Shown here: piece after piece, positions 1 to 34,300 of the stretch | Layout of the letters: every line of letters begins with the position of its first letter | Position numbering within the stretch: position 1 is the first letter of the stretch | Source: an uncultured Gammaproteobacteria bacterium | Lineage (GTDB): Bacteria; Patescibacteriota; Patescibacteriia; UBA2591; CAZVCF01 | Assembly (NCBI GenBank): GCA_964626355.1 | Contig: CAZVCF010000001.1 | Coordinates: forward strand, 26,936 to 61,235 | Length of the DNA stretch: 34,300 nucleotides | Direction: 5' to 3' | Made by a program: the position numbers and the translations under genes | The notes under the pieces: generated by a model | The model's input: only the letters and a program-made list of their open reading frames with translations | Told to the model about the DNA's origin: nothing | Databases searched by the model: none

Positions 1-30
1 TCATTTTACATTTTGATTTTTTAATTTTCA
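1..30. repeat. Partial arm of the AT-rich 'cattttgatttt / aaaatgNaaaatgacaat' inverted-repeat family, cut by the window edge
   Basis: tcattttacattttgatttttta resembles the right-hand arms at 2343-2379, 4600-4632, 6072-6106 and 17440-17473. It lies directly 3' of the stop of the 311-aa gene. Confidence 0.6.
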
Positions 31-36
31 ATTTCT

Positions 37-972
37 TTATTGTCCTGTCGCCGCGCCCACTCCACACTTAATCGGATGCGTTGCGCAATAACCGACGACG
101 AAAATAATAATAAAAAAAATTAAGAGAATGCCCATAATAATCGCCATCCCAACGCAATACACAATCATCTCGGACAGCATCCCCATCATTTTAATTTTTA
201 ACCCTGGCGGTTCTGTTTGTGAAAGCGCTGGAAATAATTTTGATTTGAAACCGACTAAATTGCCAACGAGAAAACAGAGCGTCAGATAGAGCCATCCCCA
301 TATAAAAAACATTGCCCACGCCTGTTTTTTGATTTGATCACCGATTATTTTTGTAGCTTGTTCCTGCGGTTTCTGCTGATCTCCTTGCGCTTGCGTTGTT
401 TGTTTTCCTTCTTGCTTCTCCCCTTCTTTCTTTTCTCCTTTCGCTTCGCCACCACCTTTCTGTTTTCCTCCTTTATCGCCGTTTTCTTCGTCTTCACTTT
501 CGCTTTCTTCCTGACTCTCGCTTGATTCCTCTTCTTCTCCCTCTTCTTCCGCGCTTGTGTCGCGCGCTTCTTTCTTTTGCCCATACAATTGTTCATAAGT
601 TTCTCCGACTCCTTGCGCGTCCTGACCTTCTTCAAATCGTTGAAATTTCTCAAACGAACTTTCCTGTTTCGCCTCTCCTTCATCTTCATTTGTTTTAACG
701 CGCATTTGCATCTCCGGCAACTGACTCGCTTTAATCTCTTCTATCCCTTTAATTATAGGTTGTTTTTGTCTTTCTACCAAACGTTGCCGCGCTTTCATTT
801 TTTCACGCTCTAATGTTTCAAAAATCTGTTGTTCGTCATCAGACGGAACTTCGATAACATTTTTGTCGTTCATATTCTCGCTCCCCGCATCAATCGGTAA
901 ATCTTCTATAGACTTTCGATTCAAAGGCGACACGCCGTCTTTTGCTTTTTCTTTGTCTTGTTTTTCATCCAT
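37..972 (-). CDS. Hypothetical membrane protein with an acidic/lysine-rich low-complexity N-terminal region and a C-terminal 3-TM anchor; last visible gene of the T4SS-like operon
   Basis: ATG at 972, 311 aa. The N-terminal part includes EEEGEEEESSESQEESESEDEE and GEKKEGEKQEGK tracts. The C-terminal hydrophobic helices are AWAMFFIWGWLYLTLCFLVGNLVGF and MGMLSEMIVYCVGMAIIMGILLIFFIIIFVVGY. I recognise no family. Confidence 0.7.
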   Translation of the reverse strand: MDEKQDKEKAKDGVSPLNRKSIEDLPIDAGSENMNDKNVIEVPSDDEQQIFETLEREKMKARQRLVERQKQPIIKGIEEIKASQLPEMQMRVKTNEDEGEAKQESSFEKFQRFEEGQDAQGVGETYEQLYGQKKEARDTSAEEEGEEEESSESQEESESEDEENGDKGGKQKGGGEAKGEKKEGEKQEGKQTTQAQGDQQKPQEQATKIIGDQIKKQAWAMFFIWGWLYLTLCFLVGNLVGFKSKLFPALSQTEPPGLKIKMMGMLSEMIVYCVGMAIIMGILLIFFIIIFVVGYCATHPIKCGVGAATGQ

Positions 973-1006
973 TGCGTAAAATTATTTATCTGGTATCATA
1001 ACTTCG

Positions 1007-1090
1007 CCGTTGGGACGGAGCAGTTCGAGATCTCCTTAGTCAGGGAGGATTTCCGGGGTGCAACTCCCCGCGTCTCCACGGTGTTTTTTA
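1007..1090. other. Candidate structured RNA/DNA element (multi-stem junction closed by an 11-pair stem)
   Basis: 1007-1017 (ccgttgggacg) pairs with 1071-1081 (cgtctccacgg) with one mismatch and one G-U. Internal hairpins are ggag(1017-1020)/ctcc(1032-1035) and cgggg(1054-1058)/ccccg(1066-1070) with the 7-nt loop tgcaact. tgttttttа-like T-run follows on the + strand (tgtttttta at 1082-1090). It does not fit a canonical tRNA. Confidence 0.3.
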
Positions 1091-1104
1091 TCCACAGGCT
1101 GCTA

Positions 1105-1132
1105 TTGACAAAATAAATACTTATAGTATCAT
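1105..1132 (+). promoter_or_regulatory. Sigma70-like promoter candidate (TTGACA-16 nt-TATCAT), antisense to the operon
   Basis: ttgaca lies at 1105-1110 and tatcat at 1127-1132. It sits ~50 nt upstream of a + strand hairpin and intrinsic terminator. Confidence 0.35.
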
Positions 1133-1138
1133 TAAATT

Positions 1139-1210
1139 ATCCTGACTAAGGAAATCGAATTGCTTCGAGATTTCCAAAGGACCGCCCAAAAGGCGGTTTC
1201 TTTGTTTTAC
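1139..1210 (+). ncRNA. Candidate ~70-nt small RNA (promoter, stem-loop, rho-independent terminator)
   Basis: A 7-bp stem-loop joins ggaaatc (1150-1156) and gatttcc (1169-1175). It is followed by a terminator hairpin at 1181-1197 plus ttctttgtttt. No ORF is present. The call rests on sequence architecture only. Confidence 0.3.
1181..1210 (+). terminator. Intrinsic terminator-like hairpin with a T-tract, oriented for the + strand
   Basis: accgcc (1181-1186), loop caaaa, ggcggt (1192-1197), then ttctttgtttt. On the minus strand the trailing sequence is not T-rich. Confidence 0.5.
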
Positions 1211-1354
1211 AATTCACTTTGAATAACGAAATTCTGTCGAGGCATATGTCTTTTTGAACCATTGCGAGCGCGACTGGCGCGAGCACGAGGAATTTTTCAG
1301 CAGAAAAATATCCGTGTTCAAAAAGACGTATGCCGAGAGAAGGAATTTTGTTAT

Positions 1355-1927
1355 TCAAAATACTTCACCCTCTTGTATCGCGTCTGCCAACCACTTCCCC
1401 TCTATTTTTTTCAAAAGAACCGTTATTTTTTTATAGGATTCAGTTTTTCCGCTTGCGCTTTCTTCGGTAAGTCGAACAATCGCTATTGTAGACGCCGTTT
1501 CATTGTCGCTCATCTCAATTTGCAACGATACAACTTCGCCAAGTGAACTCATAAACCCTTGCGACGATTTGAGCGCAATAATTTTTTCTTCAAGCACATT
1601 TCTCATCTGTGCTGTCGCGCTCTCCTTCAATAATTTAAAATTCAATCCTTGATTATCGCTTGAATAACTATACCATCGTTCAATAAAACTGCGCGCCACA
1701 AGTTTCGCGGCGTCTTCCGTGGAATACTGCTGTTCCTGTTTCTTACGAACAAGCTTCGTTTGTCTTTGCGGCTGATTCGCCGTGATAATCGGCACATCTT
1801 TTTTTCCGCTTATCGCTGGAATTTCAACTTTTTTAGGCAAAAGAAAAAACCAAACGATCCATGCAATAAGGCCTATTGCAATAATAACGCCTATTGTCTT
1901 AATAATATTTTTAATTGAGCTATCCAC
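1355..1927 (-). CDS. Bitopic membrane protein with a probable NTF2-like ectodomain; VirB8/PrgL/TcpC-class candidate
   Basis: GTG start at 1927, 190 aa. The N-terminal TM is IIKTIGVIIAIGLIAWIVWFFLL. A ~130-aa alpha+beta domain follows, ending in the beta-rich IAIVRLTEESASGKTESYKKITVLLKKIEGKWLADAI. The architecture and its position next to VirB4 fit VirB8-like proteins. The family call is inference. Confidence 0.4.
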   Translation of the reverse strand: MDSSIKNIIKTIGVIIAIGLIAWIVWFFLLPKKVEIPAISGKKDVPIITANQPQRQTKLVRKKQEQQYSTEDAAKLVARSFIERWYSYSSDNQGLNFKLLKESATAQMRNVLEEKIIALKSSQGFMSSLGEVVSLQIEMSDNETASTIAIVRLTEESASGKTESYKKITVLLKKIEGKWLADAIQEGEVF

Positions 1928-1936
1928 ATTTTAATT

Positions 1937-2379
1937 CAAAATGTAAATATCAAAGTGAAAAATGACAATTTAAAATGGTAAAATTATTTTTTGCCTTTTA
2001 AAGTGAGAATGCTGGACGCAAGAACATTGGCGATCTCTATCAATTCTTTAAGCAACCATCCTAACTCAATACGATCACCCTTATTGGTATCTCGCAATAA
2101 GGTTATCCACATCTTAGATTCGTTCGATGATTTCAAAGCATGAGTAAAAAAGTTGATAAAGTCCTTTTTGGAACTTGCCGAATTGGCTTCAATATAATTA
2201 GCAAGAATACTTGTGCCACTTCTTAAAAGCTGTTTCCCGATTACTACGCAAACTGAATCTTTTGGCAATGCATCAATAAATTTTATCAGCCGAAGGACCC
2301 AATAATAAAGTCTTTTCTTGAATTCATTTTTAAATTTTGCATTGTCATTTTCCATTTTGATTTTTTAACTTTACATTTT
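1937..2379 (-). mobile_element. IVS-like inverted-repeat element carrying an intact four-helix-bundle gene (element A)
   Basis: The left arm at 1937-1976 is aaaatgtaaatatcaaagtgaaaaatgacaatttaaaatg. It is an imperfect reverse complement of the right arm at 2333-2379 (aaattttgcattgtcattttccattttgattttttaactttacatttt). The start codon of the enclosed gene lies inside the right arm. Confidence 0.6.
1984..2355 (-). CDS. Four-helix-bundle protein (23S rRNA intervening-sequence protein family, PF05635/TIGR02436; Avd-related superfamily)
   Basis: ATG at 2355, 123 aa. The diagnostic core is GKQLLRSGTSILANYIEANSASSKKDFINFFTHALKSSNESKMWITLL. Confidence 0.9.
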   Translation of the reverse strand: MENDNAKFKNEFKKRLYYWVLRLIKFIDALPKDSVCVVIGKQLLRSGTSILANYIEANSASSKKDFINFFTHALKSSNESKMWITLLRDTNKGDRIELGWLLKELIEIANVLASSILTLKGKK

Positions 2380-2440
2380 TTCATATTCCACATTCTAAAT
2401 TCAATATTCTATTTAACTCTTCACTATTCGTTATTCACTA

Positions 2441-4261
2441 TTAACTTTTCACTCCTTTTTGTTGCTCCTTCAGATGTTCCGCGAATTCTTTTTTCGCTTC
2501 TTCAACTTCCAAAAGCTGGCGAGGGTCCGTGGTAATTAACTGATCTTCCGCGTACGATGCCACCACGCGAATCGCCGCGTGTTTCGCGCCAGCGAAAAAT
2601 ATCCCTTCTCCAACACCACACTCCAAGAGCAAGAATCGCTCTCCTTCAGTAAGCATAAAGGTCTTTGCCACGCCATCGATCGCGGCGACGGATTGTTTCA
2701 ATAACATCTGCATCGCGCAATTCGTCACGATCGCGCGGCCATACGGATTATTCAAAAAGTCCTGCACGTCTTGTGTAATTGTCGTCACGCCTAAATAATA
2801 TTTTCTGCATCGTTTCACGAGCGCGAAAATAAATTTCGCGGATTCTTCGTATTGCATCAGCCACCATGCCTCATCAATCACTAAAATTCTTCTTTTTGTT
2901 TCTTGGCGCACCACGGTCCAAATGTAATTAACGATGGTATAAATCGCGACCGGACGCAACTCATCTTCCAAATCTCGCACGCTGAAAACAACTAATTGAT
3001 TCGCCATTTTTACATTTGTCGAATTATTGAGCAATCCGCCAAAAGTTCCTTTTGTGTATTTTGATAACCGCTCCATTAACGTTAGCCCGCCTTCCATTCC
3101 TGCAAGCACTTCTTCAAGATCGGACAATGTCGGCATCGTGACGTTTGTTAAATCAACGCCAGGCCCGATATCATGTTTCGCGTATGCTTCCAACAGCGCC
3201 CGATCAAGCAACGAATCTTCCATTGGCGTGAATTGCGGCACACCGCGCTCGTCCTTAACGCCAATCATTAATTTTAATAATCCTTTGAGTGTAATAACTG
3301 CTGAACGCACTACATCTTCAACTTTTATTTCTTTACTTTTCGTTCGTGGCAAATCAAACGGATTAATCTTACTTTCGGACGCAAGCGACACATTCACATA
3401 GGTTCCGCCGACCGCGTCGCATAAATGTTTATATTCTTTTTCCGGATCGATAACGATTACATCAGCGCCGAACATCAAGCTTCTCAAAATTTCGAGTTTT
3501 ACCGTATAACTTTTCCCCGCTCCGGAAGTCGCGAACACCACCATATTGCCATTCGGCATACTGAACCGATCAAAAATCACTAGACTGTTGTTGTGGCGAT
3601 TAATACCATATAAAATCCCTTCGTTCGAACTTAAATCAGCTGAAATAAATGGAAACGACGACGCGCACGGCGACGAATTAAGATTTGACGTGATGAATAA
3701 TTCATCTTTCGCAAACGGCAAGGCGGAAATAAATCCCTGTTCCGATTGATAGAGCGATCGGCGCGTATAAATTAATTTTGACGCGAACAATGATTCAACT
3801 TGATCAGTTACTGATTCAAGCTCTTTAAGCGAGTTTGCGTACGTGGTTACATATAACGCGAACTGAAAAAAATGTTCAACGCCAGTTGTTAAATCGTCGC
3901 GCAGTTTTTCGATATCACGCAACGCTGTTTCCTTTACCGGATCGCGCGGCATACTTTTTTCCTGATCTTCTGATATTTCAGCTTCAAGCGATCCAACACG
4001 ACGCTGTAATTGTTTCAAGACTACGGCCGCTTTTACCGGATAAAAATACATTGCAATATCAAGCTGATTACTAAAGTTAATCGCTGGCGCGAGCCATCCG
4101 ATGCCGATATAGCGCGGATACGCGGACACGAAAATTGTTCGCAAAAATTTACCGTCAAGTTCAATATACTGCGGTGTCACGCGCATCGCGCTCGGCGCGA
4201 TAATGTCATGTAAAGACGCGATTCCTTTTCGATATTTTTCCTCTGTGCTAATAACTTCCAT
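2441..4261 (-). CDS. virB4: VirB4/TrsE/TraE-family T4SS ATPase, C-terminal ~3/4 (middle domain plus P-loop NTPase)
   Basis: Walker A is FATSGAGKSYTVK (TSGAGKS = 3509-3529). Walker B is ILVIDEAW (2864-2887). The upstream conserved block is IIAPSAMRVTPQYIELDGKFLRTIFVSAYPRYIGIGWL. The ORF-track start at 4387 is TTG inside a repeat arm. A GTG at 4360 or the ATG at 4261 are alternatives, and I chose the ATG. Confidence 0.9.
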   Translation of the reverse strand: MEVISTEEKYRKGIASLHDIIAPSAMRVTPQYIELDGKFLRTIFVSAYPRYIGIGWLAPAINFSNQLDIAMYFYPVKAAVVLKQLQRRVGSLEAEISEDQEKSMPRDPVKETALRDIEKLRDDLTTGVEHFFQFALYVTTYANSLKELESVTDQVESLFASKLIYTRRSLYQSEQGFISALPFAKDELFITSNLNSSPCASSFPFISADLSSNEGILYGINRHNNSLVIFDRFSMPNGNMVVFATSGAGKSYTVKLEILRSLMFGADVIVIDPEKEYKHLCDAVGGTYVNVSLASESKINPFDLPRTKSKEIKVEDVVRSAVITLKGLLKLMIGVKDERGVPQFTPMEDSLLDRALLEAYAKHDIGPGVDLTNVTMPTLSDLEEVLAGMEGGLTLMERLSKYTKGTFGGLLNNSTNVKMANQLVVFSVRDLEDELRPVAIYTIVNYIWTVVRQETKRRILVIDEAWWLMQYEESAKFIFALVKRCRKYYLGVTTITQDVQDFLNNPYGRAIVTNCAMQMLLKQSVAAIDGVAKTFMLTEGERFLLLECGVGEGIFFAGAKHAAIRVVASYAEDQLITTDPRQLLEVEEAKKEFAEHLKEQQKGVKS

Positions 4262-4422
4262 TTGCGCGGATTCGGTCAACGCTTCCTTTTTCGGAGCTTC
4301 CGCTTCTTTTTTCTTTTGCGCCGCCTCTGCGCTCGCGAGTTGTGAAGGGTCGATAGCCACGTTCCAAATTAAAAATGTAAATATCAAAATGTAAAATATC
4401 TCCGATATATCCTCGTTCGTTC

Positions 4423-4450
4423 GGAAAGATAAAACATTTTTTATCTTTCC
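4423..4450. repeat. Perfect 12-bp stem / 4-nt loop hairpin inside the nested insert of element B
   Basis: ggaaagataaaa catt ttttatctttcc, verified base by base. Confidence 0.85.
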
Positions 4451-4486
4451 TCTCTTACTTCGGATATGACAATCTAAAATGATAAA

Positions 4487-4612
4487 ATTATTTTTGCCTT
4501 TACCAATAAGAATAATTGAAGCTATTTTTTAATAAACTCAATTAACCACAAAATTATATCATACGGTCTTTCTTAAATTCATTTTTAAATTTTGATTTGT
4601 CATTTTGATTTT
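4487..4612 (-). pseudogene. Internally deleted four-helix-bundle gene remnant
   Basis: The reverse complement of 4570-4612 (atgacaaatcaaaatttaaaaatgaatttaagaaagac) matches the 5' end of the intact gene (atggaaaatgacaatgcaaaatttaaaaatgaattcaagaaaagac). The reverse complement of 4487-4521 encodes ASIILIGKGKN*, against ASSILTLKGKK* in the intact copy. About 290 bp of the middle is missing. Confidence 0.7.
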
Positions 4613-4636
4613 TGATTTTTGCATTTTGAATTATTT

Positions 4637-5287
4637 CTATTCCATCCTCACTTTCTCTGCGTCTTCTAATTTTTGCGTATTCGCGATGACCGGATTAAAA
4701 CTCTCATATGCCAGTTCAATAAGACTTTGCGTATCAAGCGCAACACCCTTAATCCCCATTGCGTTAAGTTGCGACATCACATAGTCAACGCGCTTATAGA
4801 GATCGTTGCGAAATTTTTCAAAACGCTCTTTACTGATGTGGATTAACTGCGCGGCGGAAAAAAGATCGCCTAATCGCGCAAAAAATCCACCGCTATATTT
4901 GCCGCTCCCGGGCGTATACGGCACGACGATATAAAATTTCTTCACCATAATATCGCCAAGCTCAACAAGCTCGCGGACAAAATCGCGATAATCCGCCATC
5001 TGTATCGCCAGAAGATCGTTCTTCATTTGTTCTTGCTTTTTTTTCATTTCCTCAAGATACGGTTCAATATATAACTTGCGCGACTGCACAACAATCTCAA
5101 TTGGAAAATCAACTGAATTAAGAAAACGCACATACGAACTGATAATCGCTTCCTGCTCCTCTTCTGATTTTAACGAAAAATTGATTGACGACACCATAAT
5201 TACCGCGCGCAAACTCCCGTCCCGCATGACCATGCAGTCGTTTTTTATTTCAGAAATCGGAATATATTTTTGAGTTGAAGAAGGCAT
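4637..5287 (-). CDS. virB4: VirB4 N-terminal domain encoded as a separate ORF (split VirB4)
   Basis: ATG at 5287, 216 aa. STQKYIPISEIKNDCMVMRDGSLRAVIMVSSINFSLKSEEEQEAIISSYVRFLNSVDFPIEIVVQS follows the pattern of the extreme N-terminus of Gram-positive VirB4 proteins (Tn916 Orf16 / TcpF / PrgJ class), as recalled from memory. Confidence 0.65.
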   Translation of the reverse strand: MPSSTQKYIPISEIKNDCMVMRDGSLRAVIMVSSINFSLKSEEEQEAIISSYVRFLNSVDFPIEIVVQSRKLYIEPYLEEMKKKQEQMKNDLLAIQMADYRDFVRELVELGDIMVKKFYIVVPYTPGSGKYSGGFFARLGDLFSAAQLIHISKERFEKFRNDLYKRVDYVMSQLNAMGIKGVALDTQSLIELAYESFNPVIANTQKLEDAEKVRME

Positions 5288-5292
5288 AAATC

Positions 5293-5326
5293 AACGAATA
5301 ACGAATCTAATACGAATTTACGAATA
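5293..5326. repeat. 'cgaataacgaat / cgaatttacgaat' simple-repeat module (intergenic copy)
   Basis: aacgaataacgaat (5293-5306) and cgaatttacgaat recur verbatim inside leuS at 23341-23373. Confidence 0.8.
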
Positions 5327-5439
5327 AAGAAAAAATAATTTTATTCTGGGACAGTCCTCAAAAAAAGATAAGGATTGGAGACAATTTTTGTTAAAGGTCA
5401 AATGTCAATGGTCAATTGTTTTTCTCTATTTTTGATTTT

Positions 5440-5868
5440 TTATTTTTGATCTTGTTCTTCGTACGCTCCGCCGGTGTCAACGACTAATGATAATTTTGAC
5501 AATCGCGAAGTAGTTAATTGCGGTCTTTGAGGTGTCTTGTCTTCTTTTTTTTCATTACTATCTTTTATCTTCAGCGATACGATATTGAAATGTTCTCTTT
5601 GCCATATGCGCAAATTCGGTCGTTTGAATGTTTCCGCCATATTCAATAAAAAATAATGGAACGGCTTTCCGTTTACCTTGACAAACGCAAACAGAAGCGC
5701 GAGCGGTAGTATAAAAATACCTGATACGACGAAAAGAGTAAAATCTAAAATCTTATAATTCACAAAAAGAATGACAGCGGTCACGACCAAAATAATAAAT
5801 TGTCGCGGCGTTATTGGGCCGATAATTTTCGGTTCGATATTAATAAATTGCGGAACGATGAACTGCAC
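5440..5868 (-). CDS. PrgI-family / VirB3-like small membrane protein
   Basis: GTG start at 5868, 142 aa. The N-terminus MQFIVPQFINIEPKIIGPITPRQFIILV is followed by two TM helices (VVTAVILFVNYKIL, FVVSGIFILPLALLFAFV). It lies directly upstream of VirB4, as VirB3/PrgI genes do. Confidence 0.6.
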   Translation of the reverse strand: MQFIVPQFINIEPKIIGPITPRQFIILVVTAVILFVNYKILDFTLFVVSGIFILPLALLFAFVKVNGKPFHYFLLNMAETFKRPNLRIWQREHFNIVSLKIKDSNEKKEDKTPQRPQLTTSRLSKLSLVVDTGGAYEEQDQK

Positions 5869-5885
5869 GTTTCAAATTAAAAATT

Positions 5886-6106
5886 AAAAAATCAAAATGT
5901 AAAATTACAATCTAAAATGTTAAAATTATTATTTCCTATTTAAATTTTATAGATTTTGAAATAATTTTATAGAAAATCAAATAAAAATTTTACTTCTGAT
6001 TTCAGTCATTAAGAATCGATTGAAAATTTCAAAATTATTCCTTGCCTTAATTTATTTTTAAATTTTGCATTGTCATTTTGATTTTTGATATTTACATTTT
6101 ACATTT
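5886..6106 (-). mobile_element. Decayed IVS-like inverted-repeat element (element C)
   Basis: The left arm at 5886-5930 is aaaaaatcaaaatgtaaaattacaatctaaaatgttaaaattatt. The right arm at 6056-6106 is tttttaaattttgcattgtcattttgatttttgatatttacattttacattt. The right arm retains the gene-start-like atgacaatgcaaaatttaaaaat on the minus strand. Confidence 0.55.
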
Positions 6107-6139
6107 ATTCTATATTCCATATTCCAAATGCCGTTTTGA

Positions 6140-8305
6140 TTATAGCTTTAGCTTCTTGTTTAGCGCCACGATTGAGCGGAATTCGTCGTAGGTCAGGGTT
6201 TGCGCGCCTGCAGCTTCTTTTCCTTTGATAATGTCTTGCGGCGATTTCAAATTCGCAAATGATTCGTTCATAATCGCGAGATACATTTGATAGAACGGCG
6301 ATTGTTTGAATGCTTGTATGCCCTTCGCCTTCTTCTCAAGGGAGTCTTCTCCCAATAGATTAATTTTATCTAAAATTTTTGAAGTTGCCTCATCGAAATT
6401 CGCATACTTGCGGATATCAGCAAGCGTGATTGACGACAACTCTTCCGCAATGCCATATATTTTTGTCTTCACTTTAATCTCAGCGACTTTGGGGCGGACA
6501 TCGATATCCGCATCGCTTATCGTCTCCTGTGCGCTTTTTACTGCTTGTCGTTGAATACTCGCTTCGTCGCTTCGGATGTCGGAGGTCGGATTTCGGAGGT
6601 CGGATTTCGGAGGTCGGATTTCGGACAACGGCGGCGCGATAAGCGTTTCTTGCATCGCCCCGTTTAATGCCGGAAGTGATAATTTTTGCATCTCACATAT
6701 AAACGGCCCGTGTTCAAAAAGACATTTTTTATACTCCAAGTCGTCCCTCGACTTGTCCCCCGAAGCCTTGGCGAAGGAGGATTCACTTGTCATACCATAT
6801 TTCTGAGGCGGCGCTATTTTTGCTTCAACGACAATTTCTTTCGACGATTCATTATCTGACGCAACCTGAATCGTTTTCTCTTGTTTCACCTCGCCGAAGT
6901 CTTGAATGGATGCGGACTTTGCCTCGCCGAAGCCTTCTTCTTTAGCGAAGGCAGACGTTGGCACCGTTTCCTGTTTTATTGTTTCTTGTGGCTGTGCGAC
7001 TTCTGGTTCATCATGTTTAATTCTTTCAAAAGATATTGGTTCGCCAATCGGCAAATTCTCTGGTGGCTCTCGCATAATTACTCCTTCTCGTCCGCGTAAA
7101 TCCGCGTCTTTTCTATCTGCGTTGATCCGCGTCTCCTCTTGTCCGCGTTGGTCTGCGTCTTCTTTGTCCGCGTTTATCTGCGTTTCCTCTTCTTTTTCGC
7201 GCGGCGGAGAAACGACGACTGTTTCACGCATTAACGGGATCGCGGACACCGTTGCCACAGACGGCTGATATTCCGATACGGCTTTTGAACCAATTTTTTT
7301 TGATTTCAAAAATAAAATAATTTCTGTTATTTTTTCTGGAGATGTTTTTTTGCCATCGTTCGCAAGCGAACGCTCAATCGCGTCTTTGAGCGCGATTGCA
7401 TCGCGCGCGCCACCAAGATAACTCTCAATAATCGCCGCGTATTTTTGAACTGCGTCTACTGACAACGAAAGATTAAATTTGTCATTCATCTCCTGCGTGA
7501 TTTGCAGAGGAACTATTTTTATTTTTGATAAAGCGCCGACTTCCTCTTTCTGTTTCTCTATTTCTTTAATCTCATTTTCATCAAGAAAATCGCCGAATTC
7601 ATTTGTCATCCTTTCAAGAGACGCTGACTCACGCTGACTGCTGGGGACGCTGACCAACGCTGACTGCTGGGGACGCTCTTCGTCGTTTTCTTTATCCGCG
7701 TAAATCCGCGTTTCCTCTTGTCCGCGTAAATCCGCGTTCTTCTTATCTGCGTTTATCTGCGTTTCCTGCAATGTCTCTTCTAAAAGCGCGTTAAGCTCTT
7801 CATCAAGGGACGCTGATTCACGTCTCCCGTCTGCGTTAGTCTCCGTTTCAGTCTGCGTTGGCCCGCGCTCTTCGTTTGCTTGTTGATAATTGATTGTTGA
7901 TTGTTGATAGTTAGCAATCGCTTGTTTCTCCTCTTCCAACATTTTTCTGATTTCGTCTTCAGGAAGCCATTCCTTAATCAACTGCTTGCATTCCGGTAGC
8001 CATTTTTCGAAATCCTTACGCAACACAAACAAAATTTTCGCCGCAAGTTGTTTCGCCTCTGCCTCGTTGATTTTCAAATAATACACAAAATAACTCGGCA
8101 TTTCGCGAGGAAGATCACCATTATACAAAATCCATTGAATAATAGTTTTAATATGCGCGCTTTTCACTATATCGTACATAGCAGTCATTTGCGCGAATCG
8201 TCTTTCTGTCGAATAACGATCAACTAATGCGATTAATTCTTCTGTCGCGCTATCTTCTTTTTCTTCAAAATTGTCCGATATAATTTTATAATTTTTGCTA
8301 TCCAT
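6140..8305 (-). CDS. Hypothetical soluble 721-aa protein with globular N- and C-terminal regions joined by a mosaic of repeat-derived low-complexity segments
   Basis: ATG at 8305, with an open frame of 2.1 kb. There is no TM helix or signal peptide. The middle contains INADKxxADLRGQEETRI modules (twice), SDIRSD/SDLRNP, QQSTINYQQ and FAKASGDKS/FGEAKSAS segments, encoded by repeats that are non-coding elsewhere in the window. Confidence 0.6.
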   Translation of the reverse strand: MDSKNYKIISDNFEEKEDSATEELIALVDRYSTERRFAQMTAMYDIVKSAHIKTIIQWILYNGDLPREMPSYFVYYLKINEAEAKQLAAKILFVLRKDFEKWLPECKQLIKEWLPEDEIRKMLEEEKQAIANYQQSTINYQQANEERGPTQTETETNADGRRESASLDEELNALLEETLQETQINADKKNADLRGQEETRIYADKENDEERPQQSALVSVPSSQRESASLERMTNEFGDFLDENEIKEIEKQKEEVGALSKIKIVPLQITQEMNDKFNLSLSVDAVQKYAAIIESYLGGARDAIALKDAIERSLANDGKKTSPEKITEIILFLKSKKIGSKAVSEYQPSVATVSAIPLMRETVVVSPPREKEEETQINADKEDADQRGQEETRINADRKDADLRGREGVIMREPPENLPIGEPISFERIKHDEPEVAQPQETIKQETVPTSAFAKEEGFGEAKSASIQDFGEVKQEKTIQVASDNESSKEIVVEAKIAPPQKYGMTSESSFAKASGDKSRDDLEYKKCLFEHGPFICEMQKLSLPALNGAMQETLIAPPLSEIRPPKSDLRNPTSDIRSDEASIQRQAVKSAQETISDADIDVRPKVAEIKVKTKIYGIAEELSSITLADIRKYANFDEATSKILDKINLLGEDSLEKKAKGIQAFKQSPFYQMYLAIMNESFANLKSPQDIIKGKEAAGAQTLTYDEFRSIVALNKKLKL
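6572..6626. repeat. Tandem 14-nt repeat tcggatttcggagg (~3.9 copies) inside the 721-aa CDS
   Basis: Units are at 6572-6585 (one substitution), 6586-6599, 6600-6613 and 6614-6626 (partial). The related motif tcggatttcg also occurs in the intergenic element at 31053-31085. Confidence 0.9.
7091..7187. repeat. 'ccgcgtaaatccgcg / atctgcgtt' repeat block, copy 1, in frame in the 721-aa CDS
   Basis: tccgcgtaaatccgcgtc...atctgcgttgatccgcgtc...gtccgcgtttatctgcgtttcc encodes ETQINADKEDADQRGQEETRINADRKDADLRG. Confidence 0.85.
7694..7766. repeat. 'ccgcgtaaatccgcg / atctgcgtt' repeat block, copy 2, in frame in the 721-aa CDS
   Basis: atccgcgtaaatccgcgtttcctcttgtccgcgtaaatccgcgttcttcttatctgcgtttatctgcgtttcc encodes ETQINADKKNADLRGQEETRIYADK. 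Confidence 0.85.
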
Positions 8306-8320
8306 AGATGCGATAATAAT

Positions 8321-11300
8321 TTATTTATTCTCTGATCGTTCTCCTCCAGACGCTTTTGGTGGCGGCTGTTCTTTTGTTTCTTTTTTTCTCTTTTGCGTGC
8401 TCTTTAGCTGCGCGCCATATCTCTTCTCAACTTCTTTATTAATATTTTTTTCTGCTTCTTCCGTCTCGTCAATAGTTTTTTTTGCTTTTTCTATTCTTTT
8501 CGTCAATAGATCAATTTGCGGATCCAGCGCATTGCTTTGCTCCAAAGTATATTTTTCTTGTATATCCAATAATTCTTTTTTCGCTGCATCAATATCTTCC
8601 TTCGCACGCTCTTTGTCCATTACGATTATGCTCTCTGTTTTTCCCTTTGCGACTTCTGGCACTACATCGCGAATCGCGATACGCAATGATGGGCTAATGC
8701 CTAATTTAGGCTCATTCAATATCCGTTCAAGAATCCTTGGATTATCCACTAATCCACCCACAAATTCTTTTAAATTCTCTGGCTTCTCTAAAACTATATT
8801 TTCAATTCCCTGTATTTCTATATCAGCGAAAATACGTGGATCTTTAAGATGCTTTCCTAAATCAGCGTAAGTAATATTTCCTTTATCTAACGCCTGCGAA
8901 AGCATAAGCGGTTTTTTTGTTGTTTTTACAGAGTTTACAATTAAATCAACTGAATATTTTTTGTTGTCTAATTCTTGTTGTTGTTGTTCGTTTGATGCGA
9001 TTTCGCTCTGTTTGTATTGGTATTCATCGCTCTTTTTTGCAACAGCTTCCGCCTCACCATCAGAAAGATCGGGCTTTTTCTCTTTCGCTTCCTGTATTTT
9101 TTTATTTTTAATAACTTCTAATTCTTTTTGCAATACAAGTTTATGCGCTTGTAATACAGTTGTTTGATTTTTCATATGATCTGAGAATTGTTCCATTTTA
9201 TTCAATCCTTTAGCCACTGCGTCTTGAATCGCCGGAGGCAAACGTTTATAATCCCGATCAAAACGATCGCCCAATCCAGAAACAATCGCGTGCGCAAATC
9301 GTTCTGCTGATTCTTCGCTCAAATGCTGTGCCTGATCAGGATTTTTACTGATATAAGAACCGAACTCCGCGTCATTTTTGAAATTTTTCTCAAGAGCGGT
9401 TTTCTGATCCACCCCTCTATTGATATCAATAATAAGATTACCTGCTATAGATTTCGCAAAATCCTGAAGTCCTGCTGGAGTTTTGTCATCATAAGCGATT
9501 TTATTAAATCCTTCGCGGACTAAATCTTTATTTGCAAGCGACGCGTCTTTCATCTGATTAGAGATATTCGGGTTCGCATCAGCAAAATCTTTTAACATCG
9601 CACTTCTGTTCGTTGTCATATCAGGCGTATCTTCTGTTGTATGAGTGAACGCTTTCATCATATTTTCAATATAATCTTTATTATTCAAATTAGTGCGGTC
9701 AATGGTGTATTCTTTGAAAAATGCGCTTATACCTTTATCATCAATTCCATTAGCGCGCAATGTATCAAACTTGCCAGTATTAATCGCTAAAAACTCCGCG
9801 GCAAGCGCGCGATGATCATTGCCCAAACCCTTGCCAGTTGCATCAGCTTTAAAAGTAGTTTCATCAACTTTAAAATTGTTAAAAAAATCTTTTTTATCCT
9901 CTGGCTTGATATCTCGGTATACCTCTTTTAAAAATGTGTCAAACTTTTCTTTTGTCATATCACGCGATTTTGCGATATCCGGGATAAGATCCGCGCGATC
10001 TTTCGCGCTCAATGAATTCATATCTACCTGACCGCTATTGATTCGATTAGCCAATCTTCCTCTTTCCTCTGGATTGTTGAGTTTATATGCTAATGAAGCG
10101 AATTGTTTGCTAATACCAAGCGTATCAATCCCTTGTTCAGTATCTAAAAGACCTATTTTTTTAAGCGCGTCTATATGTTTATTCATAATCTCTCCCCCTT
10201 TAATCTCTTTCCCTTCATCATCTTTCTCATCTTTTAATTTTAATCCTCCCTTGCGCCCTGCTAAGATTTTTATCATTGCCAATGATTCATCGCTTCCTGC
10301 TCGTGTTTTGCTTAATCGCTCTTGCAGTCCCTTTGTATCTAAATTTTTAAATTTTAAATTAGCCAAAAGCTCTATTTCTTTTTCTTTTCGGCTTGTCGTA
10401 AGTTGATCGGCCGCTAATTCCATCCGCGTCTTATCTTTATATATATCTTCTTTCCCTTGTACTTTCTTATAAAGATTTTTTAGATTAAGATATTTTCCGG
10501 CAACCGAAGCTCCTTTCACCCATTTTTCCGCGGAGAAATCAATTGCTCTACCGCGCGCGCGAGAAAAAATATTTCCCTCTTTTCCTGCCGCTCTTTTTGC
10601 TTCCTCGCGTCGTTTTGAAAAATCCTTGCGCAACTTCTTCGCTTTCATAAAATCTTCCGTCTTTTTTACCAATGTCCCTGCGGCTCCGCCCATTTGTGAT
10701 GCCATTGAAATGCTCATTTGCAAACCTCCTAAAAGCAACGCGATACCGATTATAAAATTCAGCATATACGCGGGCGTGCCGCTTGTTCCGGGGCCGACGG
10801 TCACGCCGCCTTCCTGTAATTTACTTTCCGCGCCGCCCATTTTCATTGTTCCTCCAATACCTTTATCACCCGCATCCGCAACAACCGCGAGCGCGAGCCA
10901 CAAAAAAAATGCAATAAAGGGCCCGACCATCACCGTTGTGCTAAATTTTGACCACCAATCGGTCGCAAAGCGTCGCGTAAACGGCAATATTGTTCCCACA
11001 AACGCGATCGGAGACATTGCCACTAAAAGCCACAACGATACAATACGCGCGACAATAATAGACAACATTACGCCGACGACAATAACGGCGATTACTAATA
11101 ACACGATTGCGAGAATGAGCGAGCCAAGAAGATTTCCAGTGCTTTGAGCGGTTGCCGGTCCATTCGCCGTTTCCACCATATCTTTGATGCCTAACAAGGC
11201 TGCCATATTCCCCTCGCCCGCGTCTTTAAGCGCGGACATAAAAGTCAACATCACCACTTGTCCGAAATCAATAAGCAATCCCGCGATCGCTTTGCTGAAA

Positions 11301-11701
11301 TTGACCATCACCGCCGCGGTTAATAACGCCGGCAATGTTTTACTGTAATGATATTCTTGCCAACCGAGCACGGTCGCGAATGAAATCACCAGCAAAATCA
11401 CAATGAAAAACATATTAAATACGTCGCGCAAAATTACCCATCCTTTTGTCACCGCTCCTGAATCCATAAACCCATTATATTGTCCAACCGCAATGACAAG
11501 GCGCACTTCAAGACCCAATAATTTCCCCAAAACATTAATAATCATTCCAAAAAATGATCCAAGCGCTGTATTTAACCACTCTTGCGCTAAAACAACATTC
11601 GGCGCGAATAACAAAAAAACGAATAGTGCGATACATAAACCAGCGCACATTTTTTTGTGTTGCGAAAAAAAATTAAAAAAAAATTTGCGAAATATAATCA
11701 T
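8321..11701 (-). CDS. VirB6/TrbL-like polytopic membrane protein with a ~750-aa charged C-terminal extension
   Basis: ATG at 11701; the ORF-track GTG at 11839 overlaps the upstream gene by 98 nt. The signal-like N-terminus is MIIFRKFFFNFFSQHKKMCAGLCIALFVFLLFAPNVVLAQE. The next ~350 aa hold at least 6 hydrophobic helices (e.g. FNMFFIVILLVISFATVLG, LGSLILAIVLLVIAVIVVGVMLSIIVARIVSLWLLVAMSPIAFV, VMVGPFIAFFLWLALAVV). A K/E/D-rich tail follows. Confidence 0.6.
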   Translation of the reverse strand: MIIFRKFFFNFFSQHKKMCAGLCIALFVFLLFAPNVVLAQEWLNTALGSFFGMIINVLGKLLGLEVRLVIAVGQYNGFMDSGAVTKGWVILRDVFNMFFIVILLVISFATVLGWQEYHYSKTLPALLTAAVMVNFSKAIAGLLIDFGQVVMLTFMSALKDAGEGNMAALLGIKDMVETANGPATAQSTGNLLGSLILAIVLLVIAVIVVGVMLSIIVARIVSLWLLVAMSPIAFVGTILPFTRRFATDWWSKFSTTVMVGPFIAFFLWLALAVVADAGDKGIGGTMKMGGAESKLQEGGVTVGPGTSGTPAYMLNFIIGIALLLGGLQMSISMASQMGGAAGTLVKKTEDFMKAKKLRKDFSKRREEAKRAAGKEGNIFSRARGRAIDFSAEKWVKGASVAGKYLNLKNLYKKVQGKEDIYKDKTRMELAADQLTTSRKEKEIELLANLKFKNLDTKGLQERLSKTRAGSDESLAMIKILAGRKGGLKLKDEKDDEGKEIKGGEIMNKHIDALKKIGLLDTEQGIDTLGISKQFASLAYKLNNPEERGRLANRINSGQVDMNSLSAKDRADLIPDIAKSRDMTKEKFDTFLKEVYRDIKPEDKKDFFNNFKVDETTFKADATGKGLGNDHRALAAEFLAINTGKFDTLRANGIDDKGISAFFKEYTIDRTNLNNKDYIENMMKAFTHTTEDTPDMTTNRSAMLKDFADANPNISNQMKDASLANKDLVREGFNKIAYDDKTPAGLQDFAKSIAGNLIIDINRGVDQKTALEKNFKNDAEFGSYISKNPDQAQHLSEESAERFAHAIVSGLGDRFDRDYKRLPPAIQDAVAKGLNKMEQFSDHMKNQTTVLQAHKLVLQKELEVIKNKKIQEAKEKKPDLSDGEAEAVAKKSDEYQYKQSEIASNEQQQQELDNKKYSVDLIVNSVKTTKKPLMLSQALDKGNITYADLGKHLKDPRIFADIEIQGIENIVLEKPENLKEFVGGLVDNPRILERILNEPKLGISPSLRIAIRDVVPEVAKGKTESIIVMDKERAKEDIDAAKKELLDIQEKYTLEQSNALDPQIDLLTKRIEKAKKTIDETEEAEKNINKEVEKRYGAQLKSTQKRKKETKEQPPPKASGGERSENK

Positions 11702-11741
11702 TGTATAAAAATTTTCAGTAAAAATGATTTTGAAATGGGTT

Positions 11742-14700
11742 CTAGTCAATATATCGCTCGTTTTGAGGATCCCAATTCGGATCTGGCGCGTTTCCGCACG
11801 GACCCCCTGCTGTTCTTGGATACGTGTAACAGGATCCACCGCCTTGATATTTTAATGGCGCGCCGGCAGAACCCTCCGGATCTAATAAATCTCCGTCGTC
11901 ACACTGCTCATAAGCCTCAACAATTCCATTACTACAAACATTCTGTTTGCACGATCGTGCTACATTAAAGCGTGGACAACTCGCGCTTGAATCATCACAG
12001 TCTTCTCCGGGTTCTATAATATCATTGCCGCAAATCGGAGCTGCGGCGCCAGTCGGCAGCCACGTGATACATTCCGCAATCTCTCCATTACGTGAAGTGT
12101 CGTATTCCAAACAATATCCTTTTTGCCCGCGATATATTTTTTCCTTCAAATCAATAAACGCCGACACCTCGCATTTGCCCGGATTGTTGCTTAAATCAAT
12201 TCCGCAATCGCCATCAGTACTACACGGTCTTCCGACCATATCCGGCCGCCCATTGATACAGGTCTTCGCACGAAATCTATTCGATGATTCATTATCATTC
12301 AAATAAAAAATCTGTGATTGTCCGACAGCAACTTTTTTATAATTACACTGACATTGCTCCAGAGACGTAGAAGTCGAATTACATACATTCACATTTACAT
12401 ATCCTAATCCTCCTTCTTCTACTGAACCACCGATAATCTGCTTAAACGGAGAATCTTTTTCCGGGAACGCCTTACAAATCTGTGGCGTTGTTGTCGCGAG
12501 ATCAAGTCCAAGCGATGATATACCGATAGACCCGTCACCATACGAAAAAAGACGCCGATCGCTTGTACGTTGATAGAGCGATTCAATCGGTTTTATATTC
12601 ATCAACGAATAACCTGAATAATCAAGACCGGTGAAGGTTACGTCGCGCTTAATATATTCTTGTTGATGCAACGCCGACGCGCTTGAAGTAGCGTGTATCA
12701 CGAGCACGAGATTATTCGGATCGTTTTCAAAATAACCGCGTCGTCCCTGACTGATACTTACACATTTGTTGCGATATTGCCCATTCAAATCATAGACCTG
12801 CTCATACGCGGTGCATGCAATCCACTCTCCGCAGGTACGGTCTTTACGCGCTTGAAAAATCACATTCGCATCGTTAAGGTTTGACATTTCACCTGGCTGT
12901 AAAGCAACGGGATCAATTAAACTATACGGCGGTGTCGCGTTTTTGCTTTTCTGGTAGGTCGCAGCGGTTTTATAATATTTCACCACATTGCTCTCTATAT
13001 CTTTCAACGATGTGTCAATCACCAATACGCAATCTTCGGCGGCGCTTACTTTACCTTGACATTCGCCTCTCTTCAAACGCGCGTTATTAAGATAATAATA
13101 TTTTTGCCGATTTAATTTTGATAAATTGTCTGGATCTGTTGGGTCAGGCACTTCAAATAACGAACATTTTTCTTTTGATGATGGGCACACTGCCGCCGCG
13201 TACTTTGTTGATTCATTTCCCCACGTATAACTCGGACTGACCGGATTATTTTCGAAATCGCACGCTTCTTCGGTGCCACGTTTGAACCATCCTGAAATTT
13301 TTGCTGAGGTAACTCCGTTGAGCACTACTGCGATGTTCGTTTTGTATTCGCACGTCTTAACCGGGTCCTTGAAATATACCTTTCCGCCGCTTGAATCTTC
13401 AAACGTCTGACATCCTGTTTTCTCCGAGCCACATAAAATAGAATTATCGCGATACCGATTCGGAGTATCTTTCACATATACGTTTCGATAAGTCGTTGCC
13501 TCGCCATTTGAACCGAGACTCGGCATTCCAAACCGGCTACATCCCATATTAAGCGCTGTACATTGTTTCGCCTTGAAATCATTTTTTTCAGGCGTGTATA
13601 CATAATACTCGATGGTGTCGGTTGCGATAGTCAGTGGCGCGTTGTTATACAATCCTTTGTCAACAGATTCAGAAAACGGTGTTAACGTATTTTGCGTATT
13701 GATAAACGCTTCGCATCCAACTTTTTGTTCTGAACATAAATTCGTAAATGATTTGAGCGTTTTTGTTTGTTTCGCGCGATTCGTATATGAGCGGCAACCA
13801 AGAAAGTTTGGTTCCGGCTTACACGAATCAGGCGTATTCCACGTATCGGAAATCAAATAAAAATTTTGATTTACTTCCTGTAAAAAAATATTGTCAAAAA
13901 ATACCGTTGGCGTTCCTCCGCCAAAATACTCAACCCGTATTGTCAGTTCGCTGTTTTGGTCGAAATCTCTATTAAGATAGAACGTGCCAAAATCAATTTT
14001 CTGCCATCCGATTGCGCCAGTTACCGGAGCGCCCCACCGAATTCCTCCAATAAACGCAGTTGCGGCAATATTTGTTGATACTGGATCCGGCACATTAATC
14101 CACGCGCTTAACGCATATGATCTTTCTCGTCGCACTAATGAACCGATTGGTCTTGTTATTGTTGCGACATACGGCGCGCTGCCTGTCCGTAGAACCATAA
14201 TTGAATGTCCTCCGAAATAAATTGACTCCGTGCTCATCTCGATAGTATTGCCACTATACGGCACGAATGAACCATTTTCGAAATTGTCATACAAAATCGT
14301 TCGTACATTCGCGCCGGCGTTGCCTTGATATTTTTCACAACCGACCGCGCTTGCGCTGCACGTTTTCCCTTGTGCCGCGATCGCCATAAAATTAATCTTC
14401 TCGCATGCGCCGTTATTCATCACACCATTGATTGAAACACACGTTGTTGTTGGCAGATCGTAAATCGCTGGTTCGGTTTTACGATACGCGGAACAGTCAG
14501 CGGAACACGAAATCGTATTTTCAAAAACACGATAATAAATTCCTCCTTTTGAATCGTAAAATTCCTTGCAATTCGGATTCACCAGCGCATCGTCGTGGCT
14601 CGCGCAATTACCCAAATCAACGCGCGGATTTGGAACGGTTTTTGGACCACCGCTTGCTGAATTTTCAGAAAGATAATAACGCTTCAATTGATAGCCACTT

Positions 14701-17126
14701 GTGTCGCTTCCGACCCATGTGTAGTAATTCTTGCACGTCGCGCCAACAGGATTGACCGGCGGCGGCACAATCGCTCCAGTTGCGTCAAGTTTCACACACT
14801 GACGAATCTGCGTATAATATTCTCGTCCCTCGCCGCCTTTCGCCACCTCGGACAAATTGGTAAATTCTGAACAACCGACCGCGTTCGCGCTGCAACTTTC
14901 CGCGCTCTTTGGAATAAAATTCAATAAATCTCTTCCCTTGTTAAAGTTGCTCGGCATTTCTTTGAATGTTTCTAATCCAACGCACTCCGACGGACATTGA
15001 TCGTTATCGGTCACAATCGCGGGAATTTTTTTGTCCGGAAAATTTTGATCATAATACGCGTCACATCCAACTTGTTGATAGGAACATTGCGTGAGATATT
15101 TTTCACATTCAGGAGAATCGTTGTCAGAGCTGCCGTCGTAGCATTTCATCCACTCCGGAGCTTTGCGCAAATACGCGCTGTTCGCAAAACCATATTTTTT
15201 GAATGGCGTCGCGCGCGTTCCCGCTTCAAATTGAATATTATCAATTGATAACGCGCCGCTTCCGGAAAATACGTCAGATATAAAAATCTGTAAATCCTCT
15301 GAATTATTGAGGTCAGAAAAACTATTGAACGGATGCGCGAATGAAAGACTATAACGTTGCCAATCGGATTGAGATGCTATTATCGTTGAAACGACCACAA
15401 CGCCTGACCCGGCATAATCTGCTCCGCGCAACGAAATCGTATGATTATTTATATCACTATTTTTCGCGTCAAAAGAAATTGTATAGGTTCCAACTGGGAG
15501 AACAATTGGATCTTCCGGACGAATTCCTGATCCGGACGCGCTTATAAAAACATTTACATTTTCTCCGTTTGCGGTGCTAGTCGCGCTGAACGAAACTCCT
15601 GAACCAATTGTTTGCCATCCTTTCACTTCATTCGCGCCAACAACGCCATCTCTGTTCGCATCAACCCAATCATTCAATTCCGGATTTCGCGCGAGATTCG
15701 TTCCTAAACCGCTCTTTTCACGCGAGAACCACGTGCATCCTTCCGCAGTTGGTTTGCACAATTCCGCGCGCGCGTTAAAAAATTTCGCGTTCAATGGATT
15801 TGTTGTCGTGTTCGCAACTGTTTCGGTTGAAGTGACTGAATAATTAAAACAATCTCTTCTGCACTCACTCGAGCCTCCTTTTCCTTCTCTTAATTCGCAA
15901 AGATCATTCCCACATTCCTCAAGGGGAGGATTATCTATTGGACCTTCCTCTTTCCAAACCTCCATAATATTTGCAACCGTTGTTACGTTACTTATTGAAA
16001 GACCCGGTTTCTTGCACTTCCACGCGCCGGTTGTGATATCCTTATCATATTCCTGGCACAACCATTGACATCCGGACGAGTCCTGATCGCATTGCGCAGA
16101 ATCCAAACTATTCGCCAAATAAAAAAACTTTTTATCGTCTTTAAGACGGGTGTATTTGCCGCAACTTTCGTATTGCGTTTCGCACGCGTCGCCGTCAAAC
16201 CGCCACCGATTCAATTCACGCGTGCAATATCCCCACGCGACGCATTTGCCATTTTCATCCTCGCGCACGCAATCTTGCGTATCAACGCACGTTTCATTTC
16301 GATCTTTTGATTCCGGCGATTGCGGCGAACGGCTGTACGCGGTCAATTCGCATCGCAAAGGCGGTAATTTTAATACCCAGCTCGGATCAACTAAATTGCA
16401 AAATGGGCTTGTGTCATCAATAGTGCCACATTTTCCATCCGGACCGTATTGATAAAAACCATTGACAATTTCCCGCAACTTCACTTTATCAGTCCCCCGG
16501 ATGAGCGGATCATTCCCAATACGACGCGCAGCTATTTCCAATCCAAGAGGCACCACGCGCGCGCGGCGCAATTTTTTTATATTGCTCAATGAATAACGGG
16601 TTGTATAATCTGCAACACCATCAACCGTATCTCTCGTTGGCGCGCCAACGAACCAATCACCATGCAGATATCCTTTCTCAATCGCGCGCTTAATAGTGAG
16701 ATGCTCTTCAATCGCCTGACGAAAACCGGTGTCAATAACACAGTTGTTCACTGTCGCGTATTTTGCTCCTTGCGGAGGGCACAGCGAAAATTCAGTCAGT
16801 AAATCAACCGATCCTGCTTGTTTCAGCTCAACCAATTGCACGCCCGGCGATGTTTGTGGTTCGCTTGGAATAAAATCTTTCTCCTCCTGCGCACTTGATT
16901 CTTCTGACAACGCACTTTCCTCCGCACTGCCTTCAACACCGCCCAGACTTTGGCCTCCGCCAATTGATAGTCCACCTCCCGGAATCAATTGATTCTGGCA
17001 CGTATTCGTCGGATCATACGGACAAGGGTCTCTCGCGGGACGAGATTGGGCAAAAACAACACCGCCGGCAATCAAAATGATTCCGAAGAATATAAATAAT
17101 ATTATTTTTTTTCGAGAAAACAACAT
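11742..17126 (-). CDS. Giant (~1794 aa) secreted cysteine-rich protein with two CBM4_9-like beta-sandwich regions and C-terminal Myxococcus-type cysteine-rich repeats
   Basis: ATG at 17126 gives the signal peptide MLFSRKKIILFIFFGIILIAGGVVFAQS; the ORF-track TTG at 17144 lies in a repeat arm. There are at least 10 copies of C-x6-C-x2-[FYW] (CSANAVGCSEF, CSASAVGCEKY, CSEQKVGCEAF, CTALNMGCSRF, CGSEKTGCQTF and others). The jelly-roll-like segments are ~15219-15700 (NLARNPELNDW...NIQFEAG) and ~13875-14298 (ILYDNFENGSF...FFDNIFLQE). CGNDIIEPGEDCDD and CSNGIVEAYEQCDDGD are encoded at 11889-12032. Confidence 0.85.
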   Translation of the reverse strand: MLFSRKKIILFIFFGIILIAGGVVFAQSRPARDPCPYDPTNTCQNQLIPGGGLSIGGGQSLGGVEGSAEESALSEESSAQEEKDFIPSEPQTSPGVQLVELKQAGSVDLLTEFSLCPPQGAKYATVNNCVIDTGFRQAIEEHLTIKRAIEKGYLHGDWFVGAPTRDTVDGVADYTTRYSLSNIKKLRRARVVPLGLEIAARRIGNDPLIRGTDKVKLREIVNGFYQYGPDGKCGTIDDTSPFCNLVDPSWVLKLPPLRCELTAYSRSPQSPESKDRNETCVDTQDCVREDENGKCVAWGYCTRELNRWRFDGDACETQYESCGKYTRLKDDKKFFYLANSLDSAQCDQDSSGCQWLCQEYDKDITTGAWKCKKPGLSISNVTTVANIMEVWKEEGPIDNPPLEECGNDLCELREGKGGSSECRRDCFNYSVTSTETVANTTTNPLNAKFFNARAELCKPTAEGCTWFSREKSGLGTNLARNPELNDWVDANRDGVVGANEVKGWQTIGSGVSFSATSTANGENVNVFISASGSGIRPEDPIVLPVGTYTISFDAKNSDINNHTISLRGADYAGSGVVVVSTIIASQSDWQRYSLSFAHPFNSFSDLNNSEDLQIFISDVFSGSGALSIDNIQFEAGTRATPFKKYGFANSAYLRKAPEWMKCYDGSSDNDSPECEKYLTQCSYQQVGCDAYYDQNFPDKKIPAIVTDNDQCPSECVGLETFKEMPSNFNKGRDLLNFIPKSAESCSANAVGCSEFTNLSEVAKGGEGREYYTQIRQCVKLDATGAIVPPPVNPVGATCKNYYTWVGSDTSGYQLKRYYLSENSASGGPKTVPNPRVDLGNCASHDDALVNPNCKEFYDSKGGIYYRVFENTISCSADCSAYRKTEPAIYDLPTTTCVSINGVMNNGACEKINFMAIAAQGKTCSASAVGCEKYQGNAGANVRTILYDNFENGSFVPYSGNTIEMSTESIYFGGHSIMVLRTGSAPYVATITRPIGSLVRRERSYALSAWINVPDPVSTNIAATAFIGGIRWGAPVTGAIGWQKIDFGTFYLNRDFDQNSELTIRVEYFGGGTPTVFFDNIFLQEVNQNFYLISDTWNTPDSCKPEPNFLGCRSYTNRAKQTKTLKSFTNLCSEQKVGCEAFINTQNTLTPFSESVDKGLYNNAPLTIATDTIEYYVYTPEKNDFKAKQCTALNMGCSRFGMPSLGSNGEATTYRNVYVKDTPNRYRDNSILCGSEKTGCQTFEDSSGGKVYFKDPVKTCEYKTNIAVVLNGVTSAKISGWFKRGTEEACDFENNPVSPSYTWGNESTKYAAAVCPSSKEKCSLFEVPDPTDPDNLSKLNRQKYYYLNNARLKRGECQGKVSAAEDCVLVIDTSLKDIESNVVKYYKTAATYQKSKNATPPYSLIDPVALQPGEMSNLNDANVIFQARKDRTCGEWIACTAYEQVYDLNGQYRNKCVSISQGRRGYFENDPNNLVLVIHATSSASALHQQEYIKRDVTFTGLDYSGYSLMNIKPIESLYQRTSDRRLFSYGDGSIGISSLGLDLATTTPQICKAFPEKDSPFKQIIGGSVEEGGLGYVNVNVCNSTSTSLEQCQCNYKKVAVGQSQIFYLNDNESSNRFRAKTCINGRPDMVGRPCSTDGDCGIDLSNNPGKCEVSAFIDLKEKIYRGQKGYCLEYDTSRNGEIAECITWLPTGAAAPICGNDIIEPGEDCDDSSASCPRFNVARSCKQNVCSNGIVEAYEQCDDGDLLDPEGSAGAPLKYQGGGSCYTYPRTAGGPCGNAPDPNWDPQNERYID

Positions 17127-17129
17127 CTT

Positions 17130-17473
17130 AAATTCAAAATGCAAAAATCAAAATGCAAAATGACAATGTAAAATGCAAAATAATCAATAAAAATTTTATA
17201 TTTTCAATTTTTATTAAATTTTTCCGATTTCCTTTTAAAAAATCGTGTATCTTTGATTGTTTCGCATCGGGACAATAAATCAATTTTCGATAATTCTAAT
17301 TTTAGTTTTAAGTTGTAGTTTGATTCGTGCTTTAATTATTATAAAGGGTGGTAGTTCGTATTTTGCGCTCGCTTGAAAACAAAAAAAGTGAAATCAAGCG
17401 AAGCCTTCTGTTTATTTAAATTTTATCATTTAATCATTGTCATTTTCCATTTTGATATTTACATTTTACATTT
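17130..17473 (-). mobile_element. Decayed IVS-like inverted-repeat element (element D) between the 777-aa and giant genes
   Basis: The left arm at 17130-17185 is aaattcaaaatgcaaaaatcaaaatgcaaaatgacaatgtaaaatgcaaaataatc. The right arm at 17414-17473 is ...atcattgtcattttccattttgatatttacattttacattt. The arms are largely reverse-complementary (atcaaaatgNaaaatgacaatg core). The interior has no long ORF. Confidence 0.55.
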
Positions 17474-19805
17474 AATTGTCGCACAACCCATCTCCATCCG
17501 TGTCTCCTCCATACGGGCCGCACAAATCTGACGGTTGCGTTGGCGTAGTGCCGCCATTGCTCTTTAATCCATCTTCAACGCCTCCTCCGAAATCTCCACT
17601 CTCTGAACCGTCTTCATTAAACGTTTTACCAGCACTACTTCCTCCGAAACGGCCTCCCTGTGACCCCTGAACGCTTCCGCCGCAATCAGACGGACACGAT
17701 AATACTGTTTCTCCCGCGCCGCAATATTGATCACCGCATTGCTCGCTTGCCCCACTCGAATTCTCCGTCTTTCCAAGTTGTTCACGTAGATCTTTGGTAA
17801 AATTCTGCTCTTGTTCCGATGGATTTTCTTGTTTGTTTAATTCATTGATAGCTTTCTCAAGTAATTTTTTCATTAATGTACTCATAAAAATTCCGAATGC
17901 GTCCGCGACCGCGGATCCAGTCATCACCAATGGTCCTTTAAGCGGTCCTTTCATTTCCCCTAACTCTTTTTCAACATACGCGGCAGGAGTTTTCACTCTT
18001 CCGGATATATTTGACGTCAAACTATTTAATCCTCCTTCAATTTGTTTCATCTTTTCAGCAACGTCTTTTTCAACTCCCATTTTTTTGAGCAACTCACTTT
18101 CAACGCCAAGTTGCGCGCTAATCGGATTACTTCCCTGTTCAAACGATTTTGTTAAATCGTCAAGACTTCCCGCTTCAGGAGGAATCGACATACTGGCAAA
18201 ATCCGTTTTCTCCGCTGACGTCAACAATCCCGCTTGCCAGTCATTCAATTTCAAAACATATTCATTAATTTTATCTAATACTTTTCTGTAATGGATGAAT
18301 GCGTTCGCTTTATTTTGCTGACATCCGATCGTATTGCCGCTTGTGCACGCCGCACTCGCGTCGCGCGTGCATTGTGGCTCTGTGAAATTATTAAAATCTG
18401 GATAGTTAATCGGACCGACGCTTTCATCTTTAAACATCAAATTATTATAAACGAACGTTCTGCACTCATTAACATTACAAAATGAGGCAATGTCGCCTTT
18501 TTGTCTGCATACTGCGAACGAAGAGGTAAGCGCAAGAAATGTATCTTGCATATCTTTTCCAACCCCCTTAAGAATGGGAATCACTAACGACGTCAGTTTA
18601 TCTTGTAATTTTTTATTATTTAATGCATTAGCAGCTGCGGTTTGATGAGCAATTCCTAATTCGCTCACCTGTTGCCTAAGCTCCTCCTCTAGCTCAACTT
18701 TATCTTTCTTCAATTTTTCAACACCTGCATTCATTTCTTCATACCTATTCGCATAAGTACACCCCTCTTGGGTATATGAGCATTTCCTCGGTTGATTTTT
18801 CCAATGTGATTGTACCGCGCCACTCATACTATCAAAACCATCAATTTTCGCTGTAATATCTTCTAAAGATTTTGAGTATTTTTCTTTCTGCTCTTTAATC
18901 TTGCGCTCAACACGCGCTCTATTTTTTTTATCGGTTTTCAAAGCCCTATTTAATAAATCCTCATATTTCTCATGCGATGCCTCTATTCTCGCGCCAAATC
19001 CACCAACAATACCTTCTCGTATTTTAGGCCCTGCCGCCACCCCATACGGAACGTAAAATGGCCCGTACACTGCGTCAGTTGTTTCATTAAATGAAGCAAG
19101 AAAATACTCGCCATACAGTCTGCTTTTCATATCCCACGGCAAAAGAGTATTGGTAAGAATCGCAGTTTTCAAATCTTTTTTATAACCGCCGGCCGGACCT
19201 TCGGTTAATCCAAAACTCGCTTTGAAAGTAAATTTAGCGGCTGAATTGCGCGCGTTCTCCCATATCTTTGTAAATGAACACTTATACAATTCCGGCGCGG
19301 GTTTTGGCGCGGTCGTGTCAAGATTGATAAGCATCTTGAATTTAATACTTGGATCAATCGGATCGCAGAGATTAAAATTTTTGAAGCCAGACACAGAACT
19401 AAACGTATTTTGAAGCAGTTCCCCGCCAACCGAATCTGCAAGTTTGGTAAAATAATGCGGATCTGATAAAAACATCGGCTTCTGTCCCTTGCCGCCGGAC
19501 GCGACCCATTCGGCGCTCTGTTGCGCGGCTTGATTGAGAAAAATAGTCAAACCGTTGCGATACGCGACCGCAACCCCTTCTTTCATCACAAATTCCGCTA
19601 CCCGTTTTGCCACATCCCAGACGAACTGCCCTACCTTAGTAACCGTATCAACGATGATACCACCAACCGCTCCGGGATCAAAAGTAATAAACTGCGCCTG
19701 CGCGGGTTTCGGCGCGGCGAATAAACCAAAAACGAAAAAAAACAACATCATCGAAACGATCGTTCGACGCATTTTTAAATTTTGATTTTTGTGGTTGAAT
19801 CTCAT
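17472..19805 (-). CDS. Secreted 777-aa protein with a coiled-coil-rich middle and a C-terminal Cys-knot and DxDxDG motifs
   Basis: ATG at 19805, with an alternative ATG at 19772. The signal peptide is MRRTIVSMMLFFFVFGLFAAPKPAQAQ. The C-terminus contains EQCGDQYCGAGETVLSCPSDCGG and DLCGPYGGDTDGDGLCDN. I recognise no family. Confidence 0.75.
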   Translation of the reverse strand: MRFNHKNQNLKMRRTIVSMMLFFFVFGLFAAPKPAQAQFITFDPGAVGGIIVDTVTKVGQFVWDVAKRVAEFVMKEGVAVAYRNGLTIFLNQAAQQSAEWVASGGKGQKPMFLSDPHYFTKLADSVGGELLQNTFSSVSGFKNFNLCDPIDPSIKFKMLINLDTTAPKPAPELYKCSFTKIWENARNSAAKFTFKASFGLTEGPAGGYKKDLKTAILTNTLLPWDMKSRLYGEYFLASFNETTDAVYGPFYVPYGVAAGPKIREGIVGGFGARIEASHEKYEDLLNRALKTDKKNRARVERKIKEQKEKYSKSLEDITAKIDGFDSMSGAVQSHWKNQPRKCSYTQEGCTYANRYEEMNAGVEKLKKDKVELEEELRQQVSELGIAHQTAAANALNNKKLQDKLTSLVIPILKGVGKDMQDTFLALTSSFAVCRQKGDIASFCNVNECRTFVYNNLMFKDESVGPINYPDFNNFTEPQCTRDASAACTSGNTIGCQQNKANAFIHYRKVLDKINEYVLKLNDWQAGLLTSAEKTDFASMSIPPEAGSLDDLTKSFEQGSNPISAQLGVESELLKKMGVEKDVAEKMKQIEGGLNSLTSNISGRVKTPAAYVEKELGEMKGPLKGPLVMTGSAVADAFGIFMSTLMKKLLEKAINELNKQENPSEQEQNFTKDLREQLGKTENSSGASEQCGDQYCGAGETVLSCPSDCGGSVQGSQGGRFGGSSAGKTFNEDGSESGDFGGGVEDGLKSNGGTTPTQPSDLCGPYGGDTDGDGLCDN

Positions 19806-19869
19806 AAATTTCTAATCCTATTTTTATAAATTCCGCGCACCGATTTTATAAAATTCCAAATTACAAGCA

Positions 19870-19906
19870 CCCGCCCGAACGACTGAATACCGTTCAGTCG
19901 GGCGGG
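19870..19906. other. GC-rich bulged hairpin in the 777-aa gene upstream region
   Basis: cccgccc (19870-19876) pairs with gggcggg (19900-19906), and gactgaa (19881-19887) pairs with ttcagtc (19893-19899). A 4-nt bulge separates the two stems. Confidence 0.6.
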
Positions 19907-20010
19907 CCAAATCCCAAACAAATTCAAAACTCAAAATCCTAATGACCAAAACGTTTTAGAATTGAAAAATTTTAGTTATTTATTCTATCTCTTTTTATAT
20001 TCCTCTGCTT

Positions 20011-20125
20011 GAGAGAGAAATATATTTTTACAACATCGGGTTGGCAGTGGGAACATTAGTGTAGCAGTCGACGAAGTCGACTGTATCATAAAGAATAGGC
20101 GGTTGTAAAAATATATTTCTCTCTT
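20011..20125. other. 115-nt element closed by a perfect 23-bp inverted repeat, starting 3 nt after the 277-aa gene stop
   Basis: 20012-20034 (agagagaaatatatttttacaac) is the exact reverse complement of 20102-20124. The interior 67 nt contains an 8-bp hairpin, cagtcgac gaa gtcgactg (20065-20083). No T-tract follows on either strand. Confidence 0.8.
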
Positions 20126-20127
20126 CC

Positions 20128-20961
20128 CTACTTTTTCTCTTCCTCCGCGATAAACTTATTCACTAACAATTGCAAATTTGCATCATCAATCGAGCCTAAT
20201 ATTTCCTTGTTAAAACCTTGCTGAATTAATAATTGCCGTATTTGCGCCGGTGGCATTTGTTTTAATAATTGCAATGCTTGCTTGGAAACAGCAGTTGAAG
20301 TTGATTGTTGATTGTTGATTGTTGATTGTTGATTTCCAATACCAATTCCCTGCGACAATAATGCCGCAGGATCAATTCCTGTTTCTGCTTTAGTATTATT
20401 ATACAAGTTTACAAGCGTTTGGTCATCGAGGTTTTGCACAAGATCGCGCGGCGCGCCCGCGGCAATAAGCGCGTCGCGAATTTTTTGAAGCAATGCCGAC
20501 GACGGTCGTTGAACGAGCGTTTCGTCTTTTATTTCTTGCTGTAAATTGTTATCTGTCTGTTGTTGATTGTTGATCGTCGATCGTTGATCGTTAACTGTTG
20601 ATCCAACGTCTCCAAGCGTATCGCCCTCTTTTCGCGGCGCGCTGTTTTTATCCAACGGATTACTCTTCGCGGTAATTTCATCTTTGTCGTTTGTTCCATC
20701 GCCGTCTGAATCTTGCAAAAAAACGCTGGTTCCATAAATATACCGTTCCTGATAATCATCAATACTATCGCCATCCGTATCGGTCGCGCGCAATTTTTTA
20801 ATCAAATCTTCTTGAGTTGGTTGTACGATTTTCGCAATTTCTTGAAGCAAAAAAGGAGCGCGAATAGCGCCCTTCAATTTAACAGAACTCAAAAAAATAA
20901 CGCCTCCTCCGAAGAGGATAAGAAAAATCAATAATCCAATTTTTTGTTTATTTTTCCCCAT
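20128..20961 (-). CDS. N-terminally anchored protein with thrombospondin-type-3-like DxDxDG calcium-binding motifs and Q/N/T-rich repeat tracts
   Basis: ATG at 20961, 277 aa. The TM is IGLLIFLILFGGGVIFLSS. The calcium-binding-like stretch is TDTDGDSIDDYQERYIYGTSVFLQDSDGDGTNDKDE. QQSTINNQQSTS is encoded by a heptamer microsatellite. The gene overlaps the rsmA 3' end by 34 nt. Confidence 0.7.
   Translation of the reverse strand: MGKNKQKIGLLIFLILFGGGVIFLSSVKLKGAIRAPFLLQEIAKIVQPTQEDLIKKLRATDTDGDSIDDYQERYIYGTSVFLQDSDGDGTNDKDEITAKSNPLDKNSAPRKEGDTLGDVGSTVNDQRSTINNQQQTDNNLQQEIKDETLVQRPSSALLQKIRDALIAAGAPRDLVQNLDDQTLVNLYNNTKAETGIDPAALLSQGIGIGNQQSTINNQQSTSTAVSKQALQLLKQMPPAQIRQLLIQQGFNKEILGSIDDANLQLLVNKFIAEEEKK
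20294..20334. repeat. Heptanucleotide microsatellite (ttgattg; ~5 copies plus a variant unit) inside the 277-aa CDS
   Basis: gttgaag ttgattg ttgattg ttgattg ttgattg ttgatt, read on the minus strand as GNQQSTINNQQSTS with a 21-nt / 7-aa period. Confidence 0.9.
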
Positions 20962-21779
20962 TGTTCTATCGTCAATTCCTGCGCGCGAATGGTTTCTTTG
21001 AGCCCAAACGATTTAAAAATTTCTTCAAGGCGCGCATTATTGTTTGATTTAATTATACCTCTTTTGAGCGCGTCGCGCATAATAGAAATCAACATCTTGC
21101 GCGGATGACTAAATCCAATTTTCACAAGCGCGAAAGCATTTTTGTCCAAACTGCGCGCAACTACGCCCTGCGAATGCGGGGCGTCTTTTGTTATACGGAT
21201 AACCGCTGAATCAACACGCGGCACAGGCCAGAAATTTTGCCGTCCCACTTTTATAACGCGTTCAACTCTACCAAAATTTTGCGCGAGAATCGCGAGCATA
21301 TTCATTCGCGGCGAACGCGCCATCAACCGTTGCGCCACTTCGTTTTGCAACATAAGAATCAGCCTCTGCGGCTGATTTTTTTCGTCAAATAAAAATTTTC
21401 TCAAAAAAAATCCAGTGATACTATAGGGCAAATTCGCAACGATCGCATAAGGTCCTTTCACGTATTCGCTCGGATCGATTTTCAAAATATCTTGATGAAC
21501 AACTTTTATATTCGCGTACGATTTCAAAATATCAGCGGCGGCGGCGATTTTTCTATCGCTTTCAAAACTGACTGCCCGTTTCGCTTTTTCGGCTAATAAT
21601 TTTGTCAGGAAACAAAAACCCGTTCCCGCTTCAATAATCGTTTCGTCGGGCTGAATATCCGCCGCGTTAACAATCGCGCGATACACGAAATCCGATATTA
21701 AAAAATTTTGCCCGCGCGATTTCGCCGGGCTAATGCCATATTGTTCGCACAACATTTTAATCTCTTGTTTATAATTCAT
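20928..21779 (-). CDS. rsmA: 16S rRNA (adenine1518/1519-N6)-dimethyltransferase RsmA/KsgA
   Basis: ATG at 21779, 283 aa. Motifs are SRGQNFL, the SAM-binding IIEAGTGFCFLT, and VANLPYSIT. Confidence 0.93.
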   Translation of the reverse strand: MNYKQEIKMLCEQYGISPAKSRGQNFLISDFVYRAIVNAADIQPDETIIEAGTGFCFLTKLLAEKAKRAVSFESDRKIAAAADILKSYANIKVVHQDILKIDPSEYVKGPYAIVANLPYSITGFFLRKFLFDEKNQPQRLILMLQNEVAQRLMARSPRMNMLAILAQNFGRVERVIKVGRQNFWPVPRVDSAVIRITKDAPHSQGVVARSLDKNAFALVKIGFSHPRKMLISIMRDALKRGIIKSNNNARLEEIFKSFGLKETIRAQELTIEQWGKINKKLDY

Positions 21780-21876
21780 ACAACAATCAATTTTATATTT
21801 TGCACAATTTTTACTTTTATCTAAATTGATTTTAAAATGGTTACAAAACTATCTTACTCTATCCGCCAACACCTCC

Positions 21877-21914
21877 ATATACACATATTAAACGATCGTG
21901 TAGATAGTGTATAT
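21877..21914. promoter_or_regulatory. Imperfect 38-bp palindrome (operator-like site 1) between the regulator gene and rsmA
   Basis: The sequence is atatacacatattaaacgatcgtgtagatagtgtatat. The outer 8 bp and the cgatcg core pair. It shares atatacac..aaacgatcgt..gtgtatat with site 2. Confidence 0.55.
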
Positions 21915-22013
21915 AATTAATAAGCGGCTATTTCACTTCAAATTTTAGACAAAACCCTCTTAATCCAAAATCTTAAAATAATTTCTACCTATTCTCTTAG
22001 CTACGCTCCCCGA

Positions 22014-22568
22014 TTATATCTCCTGCTCCCGAATAAGAAACGTGCGTACGTAGTTATTGGCACGCAACAATTTGATTGATTCCTTCAGTATAACTCCCAC
22101 CTCATAAGGGCAAAGCCAAATACTCTTCTGAAATTGTTTAAAACCGAACATTTTTAACCGTCGACGCAATCGATTTCGCAATACATATTTCTCCTCGGGG
22201 ATATCAAAAACGACCATATACCATTGCCCGTCATTTCTCTTCTTTTGTGGCATCGTTCGTATCTTGATGTCGGTGATTCTACGCATTCCTTTCTCTGAAA
22301 GCAAAAAACCCGCACCGCTTTTTATATCTTTCTTTTCAGGCGTCAAAAGGTATCCTTCCCGTTTAAGGCGATAGACTAATTGCGCAAAACGCGCTCGCTG
22401 TTCTTCGCGCAACCGTACTTTCTTCTTAAAATACCAGTAATTCTGAAAAAATCTATTATATAATTCCTTTCGCGATGCCACAGCGCCATAAATATCCGCC
22501 GCGTTTATCACGCAATCATATAATGACAATAGTACCTTATCGGTCAAAGGAATTTTTATTTTAGACAT
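22014..22568 (-). CDS. PaaX-like regulator (wHTH-like N-terminus plus the 'WxxxxFDIPE...R..LRRxLxxxGF...SxW' domain)
   Basis: ATG at 22568, 184 aa. NDGQWYMVVFDIPEEKYVLRNRLRRRLKMFGFKQFQKSIWLCPYE follows the PaaX middle-domain (Cas2-like fold) pattern. LVYRLKREGYLL resembles a wHTH wing region. Confidence 0.55.
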   Translation of the reverse strand: MSKIKIPLTDKVLLSLYDCVINAADIYGAVASRKELYNRFFQNYWYFKKKVRLREEQRARFAQLVYRLKREGYLLTPEKKDIKSGAGFLLSEKGMRRITDIKIRTMPQKKRNDGQWYMVVFDIPEEKYVLRNRLRRRLKMFGFKQFQKSIWLCPYEVGVILKESIKLLRANNYVRTFLIREQEI

Positions 22569-22606
22569 AAAAAGATATTACCATTTCTCATCACAACTAC
22601 ACAATA

Positions 22607-22652
22607 AATTATATACACCTATGAAACGATCGTTTTATAGGTGTATATAATT
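22607..22652. promoter_or_regulatory. 46-bp near-perfect palindrome (operator-like site 2) overlapping the probable -10 of the regulator gene
   Basis: The sequence is aattatatacacctatgaaacgatcgttttataggtgtatataatt, and 22 of 23 arm positions pair (checked pair by pair). On the minus strand gtgtatataatt supplies a TATAAT ~40 nt upstream of the ATG at 22568. Confidence 0.7.
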
Positions 22653-22743
22653 TAAAAATGCATTCTTGATGCATAATTCGTAATTCAAAATTTAATTTTT
22701 AACTAATTGGACTACCAACTATTCCCCATTTTTGCTATTTGAT

Positions 22744-22848
22744 TTTTGCCCGGCCTTCATAGCCGAAGCTACTTCGGCGGAATAGGCAATTTGTTTCGCC
22801 TGCCAGTCGAAGTCTTGGCACAGGCAGAAATTTCGATATTCGAATTTT
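22744..22848. repeat. REP/MITE-like structured repeat, copy 1 (downstream of leuS)
   Basis: ttttgcccggccttcatagccgaagctacttcggcggaataggcaattt matches 30937-30957 plus 31022-31046. It contains the hairpin gccgaag cta cttcggc. atttcgatattcg (22829-22841) is the reverse complement of cgaatatcgaaat at 30841-30853. Confidence 0.75.
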
Positions 22849-22884
22849 ATTTCTAACTTTTCACTATTCACTTTTAATTTTAAA

Positions 22885-25479
22885 CTATAGTACTATATTG
22901 ACCAACCTTCCTTTCACGAAAATAATTTTTTTAGGTTGAACACCGTTGAGTATCTGTTTTATTTTTTCGCGTTTGAGCGCCATGCGGCGCGCGTCCTCTT
23001 CATTAATAGACGCGCTTACCAAAACTTTATCGCGCAATTTTCCGTTGACTTGGATAATCAACTCTATTTCTTCGTCGCGCGCCAACTTTAGATTATATAT
23101 CGGCCATTTTTCTAAAAAGATTGATTTTTTATTACCGAGATTCTCCCACAACTCTTCAGCGATATGCGGCGCGAACGGAGAGAGTAATTTTAGAAATAGT
23201 TGATAGTTGATAGTTGATAATTGACTTACATTTTTTTCCATTTCATTAAGCAAAATCATCAGCGTCGAGATCGCCGTATTAAATCGCATATTCTCAATAT
23301 CTTCCGTCACCTTTTTAATCGTCTGGTGCAATAATTTATCAACGAATAACGAATTTTTTGCGAATTTACGAATTCGTTTATTCGTATCGGATTCGCTATT
23401 CGCTGATGAAATAAATTTCCATATTCTCTCCAGAAACCTCCTCATTCCAATAATGCCACGCGTATTCCAGCTTACTGCTTCGCCAAATGGCCCGACAAAC
23501 ATTTCATACAATCGCAAAGTGTCCGCGCCGTATTGTTTCACGACTTCATCCGGATTCACTACGTTTCCTTTTGATTTTGACATTTTCTCGTTTCCTTCGG
23601 CGAGAATCATTCCGTGCGAACGACGCGCGCGATACGGTTCAAAAGTTGGCACCGCGCCGATATCGCATAAAAATTTATTCCAAAAACGAGAATAGAGTAA
23701 ATGAAGAGTCGTATGTTCCATTCCGCCGTTATATAAATCAATCGGCATCCAATACCGCAATAATTTCTGCACTTTTTTATTTTTAAAAAATTGTTGCGAG
23801 TTGTTTGTTGTGAGTTGTTTGTTAATCGCATAGGCGAGGTAGTACCAACTGCTTCCCGCCCAATTCGGCATCGTGTCTGTTTCGCGCTTTGCCTTTCCGC
23901 CGCAACGAGAACATTTCGTATCAACCCATTTTGTTATCCCTGCAAGCGGCGATTCGCCGGTATTCGTCGGTTCATAGTGTTTTACTTTTGGCAATTTCAC
24001 CGGAAGTTTATTTTCTGAAATAGGAATCCAGCCCGGATTAAGCAACTCTCCTTGAGAAAATTTTAGATTTTGAATTTTAGATTTTAGATTTCCATTTTGT
24101 TTTTTACGACAATTATCGCAAAAAACAAGAGGAATCGGCTCTCCCCAATAATGTTGACGCGAAAAAATCCAATCGCGCAATTTATACTGCGTCTTTTTTT
24201 CTCCGCTATTTTTCTTTTCAAGCCATTGCGTTATACGATACCGCGCCTCTTGCGAAGTGAGATCGGTAAATCCTCCTGAATTGATTAAAATCCCATCGTC
24301 TTCGAAAACCGTATCAATTGCATTTTTAAATTTTAAATTGTCATTTTGATTTTTGATTTTTGCATTTTGAATTTTAAAATCATCTTTATTGGCAATAACT
24401 TGCTTGATCGGCAACCCATATTGCTTCGCGAACTCCCAATCCCTTGAATCATGCGCTGGAACCGCCATTACCGCGCCAGTGCCATAATGTGCCAACACAT
24501 AATCCGCGATCCAAATCGGCACTTCTTCGCCATTCAACGGATTAACCGCTTTAATCCCTTTCAACTCAACGCCTGTTTTTTCTTTATTCAACTCCGTCCT
24601 TTGTAAATCCGATTTCTTGCGTGTTTCTTCAATATACTTCTTTACTTCTTCATAATTCGTAATTCGTGATTCATAATTCTTTATTGCTTCATGTTCCGGC
24701 GCCACGACTAAATACGTGCACCCAAAAATCGTATCCACCCTTGTTGTAAACACTTCAATCTGAAATCTGAAATCTGAAATCTGAAATCTGACAATCGTTC
24801 CTTCCGATTTTCCTATCCAATTAATCTGCTGCGTCTTAATTTTTTCAAGATAATCAACTGTATCCAAATCAGCAATCAGACGATCCGCGTAATCGGTGAT
24901 TTTAAGCACCCATTGCTCTTTATTTTTTTTAACGGTCTCCGCGCCGCATCGTTCGCACTTTCCGTCAACTACTTCTTCGTTCGCCAATCCGATTTTACAG
25001 CTCGAACACCAATTGATCGGCATATTTTTTTTATACGCCAATCCGTGCTTGAATAATTGCAAAAAAATCCACTGCGTCCAGCGATAATAATGTGGATCAG
25101 TGGTGTTGATCTCGCGCGACCAATCAAAACTCAACCCCATTTGCTTGATTTGTTTTTTGAATATCGCGATATTCTGTTTCGTGACAATCGCTGGCTGTGT
25201 TTTTGTCTTAATCGCGAAGTTTTCCGTTGGCAGACCGAATGCGTCCCATCCCATCGGATAGAGAACATTGTACCCTTGCATCCGTTTCATCCGCGCCATC
25301 GCGTCAAGCGCGGAATAACTGCGCAGATGTCCGACATGCAATCCAGCGCCGCTCGGATACGGAAACTCAACCAAACAATAAAATTTTGGTTTTTTGTCAA
25401 AATCTTTCGCGCTATACAAATCGCTTTTCTCCCACCTTTTCTGCCACTTCTTCTCAATTTTTTGAGGATTGTATTTCAT
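22885..25479 (-). CDS. leuS: Leucyl-tRNA synthetase
   Basis: ATG at 25479 (MKYNPQKIEKKWQ); the ORF-track start at 25491 is TTG. The HIGH-type motif is GLHVGHLRSY and the KMSKS motif is KMSKSKGN. Full-length class Ia architecture. It contains several short repeat-derived in-frame inserts. Confidence 0.97.
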   Translation of the reverse strand: MKYNPQKIEKKWQKRWEKSDLYSAKDFDKKPKFYCLVEFPYPSGAGLHVGHLRSYSALDAMARMKRMQGYNVLYPMGWDAFGLPTENFAIKTKTQPAIVTKQNIAIFKKQIKQMGLSFDWSREINTTDPHYYRWTQWIFLQLFKHGLAYKKNMPINWCSSCKIGLANEEVVDGKCERCGAETVKKNKEQWVLKITDYADRLIADLDTVDYLEKIKTQQINWIGKSEGTIVRFQISDFRFQIEVFTTRVDTIFGCTYLVVAPEHEAIKNYESRITNYEEVKKYIEETRKKSDLQRTELNKEKTGVELKGIKAVNPLNGEEVPIWIADYVLAHYGTGAVMAVPAHDSRDWEFAKQYGLPIKQVIANKDDFKIQNAKIKNQNDNLKFKNAIDTVFEDDGILINSGGFTDLTSQEARYRITQWLEKKNSGEKKTQYKLRDWIFSRQHYWGEPIPLVFCDNCRKKQNGNLKSKIQNLKFSQGELLNPGWIPISENKLPVKLPKVKHYEPTNTGESPLAGITKWVDTKCSRCGGKAKRETDTMPNWAGSSWYYLAYAINKQLTTNNSQQFFKNKKVQKLLRYWMPIDLYNGGMEHTTLHLLYSRFWNKFLCDIGAVPTFEPYRARRSHGMILAEGNEKMSKSKGNVVNPDEVVKQYGADTLRLYEMFVGPFGEAVSWNTRGIIGMRRFLERIWKFISSANSESDTNKRIRKFAKNSLFVDKLLHQTIKKVTEDIENMRFNTAISTLMILLNEMEKNVSQLSTINYQLFLKLLSPFAPHIAEELWENLGNKKSIFLEKWPIYNLKLARDEEIELIIQVNGKLRDKVLVSASINEEDARRMALKREKIKQILNGVQPKKIIFVKGRLVNIVL
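24321..24380. repeat. Solo IVS-element arm embedded in frame in leuS
   Basis: catttttaaattttaaattgtcattttgatttttgatttttgcattttgaattttaaaat closely matches the right arm of element B (4581-4632). It is translated as DFKIQNAKIKNQNDNLKFKNA. Confidence 0.85.
24759..24791. repeat. Heptanucleotide microsatellite (tctgaaa x4 plus a partial unit) in frame in leuS
   Basis: tctgaaa tctgaaa tctgaaa tctgaaa tctga, translated on the minus strand as QISDFRFQI. Confidence 0.9.
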
Positions 25480-25489
25480 ATCATAATTC

Positions 25490-25540
25490 AAAAATCAAAA
25501 ATAAAAAATCAAAATGACAATGCAAAATTCAAAATTATTT
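25490..25540. repeat. Solo IVS-element arm (left-arm orientation) in the leuS 5' leader
   Basis: The core aaaatcaaaatgacaatgcaaaat within aaaaatcaaaaataaaaaatcaaaatgacaatgcaaaattcaaaattattt is largely complementary to the arm inside leuS at 24321-24380. Confidence 0.75.
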
Positions 25541-25638
25541 CTTATTAAATTTTGAATTGGGGACAATCCCCAAAAATAATTTTGGACTTTAATTTCCGCT
25601 TTTCGCTTTAATCTTATATCTAAACGCAAAAACCATTG

Positions 25639-26250
25639 TTATATGTCTACTTTTATCTCTCTGCCGATTTTTTTTATTTCTTCAACTGCTTCCTTAATGG
25701 CTTCGGTACCATCGATATCGATACCGTTACCCCACAGATTCATATACGTTATCTTGTTGTTCGAATGCTTTAACGCTTCGGCAATGACTTTCGCGCCAGC
25801 GGATCGAATTAAGTTTTCTCGCAGATCCATACTCGTTACCTTATTATTCGAATGCTTGAGCACTTCAGCGATTGCTTGCGCGCCAGCGGATCCAATAGAG
25901 CTCCAGCCAATATCTATATCTCCAACTCTGTTTTTTTTATGGGTTAAAATACTAACTATTTGACCCATTGTCTTCCTTGCGTGCTTAAATTCTACTTTTC
26001 CTTTGTCATCCACCTCGTATCCAACATTAAGATTTAGTTCCTTGATGATTCGTTCAATCGAGCCACGCACGATAATGGGATACGAAAACTTATTCTTGAG
26101 TGCATCTCTTTTCTGTTGTAATTCTTTTTTCAACTGTTTTGCTTCAGTAAAATCCCCGGAATCGCGGACGCGGAGATAGACAGCGCTATACTCGTCGGCG
26201 AGGCGTTGGAGGGATTCGTATTCGGTTTTGAGGTTTGAGCAGATGGACAT
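25639..26250 (-). CDS. RNI-like (ribonuclease-inhibitor-type) leucine-rich-repeat protein
   Basis: ATG at 26250 (MSICSNLKTEYE); the ORF-track start at 26334 is GTG upstream of the predicted promoter. The repeats are GWSSIGSAGAQAIAEVLKHSNNKVTSMDLRENLIRSAGAKVIAEALKHSNNKITYMNLWGNGIDIDGTEAIKEAV. Confidence 0.75.
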   Translation of the reverse strand: MSICSNLKTEYESLQRLADEYSAVYLRVRDSGDFTEAKQLKKELQQKRDALKNKFSYPIIVRGSIERIIKELNLNVGYEVDDKGKVEFKHARKTMGQIVSILTHKKNRVGDIDIGWSSIGSAGAQAIAEVLKHSNNKVTSMDLRENLIRSAGAKVIAEALKHSNNKITYMNLWGNGIDIDGTEAIKEAVEEIKKIGREIKVDI

Positions 26251-26258
26251 AGATATGA

Positions 26259-26286
26259 ATTTTACCGTATCCGTAATAAAGTGCAA
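26259..26286 (-). promoter_or_regulatory. Sigma70-like promoter TTGCAC-16 nt-TAAAAT for the LRR gene
   Basis: The -35 is gtgcaa (26281-26286, reverse complement) and the -10 is atttta (26259-26264, reverse complement). The ATG is 9 nt downstream, giving a near-leaderless transcript. Confidence 0.5.
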
Positions 26287-26343
26287 GAAAATATATGAAA
26301 ATAAGGGGAAAAACGCTATCCACAGCTTATCCACCGCGCCCTA

Positions 26344-26372
26344 TTGACAAATCTCCTCAAATAACCTATACT
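26344..26372 (+). promoter_or_regulatory. Sigma70 consensus-like promoter TTGACA-17 nt-TATACT for the LysM-CHAP gene
   Basis: ttgaca lies at 26344-26349 and tatact at 26367-26372. The ATG is at 26387. Confidence 0.7.
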
Positions 26373-26386
26373 GTCTTTACATCAAT

Positions 26387-27712
26387 ATGAGTAACAACTC
26401 AAAAATTTTTTTGTCCGTAAAGCTTTTTTTGACAAAAATCGGGATTAAATCCCTTTTTTCCCTTATCTATCTTTTTAAGCATTCGGTTATTCTTTTGATC
26501 CCGTTTTGGATTATCGTCCGTTTTATCTTCAAAATTCTTAGTTTCTTATTTAAACCCTTAGTCATACGGTTTTTTCTTTTTTTCAAAAAAATATATAAAG
26601 AAAATATCGGCGCGCTGATGATGCAAAAAGTCGCCCAGCAATTACCGTCTCTTTTTCCGTTTTCTTTTATCCCGCATATCGCGCGTAAAAAAATCGCGTC
26701 AACAGTTGGTATTCTTCTTCTTTTTTCTAGCGCGCTCTACAGCGCCCATGGAATGTATAGTCAATCAAAATGGATGGCGATGATGTCATCGAATGCGCCT
26801 CAAGAAAAAACGAACGGGATAAAAGTAACACTCAACACTTCTCCAACTCAAGGCGAACCGCAAAAATCGCGCGCGTACGATTTTAGTATCGCCGCCGAGC
26901 AATCGAACAATAATGCGTCTTCGTTCAGTAATGGGGATATGATTATCCTTGACGGTTCAAATGACGAACAAATGCGGACATCAATTGAAACATACACTGT
27001 GCAATCCGGAGACACGCTCGCGTCAATCGCGAAAAAATTTGATATCAAAATAGAAACAATTCTTGTTGAAAATAAATTAACCTCTTTCTCAATTATTCGT
27101 CCCGGACAAGAGCTGCGCATTCTGCCGCTTGACGGAATCAGTTATAAAATCAAAAAAGGCGATACCATCGCCGCGATCGCAAAAACCTATCGAGGAAACA
27201 TTGAAGATATTCTTGACTTCAACAACCTTGCTGACGCGAATGACGTTTTTCCTGGTGACGAACTTATTATCCCGCAAGGGAAGATCCCGCCGCCGCCGGT
27301 TCCGCGCGCCATCGCCCGTAACGCGCAATCAAAAGAAAAATTAGAATATATAAAACAATATGGTGAAGGAAAAATAACTGGGCAAGGTTGCCGTCGATTC
27401 ATCGGAGGCCAGTGCACCTATTGGGTTGCAAAAAAACGATGTATCCCGTGGACAGGAAACGCGAAAGATTGGATCAGAAACGCGAAAGCGTCAGGATTTC
27501 CAACCGGCAACGAACCGCGCGTCGGTGCAATTGTCACCTTAAAAGAAACTGGATGGGCGGCGCGCCGTTATGGTCATGTCGCATACGTGGAGGAAGTCAC
27601 CGATACTACTATTACTTTCTCTGAAATGAATTTCAAGGGTCCGTGGATTGTTACGCGCCGCACTTTGGAACGCAATAGTCCAAAAATTGTTCTGCCGTAT
27701 ATATATGAATAG
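26387..27712 (+). CDS. Membrane-anchored peptidoglycan hydrolase with two LysM domains and a C-terminal CHAP domain
   Basis: 441 aa with N-terminal hydrophobic helices. The LysM domains are YTVQSGDTLASIAKKFDIKIETILVENKL...PGQELRILP and YKIKKGDTIAAIAKTYRGNIEDILDFNNL...PGDELIIP. The CHAP Cys is in GGQCTYWVAKK and the His in YGHVAYVEEV. Confidence 0.9.
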   Translation: MSNNSKIFLSVKLFLTKIGIKSLFSLIYLFKHSVILLIPFWIIVRFIFKILSFLFKPLVIRFFLFFKKIYKENIGALMMQKVAQQLPSLFPFSFIPHIARKKIASTVGILLLFSSALYSAHGMYSQSKWMAMMSSNAPQEKTNGIKVTLNTSPTQGEPQKSRAYDFSIAAEQSNNNASSFSNGDMIILDGSNDEQMRTSIETYTVQSGDTLASIAKKFDIKIETILVENKLTSFSIIRPGQELRILPLDGISYKIKKGDTIAAIAKTYRGNIEDILDFNNLADANDVFPGDELIIPQGKIPPPPVPRAIARNAQSKEKLEYIKQYGEGKITGQGCRRFIGGQCTYWVAKKRCIPWTGNAKDWIRNAKASGFPTGNEPRVGAIVTLKETGWAARRYGHVAYVEEVTDTTITFSEMNFKGPWIVTRRTLERNSPKIVLPYIYE

Positions 27713-27773
27713 TCAAAAGACTGCAGAGTAAATGCATTTAACCGCGCGCGCAGTATCGTGGATAAAACAGAAA

Positions 27774-27806
27774 CCCCCTAAATTTTACGAAGTAAAATTT
27801 AGGGGG
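27774..27806. terminator. Bidirectional intrinsic terminator (14-bp perfect stem) between convergent genes
   Basis: ccccctaaatttta cgaag taaaatttaggggg. T-rich sequence follows on both strands (tttctgtttta on the minus strand). Confidence 0.8.
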
Positions 27807-27813
27807 TAATTCT

Positions 27814-28275
27814 TTATATTTCATCCTCGTCATCTTCTATTTTATCAAGCTCAATTTCTTTCCATCCGTATGTGCATTTGCAATCGGTGTTTGTAATGTG
27901 TAATATACTCTGCCCATCCTCTTGGATAAAGAACAACAATTCACCGTCATGTCCGTCAAAAGTCCAGGTTACATTGATGGTAAATTGCCCTTCTTGGAAA
28001 ATATAACCGTTAACAGAACATATGTCGTACGAACTATCAAATATATCCTGCATAAAAAAGTGTCCATCGACGTTATCTCTTTCGAGACCGTACATGAATT
28101 CATACAAATTTTGTATTTCTTCTCGCGTCAAACGTGTCGCGTCTTGACGCACTTCATCCGCAAAATAGGCGGCATGGGGTTTGGAATTAGGAAACGCAAG
28201 AATTCTCAGCGTCTCTCCGATTAAATCAAGATTGCCGCTATGAATAATTCTTTCTACTAGTCTTTTTTTCGTCAT
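27814..28275 (-). CDS. Hypothetical protein (153 aa), acidic C-terminus
   Basis: ATG at 28275 is preceded by aaggaaaggg. The ORF-track start at 28302 is a TTG inside a palindrome. I recognise no family. Confidence 0.6.
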   Translation of the reverse strand: MTKKRLVERIIHSGNLDLIGETLRILAFPNSKPHAAYFADEVRQDATRLTREEIQNLYEFMYGLERDNVDGHFFMQDIFDSSYDICSVNGYIFQEGQFTINVTWTFDGHDGELLFFIQEDGQSILHITNTDCKCTYGWKEIELDKIEDDEDEI

Positions 28276-28293
28276 TTTTTCCCTTTCCTTGTT

Positions 28294-28325
28294 AAAAGGC
28301 AATTTTTTTAAAAAAATTGCCTTTT
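28294..28325. other. Perfect 32-bp A/T-rich palindrome directly upstream of the 153-aa gene RBS
   Basis: aaaaggcaattttttt / aaaaaaattgcctttt. It could act as the terminator of the upstream small gene. Confidence 0.7.
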
Positions 28326-28358
28326 AAGATTGTAAATCACCTTTTTTGATTTTTCCAT

Positions 28359-28391
28359 CAACCTGAATTTTACAAAGTAAAATTCAGGTTG
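28359..28391. repeat. Hairpin homologous to the 27774-27806 terminator hairpin
   Basis: caacctgaatttta caaag taaaattcaggttg has the same 14-bp stem / 5-nt loop design and the shared core aatttta cNaag taaaatt. No T-tract follows. Confidence 0.75.
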
Positions 28392-28413
28392 ACTTATAGT
28401 GTGAATAACTTTG

Positions 28414-28671
28414 TCATGGTCCTCGTCTTCGACGATTACGATAATTTGCATCGTAACGGTCTTTTTCAATTTTTCCGCGATATTTCAGCCATTCTTTATA
28501 GCGCACTTTCATCGCGTTATTGAATGGCTTGGTGAACAATTTGAATGGAAATGAGATTATCGCGAATAATGCTTTAAAAATTCCTCCGAACGGAACCTTA
28601 ATTTTAAGATACTTTTCAGCGGCCTGTATCGCGAGTATCGCAATTATGAAACCGATTATATAATCCATCAT
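28414..28671 (-). CDS. Small membrane protein (85 aa) with a basic C-terminus
   Basis: ATG at 28671 is preceded by ggaagg, which overlaps the stop of the upstream gene. The sequence is MMDYIIGFIIAILAIQAAEKYL...FKALFAIISFPFKLF...NYRNRRRRGP. Confidence 0.55.
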   Translation of the reverse strand: MMDYIIGFIIAILAIQAAEKYLKIKVPFGGIFKALFAIISFPFKLFTKPFNNAMKVRYKEWLKYRGKIEKDRYDANYRNRRRRGP

Positions 28672-28673
28672 TT

Positions 28674-28967
28674 TTACCTTCCGTTCTGATAGACTGTTTT
28701 TGAATCTTTTTCTTTGGGAATAACAATATCTATACCACTTGAGACTATAGTCCACACCCCTGATGTCTCCAAAAATTTTAATGGCCTATCCGATATTTTA
28801 CTTCTTACTTCAACTGTCGCTGTACTAACTAAAGAGAAATCAAAAATTTCAATCCCGAGGAGTTTATTCATTCGCTCTATCTCTTGACAGGCATTGAGTG
28901 CTTCTGCCTTTGTCGCGAAACTAATTGATACTTTTTTTACTTTTAATGGACTTATTGTTTTCTGCAT
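28674..28967 (-). CDS. Hypothetical protein (97 aa)
   Basis: ATG at 28967 is preceded by aaggag. It appears translationally coupled to the 85-aa gene. I recognise no family. Confidence 0.5.
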   Translation of the reverse strand: MQKTISPLKVKKVSISFATKAEALNACQEIERMNKLLGIEIFDFSLVSTATVEVRSKISDRPLKFLETSGVWTIVSSGIDIVIPKEKDSKTVYQNGR

Positions 28968-29149
28968 AATATATTTCTCCTTATTCTCTGATTTTATAAC
29001 ACAAAATGTCATAAAACATTTTGTCAATAAATATTAAATTTTAATGAACTCAATTATGTCTCTAATATATCCAACGATATATTGCTTCGTTCGCTCAGAA
29101 TAAAAAAGAATAAAAATACATTCTTTATTTATTCTTCACTCACTTCATC

Positions 29150-29178
29150 AATATACCACATTTCCGCGAAAAAGTCAA
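29150..29178 (-). promoter_or_regulatory. Promoter TTGACT-17 nt-(TGtgg)TATATT for the 97-aa/85-aa gene pair
   Basis: The -35 is agtcaa (29173-29178, reverse complement) and the -10 is aatata (29150-29155, reverse complement). It is nearly identical to the module at 34206-34234. Confidence 0.6.
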
Positions 29179-29254
29179 GGGCAAAAAACGCTGTAATGAC
29201 AAGCAAAAAGGGGCATTAAACCCTTCTTGATCGTTTTTTACGATCAAATCAAAA

Positions 29255-29281
29255 ATCTGCGGAGGTCGAGCCTCCGCAGAT
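29255..29281 (-). terminator. Intrinsic terminator of purF
   Basis: atctgcggagg tcgag cctccgcagat forms an 11-bp stem. On the minus strand ttttgatttg follows. It lies 14 nt after the purF stop. Confidence 0.8.
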
Positions 29282-29294
29282 TTTATACAAAATT

Positions 29295-30734
29295 TTATAT
29301 CGCTTTAACCTCTGATTTTTCGCTTCCTGCTTCTAACGAGTCAAACTCCTTCGCGCGTTCGTGAAGATCGATCGGATATTTTCCAGTAAAACACGAAGAA
29401 CAAAATGCATCTTCCGTCAAGCCAGTCGCCTCAATCATTCCTTCGTATGATAGAAAATACAACGTATCCGCGCCAATGTGTTCGCGCATTTGTTCGATTG
29501 TTTTATGCGGCGCCAAAAGTTCATTCTGCTTTGAAAGATCAATGCCGTAAAAATCAGGATACTTGACCGGCGGCGAGCTTACTAAAAAATGCACTTCGCG
29601 CGCGCCCGCGTCGCGCAACATCCGCACAATCTGCCGCGAAGTCGTGCCGCGCACAATTGAATCGTCAAGTACGATGACTCGTTTGTTATACAAAAGCGCG
29701 TCAAGCGCGTTCAGTTTTAATTGCACGCCGCGTTCCCGCAACGATTGTTCCGGCTCAATAAACGTTCGATGAATATACCGATTTTTAATTAACGCTGTTT
29801 CGAGCGGAATTCCGCAACTTTCCGCGTAACTAATCGCGACCGGTATCGCGGTTTCCGGAACAGGTATTACCATATCCGCGTCTATTCTTTTCTCGCGAGC
29901 TAAAATTTTTCCAAAATTTTTTCGCACCTCATATACCGATTTTCCATTGAGCATGCTGTCCGGACGCGAAAAATATACAAACTCAAAAATATCCAATTTA
30001 GGATTCGGTTTTACAACTTGTTTTGAACGCATTCCTGACGAATTGATAATAACCATTTCACCCGGTGATACATCGCGAACAAAACTCGCGCCGATTGTCT
30101 TCAAGGCGCACGTTTCAGAAGAGAAAACGAAACTGTCATTCTTTTCTATCCCCGCAGTAGTAAGCCGTCCGATTGAAAGCGGCCGTATTCCGCATTCATC
30201 GCGCGCCGCAATCATTGTATTCCGATACAACGCGATAAATGAAAATGAACCGGTAAACAATGAATATGATTGCGCAACCGCGTCTTCAAATGATAAGCCA
30301 TTGGCACAATACCACACAATCGCTTGCGCCATCAACTCGGAATCGTTTAATCCTTCGGTCGCGATGTTGCGCACGCTTAAAAAATCAACTAACGCGGCGA
30401 CGCTCGGCAAGTTGCCGTTATGCGCGAACGCGAATTCATCACAAAGAATAACCGGTTGCGCGTGCGTTAACGACGATCCGCTTCGCGTGGTATATCGATT
30501 ATGCCCGATCGCGGTATGCCCGGAAAGCCGATTGATTGCGTTTTCATCATAGACTTGCGCGACTAAGCCCATTCCTTTATGATATTGCAAACTTTTTCCA
30601 TTAAACGCCGCGATTCCGGAACTTTCCTGTCCGCGATGCTGAAGCGCGAAAAGTCCAAAAAATGTTAAACGACTTGCCTCAACGCCGTTTCCATACACGC
30701 CAAAAATTCCGCACTTCTCTTGTCTGTTGCTCAT
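29295..30734 (-). CDS. purF: Amidophosphoribosyltransferase (glutamine PRPP amidotransferase)
   Basis: ATG at 30734 is preceded by aaggag. The N-terminus is MSNRQEKCGIFGV, with the Ntn catalytic Cys after a short propeptide. The PRPP loop is VIVLDDSIVRGTT. The C-terminal CSSCFTGKYP is an Fe-S-type Cys motif. Confidence 0.95.
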   Translation of the reverse strand: MSNRQEKCGIFGVYGNGVEASRLTFFGLFALQHRGQESSGIAAFNGKSLQYHKGMGLVAQVYDENAINRLSGHTAIGHNRYTTRSGSSLTHAQPVILCDEFAFAHNGNLPSVAALVDFLSVRNIATEGLNDSELMAQAIVWYCANGLSFEDAVAQSYSLFTGSFSFIALYRNTMIAARDECGIRPLSIGRLTTAGIEKNDSFVFSSETCALKTIGASFVRDVSPGEMVIINSSGMRSKQVVKPNPKLDIFEFVYFSRPDSMLNGKSVYEVRKNFGKILAREKRIDADMVIPVPETAIPVAISYAESCGIPLETALIKNRYIHRTFIEPEQSLRERGVQLKLNALDALLYNKRVIVLDDSIVRGTTSRQIVRMLRDAGAREVHFLVSSPPVKYPDFYGIDLSKQNELLAPHKTIEQMREHIGADTLYFLSYEGMIEATGLTEDAFCSSCFTGKYPIDLHERAKEFDSLEAGSEKSEVKAI

Positions 30735-30847
30735 ACAACTCCTTTCGATATTTATTTTAAGAACTATTTCTTGATACACAAAAACGGATATAATGGCAAA
30801 TCCTAAATAAATAATAAATCAAAAAGCAAAACCAAAAATACGAATAT

Positions 30848-31066
30848 CGAAATCCGAAACAAATTCAAATAACCAAAATTCAAAATTCAAAACAAAGGTA
30901 AAATCCAAAATTTGGAACCGTTTTGGTCATTTGAATTTTGCCCGGCCTTCGTAGCCGCCTTTCTTCGCCTTCTTCTCTGCCCTCTCCGTAGTAGTTCGAA
31001 TGGCTACGAAGGACTGGAATAGCTACTTCGGCGGAGTAGGCAATTTAGATATTGTTTCGGATTTCG
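30848..31066. mobile_element. MITE-like 219-bp element bounded by a perfect 14-bp inverted repeat; contains REP-like repeat copy 2
   Basis: cgaaatccgaaaca (30848-30861) is the exact reverse complement of tgtttcggatttcg (31053-31066). The interior shares two blocks with 22744-22792, split by a 64-nt insert. That insert forms an 11-bp stem, ccttcgtagcc (30946-30956) with ggctacgaagg (31002-31012). Confidence 0.65.
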
Positions 31067-31102
31067 TGTTTCGAATTTCGGATTTATTTTGAGCTTTGTG
31101 CT

Positions 31103-33643
31103 TTAAATTTTTGATTGAATCTTTTTGATCTCTGACTTAGAATCTGCAACCAGCAGAGTTATCTCCGCTGATTCAAATATCGCCGTACCTTTTTTTACTG
31201 ACGCGCTGGAGTCTTCCGCCGCGATCGTTACGCGAGCGAGCGTCGCGATCAATTGTGTATGTTCTGCCCAAAATTTTTTATCTCCTTTTATAGAAGACAG
31301 TACCGCTAATTCAGAAAGTTTATTCTGCGCTTTATAATTTCTTAACGCAATAACCGCCTCCTGAATTTTTTTAAATTCATCGCGCAATTTTTTGCGCCGC
31401 GATTCTGAAATTTTCAGCGATAACGGCAATTCTTCAACAAGTAACATTTTTTTACTCAACTTTAATTCCTGCCATAGCGCTTCGGTGACAAATGGAATAA
31501 ATGGATGCCATAATTTCAAAAAATTCATCAAAATATAATAGAGAATATGCTGTGTAGTTTTTTCCAATTTCTTGTCGCCAATTTCTTGCTTCCCAATTTC
31601 AAGATACCAATCGGCAAATTGATGCCAGGTAAATTCCTGCAACAACTCCGCCGCGCGAGAATAATTATATGTTTCGATATTTCTTGTCACTTCTTGAACC
31701 ATCGAGTCGTATTCAGCGCAAATCCATTTCTGTGGAAACGTTATCGGTTTTGGTATTTTCATATACGCTGTATTCATTTTTTTCTGTGATACAAAACGGG
31801 TGATATTCCATATCTTGTTAATCAATCTTTTATTCCCCTCTATTTTCCGCTCATCTAAATTCATATCTTGTCCCACTGCCGTTCCCATAATCAACGAAAG
31901 GCGCGTTGCGTCAGTCCCGTACCGCGCAATCACGTCTAATGGATTAACGATATTTCCTAATGACTTCGACATTTTTTTTCCATGCGCATCGCGCACGATG
32001 CCGTGCAAATAAACCGTGTGAAACGGATACGCGCCGGTGGCGTATTTGCCGAACATAATCATCCGCGCCACCCAAAAAAATAAAATATCCGCAGCGGTTT
32101 CTAATACATCCGTCGGATAAAATCGTTTTAAGTCTTTATGATTTTCATTCGGCCAACCGAGCGTGGAGAATGGCCACAACGCGCTTGAAAACCATGTATC
32201 AAGCGTATCCGGATCCTGCAATAAATCTTTTGATCCGCACTGCGGACATTGTTTCGGCGTTTGCGCTGAAACAACGACCGCGCCGCATTCGCGTTCCTGA
32301 CGGATCACATCATGAAAAATTTTATGATGACAATACCACACCGGCAATTGATGTCCCCACCAAATCTGGCGCGAGATGCACCAATCGCGCAGATTATTAA
32401 TCCACTCAAAATACACCTTGTCAAAACGTTCCGGCAAAATAGTAATATGTTTCTTTTCAACGGCTTCGCGCAAAATATCTTTAAACGATTTTTCTTCTTT
32501 TTCTCCTTTCATTTTTATTTTTTTATTCACGTCGACAAACCATTGCAAGGAGAGATACGGTTCAATAATTGAATTGCATCTGTAGCAATGCCCAACCGCG
32601 TGCTTCATTGGCTCTATCTTCTCCAAAACACCTTCGGTTCGCAATTCTTCAACAACTTTTTCGCGCGCTTCTTTTATTTTTAATCCTGAAAATCGTCCCG
32701 CGCGATCATTCAATGTTCCGTCCGGATTTAAGATATTAATCATATCAAGATGATGCGTTTGTCCGATTTCATAGTCTGTTTCATCGTGCGCCGGTGTTAC
32801 TTTGAGCGCGCCGGTCCCCGCATTTTTCTCAACGCGATAATCGCTGATCACGCGCACCGCGCGCCCGATAAGCGGCACCACAACCAACGCGCCGATTATA
32901 TTTTTGAACCGCTCGTCTTGCGGATTCACCGCAACCGCGGTATCCGCGAGCATCGTTTCCGGCCGCGTGGTGGCAATAGTGATATACGCGCGATTATCAA
33001 CGCGCTGTTTAAATGGATACTGAATATAATAAAACGCGCCGTCTATTTCTTTCATTTCTACTTCATCGTCAGCGAGTGTTGACTGACACCGCGCGCACCA
33101 ATTGACCAATCGCTTGCCACGGACAATCAATCCATCATCCCACAATTTTTTGAACATCGCGCGTACCGCGATCGTGCGTTTCTCGTCCATCGTGAACGCC
33201 TCGCGCGACCAATCCAACGATCCACCCATTGCTTTCATCTGCGATACAATAATCGCGCGACTTTCTTTCGTCCATTTCCAACATTCCGCGATAAATTTTT
33301 CACGCCCCAAATCATAACGCCGTTTCCCTTCTTTCGCGAGTTTTCTCTCAACGACATTCTGTGTTGCGATTGCCGCATGATCCGTTCCCGGCAACCACAA
33401 AGCCAACCTCCCTTTCATTCGATTAAAACGAATCATCAAATCTTCAACCGCGATCATCACTGAATGACCGATATGCAAAATCCCCGTCACATTGGGCGGA
33501 GGCAATACAATCGTAAACGATTTTTTTCGCTTTGCTTTATTGGGTAATTTATCAGGATTAAAATATCCCGATTTTTCCCACAACGCGTATATTTTCTTTT
33601 CATACTTCTGCGGGTCGTACGCAGGATCTAATGTTTTGGACAT
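31103..33643 (-). CDS. valS: Valyl-tRNA synthetase
   Basis: ATG at 33643 (MSKTLDPAYDPQKYEKKIY). The HIGH motif is PPPNVTGILHIGH and the KMSKS motif is KMSKSLGN. It has a C-terminal coiled-coil tail. Confidence 0.97.
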   Translation of the reverse strand: MSKTLDPAYDPQKYEKKIYALWEKSGYFNPDKLPNKAKRKKSFTIVLPPPNVTGILHIGHSVMIAVEDLMIRFNRMKGRLALWLPGTDHAAIATQNVVERKLAKEGKRRYDLGREKFIAECWKWTKESRAIIVSQMKAMGGSLDWSREAFTMDEKRTIAVRAMFKKLWDDGLIVRGKRLVNWCARCQSTLADDEVEMKEIDGAFYYIQYPFKQRVDNRAYITIATTRPETMLADTAVAVNPQDERFKNIIGALVVVPLIGRAVRVISDYRVEKNAGTGALKVTPAHDETDYEIGQTHHLDMINILNPDGTLNDRAGRFSGLKIKEAREKVVEELRTEGVLEKIEPMKHAVGHCYRCNSIIEPYLSLQWFVDVNKKIKMKGEKEEKSFKDILREAVEKKHITILPERFDKVYFEWINNLRDWCISRQIWWGHQLPVWYCHHKIFHDVIRQERECGAVVVSAQTPKQCPQCGSKDLLQDPDTLDTWFSSALWPFSTLGWPNENHKDLKRFYPTDVLETAADILFFWVARMIMFGKYATGAYPFHTVYLHGIVRDAHGKKMSKSLGNIVNPLDVIARYGTDATRLSLIMGTAVGQDMNLDERKIEGNKRLINKIWNITRFVSQKKMNTAYMKIPKPITFPQKWICAEYDSMVQEVTRNIETYNYSRAAELLQEFTWHQFADWYLEIGKQEIGDKKLEKTTQHILYYILMNFLKLWHPFIPFVTEALWQELKLSKKMLLVEELPLSLKISESRRKKLRDEFKKIQEAVIALRNYKAQNKLSELAVLSSIKGDKKFWAEHTQLIATLARVTIAAEDSSASVKKGTAIFESAEITLLVADSKSEIKKIQSKI

Positions 33644-33858
33644 AATGCAACAAAATTTTTTAGATAGGTATAGTATACCACAAAAAATAGAAAACGCCAT
33701 ATATTTCTATATGGCGTAATATGATAATTTTTCAATTGTCTCAAGTGAGACAATGGCGTTTCGCATTCAGGGCATTTCCCTTCGGCTTGAATAACTGTTA
33801 TTTCCTTTTTTTGAACTTTTATGCCAAATGCTTTGGCAGTTATTGTGTTATATCCCAT
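33628..33858 (-). CDS. Doubtful small ORF (76 aa) with one CPEC motif; runs through the terminator and valS promoter
   Basis: ATG at 33858 is preceded by ggaaaggg. The reading frame continues through the 33694-33717 hairpin and overlaps the valS start by 16 nt. I recognise no family. Confidence 0.3.
   Translation of the reverse strand: MGYNTITAKAFGIKVQKKEITVIQAEGKCPECETPLSHLRQLKNYHITPYRNIWRFLFFVVYYTYLKNFVALCPKH
33672..33682 (-). promoter_or_regulatory. Extended -10 promoter element (TGTGGTATACT) for valS
   Basis: The reverse complement of 33672-33682 is tgtggtatact, ~28 nt upstream of the valS ATG and immediately after the terminator. The -35 is poor. Confidence 0.5.
33681..33717 (-). terminator. 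Strong intrinsic terminator upstream of valS
   Basis: On the minus strand: acgccatata gaaa tatatggcgt (10-bp perfect stem, 33694-33717), followed by tttctatttttt. Confidence 0.8.
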
Positions 33859-33886
33859 AATAAAACCCTTTCCGTGTTTTATTTGT

Positions 33887-34147
33887 TTATTTATTGTTTA
33901 TAATTTTGTTATTCCGCATTTTGCGGAAACGTTGGATTCCGCCAAACAAAGTGAATCCAAAAAAATAAATCTGTATAACTAATGATCTTTCTGCATGCAT
34001 CTGATACGATTCAATTCCGGCAGCGATCTGTCCGAGCAACATCCCAACAGTAAAGATTAAAAAACATTTATCAGCAAGTTTACCGCCTTGAATGGAAAAC
34101 CACGCCCAAACAATTAATTGAGCTACAACCATTATCCATAAAATCAT
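33887..34147 (-). CDS. Small membrane protein (86 aa, 3 predicted TM helices)
   Basis: ATG at 34147 is preceded by aaggaaggag. The sequence is MILWIMVVAQLIVWAWFSI...FLIFTVGMLLGQIAAGI...LVIQIYFFGFTLFGGI. Confidence 0.6.
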   Translation of the reverse strand: MILWIMVVAQLIVWAWFSIQGGKLADKCFLIFTVGMLLGQIAAGIESYQMHAERSLVIQIYFFGFTLFGGIQRFRKMRNNKIINNK

Positions 34148-34205
34148 GTTTTACTCCTTCCTTTTGTTTGTAATTGTTTATAAATTTTATTGAACTATAT
34201 CATAT

Positions 34206-34234
34206 AATATACCACATTTTCACAAAAAAGTCAA
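34206..34234 (-). promoter_or_regulatory. Promoter TTGACT-17 nt-(TGtgg)TATATT for the 86-aa gene
   Basis: The -35 is agtcaa (34229-34234, reverse complement) and the -10 is aatata (34206-34211, reverse complement). It shares aatataccacattt...aaaaagtcaa with 29150-29178. Confidence 0.6.
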
Positions 34235-34300
34235 TACCCCGCACCTGGGCAATCCTAACAAGTTGGAACAGGACATAACGTTTTTAGTAAGTAATCATTG

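Follow-up and report, generated by a model that had tools for sequence, protein, structure and literature searches.

A chromosomal Patescibacteria-clade type IV secretion locus headed by a TSP3-type protein and a giant cysteine-rich exported protein

The window analyzed here is a 34,300-nt stretch of contig CAZVCF010000001.1 (positions 26,936 to 61,235; assembly GCA_964626355.1), and its DNA was also found in GCA_016186335.1, a Parcubacteria-group MAG. The nearest relatives of the source organism are Falkow-, Uhr-, Magasanik- and Kuenenbacteria, which we take to belong to GTDB class ABY1. Housekeeping genes in the window (rsmA, leuS, purF and valS) accompany a minus-strand cluster resembling a type IV secretion system (T4SS), and the GC profile showed no step at either cluster end. 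All ten ORFs listed for this cluster in a first-pass annotation were present in the ORF calls, and a hydrophobicity scan reproduced the transmembrane (TM) counts and N-terminal hydrophobic segments described there; the cluster actually comprises 11 ORFs, the missed one encoding a 123-aa four-helix-bundle protein. The reported cysteine richness of the large secreted proteins was also borne out (76 Cys, 4.2%, in the giant; 16 Cys, 2.1%, in the 777-aa protein), the remaining cluster proteins containing only 0 to 1.3%. The label “minimal” was an understatement, as the cluster also holds several conserved clade-specific genes: conserved parts of this kind are the C-domain of a 721-aa protein and a charged 3-TM protein, joined in relatives by a pilin and a ∼430-aa protein. 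Conservation counts given below refer to 80 species-level related loci.

Upstream of the cluster lies rsmA/ksgA, encoding the 16S rRNA dimethyltransferase (20928 to 21779, minus strand; Pfam RrnaAD, E = 6e-46), the end of which shares 34 nt with the first cluster gene. This gene, the first of a conserved block, encodes a 277-aa TSP3-type protein (20128 to 20961, minus strand) with an N-terminal TM/signal anchor (hydrophobic segment at residues 5 to 30) and Ca-binding DxDxDG-type motifs. The anchor and motifs of the original TSP3 call stand, but the match to PF18884 TSP3_bac (21.4 bits) is below the cutoff of 25. In related loci L087 to L089, the gene immediately preceding the giant is a TSP3 homologue (tblastn E = 7e-16 to 9e-34), and TSP3_bac is annotated on the block-head gene in these three loci and in L091. 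An RrnaAD gene is found directly upstream of the TSP3 gene in L087 to L092, with one to two small ORFs between them in L089 and L092; KsgA is among the genes reported as abundant near virB4 (PMC12102498).

Two exported proteins follow, one of 777 aa (17472 to 19805, minus strand; hydrophobic N-terminal segment at residues 12 to 35) and one, Cys-rich, of 1794 aa (11742 to 17126, minus strand; maximal ORF 11742 to 17144, 1800 aa), each with its own N-terminal signal sequence. Previously taken as two proteins, they are collinear pieces of what is a single protein of 2,400 to 3,100 aa in relatives: residues ∼10 to 220 and ∼500 to 690 of the 777-aa protein, the N-terminal fragment, align to residues ∼1 to 220 and ∼300 to 550 of single giants (E down to 1e-33), and the 1794-aa protein, the C-terminal fragment, aligns from residue ∼85 to 105 to relatives' giants from residue ∼500 to 560 onward. 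The gap between the fragments (GC 0.24) is occupied by an A/T-rich element bounded by inverted repeats of ∼55 nt (17123 to 17484, unstranded; repeat families D2 to D4, inverted pair I22), the RNA fold of which has a long closing stem (z = −7.6). The giant gene, split here, could be decaying in this lineage. An AF2 model of the 777-aa protein was all-helical and poor (pLDDT 51), and the 1794-aa protein contains modules resembling CBM_4_9 and ends in a Cys-rich repeat (profile matches of the window fragment: CBM_4_9, E = 0.0014; DUF4215, E = 0.012). Homologues of the giant numbered 37, plus one match confined to the C-terminal Cys-rich repeat; they span 1,369 to 3,116 aa with 3.3 to 5.5% Cys and PF02018 in most, family domains include CBM_4_9, dockerin and LamG, and all source-named homologues are from Patescibacteria/Parcubacteria or plain “bacterium”. 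Neither a C-terminal TM segment nor an LPXTG motif was found in the 1794-aa protein, searches of the PDB found no solved relative of the giant, and it showed no detectable similarity to PrgB or other known T4SS adhesins.

The next gene encodes an “extended” VirB6/TrbL-like protein of 1109 aa (8321 to 11650, minus strand; maximal ORF 8321 to 11839, 1172 aa) with seven hydrophobic segments, in which a polytopic N-terminal region of ∼400 aa precedes a variable, highly charged, hydrophilic C-terminal extension of ∼750 aa. Conservation is restricted to the N-terminal ∼400 aa (47 of 80 species loci), and the extension is not conserved even among close relatives. The polytopic character behind the VirB6/TrbL call was upheld and some family members do match TrbL (8 of 43, best E = 1.1e-5; PF19590 TrbL_3 in the L002 homologue), but the window protein itself remains under the Pfam cutoff (PF04610, 18.9 to 20.2 bits against 25.9) and matched neither PrgH nor any PDB entry, which leaves the VirB6 assignment weak but consistent. 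A polytopic TrbL/VirB6-like region with a large hydrophilic C-terminal domain is shared with the extended VirB6 proteins of the Rickettsiales Rvh system (PMC12857230), from which this protein differs in its charged, unconserved extension and its weakly detectable TrbL homology. Downstream, a 721-aa acidic protein lacking TM segments (6140 to 8305, minus strand) has a repeat-rich variable body, internal 25-nt and 14-nt tandem repeats in its DNA, and no match among Pfam, PDB or pCF10 proteins; only its C-terminal ∼130 aa (about 6140 to 6538) are conserved, in 67 of the 80 loci and invariably with the VirB6-like gene on one side and PrgI on the other.

The assignment of the 142-aa PrgI/VirB3-like protein (5440 to 5868, minus strand) was supported by PF12666 PrgI (33.5 bits, cutoff 27) and two hydrophobic TM segments, with homologues in 72 of 80 loci. 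It is followed by a 216-aa TrsD-like protein (4637 to 5287, minus strand; NCBIfam TrsD, E = 8e-7; precomputed PF26593 TraC-like), which corresponds to a stand-alone VirB4 N-terminal domain (positions 1 to 118 of the CD1110 VirB4 model and 103 to 232 of VirB4_plasma), and by the VirB4 ATPase (2441 to 4387, minus strand; 648-aa maximal ORF, database gene call beginning at 4261; P-loop_TraG, E = 1.7e-28, with AAA_10 and DUF87). VirB4 narrowly passes the CD1110-family model NF045971 (327 bits, cutoff 325; model positions 180 to 729 of 752), and its Walker A (GAGKS, 3509 to 3523) and Walker B (VIDEAW, 2864 to 2881) motifs lie where they had been placed. VirB4 was thus confirmed, and its earlier description as two ORFs was corrected to a conserved pair of TrsD-like N-domain and ATPase; a broken virB4 gene was ruled out by conservation of this pair (TrsD-like gene in 75, VirB4 in 77 of 80 species loci). 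The PrgI, TrsD and VirB4 genes directly follow one another in 69 of 70 species loci. All 8,000 VirB4 candidates scored reached E ≤ 1e-10; the best 119 of these after the window's own are 64 to 75% identical, and those with a named source are all Patescibacteria/Parcubacteria or unclassified. The TrsD-VirB4 spacer (gap GC 0.23) holds a decayed inverted-repeat element (4359 to 4640, unstranded; repeat families D2, D3, D5 and D10) in which an IVP-like reading frame begins; in L020 an intact IVP gene occupies this position.

The 123-aa gene missed earlier (1984 to 2355) belongs to the 23S rRNA IVS protein family (PF05635, E = 2e-16; TIGR02436, E = 1e-20) and is flanked by ∼57-nt inverted repeats (element 1932 to 2378, minus strand; inverted pair I14). 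The element is an insertion outside the T4SS, and its layout of a gene between inverted repeats recurs at other operon positions in all seven loci checked. Beyond it lies a 190-aa bitopic protein with an N-terminal TM segment and an NTF2-like domain (1355 to 1927, minus strand), the proposed VirB8/PrgL candidate. Structure and profile comparison favored that proposal: its AF2 model (pLDDT 91.2) had the VirB8 homologue CagV as the top Foldseek match in the PDB (E = 2.8e-5, TM 0.70), followed by PrgL, DotI, an IcmL-like protein, TraH and generic NTF2 folds, and hhalign matched it to pCF10 PrgL at 90.4% (E = 1.4e-6; 84.6% with an independent alignment), the sole match in the pCF10 comparison of cluster proteins. 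An ORF of ∼180 to 230 aa immediately 3′ of VirB4 is present in 74 loci, with an N-terminal hydrophobic segment in all eight such ORFs for which hydrophobicity was shown. The last gene encodes a 311-aa protein (37 to 972, minus strand) that combines a long, charged N-terminal region with two to three C-terminal TM segments (hydrophobic segments 218 to 237 and 262 to 303), a conserved clade-specific component that also follows the VirB8-like gene in L014 (E = 8.5e-10), L007 (7.8e-8) and L006 (1e-4). The window ends 36 nt past this gene. The apparent lack of a pilin is probably a window-edge effect, since the next gene in the closest relatives, directly after the 311-aa homologue, encodes a VirB2-like pilin; the available contigs of this organism all break at a repeat at window position ∼1, short of any pilin gene.

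The core of VirB3, VirB4, VirB6 and VirB8 is Gram-positive-type (MPF_FATA-like), as first proposed. Profile searches of the window found no relaxase, coupling protein (T4CP) or integrase, nor did a scan of the ∼20-kb flanks of seven related loci, and the locus is therefore not an integrated conjugative element (ICE). Its position among housekeeping genes is kept across species, with rsmA upstream and radA, recG, tyrS or a ComF-like gene downstream in relatives. We consider it very probable that the window carries the known chromosomal, vertically inherited Patescibacteria T4SS, so that the novelty implied for a relaxase-less chromosomal system does not hold: such systems, with a Patescibacteria-specific VirB4 clade, have been published (PMC12102498, PMC10633639). 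Their TrsD, VirB3, VirB6, VirB8 and VirB2 repertoire and KsgA (RsmA) neighborhood were described by Quiñonero-Coronel (2025, Microb Genom, PMC12102498), and in Southlakia epibionticum (SEML1_0006-0019) the T4SS is essential for epibiotic growth (Wang 2023, Cell, PMC10633639). Shared features include a separate TrsD-like gene adjoining virB4, PrgI/VirB3 and VirB6, nearby VirB2-like pilins, and a matching KsgA (RsmA) or radA/recG/comF neighborhood; VirB8 was detected mostly in ABY1, which fits this locus. What sets it apart is the giant exported protein at its head, conserved there in about half of related species, the VirB8-like gene after virB4 in 74 loci, and the split giant. No giant Cys-rich/CBM or TSP3 protein is mentioned as part of the locus in those papers (in the text of PMC12102498, “giant” has no matches and “cysteine” occurs in a CHAP context only), and PMC12102498 states that no PrgB-like adhesin was detected.

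Among other systems, the locus resembles the Prg/Pcf system of Enterococcus plasmid pCF10 (MPF_FATA) and the related prototypes CTn2 CD1110, whose VirB4 family model it passes, and pGO1, with which it shares a TrsD-like N-domain protein. The PrgI-family VirB3 and the PrgL-homologous VirB8-like protein are shared with pCF10, as is a collinear order of surface proteins, VirB6-like protein, VirB3, VirB4 and VirB8 (in the pCF10 annotation, adhesins PrgA/PrgB/PrgC, then PrgH-I-J-K-L). Unlike pCF10, the locus resides on the chromosome and is inherited vertically. It has no T4CP (PcfC), relaxase (PcfG) or accessory factors and lacks a hydrolase of the PrgK type between VirB4 and VirB8; its VirB6-like protein is ∼4 times the length of PrgH, and its surface proteins, devoid of LPXTG, show no relationship to PrgA, PrgB or PrgC. 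Gram-positive systems are without a VirB2-like pilin, whereas relatives of this locus have one.

The proposed linkage of the giant to the T4SS genes was retained across species. Of 41 species loci that could be evaluated, 21 have a giant homologue upstream of the VirB6-like gene, and about half show none within the 10-kb flank. On inspection, seven of seven giant homologues were at T4SS loci, six directly adjoining the VirB6-like gene. In the seventh, L092, the giant is followed by genes for Fic, a class I aminoacyl-tRNA synthetase and a methyltransferase, and only then by another large gene, a 1583-aa ORF without a Pfam match that we take, by position, to be the VirB6-like gene; T4SS genes were not confirmed within this locus. 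The order rsmA-TSP3-giant-VirB6-like is kept in L087 to L091, including L090 and L091, where prfA and glycosyltransferases replace leuS upstream of rsmA; in L002 the 10-kb flank stops inside the giant, and the visible order is giant-VirB6-like only. Block genes are co-oriented and tightly spaced, with gaps down to 7 to 50 nt. This block of rsmA, TSP3 protein, giant Cys-rich CBM protein and VirB6-like protein was not found in the papers searched. Synteny alone is no proof of functional coupling of the giant, because the adjacency includes the unrelated housekeeping gene rsmA, and a dedicated role for the giant within the T4SS is a tentative view, falling short of even odds.

The giant and the TSP3 protein might instead serve the cell surface in general, as glycan-binding adhesins or S-layer-like proteins, and lie beside the T4SS through inherited gene order without belonging functionally to the machine. 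Sec-type N-termini on both mean that the T4SS is not needed for their export, and the inclusion of rsmA in the block, the three unrelated genes after the giant in L092 and the ∼50% of loci without a giant within reach all fit such a reading. Against it, the adjacency outlasts changes in the surrounding genes, the inspected homologues lie at T4SS loci (with the reservation for L092), and co-orientation and tight gaps are maintained; the pCF10 T4SS operon is also headed by adhesin genes. The giant diverges much more rapidly than the core (26 to 38% identity for the giant versus 64 to 75% for VirB4), but fast evolution is also expected of a host-contact protein. On balance we regard this explanation as rather unlikely.

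A second alternative is a competence-type T4SS working inward, which would bring in nucleotides or DNA for a cell unable to synthesize them, with giant and pilin capturing DNA or holding a donor cell. ComB of Helicobacter pylori and Ced of Sulfolobales are candidate functional analogues, being VirB4-based, relaxase-free and not mobile, though with no specific sequence relationship past the VirB4 ATPase fold. ComB is a diderm VirB2-10 set, and the Ced membrane proteins are unrelated. Without relaxase or T4CP, export of processed DNA is unlikely; downstream of the block, relatives carry radA, recG and a ComF-like (DZR_2 + Pribosyltran) gene, comF/recG/radA co-localize in ABY1 (PMC12102498), and the idea of uptake has been raised (PMC11665869). 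However, radA and recG have housekeeping roles and may be neighbors through inherited synteny, the weak VirB4 matches to CedB and CedD (46 and 23 bits, cutoffs 700 and 600) reflect a shared ATPase fold, and profile searches of the cluster proteins found no DNA-binding domain. In Southlakia, comEC competence is dispensable and the T4SS essential, making the two separable, with T4SS-mediated uptake still compatible (PMC12857230). Inward transport of this kind appears improbable here.

A decaying ICE, stripped of relaxase, coupling protein and integrase, is close to refuted: the Gram-positive conjugation-type VirB4, PrgI and PrgL-like genes, the split giant and several repeat-element insertions would suit it, but VirB4 retains intact Walker motifs and is strongly conserved in hundreds of species, gene order is identical in 69 of 70 species loci, distant relatives share the same housekeeping neighbors, all core ORFs are intact, composition shows no discontinuity, and a cultured relative needs its T4SS genes (PMC10633639).

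The best overall explanation, to which we assign a probability of roughly 70%, is the known Patescibacteria T4SS accompanied by TSP3 and giant proteins that may act at the surface in host contact. Its membrane core consists of a CD1110-family VirB4 split into TrsD-like N-domain and ATPase, together with PrgI/VirB3, the VirB8/PrgL-like protein and the extended VirB6/TrbL-like protein. The TSP3 protein and the giant would be exported by Sec rather than through the T4SS, and may act at the cell surface as glycan-binding adhesins or contact factors for the machine, comparable to PrgA/PrgB/PrgC ahead of the pCF10 channel genes. Together with a VirB2-like pilin, whose gene in relatives lies just beyond the point where the window ends, the VirB4-powered channel may exchange macromolecules or nutrients with the host cell of the epibiont.

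The minus-strand cluster downstream of rsmA is a conserved chromosomal unit. It encodes a core of VirB3, VirB4, VirB8 and a probable VirB6 that is embedded in the membrane and has no DNA-processing partners. The first-pass annotation, which had called a relaxase-less minimal T4SS-like operon coupled to giant cysteine-rich exoproteins, was largely right and its component calls hold, although the system itself has already been published. The window has a G+C content of ~40% and a GC skew that never changes sign, being negative in all 1-kb bins. It contains no tRNA genes, and an Rfam search of it gave no matches at the gathering threshold or at E ≤ 0.5. Identical DNA occurs in NCBI assembly GCA_016186335.1, labeled "Parcubacteria group bacterium", on contig JACPLV010000092.1, which ends 230 nt past VirB4. 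A promoter/terminator scan was uninformative on operon structure, because terminator-like sites were no more numerous than in shuffled sequence and promoter-like sites, though in excess, pointed to no particular site.

The VirB4-family ATPase of the core is encoded at 2441-4261 (or to 4387; minus strand; 606-648 aa). The 648-aa ORF matched Pfam P-loop_TraG (1.7e-28), AAA_10 and DUF87, as well as positions 180-729 of the 752 in NCBIfam NF045971 (equivalog model "VirB4-like conjugal transfer ATPase, CD1110 family"), where its score of 327 bits passes the cut-off of 325. Walker A (GAGKS, 3509-3523) and Walker B (VIDEAW, 2864-2881) are intact and lie where they had been placed at first pass. The 216-aa ORF at 4637-5287 (minus strand; precomputed label PF26593 TraC-like) covers positions 1-118 of NF045971 and also matched the TrsD model; as the two ORFs cover complementary parts of one model, together they make up one VirB4. 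Judged by gene content, this split into N-domain and ATPase is the normal arrangement and not damage: VirB4 was found in 77 and a separate TrsD-like gene in 75 of 80 species loci from GTDB genomes, nearly all titled Patescibacteria-group genomes or placeholder-named MAGs. A separate TrsD-like gene adjoining virB4, as in the Patescibacteria clade of T4SS, is thus present here. Ranked by identity, the VirB4 groups with Patescibacteria VirB4s; the best 119 of 8,000 scored homologues (the top 120 with the window's own) are proteins of ~630 aa (range ~606-718) with 64-75% identity and, where named, are Patescibacteria/Parcubacteria or unclassified. In the related locus L088 (GCA_016783845.1, 25286-28781), the VirB4 product is at least 1303 aa and carries an intein (Intein_splicing plus LAGLIDADG_3). 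The VirB3-like component is a 142-aa protein (5440-5868, minus strand) with two TM segments, encoded immediately upstream of TrsD/VirB4, that matched PF12666 PrgI at 33.5 bits (gathering cut-off 27).

Past VirB4, the 190-aa protein at 1355-1927 (minus strand) is bitopic with an N-terminal TM and supplies the NTF2-like VirB8 component. Sequence-only tests of this family were weak (NTF2_YvbJ in 5 of 75 members, TcpC in 1 of 75; TM-helix noise only in a PDB profile search), and the question was settled by structure prediction and hhalign. Since a word-indexed protein search returned only 2 matches, an exhaustive representative search (107 homologues) was used instead, from which 103 sequences were drawn for an AlphaFold2 model (pLDDT 91) showing a four-stranded sheet with three helices packed on top. 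The best Foldseek match in the PDB was the VirB8 homologue CagV (E = 2.8e-5, TM = 0.70), with PrgL, DotI, an IcmL-like protein and pIP501 TraH also recovered, intermixed with generic NTF2 folds. Because the generic folds score similarly, the VirB8 assignment rests on gene position and the profile match: hhalign paired the profile with PrgL of the Enterococcus conjugative plasmid pCF10 (90.4%, E = 1.4e-6; 84.6% with an independently built alignment) and with none of the remaining pCF10 proteins. An ORF of this kind (~180-230 aa) directly follows VirB4 in 74 loci. The earlier VirB3 and VirB8 assignments are therefore both supported, by the above-cut-off PrgI match and by the CagV and PrgL matches, respectively.

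The VirB6 call fared less evenly. The gene (8321-11650, maximal ORF to 11839; minus strand; 1109-1172 aa) encodes seven hydrophobic segments within the first ~400 residues, the sole conserved part, followed by a charged, variable C-terminal tail of ~750 aa. The window protein stayed below the TrbL cut-off (18.9-20.2 bits against 25.9), and its profile matched neither pCF10 PrgH (hhalign probability 0.5%) nor any PDB entry; TrbL was nevertheless matched by 8 of 43 homologues (best 1.1e-5), and the homologue at L002 carries TrbL_3. These matches lean toward membership, and the 1109-aa protein is probably an "extended VirB6". Next to it, the 721-aa protein (6140-8305, minus strand) is conserved only in its last ~130 residues, a domain found in 67 of 80 loci, always with the VirB6-like gene on one side and PrgI on the other, and with no relatives in Pfam, the PDB or the pCF10 proteins. 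Its "mosaic" look is due to tandem 25-nt and 14-nt DNA repeats (7091-7190, 7684-7767 and 6572-6625), which encode reiterated "INADK.DADLRGQEE" and "SDIR/SDLR" peptides.

The first-pass statement that the cluster lacks a pilin probably does not hold for this organism. In relatives, the VirB8-like gene is followed by one for a protein with a charged N terminus and 2-3 TM segments, of which the acidic 3-TM protein of 311 aa (37-972, minus strand) is a homologue (E down to 8.5e-10). After it, 1.2-1.7 kb past VirB4, the closest relatives encode a signal-peptide protein with PF18895 T4SS_pilin (VirB2-like) and a Cys-rich C-terminal extension, followed by a ~430-aa bitopic protein and then radA and recG. 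Absence of a pilin cannot be concluded here because the window stops 36 nt past the 311-aa gene and the contigs break there: exact-protein look-ups gave only contigs of ~1.1 kb or none, every contig retrieved breaks at the same repeat near window position 1, and a metagenome scan for sequence beyond the edge gave no matches. The VirB8-like and 311-aa homologues are almost contiguous in relatives, in contrast to the 382-nt spacer between them here (973-1354), which has a normal G+C of 0.42, unlike the A/T-rich repeat-filled gaps, and neither an Rfam match nor similarity to related loci. Neither this spacer nor that at 19806-20127 holds a convincing ORF or conserved sequence.

The cluster heads with a 277-aa TSP3-motif protein (20128-20961, minus strand), which overlaps rsmA (20928-21779, minus strand) by 34 nt and is homologous to genes at the same position in relatives. 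Behind it, the 777-aa (17472-19805) and 1794-aa (11742-17126) genes, both on the minus strand, had been read as two separate secreted proteins. They are instead halves of one ancestral gene, as they align successively to single giants in relatives: the 777-aa protein to the first ~550 residues, and the 1794-aa protein, from its own residue ~85-105, to the giants from residue ~500-560. The former alignment used the N-terminal segment, full-length MAFFT having smeared the query along the giants. Each half carries its own signal-like N terminus. An A/T-rich element with inverted repeats of ~55 nt at its ends occupies the 345-nt gap between them and folds with a long closing stem (~17120-17490, z = -7.6). 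The Cys-rich character claimed for these proteins is real (4.2% for the 1794-aa and 2.1% for the 777-aa protein, versus ≤1.3% in other cluster proteins). For the 1794-aa protein, 37 giant homologues could be detected, where named from Patescibacteria/Parcubacteria or a plain "bacterium"; they span 1,369-3,116 aa with 3.3-5.5% Cys and 26-38% identity. Most contain CBM_4_9, a few contain dockerin, LamG or Hint domains (Hint/intein-type domains occur in one homologue, P0122), and those with complete N termini have an N-terminal hydrophobic segment. All 38 retrieved sequences lack an LPXTG motif and a C-terminal TM. The giant matched no PDB sequence, and its N-domain matched no pCF10 protein by hhalign, so that an LPXTG-anchored adhesin homologous to PrgA, PrgB or PrgC of the MPF_FATA type was not found. 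A weak DUF4141 match had raised a VirB5-like tip protein as a candidate for the N-domain; this was dropped, with DUF4141 in 1 of 15 family members, a poor AlphaFold2 model (pLDDT 51) and an empty PDB profile search.

The order rsmA, TSP3-motif protein, giant, VirB6-like gene, 403-642-aa gene, PrgI, TrsD, VirB4 and ~190-220-aa gene is kept in the related loci L087-L091, and PrgI, TrsD and VirB4 directly follow one another in 69 of 70 species loci, which bears out gene-neighborhood conservation. In L002 the order is visible from the giant onward only, as the 10-kb flank stops inside it, and in L092 three inserted genes separate the giant from the next large gene. A VirB6-like gene preceded by ≥1.5 kb of sequence was available in 41 species loci; a giant homologue lies just upstream of that gene in at least 21 of them, and an ORF of ≥450 aa with ≥2% Cys in at least 23, both lower bounds set by the 10-kb flank limit. 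Upstream of rsmA the genes vary by lineage (a LysM-hydrolase gene and leuS, or prfA and glycosyltransferases) while the block persists. One main rival holds that the giant is only a neighbor of the T4SS, a reading favored by the equal conservation of rsmA in that position.

Against this background, we tentatively propose, at a probability of roughly 0.35, that the TSP3 protein and the giant of ABY1-like Patescibacteria belong to the essential T4SS as dedicated extracellular components, forming a host-glycan-binding adhesin or contact module together with a VirB2-like pilin bearing a Cys-rich tail. Sec would export the TSP3 protein and the giant, which may form a disulfide-stabilized surface module binding Ca and glycans. 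This module would grip the host cell, in a position and role perhaps analogous to those of PrgA/PrgB/PrgC, whose genes lie ahead of PrgH-I-J-K-L in the pCF10 annotation; the giant resembles these adhesins only in operon position, export signal and binding modules. Cargo would then be moved by the VirB4-driven channel and the VirB2-like pilus. The other main rival concerns direction, with the same channel importing DNA or nucleotides in the manner of the DNA-import systems ComB or Ced.

That the cluster is a decaying ICE is effectively excluded; it is not an ICE. Neither the window ORFs scanned nor the ~20-kb flanks of seven related loci (L002 and L087-L092), judged by their precomputed Pfam lists, contained a relaxase, T4CP (VirD4/TcpA/FtsK-like) or integrase family; the first-pass annotation had seen none in the window. 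The only T4SS-DNA_transf/TraD matches were sub-threshold P-loop matches inside VirB4. Housekeeping neighbors (rsmA, leuS, purF and valS in the window; radA, recG, tyrS and a ComF-like gene in relatives) are shared with distant relatives, the GC profile has no step at the cluster ends, and the patchy distribution of a conjugative element is not seen.

Several smaller features lie in and around the block. An A/T-rich repeat family of ~50-75 nt (core AAAATCAAAATGACAATGCAAAATTTAAAAAT; 13 matches against ~1 expected) forms inverted pairs in operon gaps, with copies at 1-45, 1932-1990/2321-2378, 4359-4499/4568-4640, 5867-5945/6041-6113, 17123-17200/17422-17484 and 25477-25534; these repeats are also the points where assemblies break. 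Within one pair lies an intact 123-aa gene (1984-2355, minus strand) of the PF05635/TIGR02436 "four helix bundle / 23S rRNA intervening-sequence protein" family, and the remaining pairs resemble decayed copies. In seven other species (L007, L015, L019, L020, L057, L069 and L078), this gene is likewise enclosed by inverted repeats of 20-66 nt, at differing operon positions; the repeats are spaced ~345-420 nt apart except in L057, where the longest pair is spaced 670 nt. Judged from these arrangements, the element acts like a small mobile cassette of IVS type, apparently aimed at intergenic sites. Repeat-family sequence also lies in frame in the editing-domain region of leuS (22885-25491), at 24309-24385 and 24053-24105; it encodes KIQNAKIKNQNDNLKFKN, the second copy being weaker. 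The insertion is apparently tolerated, since the 868-aa ORF is intact. A 7-nt-periodic (TTGATTG)n repeat is common to three unrelated genes, the 721-aa gene (7870-7922), the TSP3 gene (20295-20347 and 20536-20602) and leuS (23187-23225 and 23781-23833), where in frame it encodes Q/N-rich STINNQQ/INYQQ-type stretches. Between rsmA and leuS, a 184-aa PaaX_M/Cas2-like protein (22014-22568, minus strand; E = 9e-17) is bracketed by 45-nt inverted repeats (21877-21921 and 22604-22648); L087-L089 have no such gene there, whereas L057 has two homologues flanking its T4SS region, and the gene may be a further small mobile cassette. A 231-aa ORF without a Pfam match (25639-26334, minus strand) contains an 87-nt internal tandem duplication (25726-25809 and 25813-25896) that by eye encodes ribonuclease-inhibitor-like leucine-rich repeats. 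Upstream of leuS and divergent from it, a 441-aa protein (26387-27712, plus strand) has two LysM domains and CHAP; LysM-CHAP or LysM-M23 genes occupy the same position in L087, L088, L089 and L092 and are not there in L090 or L091. VirB1 candidates containing LysM/M23 have been described (PMC12102498), and this protein could be a VirB1-type cell-wall hydrolase of the T4SS, although it tracks leuS and not the T4SS block.

The system of the window is exactly that published by Quiñonero-Coronel et al. (2025; PMC12102498), who described a Patescibacteria-specific VirB4 clade, sister to MPF_FATA, with TrsD as the most abundant partner and VirB3/PrgI and VirB6 also present. VirB8 matches were rare and nearly all from ABY1, VirB2-like pilins were present, relaxases were very few, T4CP genes were usually distant from virB4, neighborhoods comprised KsgA, dnaA or comF/recG/radA (ABY1), and a PrgB-like adhesin was not detected. 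In Southlakia, a T4SS without coupling protein or relaxase, together with a pilin array, is essential for epibiotic growth (Wang et al. 2023; PMC10633639), and a 2025 review (PMC12857230) repeats both the essentiality and the missing coupling protein and relaxase. These three papers do not speak of any giant or Cys-rich protein in the gene cluster, and the full-text literature searched, which may miss published work, held no link between such proteins and the T4SS of CPR bacteria. The conserved giant exoprotein, split here, is thus a modestly new, testable detail.

Before that of Patescibacteria, no T4SS had been reported to be essential for growth of its own carrier bacterium. For one large class this locus adds three details and leaves the overall picture unchanged: a fixed gene order from rsmA through the VirB8-like gene, an almost universal VirB8/PrgL homologue after virB4, and a conserved, fast-evolving giant exoprotein, predicted to bind glycans, heading the block. 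If the giant is a mere neighbor, the locus would be an ordinary instance of the published system. If the TSP3 protein and the giant are the T4SS adhesin, they would fill the published gap of an undetected adhesin and point to a host-range determinant, and the giant as contact factor would offer a tangible entry point to how uncultured epibionts recognize their hosts.

Follow-up and report, generated by a model that had tools for sequence, protein, structure and literature searches.

The window analyzed here, meaning the whole 34,300-nt stretch of DNA, carries a polycistronic operon (T4SS-like genes, leuS) with several copies of a repeat that has AT-rich arms in inverted orientation. In element A, the two arms enclose an intact four-helix-bundle (4HB) gene. 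The features are as follows.

1..36, minus strand: upstream arm (A-rich in the mRNA sense) of a further cassette, from repeat families D3/D5 and a period-7 array at 4-34
About 1925-2392, minus strand: element A, an intact 4HB gene between two arms
1925..1990, minus strand: element A downstream arm (U-rich in the mRNA sense), inverted pair I14, pattern match at 1945-1968
1984..2355, minus strand: intact 4HB gene of 123 aa, 23S rRNA intervening sequence (IVS) protein family (PF05635, TIGR02436, PDB 2rld)
2320..2392, minus strand: element A upstream arm, holding the ATG and first ~11 codons of the 4HB gene
2393..2440, minus strand: second heptamer array, unit AATAGTG/AATAACG (TRF period 7 at 2416-2453)
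4358..4636, minus strand: element B, an internal-deletion relic, from alignment to element A
5288..5450, minus strand: PrgI|TraC-like gap with two heptamer arrays
5866..6115, minus strand: element C, a relic with both arms, from pattern matches and alignment to element A
17122..17480, minus strand: element D, with well-preserved arms (inverted pair I23, 88% complementary), also aligned to element A
24323..24380, minus strand: arm translated in frame inside leuS, from a pattern match (peptide FKIQNAKIKNQNDNLKFKN)
25480..25540, minus strand: element E, a solo downstream arm, from a pattern match and alignment to element A

The 4HB gene of element A scores above the curated cut-offs of both family models (60.5 bits against PF05635, cut-off 33.8, 2e-16; 73.7 bits against TIGR02436, cut-off 24) and matches PDB 2rld at 5e-13. 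Its ATG (2353-2355) lies within the upstream arm; both the intact gene and the position of its start codon had been recognized in the original prediction, which was made from the sequence alone. The downstream arm ends ~12 nt ahead of the start codon that opens the gene at 1355-1927. The nearest relatives of this 4HB gene (79% and 66% identity) are found in unrelated contexts, and dN/dS for the family is 0.09-0.11.

The arms are period-7 arrays of degenerate heptamers built around a conserved ATGACAAT core. With up to two mismatches allowed, the core pattern TTGTCATTTTNNNTTTTGATWTTT has nine matches in the window versus 0.01 expected from shuffles, a count far above chance. The nine matches fall into the same inverted pairs that the original prediction had listed, and pattern matches and inverted pairs place elements A to D and the edge fragment where it had put them, with slightly shifted boundaries. 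Nor are the arms generic low-complexity AT sequence, an outcome named beforehand as fatal to the idea: the ATGACAAT core is non-repetitive, and core and flanking gene ends stay in register in all copies and at >100 loci. Period-7 arrays number ~25 in the window, a few of them within genes. Three features had been overlooked, namely the solo arm at 25480-25540, the in-frame leuS arm at 24323-24380, and the arrays with another unit at 2393-2440 and 5288-5330.

The arm at the edge of the window, which cuts it, starts directly after the stop codon of the gene at 37-972. The array at 2393..2440 has the VirB4-like stop codon on one side and element A on the other and, judging by its units and by the ACGAATA units of the cassette at locus L179, is likely the relic arm of another cassette type. 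In the PrgI|TraC-like gap, a solo TTATTCG/ACGAATA array (5288-5330) lies directly upstream of the TraC-like ATG, and between the window and the NCBI assembly an ATTTTTG array (5428-5450) shows a difference of exactly one heptamer. The window and the NCBI contig (GCA_016186335.1, JACPLV010000092.1) are separated by four SNPs, two of them within 2393-2440, and a break in this public assembly falls inside the 4HB gene of element A. Public assemblies gave no exact match to the 4HB protein, and it was the adjacent TraC-like protein that led to this contig. Array length changes by whole heptamers between near-identical strains. An Rfam search of the window returned neither rRNA nor any known RNA family; a single miRNA match was at chance level.

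Elements B, C, D, and E align to element A as deletion derivatives. Element B corresponds to element A minus 255 nt internally, plus a nested 68-nt insert (4398-4465) that splits its downstream arm and holds a hairpin at 4423-4450; it keeps the arms and the first ~27 and last ~12 codons of the 4HB gene. Element C retains the first 15 and last 6 codons. The earlier description of B to D as copies that keep the arms and gene ends and have lost the middle holds for B and C but not for D, which has the upstream arm with 16 codons and the downstream arm, with the 3' end of the 4HB gene gone and an unrelated interior of 220 nt that matches nothing. BLAST comparison of the D interior, the C interior, and the 68-nt insert of B with all fetched loci gave nothing informative. 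The base of the predicted D stem includes the stop codon of the gene at 17472-19805 and the start codon (17127) of an 1800-aa gene. Element E carries the last 4HB codons directly upstream of the leuS start codon, and the arm within leuS adds 15 aa to the editing domain when compared with T. thermophilus LeuRS.

Occupancy of the gaps was compared across 80 loci of relatives orthologous for p721-PrgI-TraC-VirB4. The gaps in these loci are mostly short and usually empty (e.g., ~10-30 nt vs. 271 nt in the window), and the 4HB genes are spread over four gaps, in different genomes, each time on the operon strand. Filled and empty sites were found between pairs that are 87-89% identical. Closely related cassettes also occupy different gaps: the cassettes at L166 1438-1882 and L173 8200-8644 share 80.5% identity, and those at L137 473-954 and L124 3656-4138 share 80.4%, with host genes only ~70% identical. 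What is conserved on appearance in a new gap is the complete cassette with its arms. The upstream ORF runs in the same direction as the 4HB gene in 22/22 cases and the downstream ORF in 18/19, counts that are not fully independent because nine oriented cassettes share one operon family. Long runs of same-strand genes are a feature of the genomes concerned, and this counts against the orientation evidence. Two other indels between close relatives proved unrelated, one (L159/L163) being a low-complexity coding indel and the other (L191/L199) adjoining a tRNA. Identical copies in L020 and L110 have no shared flanking duplication, and the insert in the filled/empty pair L183/L185 abuts TTTTAAA identical to its own arm unit, so a 7-nt duplication is there indistinguishable from homology; these cases yielded no unambiguous target-site duplication. 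The ORFs of the window include no transposase, recombinase, or reverse transcriptase.

The window arm sequence occurs at 118 or more genome loci (at least that number) in many lineages, mostly as ~85-150-nt palindromes, with a cross-phylum spread less certain than it appears because MAG contigs may carry wrong taxon labels. These loci include contigs of 50-60% GC, against which the AT-rich element is conspicuous. In a related CPR genome (L091), three arm palindromes share a contig with a heavily interrupted 23S rRNA gene, and one of them lies between LSU model positions 2608 and 2652, within the span of the 23S rRNA gene. The sole full-length partners of window-type arms encode the 4HB protein, and every 4HB gene checked is bracketed by inverted heptamer arrays. 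This holds for plasmid 4HB genes of cultured Nostoc, Planktothrix, Gloeocapsa, and Chlorohelix (5/5; e.g., (AATTCGT)4 ... (ACGAATT)4), whose hosts are cyanobacteria and a Chloroflexota; in the cultured cyanobacteria, the cassettes lie within defence and restriction-modification operons. The heptamer unit varies among cassette clades (CACGTAA, AATTCGT, ATGAAGG, and CTAGTGG in clades other than that of the window), both arms of one cassette share the unit, and upstream and downstream arrays are reverse complements in every clade examined. Among 2.9 million viral contigs, the arm pattern gave only 7 matches, and there is thus no sign of a phage vector.

Mobility, which had been raised beforehand as one option for these elements, is strongly supported at the sequence level because orthologous gaps gain and lose cassettes, related cassettes lie in different gaps, the arms are widespread, and inverted arrays accompany every 4HB gene checked. 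We consider it probable (roughly 0.78) that each of these repeats in the window is a copy of a selfish cassette that rides in operons and is of one kind with the ORF-bearing IVSs of 23S rRNA. The unit is a promoter-less 4HB gene between two inverted arrays of ~4-8 tandem heptamers each, which would enter a short gap between co-transcribed genes, or an rRNA gene, in sense orientation. It would occupy all of the gap, with the stop codon upstream and the start codon downstream as its limits, and depend on read-through transcription, with the 4HB gene under purifying selection during cassette activity. Later decay by internal deletion leads to hairpin-only relics, such as B, C, D, and the palindromes found elsewhere, to solo arms like E, and to arrays slipping by whole heptamers. 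At the DNA level, the inverted arrays would be needed for movement, since young copies have perfectly complementary arms and the match is later lost without compensatory changes. The 4HB protein probably serves the element, or it may benefit the host rather than the element. Instead of transposition, gain and loss could reflect DNA uptake followed by recombination between heptamer arrays. A bolder extension, which is tentative and in our estimate likelier to be wrong than right, holds that the cassette is an autonomous mobile element of an unrecognised class. Its pentamer-forming 4HB protein, not a transposase, would act on period-7 arrays to move or copy the cassette sense-wise into transcribed DNA; rRNA IVSs, the heptamer inverted pairs of Xanthomonas and cyanobacteria (STRR-type), and the hairpin relics of CPR genomes would all be its products. 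In a variant of this extension, a stop-to-start stem like that of D might keep translation coupled, or allow RNase III-dependent maturation, across the inserted cassette; if true, this would explain why operons tolerate it.

The original prediction had also raised the possibility that the arms form long stems in the transcript. Predicted folds bear this out for element D (arm duplex of 53 bp, -47.4 kcal/mol, z -8.9; whole-element fold z -7.3) and less so for element A (40 bp, -29 kcal/mol, z -5.7), but the duplex of element C is weak (-19.9 kcal/mol, z -2.4) and that of element B is no better than shuffles. Under the cassette reading, well-preserved arms of the D and A type would fold in the mRNA into a long A-U stem with the cassette looped out, and RNase III could, by analogy with rRNA IVSs, cut that stem. 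It is possible, though we doubt it, that such stems are host-beneficial sites of RNase III processing or segmentation that tune cistron stability or translation, with the 4HB gene incidental. This would fit the arm pairing predicted for A and D by minimum-free-energy folding, the inclusion of the upstream stop codon and the downstream start codon at the foot of the D stem, the cleavage of homologous rRNA IVS stems by RNase III (PMC4990558), and the fact that complementarity is shared across cassette clades and sequence is not. It does not fit the weakness of the B and C stems or the finding that non-cognate arms pair as well as cognate ones. The arms are only ~78-79% complementary, and RNA-type wobble bias is absent from two independent sets, in which G-U versus A-C mismatches on the sense strand number 34 versus 39 (20 full-length cassettes) and 51 versus 68 (35 short ones); most arm mismatches are transversions. 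Most orthologous operons, moreover, function without any element, and arms also occur solo and within coding sequence.

The elements are improbable as transcription modules, in which each arm, read outward, would be a sigma-70-like promoter (TTGTCA-N17-TAcATT) 7-15 nt before the start codon of the neighbor and the hairpin would terminate incoming transcription. Suitable hexamers do occur in CAAAATG-type arms (6070-6098, TTGTCA/TACATT, and similar 9-of-12 matches), and downstream start codons lie close behind the arm in a genome without Shine-Dalgarno sites. Such matches are nevertheless ordinary for AT-rich DNA, because the 69 promoter-like sites compare with 47 ± 9 in shuffles; arms built on the heptamers of the other clades cannot be promoters, the second of the outward promoters would send antisense transcripts into the upstream gene, and no terminator was called at the stems, which are A-U rich. 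A promoter in each arm was accordingly rejected as indistinguishable from AT-rich background and inapplicable to the other heptamer clades.

Still less credible is an origin of the arrays by local polymerase slippage in AT-rich intergenic DNA, with the inversion and the 4HB gene coincidental. Near-identical strains do differ by whole heptamers, period-7 arrays are numerous in the window and not confined to gaps, and heptamer arrays are over-represented in some bacteria (PMC4692102). Slippage is contradicted as a full explanation by the non-repetitive core that stays in register with the gene ends, by the reverse complementarity of paired arrays in every clade, and by the conservation of the entire cassette in new gaps; its sole remaining role is to make arrays longer or shorter. 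The idea that the 4HB protein is the DGR accessory protein Avd and the repeats its template and variable regions can be dismissed as highly improbable: PF05635 does include Avd (PMC10053308, citing the family), a homolog in fold and family, but no sizeable ORF of the 34-kb window has a reverse transcriptase domain, the window yielded no template/variable repeat pair, and the repeats are inverted heptamer arrays, not copies of a coding segment.

IVSs were described ~35 years ago, and the only guess in the literature on their origin is that they are remnants of mobile elements (PMC4990558). The window and its relatives show the ORF-bearing IVS to be one of the settings of a far more widespread cassette, which colonizes ordinary operons as well, is diagnosed by inverted period-7 arrays around a conserved 4HB gene, and is gained, relocated, and eroded over short evolutionary scales. 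The question of IVS origin and of the role of the ORF becomes directly testable because the same architecture is present in cultured cyanobacteria. The cassette would also offer an explanation for heptamer arrays catalogued without a cause, and for part of the intergenic DNA of streamlined CPR genomes, for their assembly breaks, and for insertions read in frame within their essential genes. The open-access literature searched contained nothing linking 4HB genes to inverted heptamer arrays or describing them as mobile cassettes borne in operons.

Several known systems share parts of this architecture. In the Coxiella IVS, tandem heptamers precede the ATG of the S23p gene in strain-variable copy number, a 28-bp terminal stem is cut by RNase III, and the ORF is sense oriented; the ORF of IVSs is decayed in some strains, and their distribution is sporadic and horizontal (PMC4990558). 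CPR rRNA insertions carrying the IVS ORF are also on record (PMC11270868). The kinship with rRNA IVSs suggested by the original prediction is upheld by the shared features: as in the 23S rRNA IVSs of Coxiella burnetii and Leptospira, a PF05635/TIGR02436 ORF lies in the sense of the host transcript, is enclosed by terminal inverted repeats, and has tandem heptamers upstream of its ATG, and a palindrome of the window type lies within the 23S rRNA gene span of L091. IVSs differ in residing at the helix tips of 16S or 23S rRNA genes, whereas the window copies are several and lie between or inside protein-coding genes. The terminal repeats are predicted to form a stem that is strong in D, moderate in A, weak in C, and lost in B, and most window stems fall well short of the perfection of the 28-bp stem in Coxiella.

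Transcripts of the Neisseria Correia elements (NEMIS) are cut by RNase III, and ERIC and REP are likewise precedents for co-transcribed intergenic hairpin repeats; the remark in the original prediction that such elements were not known to have been described as mRNA punctuation was too strong. Correia, ERIC/RU, and REP/BIME elements resemble the window copies in being short, multi-copy, intergenic, and co-transcribed, with terminal inverted repeats, and RU/ERIC copies also lie in frame within genes (PMC2759123), as the leuS arm does. These families have fixed sequences, and Correia elements a TA duplication, whereas window arm units vary by clade, and none of them is a deletion derivative of a cassette with a conserved non-transposase gene. 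The small size, terminal inverted repeats, high copy number, presence/absence polymorphism, and lack of a transposase are those of MITEs, but in place of a parent IS with the same ends and a transposase, the full-length partners encode the 4HB protein. The STRR repeats of Nostoc and Calothrix are period-7 arrays. Arrays of GGGAATC in Xanthomonas (often convergent inverted pairs) and of GGGGATT in Nostoc and Calothrix are intergenic, including inside operons, and vary in length between relatives; they have been treated as G-quadruplex-forming repeats with no role assigned and no link to 4HB genes (PMC4692102). The window arrays are likewise period-7, often paired in inverted orientation, and intergenic; unlike in that account, the paired arrays of the window and of the five cyanobacterial and Chloroflexota plasmids bracket a 4HB gene or its relic.

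Domain searches identified a T4SS-like gene cluster in the left part of the window; its very large proteins contain no Pfam domain, and the minus strand carries every sizeable gene across the left two thirds of the window. The original prediction placed inverted AT-rich arms in the gaps of this operon, with an intact four-helix-bundle (4HB) gene of the "23S rRNA IVS (intervening sequence) protein" family inside element A, its start codon within an arm, and elements B to D keeping arms and gene ends but not the middle. The arms were recovered at these places by a repeat finder, and their core pattern has nine matches in the window at two or fewer mismatches, against 0.01 expected. Read on the plus strand, each element opens with an A-rich arm (AATTCAAAATG..ATCAAAATG.AAAATGACAATG..) and closes with the T-rich reverse complement of that arm; all arms are period-7 arrays of about 4-8 units (Tandem Repeats Finder). 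The features are listed below, with B to E aligned to A in the mRNA sense.

1-36, upstream arm of a cassette truncated by the window edge
about 1925-2392, element A
1984-2355, minus strand, 4HB gene of A
2441-4387, minus strand, VirB4/TraG-type ATPase
4358-4636, element B, 255 internal bases missing and a 68-nt hairpin added within the downstream arm
4637-5287, minus strand, TraC-like protein
5440-5868, minus strand, PrgI
5866-6115, element C, 15 + 6 codons left
17122-17480, element D, upstream arm with 16 codons and downstream arm, 220 nt of unrelated sequence between
25480-25540, element E, a fifth relic, solo downstream arm before leuS

The gene in A is a full-length PF05635/TIGR02436 member that also matches PDB 2rld, and the arm encodes its ATG, as predicted, together with the first ~11 codons; the edge fragment was also real. 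Loss of the middle describes B and C, whereas D holds unrelated sequence between its arms. The 68-nt insert of B (4398-4465; hairpin stem GGAAAGATAAAA/TTTTATCTTTCC) has AT on either side, and no second copy was found in the window or the fetched loci. Most window genes lack a Shine-Dalgarno-like sequence before the start codon, and at cassettes the U-rich arm is followed by the start codon within ~7-15 nt.

Comparisons with other genomes rest mostly on metagenome contigs, with ORF-based approximate gene calls in metagenome and genome-scan loci and record annotation in plasmid loci. In 80 metagenomic loci with VirB4 orthologues 64-74% identical and a conserved p721-PrgI-TraC-VirB4 order, gaps are usually short (p721|PrgI about 10-30 nt, versus 271 nt in the window). 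A minority carry 4HB genes, all on the operon strand and spread over four gaps: p721|PrgI (L120, L173), PrgI|TraC (L137 and, frameshifted, L146), TraC|VirB4 (L166, L172), and after VirB4 (L124, L151, L153). The proposal that the elements are mobile cassettes is well supported by related copies in different gaps and by filled and empty sites in close relatives. The cassette of L166 and that of L173 occupy different gaps, in operons 77-81% identical, yet share 80.5% identity over 445 nt including the arms; those of L137 and L124, also in different gaps, share 80.4%, with host genes only about 70% identical. Between L137 (filled) and L138 (87% identical), the alignment runs to the stop codon and resumes at the next gene start, and the counterpart gap in L138 is only 84 nt and contains an array built from another heptamer. 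In L183 a 124-161-nt palindrome, again of a different heptamer type, is present twice; in L185 (88.6% identical) one of the two sites is empty. Within the same operon gap, genomes only 11-13% diverged carry arrays or palindromes built on different heptamers (L138 5450-5530; L185 9135-9190; L183 8870-9030 and 9726-9850), a pattern suggesting that the same gaps are repeatedly colonised by different cassette lineages.

In the full-length cassettes taken together, the 4HB gene runs in the same direction as the ORF upstream of it (22/22) and, with one exception, as the ORF downstream (18/19). Its ATG lies a median of about 39 nt after the upstream stop codon, and the next ATG a median of about 56 nt after the 4HB stop codon. 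Under random orientation the 22/22 result has p about 2e-7 with cases counted as independent, and its true significance is weaker because they overlap in origin. The 4HB protein is under purifying selection (dN/dS 0.09-0.11 in comparisons with unsaturated dS). The best reading is a selfish, promoter-less cassette resident in transcribed DNA in sense orientation. Expression of its conserved protein would depend on read-through and its propagation on the inverted heptamer arrays, and later erosion would yield hairpins, solo arms, and slipping arrays. The arms would then act as DNA, and the 4HB protein would presumably serve the cassette. No transposase or reverse transcriptase was found among the window ORFs, and no clear target duplication was seen at cassette insertions in the L020/L110 copies or the L183/L185 pair.

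The heptamer varies by cassette clade (CAAAATG, GTAAAAA, TCTAATT, CAATTTT, CACGTAA, CTAGTGG, ACGAATA, and others), yet within any one cassette the two arms are mutually reverse-complementary, and protein clade predicts arm type. All five plasmid-borne 4HB genes inspected have inverted heptamer arrays on both sides: (AATTCGT)4/(ACGAATT)4 in Nostoc flagelliforme, (AATTCGC)4/(GCGAATT)4 in Nostoc ATCC 53789, and likewise in Planktothrix, Gloeocapsa, and Chlorohelix. These cassettes are in sense orientation and packed closely between their neighbours, which are defence or restriction-modification genes in four cases and hypothetical genes in the other, N. flagelliforme. In L208 (the Planktothrix plasmid) and L209-L211, from cultured cyanobacteria and a Chloroflexota, the neighbours seen were DISARM drmD/BREX PglX, helicase/N6-methylase, DUF1156/Swt1 HEPN, and, on one side, a cytosine methyltransferase; in L211 the arrays extend into neighbouring coding sequences.

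By analogy with rRNA IVSs, the arms could form stems at which RNase III processes the transcript. Duplex energies were compared with shuffles, and whole elements were also folded. Stable pairing was predicted for D (53 bp, -47.4 kcal/mol, z = -8.9) and A (40 bp, -29.0 kcal/mol, z = -5.7) but only weak pairing for C (41 bp, -19.9 kcal/mol, z = -2.4), and B (25 bp, -11.9 kcal/mol, z = -1.1) did no better than shuffles; the predicted stem base of D takes in the upstream stop and downstream start codons. Cognate arms did not pair better than non-cognate arms in predicted duplexes. In a non-redundant set of 20 full-length cassettes, arm complementarity is 79%, and the mismatches comprise 34 of the sense G-U type, 39 of the A-C type, and 130 transversions; the corresponding counts for 35 short elements, whose orientation was taken from neighbouring genes, are 51, 68, and 294, so neither set bears an RNA-type signature. 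Complementarity is perfect in the Nostoc copies. It looks as if complementarity is set at copying and lost neutrally afterwards, which fits ends required for movement better than a stem continuously needed by the host, although RNase III might still cut well-preserved copies.

An exact scan of species-representative genomes placed the arm pattern in at least 118 loci, a set biased to one heptamer type, unlike the VirB4-based and plasmid sets. Among the matches listed, the majority are Patescibacteria of many classes; other contig labels, which may be partly wrong for MAGs, are Omnitrophota, Nitrospirae/Thermodesulfovibrionia, Chlamydiae, Planctomycetes, Deltaproteobacteria, Chloroflexi, and one Pacearchaeota archaeon. 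Several contigs are 48-60% GC, and the AT-rich element is conspicuous against them. At most of the loci listed the two arms are opposed, their pattern matches only about 20-90 nt apart, and form ~85-150-nt palindromes that retain the 4HB start region; at some loci the arms surround a complete 4HB gene, just as in A (protein identity to that of A 79% in L015, 66% in L056). In L091 (Candidatus Brennerbacteria), a contig with three arm palindromes and a heavily interrupted 23S rRNA gene, one palindrome lies within a 455-nt insertion between LSU model positions 2608 and 2652. In L006 (1500-1710) a window-type palindrome sits within a GC-richer palindromic repeat (GTCATTACCGCGAAAGCGGGAATCCAG ... 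CTGGATTCCCGCTTTCGCGGTAATGAC).

Arms also occur inside genes. The leuS arm (24323-24380) is read in the same frame as the 4HB N terminus (..NQNDNLKFKN.. versus MENDNAKFKNEF) and forms a 15-aa insertion relative to Thermus thermophilus LeuRS; another array close by forms a 25-aa insertion. An essential enzyme thus tolerates arm-derived peptides. Both inserts lie within or just after the editing domain. In-frame translated period-7 arrays lie at 24055-24105, 24323-24380, and 24757-24796 in leuS and, at other coding positions, at 6572-6625, 7876-7912, 20300-20334, 20562-20603, 23196-23224, 23800-23823, and 24649-24679. Contig JACPLV010000092.1 of GCA_016186335.1 (L001) is 99.9% identical to the window and stops inside the 4HB gene of A, as expected for repeated sequence. 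The 13 kb compared contain a single indel, of exactly 7 nt (one heptamer), located in an intergenic array at about 5430; of the four substitutions, two lie in the array at 2400-2440 (positions noted: about 5430, 2407, 2436, and 2211).

Other repeats were observed in the window. A 45-nt inverted repeat (21877-21921 and 22604-22648; 80% complementary; containing AAACGATCG), unlike the arms, flanks a 184-aa PaaX/Cas2-like gene (22014-22568) and may with it form a gene cassette of a different kind. A GC-rich motif (TTGCCTAYTCCGCCGAAGTAGC ... GGCTAYGAAGGCCGGGCAAAA) occurs in two long intergenic gaps (22700-22770 and 30880-31010); in the gap at 30780-31102 it is enclosed by inverted TCGGATTTCG-type heptamer arrays and so may be a further nested repeat family. 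The GC-rich, structured-looking 382-nt gap at 973-1354 carries, on the plus strand, a promoter-like site close to consensus (1105-1132) and a hairpin resembling a terminator (1179-1199); it also contains an internal inverted repeat (about 1218-1260 versus 1316-1359). The gap has no Rfam match and might encode a small RNA antisense to the operon. An 87-nt tandem duplication (25735-25896; 1.9 copies, 80% identical) lies within an unannotated 231-aa gene (25639-26334).

Each of the three components (ORF-bearing IVSs, the 4HB family, and heptamer arrays) was already known on its own. Searches of the accessible literature found no description uniting IVS ORF, 4HB family, and heptamer arrays as one cassette, placing a 4HB cassette in protein-coding operons, or giving evidence of cassette turnover between gaps. 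Heptamer arrays of Xanthomonas and Nostoc were catalogued as convergent inverted pairs without a link to a 4HB gene (PMC4692102), and in CPR bacteria 23S_rRNA_IVP ORFs are on record from 16S as well as 23S insertions (PMC11270868). An earlier suggestion, that IVSs are mobile elements and that their ORF has a part in mobility, is treated as an open hypothesis in PMC4990558. The Coxiella IVS has a 28-bp terminal stem and an RNase III site at the first of 2-3 tandem GACAGAT units that precede the S23p ATG (PMC4990558); tandem heptamers before the ATG of a 4HB-family gene are the arrangement found in the cassettes.

What the first reader, a model, noticed from the sequence alone, without database searches (positions are those of the whole stretch)
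11742..17126. ~1800-aa secreted protein built from a recurring C-x6-C-x2-aromatic module, two jelly-roll regions and Myxococcus-type Cys repeats
After a clear signal peptide the protein carries at least 10 copies of a short motif, mostly C-x5-G-C-x2-[FY]. Examples are CSANAVGCSEF, CSASAVGCEKY, CSEQKVGCEAF, CTALNMGCSRF, CGSEKTGCQTF, CSYQQVGCDAY and CKPTAEGCTWF. Two segments resemble CBM4_9/galactose-binding-like sandwiches (~15219-15700 and ~13875-14298). The C-terminus has CGNDIIEPGEDCDD / CSNGIVEAYEQCDDGD repeats (11889-12032). A giant disulfide-rich binding protein encoded immediately upstream of the VirB6-like gene is a strong candidate for the adhesin or tip of the apparatus. I do not recognise the C-x6-C module as a named domain.
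Basis: partly seen in the sequence, partly recalled or inferred. Interest (0 to 1): 0.7.

Follow-up and report, generated by a model that had tools for sequence, protein, structure and literature searches.

The report
Giant cysteine-stapled surface protein, T4SS-linked
This 1,794-residue exported protein of an ultra-small (Patescibacteria) bacterium has ten invariant Cys-x6-Cys loops and two sugar-binding-type jelly-roll domains; it belongs to a large, unnamed family that nearly always sits beside the type IV secretion genes, so it is a testable candidate for the part of that machine that touches the host cell.

Summary
ORF 11742-17126 (-) encodes a 1,794-aa protein with a signal peptide and 76 Cys. 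It has 10 C-x6-C-x2-aromatic matches against 0.36 expected by shuffling. Ten Cys pairs are essentially invariant in 179 family representatives that share at most 50% identity. AlphaFold and Foldseek confirm two CBM4/9/22-like jelly rolls. The Myxococcus-type repeats are a sub-threshold, lineage-specific tail.

New findings:
- The loops belong to an internally duplicated unit of loop, jelly roll and three more loops (hhalign E 3.7e-14).
- The gene is the distal two-thirds of a normally single gene of about 2,740 aa. Here it is split, and ORF 17472-19805 is the missing head.
- The family is large: at least 1,234 clusters and 428 species genomes, all apparently Patescibacteria. No Pfam, NCBIfam or PDB match covers anything except the jelly rolls.
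- It lies in a conserved block: LeuRS, KsgA, TSP3 protein, giant, VirB6-like, PrgI, TrsD, VirB4. A VirB6-like gene follows in 53 of 60 loci.

The scaffold is conserved and the jelly rolls are variable. The best reading is a disulfide-stapled stalk that presents lectin-like heads at the T4SS, acting as an adhesin or tip. This rests on linkage and architecture, not on any direct test. A VirB5-like head domain remains unsupported (hhalign probability 9%).

The parts
17046..17126 (-). Signal peptide (aa 1-27)
   Evidence: Basic n-region, hydrophobic core with KD 2.98, and a VFA|Q site. Fused homologues have no signal peptide at this position, only at their own N-terminus.
16830..17045 (-). Gly/Ser/Glu-rich linker (aa 28-99), new sequence created at the fission point
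   Evidence: Similarity to P0006 starts at aa 80 of this protein, matching P0006 aa 501. Conservation is low.
16437..16829 (-). Conserved helical domain (aa 100-230)
   Evidence: AF2 pLDDT is 84-96 and the segment is helical. Consensus frequency is 0.46. A profile of aa 100-372 found no Pfam or PDB relative.
16011..16430 (-). Cys-rich domain I (aa 233-372). It holds the most conserved peptide, LVDPxWVLK, and modules at aa 315 (16152-16184) and aa 346 (16059-16091).
   Evidence: Cys conservation is 0.97-1.00. Both Cys of each pair are present in 176 of 179 representatives. The AF2 model is poor here, with pLDDT 30-50.
15726..15758 (-). Module aa 457 (CKPTAEGCTWF), first element of duplicated unit 1
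15207..15701 (-). Jelly roll 1 (aa 476-640), CBM4_9/CBM22-like
   Evidence: Pfam CBM_4_9 E 1.4e-3. NCBIfam GTA_spike_fiber E 2.8e-5. AF2 beta-sandwich. Foldseek hits. This is the most variable folded region, with column entropy 3.09 bits.
14322..15164 (-). Stalk A (aa 655-935). Modules at aa 681 (15054-15086), aa 745 (14862-14894) and aa 923 (14328-14360), plus a degenerate C-x3-C copy at aa 711-715.
   Evidence: Entropy is 2.12 bits. Cys pairs are present together in 177-179 of 179 representatives. Modules 745 and 923 lie in model regions with pLDDT 84-92 and read as Cys, a 3-residue helical turn, Cys, then a beta-strand.
13857..14309 (-). Jelly roll 2 (aa 940-1090)
   Evidence: AF2 beta-sandwich with pLDDT 80-92. 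Foldseek CBM hits. hhalign aligns it with jelly roll 1. Entropy is 2.66 bits.
13107..13844 (-). Stalk B (aa 1095-1340). C-x8-C at aa 1102-1111; modules at aa 1131 (13704-13736), 1189 (13530-13562), 1232 (13401-13433) and 1314 (13155-13187).
   Evidence: In model 2 the second Cys of each module starts a beta-strand.
12033..13106 (-). C-terminal conserved region (aa 1341-1698), fold unknown
   Evidence: Family match columns have entropy 2.77 bits. AF2 is confident only for aa about 1344-1424. Foldseek against PDB gave no hit with E <= 0.001.
11889..12032 (-). Two Myxococcus-type acidic Cys repeats (aa 1699-1746), lineage-specific
   Evidence: TIGR02232 E 1.1e-3 with 2 stretches, and PF13948 E 0.012, both below cut-off. 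No family match columns.
17127..17471 (.). AT-rich 345-bp spacer at the gene fission point
   Evidence: No coding potential is apparent in the sequence as read; six-frame translation was not completed. None of 65 related loci shows such a clean split.
17472..19805 (-). 777-aa ORF: the detached head of the family protein, with its own signal peptide and a helical domain carrying the ASGGxGQKPxF motif
   Evidence: BLASTP against the N-terminal ~500 aa of P0006 gives E 3e-35 and 2e-16. Most of the 36 homologues carry this region. It is fused in 64 of 65 loci.
8321..11701 (-). Extended VirB6-like membrane protein: 7 TM segments in the first ~375 aa, then a hydrophilic extension of ~800 aa
   Evidence: Pfam TrbL E 4.9e-4 here; 6 of 30 orthologues hit TrbL, best E 2.9e-5, all below cut-off. 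TM scan. Start position.
2441..5868 (-). VirB4 ATPase (2441-4387), TrsD-like (4637-5287) and PrgI/VirB3-like (5440-5868)
   Evidence: Pfam P-loop_TraG 1.7e-28 and PrgI 6.5e-8. NCBIfam TrsD 7.9e-7.
20128..20961 (-). Membrane-anchored TSP3/dockerin-like Ca-loop protein, the conserved upstream neighbour
   Evidence: Pfam TSP3_bac 2.2e-4. One N-terminal TM segment. Present upstream of the giant in most loci.

Best explanation
The ORF encodes the Sec-exported body of a giant cell-surface protein. This protein is a dedicated, vertically inherited accessory of the chromosomal, monoderm-type (MPF_FATA-like) type IV secretion locus of Parcubacteria/ABY1-type Patescibacteria.

Ten short loops of the form Cys-x5-[G]-Cys-x2-aromatic are each probably closed by a disulfide and each lead into a beta-strand. 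They staple a long beta-rich stalk. The stalk carries two fast-evolving CBM4/9/22-like jelly-roll heads, arranged as a tandem duplication of loop, jelly roll and loops.

In nearly all relatives the stalk is fused to an N-terminal helical domain of about 500 aa. In this genome that domain is a separate gene (17472-19805), and the stalk has acquired its own signal peptide.

The proposed role is to project from the envelope beside or on the VirB6-like channel protein and to bind surface polysaccharide of the host cell through the jelly rolls. That would make it the adhesin or tip that holds the secretion machine against the host.

Shown here: the export signal, the domain anatomy, the invariance of the Cys pairs, variable heads on a conserved scaffold, the family size, and the linkage to T4SS genes.

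Inferred: disulfide formation, glycan binding, physical association with the T4SS, and the adhesin role.
For: Motif and Cys pairs:
- The motif is over-represented about 28-fold over shuffles.
- Each of the 10 Cys pairs is present together in 168-179 of 179 family representatives that share at most 50% identity.
- In both AF2 models the second Cys starts a beta-strand in all 8 modules inspected. The two modules in confident regions (aa 745 and 923, pLDDT 84-92) show Cys, helical turn, Cys, strand.

Architecture:
- Internal duplication: aa ~453-779 aligns with aa ~919-1261 in hhalign, probability 98.2%, E 3.7e-14.
- The jelly rolls are confirmed structurally. Their nearest neighbours are CBMs and phage tail-fibre or host-specificity proteins.
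- The jelly rolls are the most variable folded parts, at 3.09 and 2.66 bits against 2.10-2.34 for the stalks. This is the pattern expected for ligand-binding heads on a conserved scaffold.

Export:
- The fission product needed its own signal peptide, which argues that the whole body is extracytoplasmic.

Linkage:
- The order TSP3 protein, giant, VirB6-like, PrgI, TrsD, VirB4 lies on one strand with short gaps in L001-L004.
- A VirB6-like gene lies downstream in 53 of 60 loci.
- The giant to VirB6-like link persists in 4 loci that have lost the KsgA neighbour.
- The gap between the giant and the VirB6-like gene here is about 40 nt.
- No VirB2-like pilin array was seen in the window.

Literature:
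- The 2025 survey of Patescibacteria T4SS reports that no adhesin was detected (PMC12102498).
Against: - No sequence or structural homology to any known T4SS component or adhesin was found.
- The housekeeping genes KsgA and LeuRS are linked as tightly as the VirB6-like gene (47 against 46 of 51 loci). Conserved order could therefore reflect a frozen chromosomal block rather than shared function.
- In about 5 of 51 loci no VirB6-like gene follows the giant.
- The VirB6-like assignment itself rests on sub-threshold TrbL hits plus membrane topology.
Several modules lie in regions with pLDDT below 50.
- No cell-anchoring motif was found: no LPXTG and no C-terminal TM segment.
- Glycan binding is inferred from the fold alone.
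Confidence: 0.5

Rival explanations
1. The protein is a structural, wall-spanning part of the T4SS rather than a host adhesin. The stalk would form an extracellular shaft or scaffold, functionally replacing a pilus or VirB8-type scaffold. The jelly rolls would bind the bacterium's own peptidoglycan or wall polysaccharide to anchor the machine.
For: The linkage evidence is the same as for the best explanation. No VirB8 homologue or pilin array was seen in the window. The protein has no anchor of its own, so it must dock onto something. The stalk is highly conserved.
Against: Heads that bind the cell's own conserved wall would be expected to be conserved, yet the jelly rolls are the most variable folded regions. 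Their nearest structural neighbours include phage host-recognition proteins.
Confidence: 0.2
2. The protein is a general surface or envelope protein, for example an S-layer-like coat or an adhesin independent of secretion. Its gene would merely sit in a rarely rearranged chromosomal block that also happens to hold the T4SS genes.
For: KsgA and LeuRS, which are unrelated to secretion, are conserved neighbours at the same frequency. About 5 of 51 loci have other genes downstream. No homology to any T4SS part was found.
Against: The adjacency is same-strand with short gaps across relatives only 25-40% identical. The giant to VirB6-like link survives where the KsgA link is broken (L005, L049, L070, L079). 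In L005 the inserted genes are themselves cohesin-type surface-assembly proteins.
Confidence: 0.15
3. The protein is a secreted toxin or effector. Its jelly rolls would act as receptor-binding domains, as in Cry or binary toxins, and it would be released toward the host.
For: Top Foldseek PDB hits include Cry1Aa, CDTb and iota-toxin Ib. The protein is exported by Sec and has no anchor.
Against: Those matches have query TM of about 0.12, meaning they cover only the jelly-roll domain. No pore-forming or enzymatic domain was detected by Pfam, NCBIfam or PADLOC-independent searches. Strict one-copy vertical inheritance in a fixed locus is unlike toxin genes.
Confidence: 0.07

Closest known systems
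PrgB (aggregation substance) and other surface adhesins encoded in monoderm MPF_FATA conjugative T4SS loci such as pCF10
   Same: Both are large Sec-exported surface proteins encoded within a Gram-positive-type T4SS gene cluster (PrgH/VirB6, PrgI/VirB3, PrgJ/VirB4). The presumed role is to hold two cells together for the secretion machine. The family descriptions come from established knowledge and PMC12102498.
   Different: There is no sequence or fold similarity. The protein has no LPXTG anchor. It is 2-3 times larger when fused, Cys-rich, and built from loops plus jelly rolls. It is chromosomal and vertically inherited, not plasmid-borne. PMC12102498 found no PrgB homologue in Patescibacteria.
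VirB5/TraC/TrwJ pilus-tip proteins of MPF_T systems
   Same: Both are Sec-exported and encoded next to VirB6, and VirB5 sits on VirB6 in the stalk (established knowledge). The detached head (ORF 17472-19805 and its fused homologues) begins after the signal peptide with AQ-[FIV]-x-V-x-D-P and later has [ST]GGxG. R388 TrwJ has MAQ-GIPVFD...TGGRGLG.
   Different: VirB5 is about 220 aa. Profile-profile comparison is not significant: hhalign probability 1.3% against TrwJ alone and 9.3% (E 0.0035) against a 9-member VirB5 alignment. The only Pfam signal is sub-threshold DUF4141 hits in 6 of 25 sequences. The 1,794-aa body has no counterpart in VirB5.
CBM4_9 / CBM22 / CBM61 carbohydrate-binding modules, and phage receptor-binding proteins that carry CenC-type CBMs
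   Same: The beta-jelly-roll fold of aa 476-640 and aa 940-1090 is shared. Foldseek gives target TM 0.58-0.63 and E about 1e-6 to 3e-7 for 4xup, 4xuo and 2xom, and E down to 1e-12 for phage tail fibres and host-specificity proteins.
   Different: The sequence is below the Pfam gathering score. No glycoside hydrolase or phage module is attached. The binding residues were not examined.
Helicobacter pylori CagY (recalled from own knowledge, not tested here)
   Same: CagY is a giant T4SS-associated protein whose repeats carry regularly spaced Cys residues.
   Different: CagY is a VirB10 homologue of a diderm system with helical repeats. No similarity was detected or tested here.
Myxococcus cysteine-rich acidic repeat (TIGR02232 / PF13948 DUF4215)
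   Same: The signature C-x-N-[GD]-x-[IV]-E-x-x-E-x-C-D-D occurs twice at aa 1699-1746.
   Different: Both copies are below the curated cut-offs. The repeats occur only in this lineage's tail and are unrelated to the C-x6-C modules.

Membership tests
Pfam CBM_4_9 (PF02018) | HMM score at or above the gathering threshold (25.9 bits) | tested here: not met
   The score is 19.4 bits, E 1.4e-3, over aa 500-603. Many homologues carry precomputed PF02018 hits, marked faint where a mark was shown.
Pfam CBM_4_9 (PF02018) | Beta-jelly-roll (galactose-binding-like) fold | tested here: met
   The AF2 model shows beta-sandwiches at aa 476-640 and 940-1090. Foldseek matches CBM22 and CBM61 with target TM 0.58-0.63.
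Pfam CBM_4_9 (PF02018) | Carbohydrate binding through a cleft lined with aromatic residues | not testable with these tools
Myxococcus cysteine-rich repeat (TIGR02232 / PF13948) | HMM score at or above the curated cut-off | tested here: not met
   TIGR02232 scores 18.7 against 20.8. PF13948 scores 16.3 against 27.
Myxococcus cysteine-rich repeat (TIGR02232 / PF13948) | Signature C-x2-G-x3-x-x-E-x-C-D-D-G in tandem | tested here: met
   CGNDIIEPGEDCDD and CSNGIVEAYEQCDDGD occur at aa 1699-1746.
Type IV secretion system component (MPF_FATA-like locus of Patescibacteria) | Homology to a described T4SS subunit (VirB1-11, Prg, Trs or Tcp families) | tested here: not met
   No hit was found in Pfam, NCBIfam, PHROGs or PDB for the body.
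Type IV secretion system component (MPF_FATA-like locus of Patescibacteria) | Conserved co-location and co-orientation with virB4, virB3 and virB6 | tested here: met
   The window and L001-L004 show the full order. A VirB6-like gene lies downstream in 53 of 60 loci. Caveat: KsgA is equally linked.
Type IV secretion system component (MPF_FATA-like locus of Patescibacteria) | Physical presence in the assembled machine, or a requirement for secretion | not testable with these tools
   This needs cryo-ET, pull-downs or genetics.
VirB5 / TraC family (applies to the detached head, ORF 17472-19805) | Significant profile similarity to VirB5 proteins | tested here: inconclusive
   hhalign gives probability 9.3%, E 0.0035, over 82 columns against 9 MPF_T VirB5 sequences, and 1.3% against TrwJ alone. 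A profile search of the PDB found nothing.
VirB5 / TraC family (applies to the detached head, ORF 17472-19805) | Three-helix-bundle fold with a globular appendage | not tested
LPXTG-anchored Gram-positive adhesins (PrgB type) | C-terminal LPXTG sorting signal followed by a TM segment and a basic tail | tested here: not met
   The C-terminus ...PNWDPQNERYID has no such motif and no hydrophobic segment.

The most novel reading that the evidence does not exclude
The fused head plus body is the missing extracellular end of the Patescibacterial type IV secretion machine in Parcubacteria/ABY1 lineages. In this reading a VirB5-like head domain docks on the extended VirB6. It has been elongated by a disulfide-stapled stalk of about 2,000 aa, made from a previously undescribed Cys-x6-Cys loop module. 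The stalk carries variable lectin heads that set host specificity, taking the place of the VirB2 pilin arrays seen in Saccharimonadia. It would be the first host-recognition determinant proposed for the episymbiotic T4SS.
Probability: 0.2. Interest if true: 0.85.

Novelty: new variant of a known kind. Interest (0 to 1): 0.6.

Why it matters
The T4SS is widespread in Patescibacteria, a large share of uncultured bacterial diversity. It is essential for epibiotic growth in the one species tested, yet its function and its host-contacting parts are unknown (PMC10633639, PMC11665869, PMC12857230). The 2025 survey found no adhesin (PMC12102498).

This work identifies a very large, unannotated, extracellular protein family with at least 1,234 clusters at 50% identity and 428 species genomes. 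It is wedged between a conserved membrane protein and the VirB6-like gene. It has a conserved Cys-stapled scaffold and variable lectin-type heads.

That gives a concrete, testable candidate for host recognition. It also provides a marker for this type of locus and a new short structural module for domain databases.

Tried and rejected
- A global search for the C-x6-C module outside the family failed. The 40-aa alignment A5 gathered only 12 word-sharing candidates and none was significant. This is uninformative, not negative. Locally, the module HMM hit only the giant among 2,335 ORFs in 85 loci.
- A global search with the head-domain profile A3 returned nothing, not even its own members. The candidate list was probably saturated by signal-peptide words. 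This is uninformative.
- A Foldseek search of the C-terminal model (aa 1095-1794, mean pLDDT 57) against the PDB gave no hit with E <= 0.001.
- A profile of aa 100-372, the most conserved part, found nothing in PDB or Pfam.
- PHROGs gave nothing for the body. The head has a weak tape-measure hit (E 2.8e-4), read as coiled-coil composition.
- The VirB5 hypothesis for the head was tested against R388 TrwJ and a 9-member alignment. Probabilities were 1.3% and 9.3%, so it is not supported. DUF4141 hits are sub-threshold and overlap the signal peptide.
- My first count of 4 split relatives was wrong. On re-inspection three are fused and one is a frameshift.
- Cry and binary-toxin Foldseek hits were rejected as jelly-roll-only matches, with query TM about 0.12.
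- The VirB6-like profile found nothing in the PDB.
Full report
**1. The observation**

The ORF runs 11742-17144 on the minus strand. The first ATG, at 17126, gives a 1,794-aa product. Its N-terminus, MLFSRKKIILFIFFGIILIAGGVVFAQ, has the n-region, h-region and c-region of a Sec signal peptide. It is the only hydrophobic segment in the protein.

The protein has 76 Cys. Spacing of exactly six residues between successive Cys occurs 12 times. The strict pattern C-x6-C-x2-[FYW] occurs 10 times, against a mean of 0.36 and a maximum of 3 in 300 shuffles. All seven quoted examples are present at the expected coordinates.

Two corrections apply:
- The match at aa 1710 lies in a non-conserved tail and does not fit the module HMM (-2.1 bits).
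- A conserved tenth module at aa 346 has its aromatic residue one position earlier.

A consensus from 353 family instances reads C-x-A-x-x-V-G-C-x-E-[YFL]. Gly occurs at 82% and Tyr/Phe/Leu at 94%.

**2. Family and conservation**

A word-indexed search found 37 relatives, all giant proteins from Patescibacteria (1,369-3,116 aa, 26-38% identity). Those that carry a name are labelled hypothetical, carbohydrate-binding, dockerin or LamG domain-containing.

An exhaustive phmmer search of aa 225-1340 against 1.84 billion cluster representatives found 1,284 proteins with E <= 1e-3, 1,234 with E <= 1e-10 and 1,068 with E <= 1e-30. Most of the top 150 are 2,000-3,600 aa long.

A scan of one genome per GTDB species found relatives in 428 genomes. 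The named ones are Falkow-, Uhr-, Kerfeld-, Komeili- and Buchananbacteria, Parcubacteria and 'Patescibacteria group'. Many TPA MAGs are labelled 'uncultured Gammaproteobacteria', and one 'Bdellovibrionales', but they carry the same locus and are probably mislabelled.

Across 179 representatives aligned to the family HMM, each of the ten Cys pairs is present as a pair in 168-179 sequences. One-sided losses are almost absent. This is very strong purifying selection on the pairs.

**3. Structure**

Two AF2 models were built on a 37-sequence alignment:
- aa 95-1100: mean pLDDT 71.
- aa 1095-1794: mean pLDDT 57.

Confident parts are a helical domain (aa ~100-230, pLDDT 84-96), both jelly rolls (aa 476-640 and 940-1090) and most of stalk A.

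Foldseek against the PDB returned only jelly-roll matches. Single-domain CBM22 and CBM61 chains gave target TM 0.58-0.63. Cry, CDTb and iota-toxin hits had query TM of about 0.12. Against BFVD, the hits were phage tail fibres, host-specificity proteins and CenC-type CBM proteins. The C-terminal model had no hit with E <= 0.001.

In the DSSP strings, the second Cys of every module inspected (8 of 8) is the first residue of a beta-strand that contains the aromatic residue. In the two modules inside confident regions (aa 745 and 923), the six-residue loop contains a three-residue helical turn.

**4. The modules belong to a duplicated unit**

A profile-profile comparison of family sub-alignments aligned aa ~453-779 with aa ~919-1261. 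The probability was 98.2%, E 3.7e-14, over 276 columns.

Each unit consists of a module, a jelly roll, a module, a module (degenerated to C-x3-C in unit 1), a module, and then GG..Y[YF]..C.

Column entropy is lowest in the Cys-rich and stalk regions (2.10-2.34 bits) and highest in the jelly rolls (3.09 and 2.66 bits). The tail with the Myxococcus-type repeats has no family match columns. The picture is a conserved scaffold with variable heads and a lineage-specific tail.

**5. The gene is half of a split gene**

Homologues are typically about 2,740 aa (median of 67 complete ORFs). Their first ~500 aa match the upstream ORF 17472-19805 (777 aa), with BLASTP E 3e-35 and 2e-16 against P0006. Most of the 36 homologues carry this region.

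In related loci the two parts share one ORF in 64 of 65 cases. One case is a frameshift.

In this window a 345-bp AT-rich spacer separates the two parts. The second gene has gained a new signal peptide and a Gly/Ser/Glu linker. That the detached body needed its own export signal is independent evidence that it is extracytoplasmic.

**6. Genomic context**

All of the following lie on the minus strand of the window:
- LeuRS (22885-25491) and KsgA (20928-21779).
- A membrane-anchored TSP3 Ca-loop protein (20128-20961).
- The head (17472-19805) and the body (11742-17126).
- An extended VirB6-like protein (start about 11701; 7 TM segments plus ~800 hydrophilic aa).
- An acidic 721-aa cytoplasmic protein (6140-8305).
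- PrgI/VirB3-like (5440-5868), TrsD-like (4637-5287) and VirB4 (2441-4387).

The same order occurs in L001, L002/L003 and L004. In 80 species genomes a VirB6-like gene follows the giant in 53 of 60 loci that have at least 3 kb downstream. L007, L012, L035 and L042 reach further downstream genes (the 721-aa protein's homologue, then PrgI and TrsD).

Caveats:
- Of 51 loci with flanks on both sides, KsgA is present in 47 and the VirB6-like gene in 46. Linkage alone therefore cannot separate shared function from a frozen chromosomal block.
- Four loci keep the VirB6-like gene but not KsgA. Five keep KsgA but have no detectable VirB6-like gene. Three of those five have other genes downstream.
- The VirB6-like assignment rests on topology, position and sub-threshold TrbL hits in 6 of 30 orthologues (best E 2.9e-5).

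**7. Literature**

- Quinonero-Coronel et al. 2025 (PMC12102498) describe this MPF_FATA-like T4SS across Patescibacteria. They note KsgA near virB4 and VirB2 arrays mainly in Microgenomatia and Saccharimonadia, and state that no adhesins such as PrgB were detected. They mention no giant Cys-rich protein.
- The T4SS is essential in Southlakia epibionticum and its role is unknown (PMC10633639; PMC11665869; PMC12857230).
- A 2026 preprint reports tubular structures at a Patescibacteria-host interface that may be T4SS pili (10.64898/2026.06.21.733656).
- Full-text searches for this family or module found nothing.

**8. Interpretation**

The best reading is a Sec-exported, disulfide-stapled stalk bearing two variable lectin-type heads, dedicated to the T4SS locus and acting as its host-binding adhesin or tip (confidence 0.5).

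The rivals are:
- a wall-spanning structural shaft that binds the cell's own wall (0.2);
- a general surface protein linked only by a frozen gene order (0.15);
- a secreted toxin (0.07).

**9. The VirB5 lead**

After signal-peptide cleavage, the head of the family begins AQ-[FIV]-x-V-x-D-P and later has [ST]GGxGQKP. R388 TrwJ begins MAQ-GIPVFD and has TGGRGLG.

hhalign of the head profile gave probability 1.3% against TrwJ alone. Against a 9-member MPF_T VirB5 alignment it gave 9.3%, E 0.0035, over 82 columns. Pfam shows only sub-threshold DUF4141 hits in 6 of 25 sequences, and a profile search of the PDB found nothing. This is not supported at accepted thresholds. It is kept as a lead with a probability of about 0.15.

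**10. Verdict**

The module is unnamed and, as far as could be tested, specific to this family. The link to the T4SS locus is strong but only correlative.

The feature is a new variant of a known kind, namely surface proteins that accompany monoderm T4SS loci. It is built from a previously undescribed module and defines a very large unannotated family.

Noticed in passing
window 17472-19805 (-) and 17127-17471: The 777-aa ORF is the detached N-terminal head of the giant family protein. A clean gene fission with a 345-bp AT-rich spacer was seen in none of 65 related loci. The head ends in a TSP3-like DTDGDGLCDN motif.
   Followed up: yes
window 20128-20961 (-); P0020 and P0025; L005:14730-22645: The conserved upstream neighbour is a membrane-anchored protein with two Ca-loop (TSP3/dockerin-like) motifs. 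Some giant homologues carry dockerin repeats (PF00404). In L005, cohesin-domain proteins are inserted between the giant and the VirB6-like gene. This hints at a cohesin-dockerin-type surface assembly.
   Followed up: partly
window 6140-8305 (-): A 721-aa acidic, low-complexity protein with no signal peptide and internal repeats (…TQINADK.DAD.RGQEETRI.AD…). It occupies the conserved slot between the VirB6-like and PrgI genes and has no family hit.
   Followed up: partly
window 26387-27712 (+); L001:4366-5574; L002:1521-2699: A LysM-CHAP (or LysM-M23) wall hydrolase recurs a few genes upstream of the block, on the opposite strand. It is a candidate VirB1-type hydrolase for this T4SS.
   Followed up: no
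P0002; L001:25286-28781: Inteins occur in relatives. One giant homologue has Hint/intein Pfam hits, and the VirB4 gene of L001 carries an intein with a LAGLIDADG endonuclease.
   Followed up: no
window 8321-11701 (-): The VirB6-like protein is of the 'extended' type, with 7 TM segments followed by a hydrophilic domain of ~800 aa of unknown fold. Orthologues range from 667 to 1,786 aa.
   Followed up: partly
loci L008-L012, L017, L019-L022, L071 and others: Many species-representative MAG records titled 'uncultured Gammaproteobacteria', and one titled 'Bdellovibrionales', carry the Patescibacteria-type block LeuRS, KsgA, TSP3, giant, VirB6-like. The taxonomic labels are probably wrong.
   Followed up: no
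window 1984-2355 (-) and 22014-22568 (-): A 23S rRNA intervening-sequence protein gene lies just downstream of VirB4. A PaaX/Cas2-like domain protein lies between LeuRS and KsgA.
   Followed up: no
window aa 399 of the target (about 15930-15932): The database representative P0001, reported as 100% identical, reads K where the window translation reads N (…EGPIDNPP… against …EGPIDKPP…). This is a single-residue difference between cluster members.
   Followed up: no
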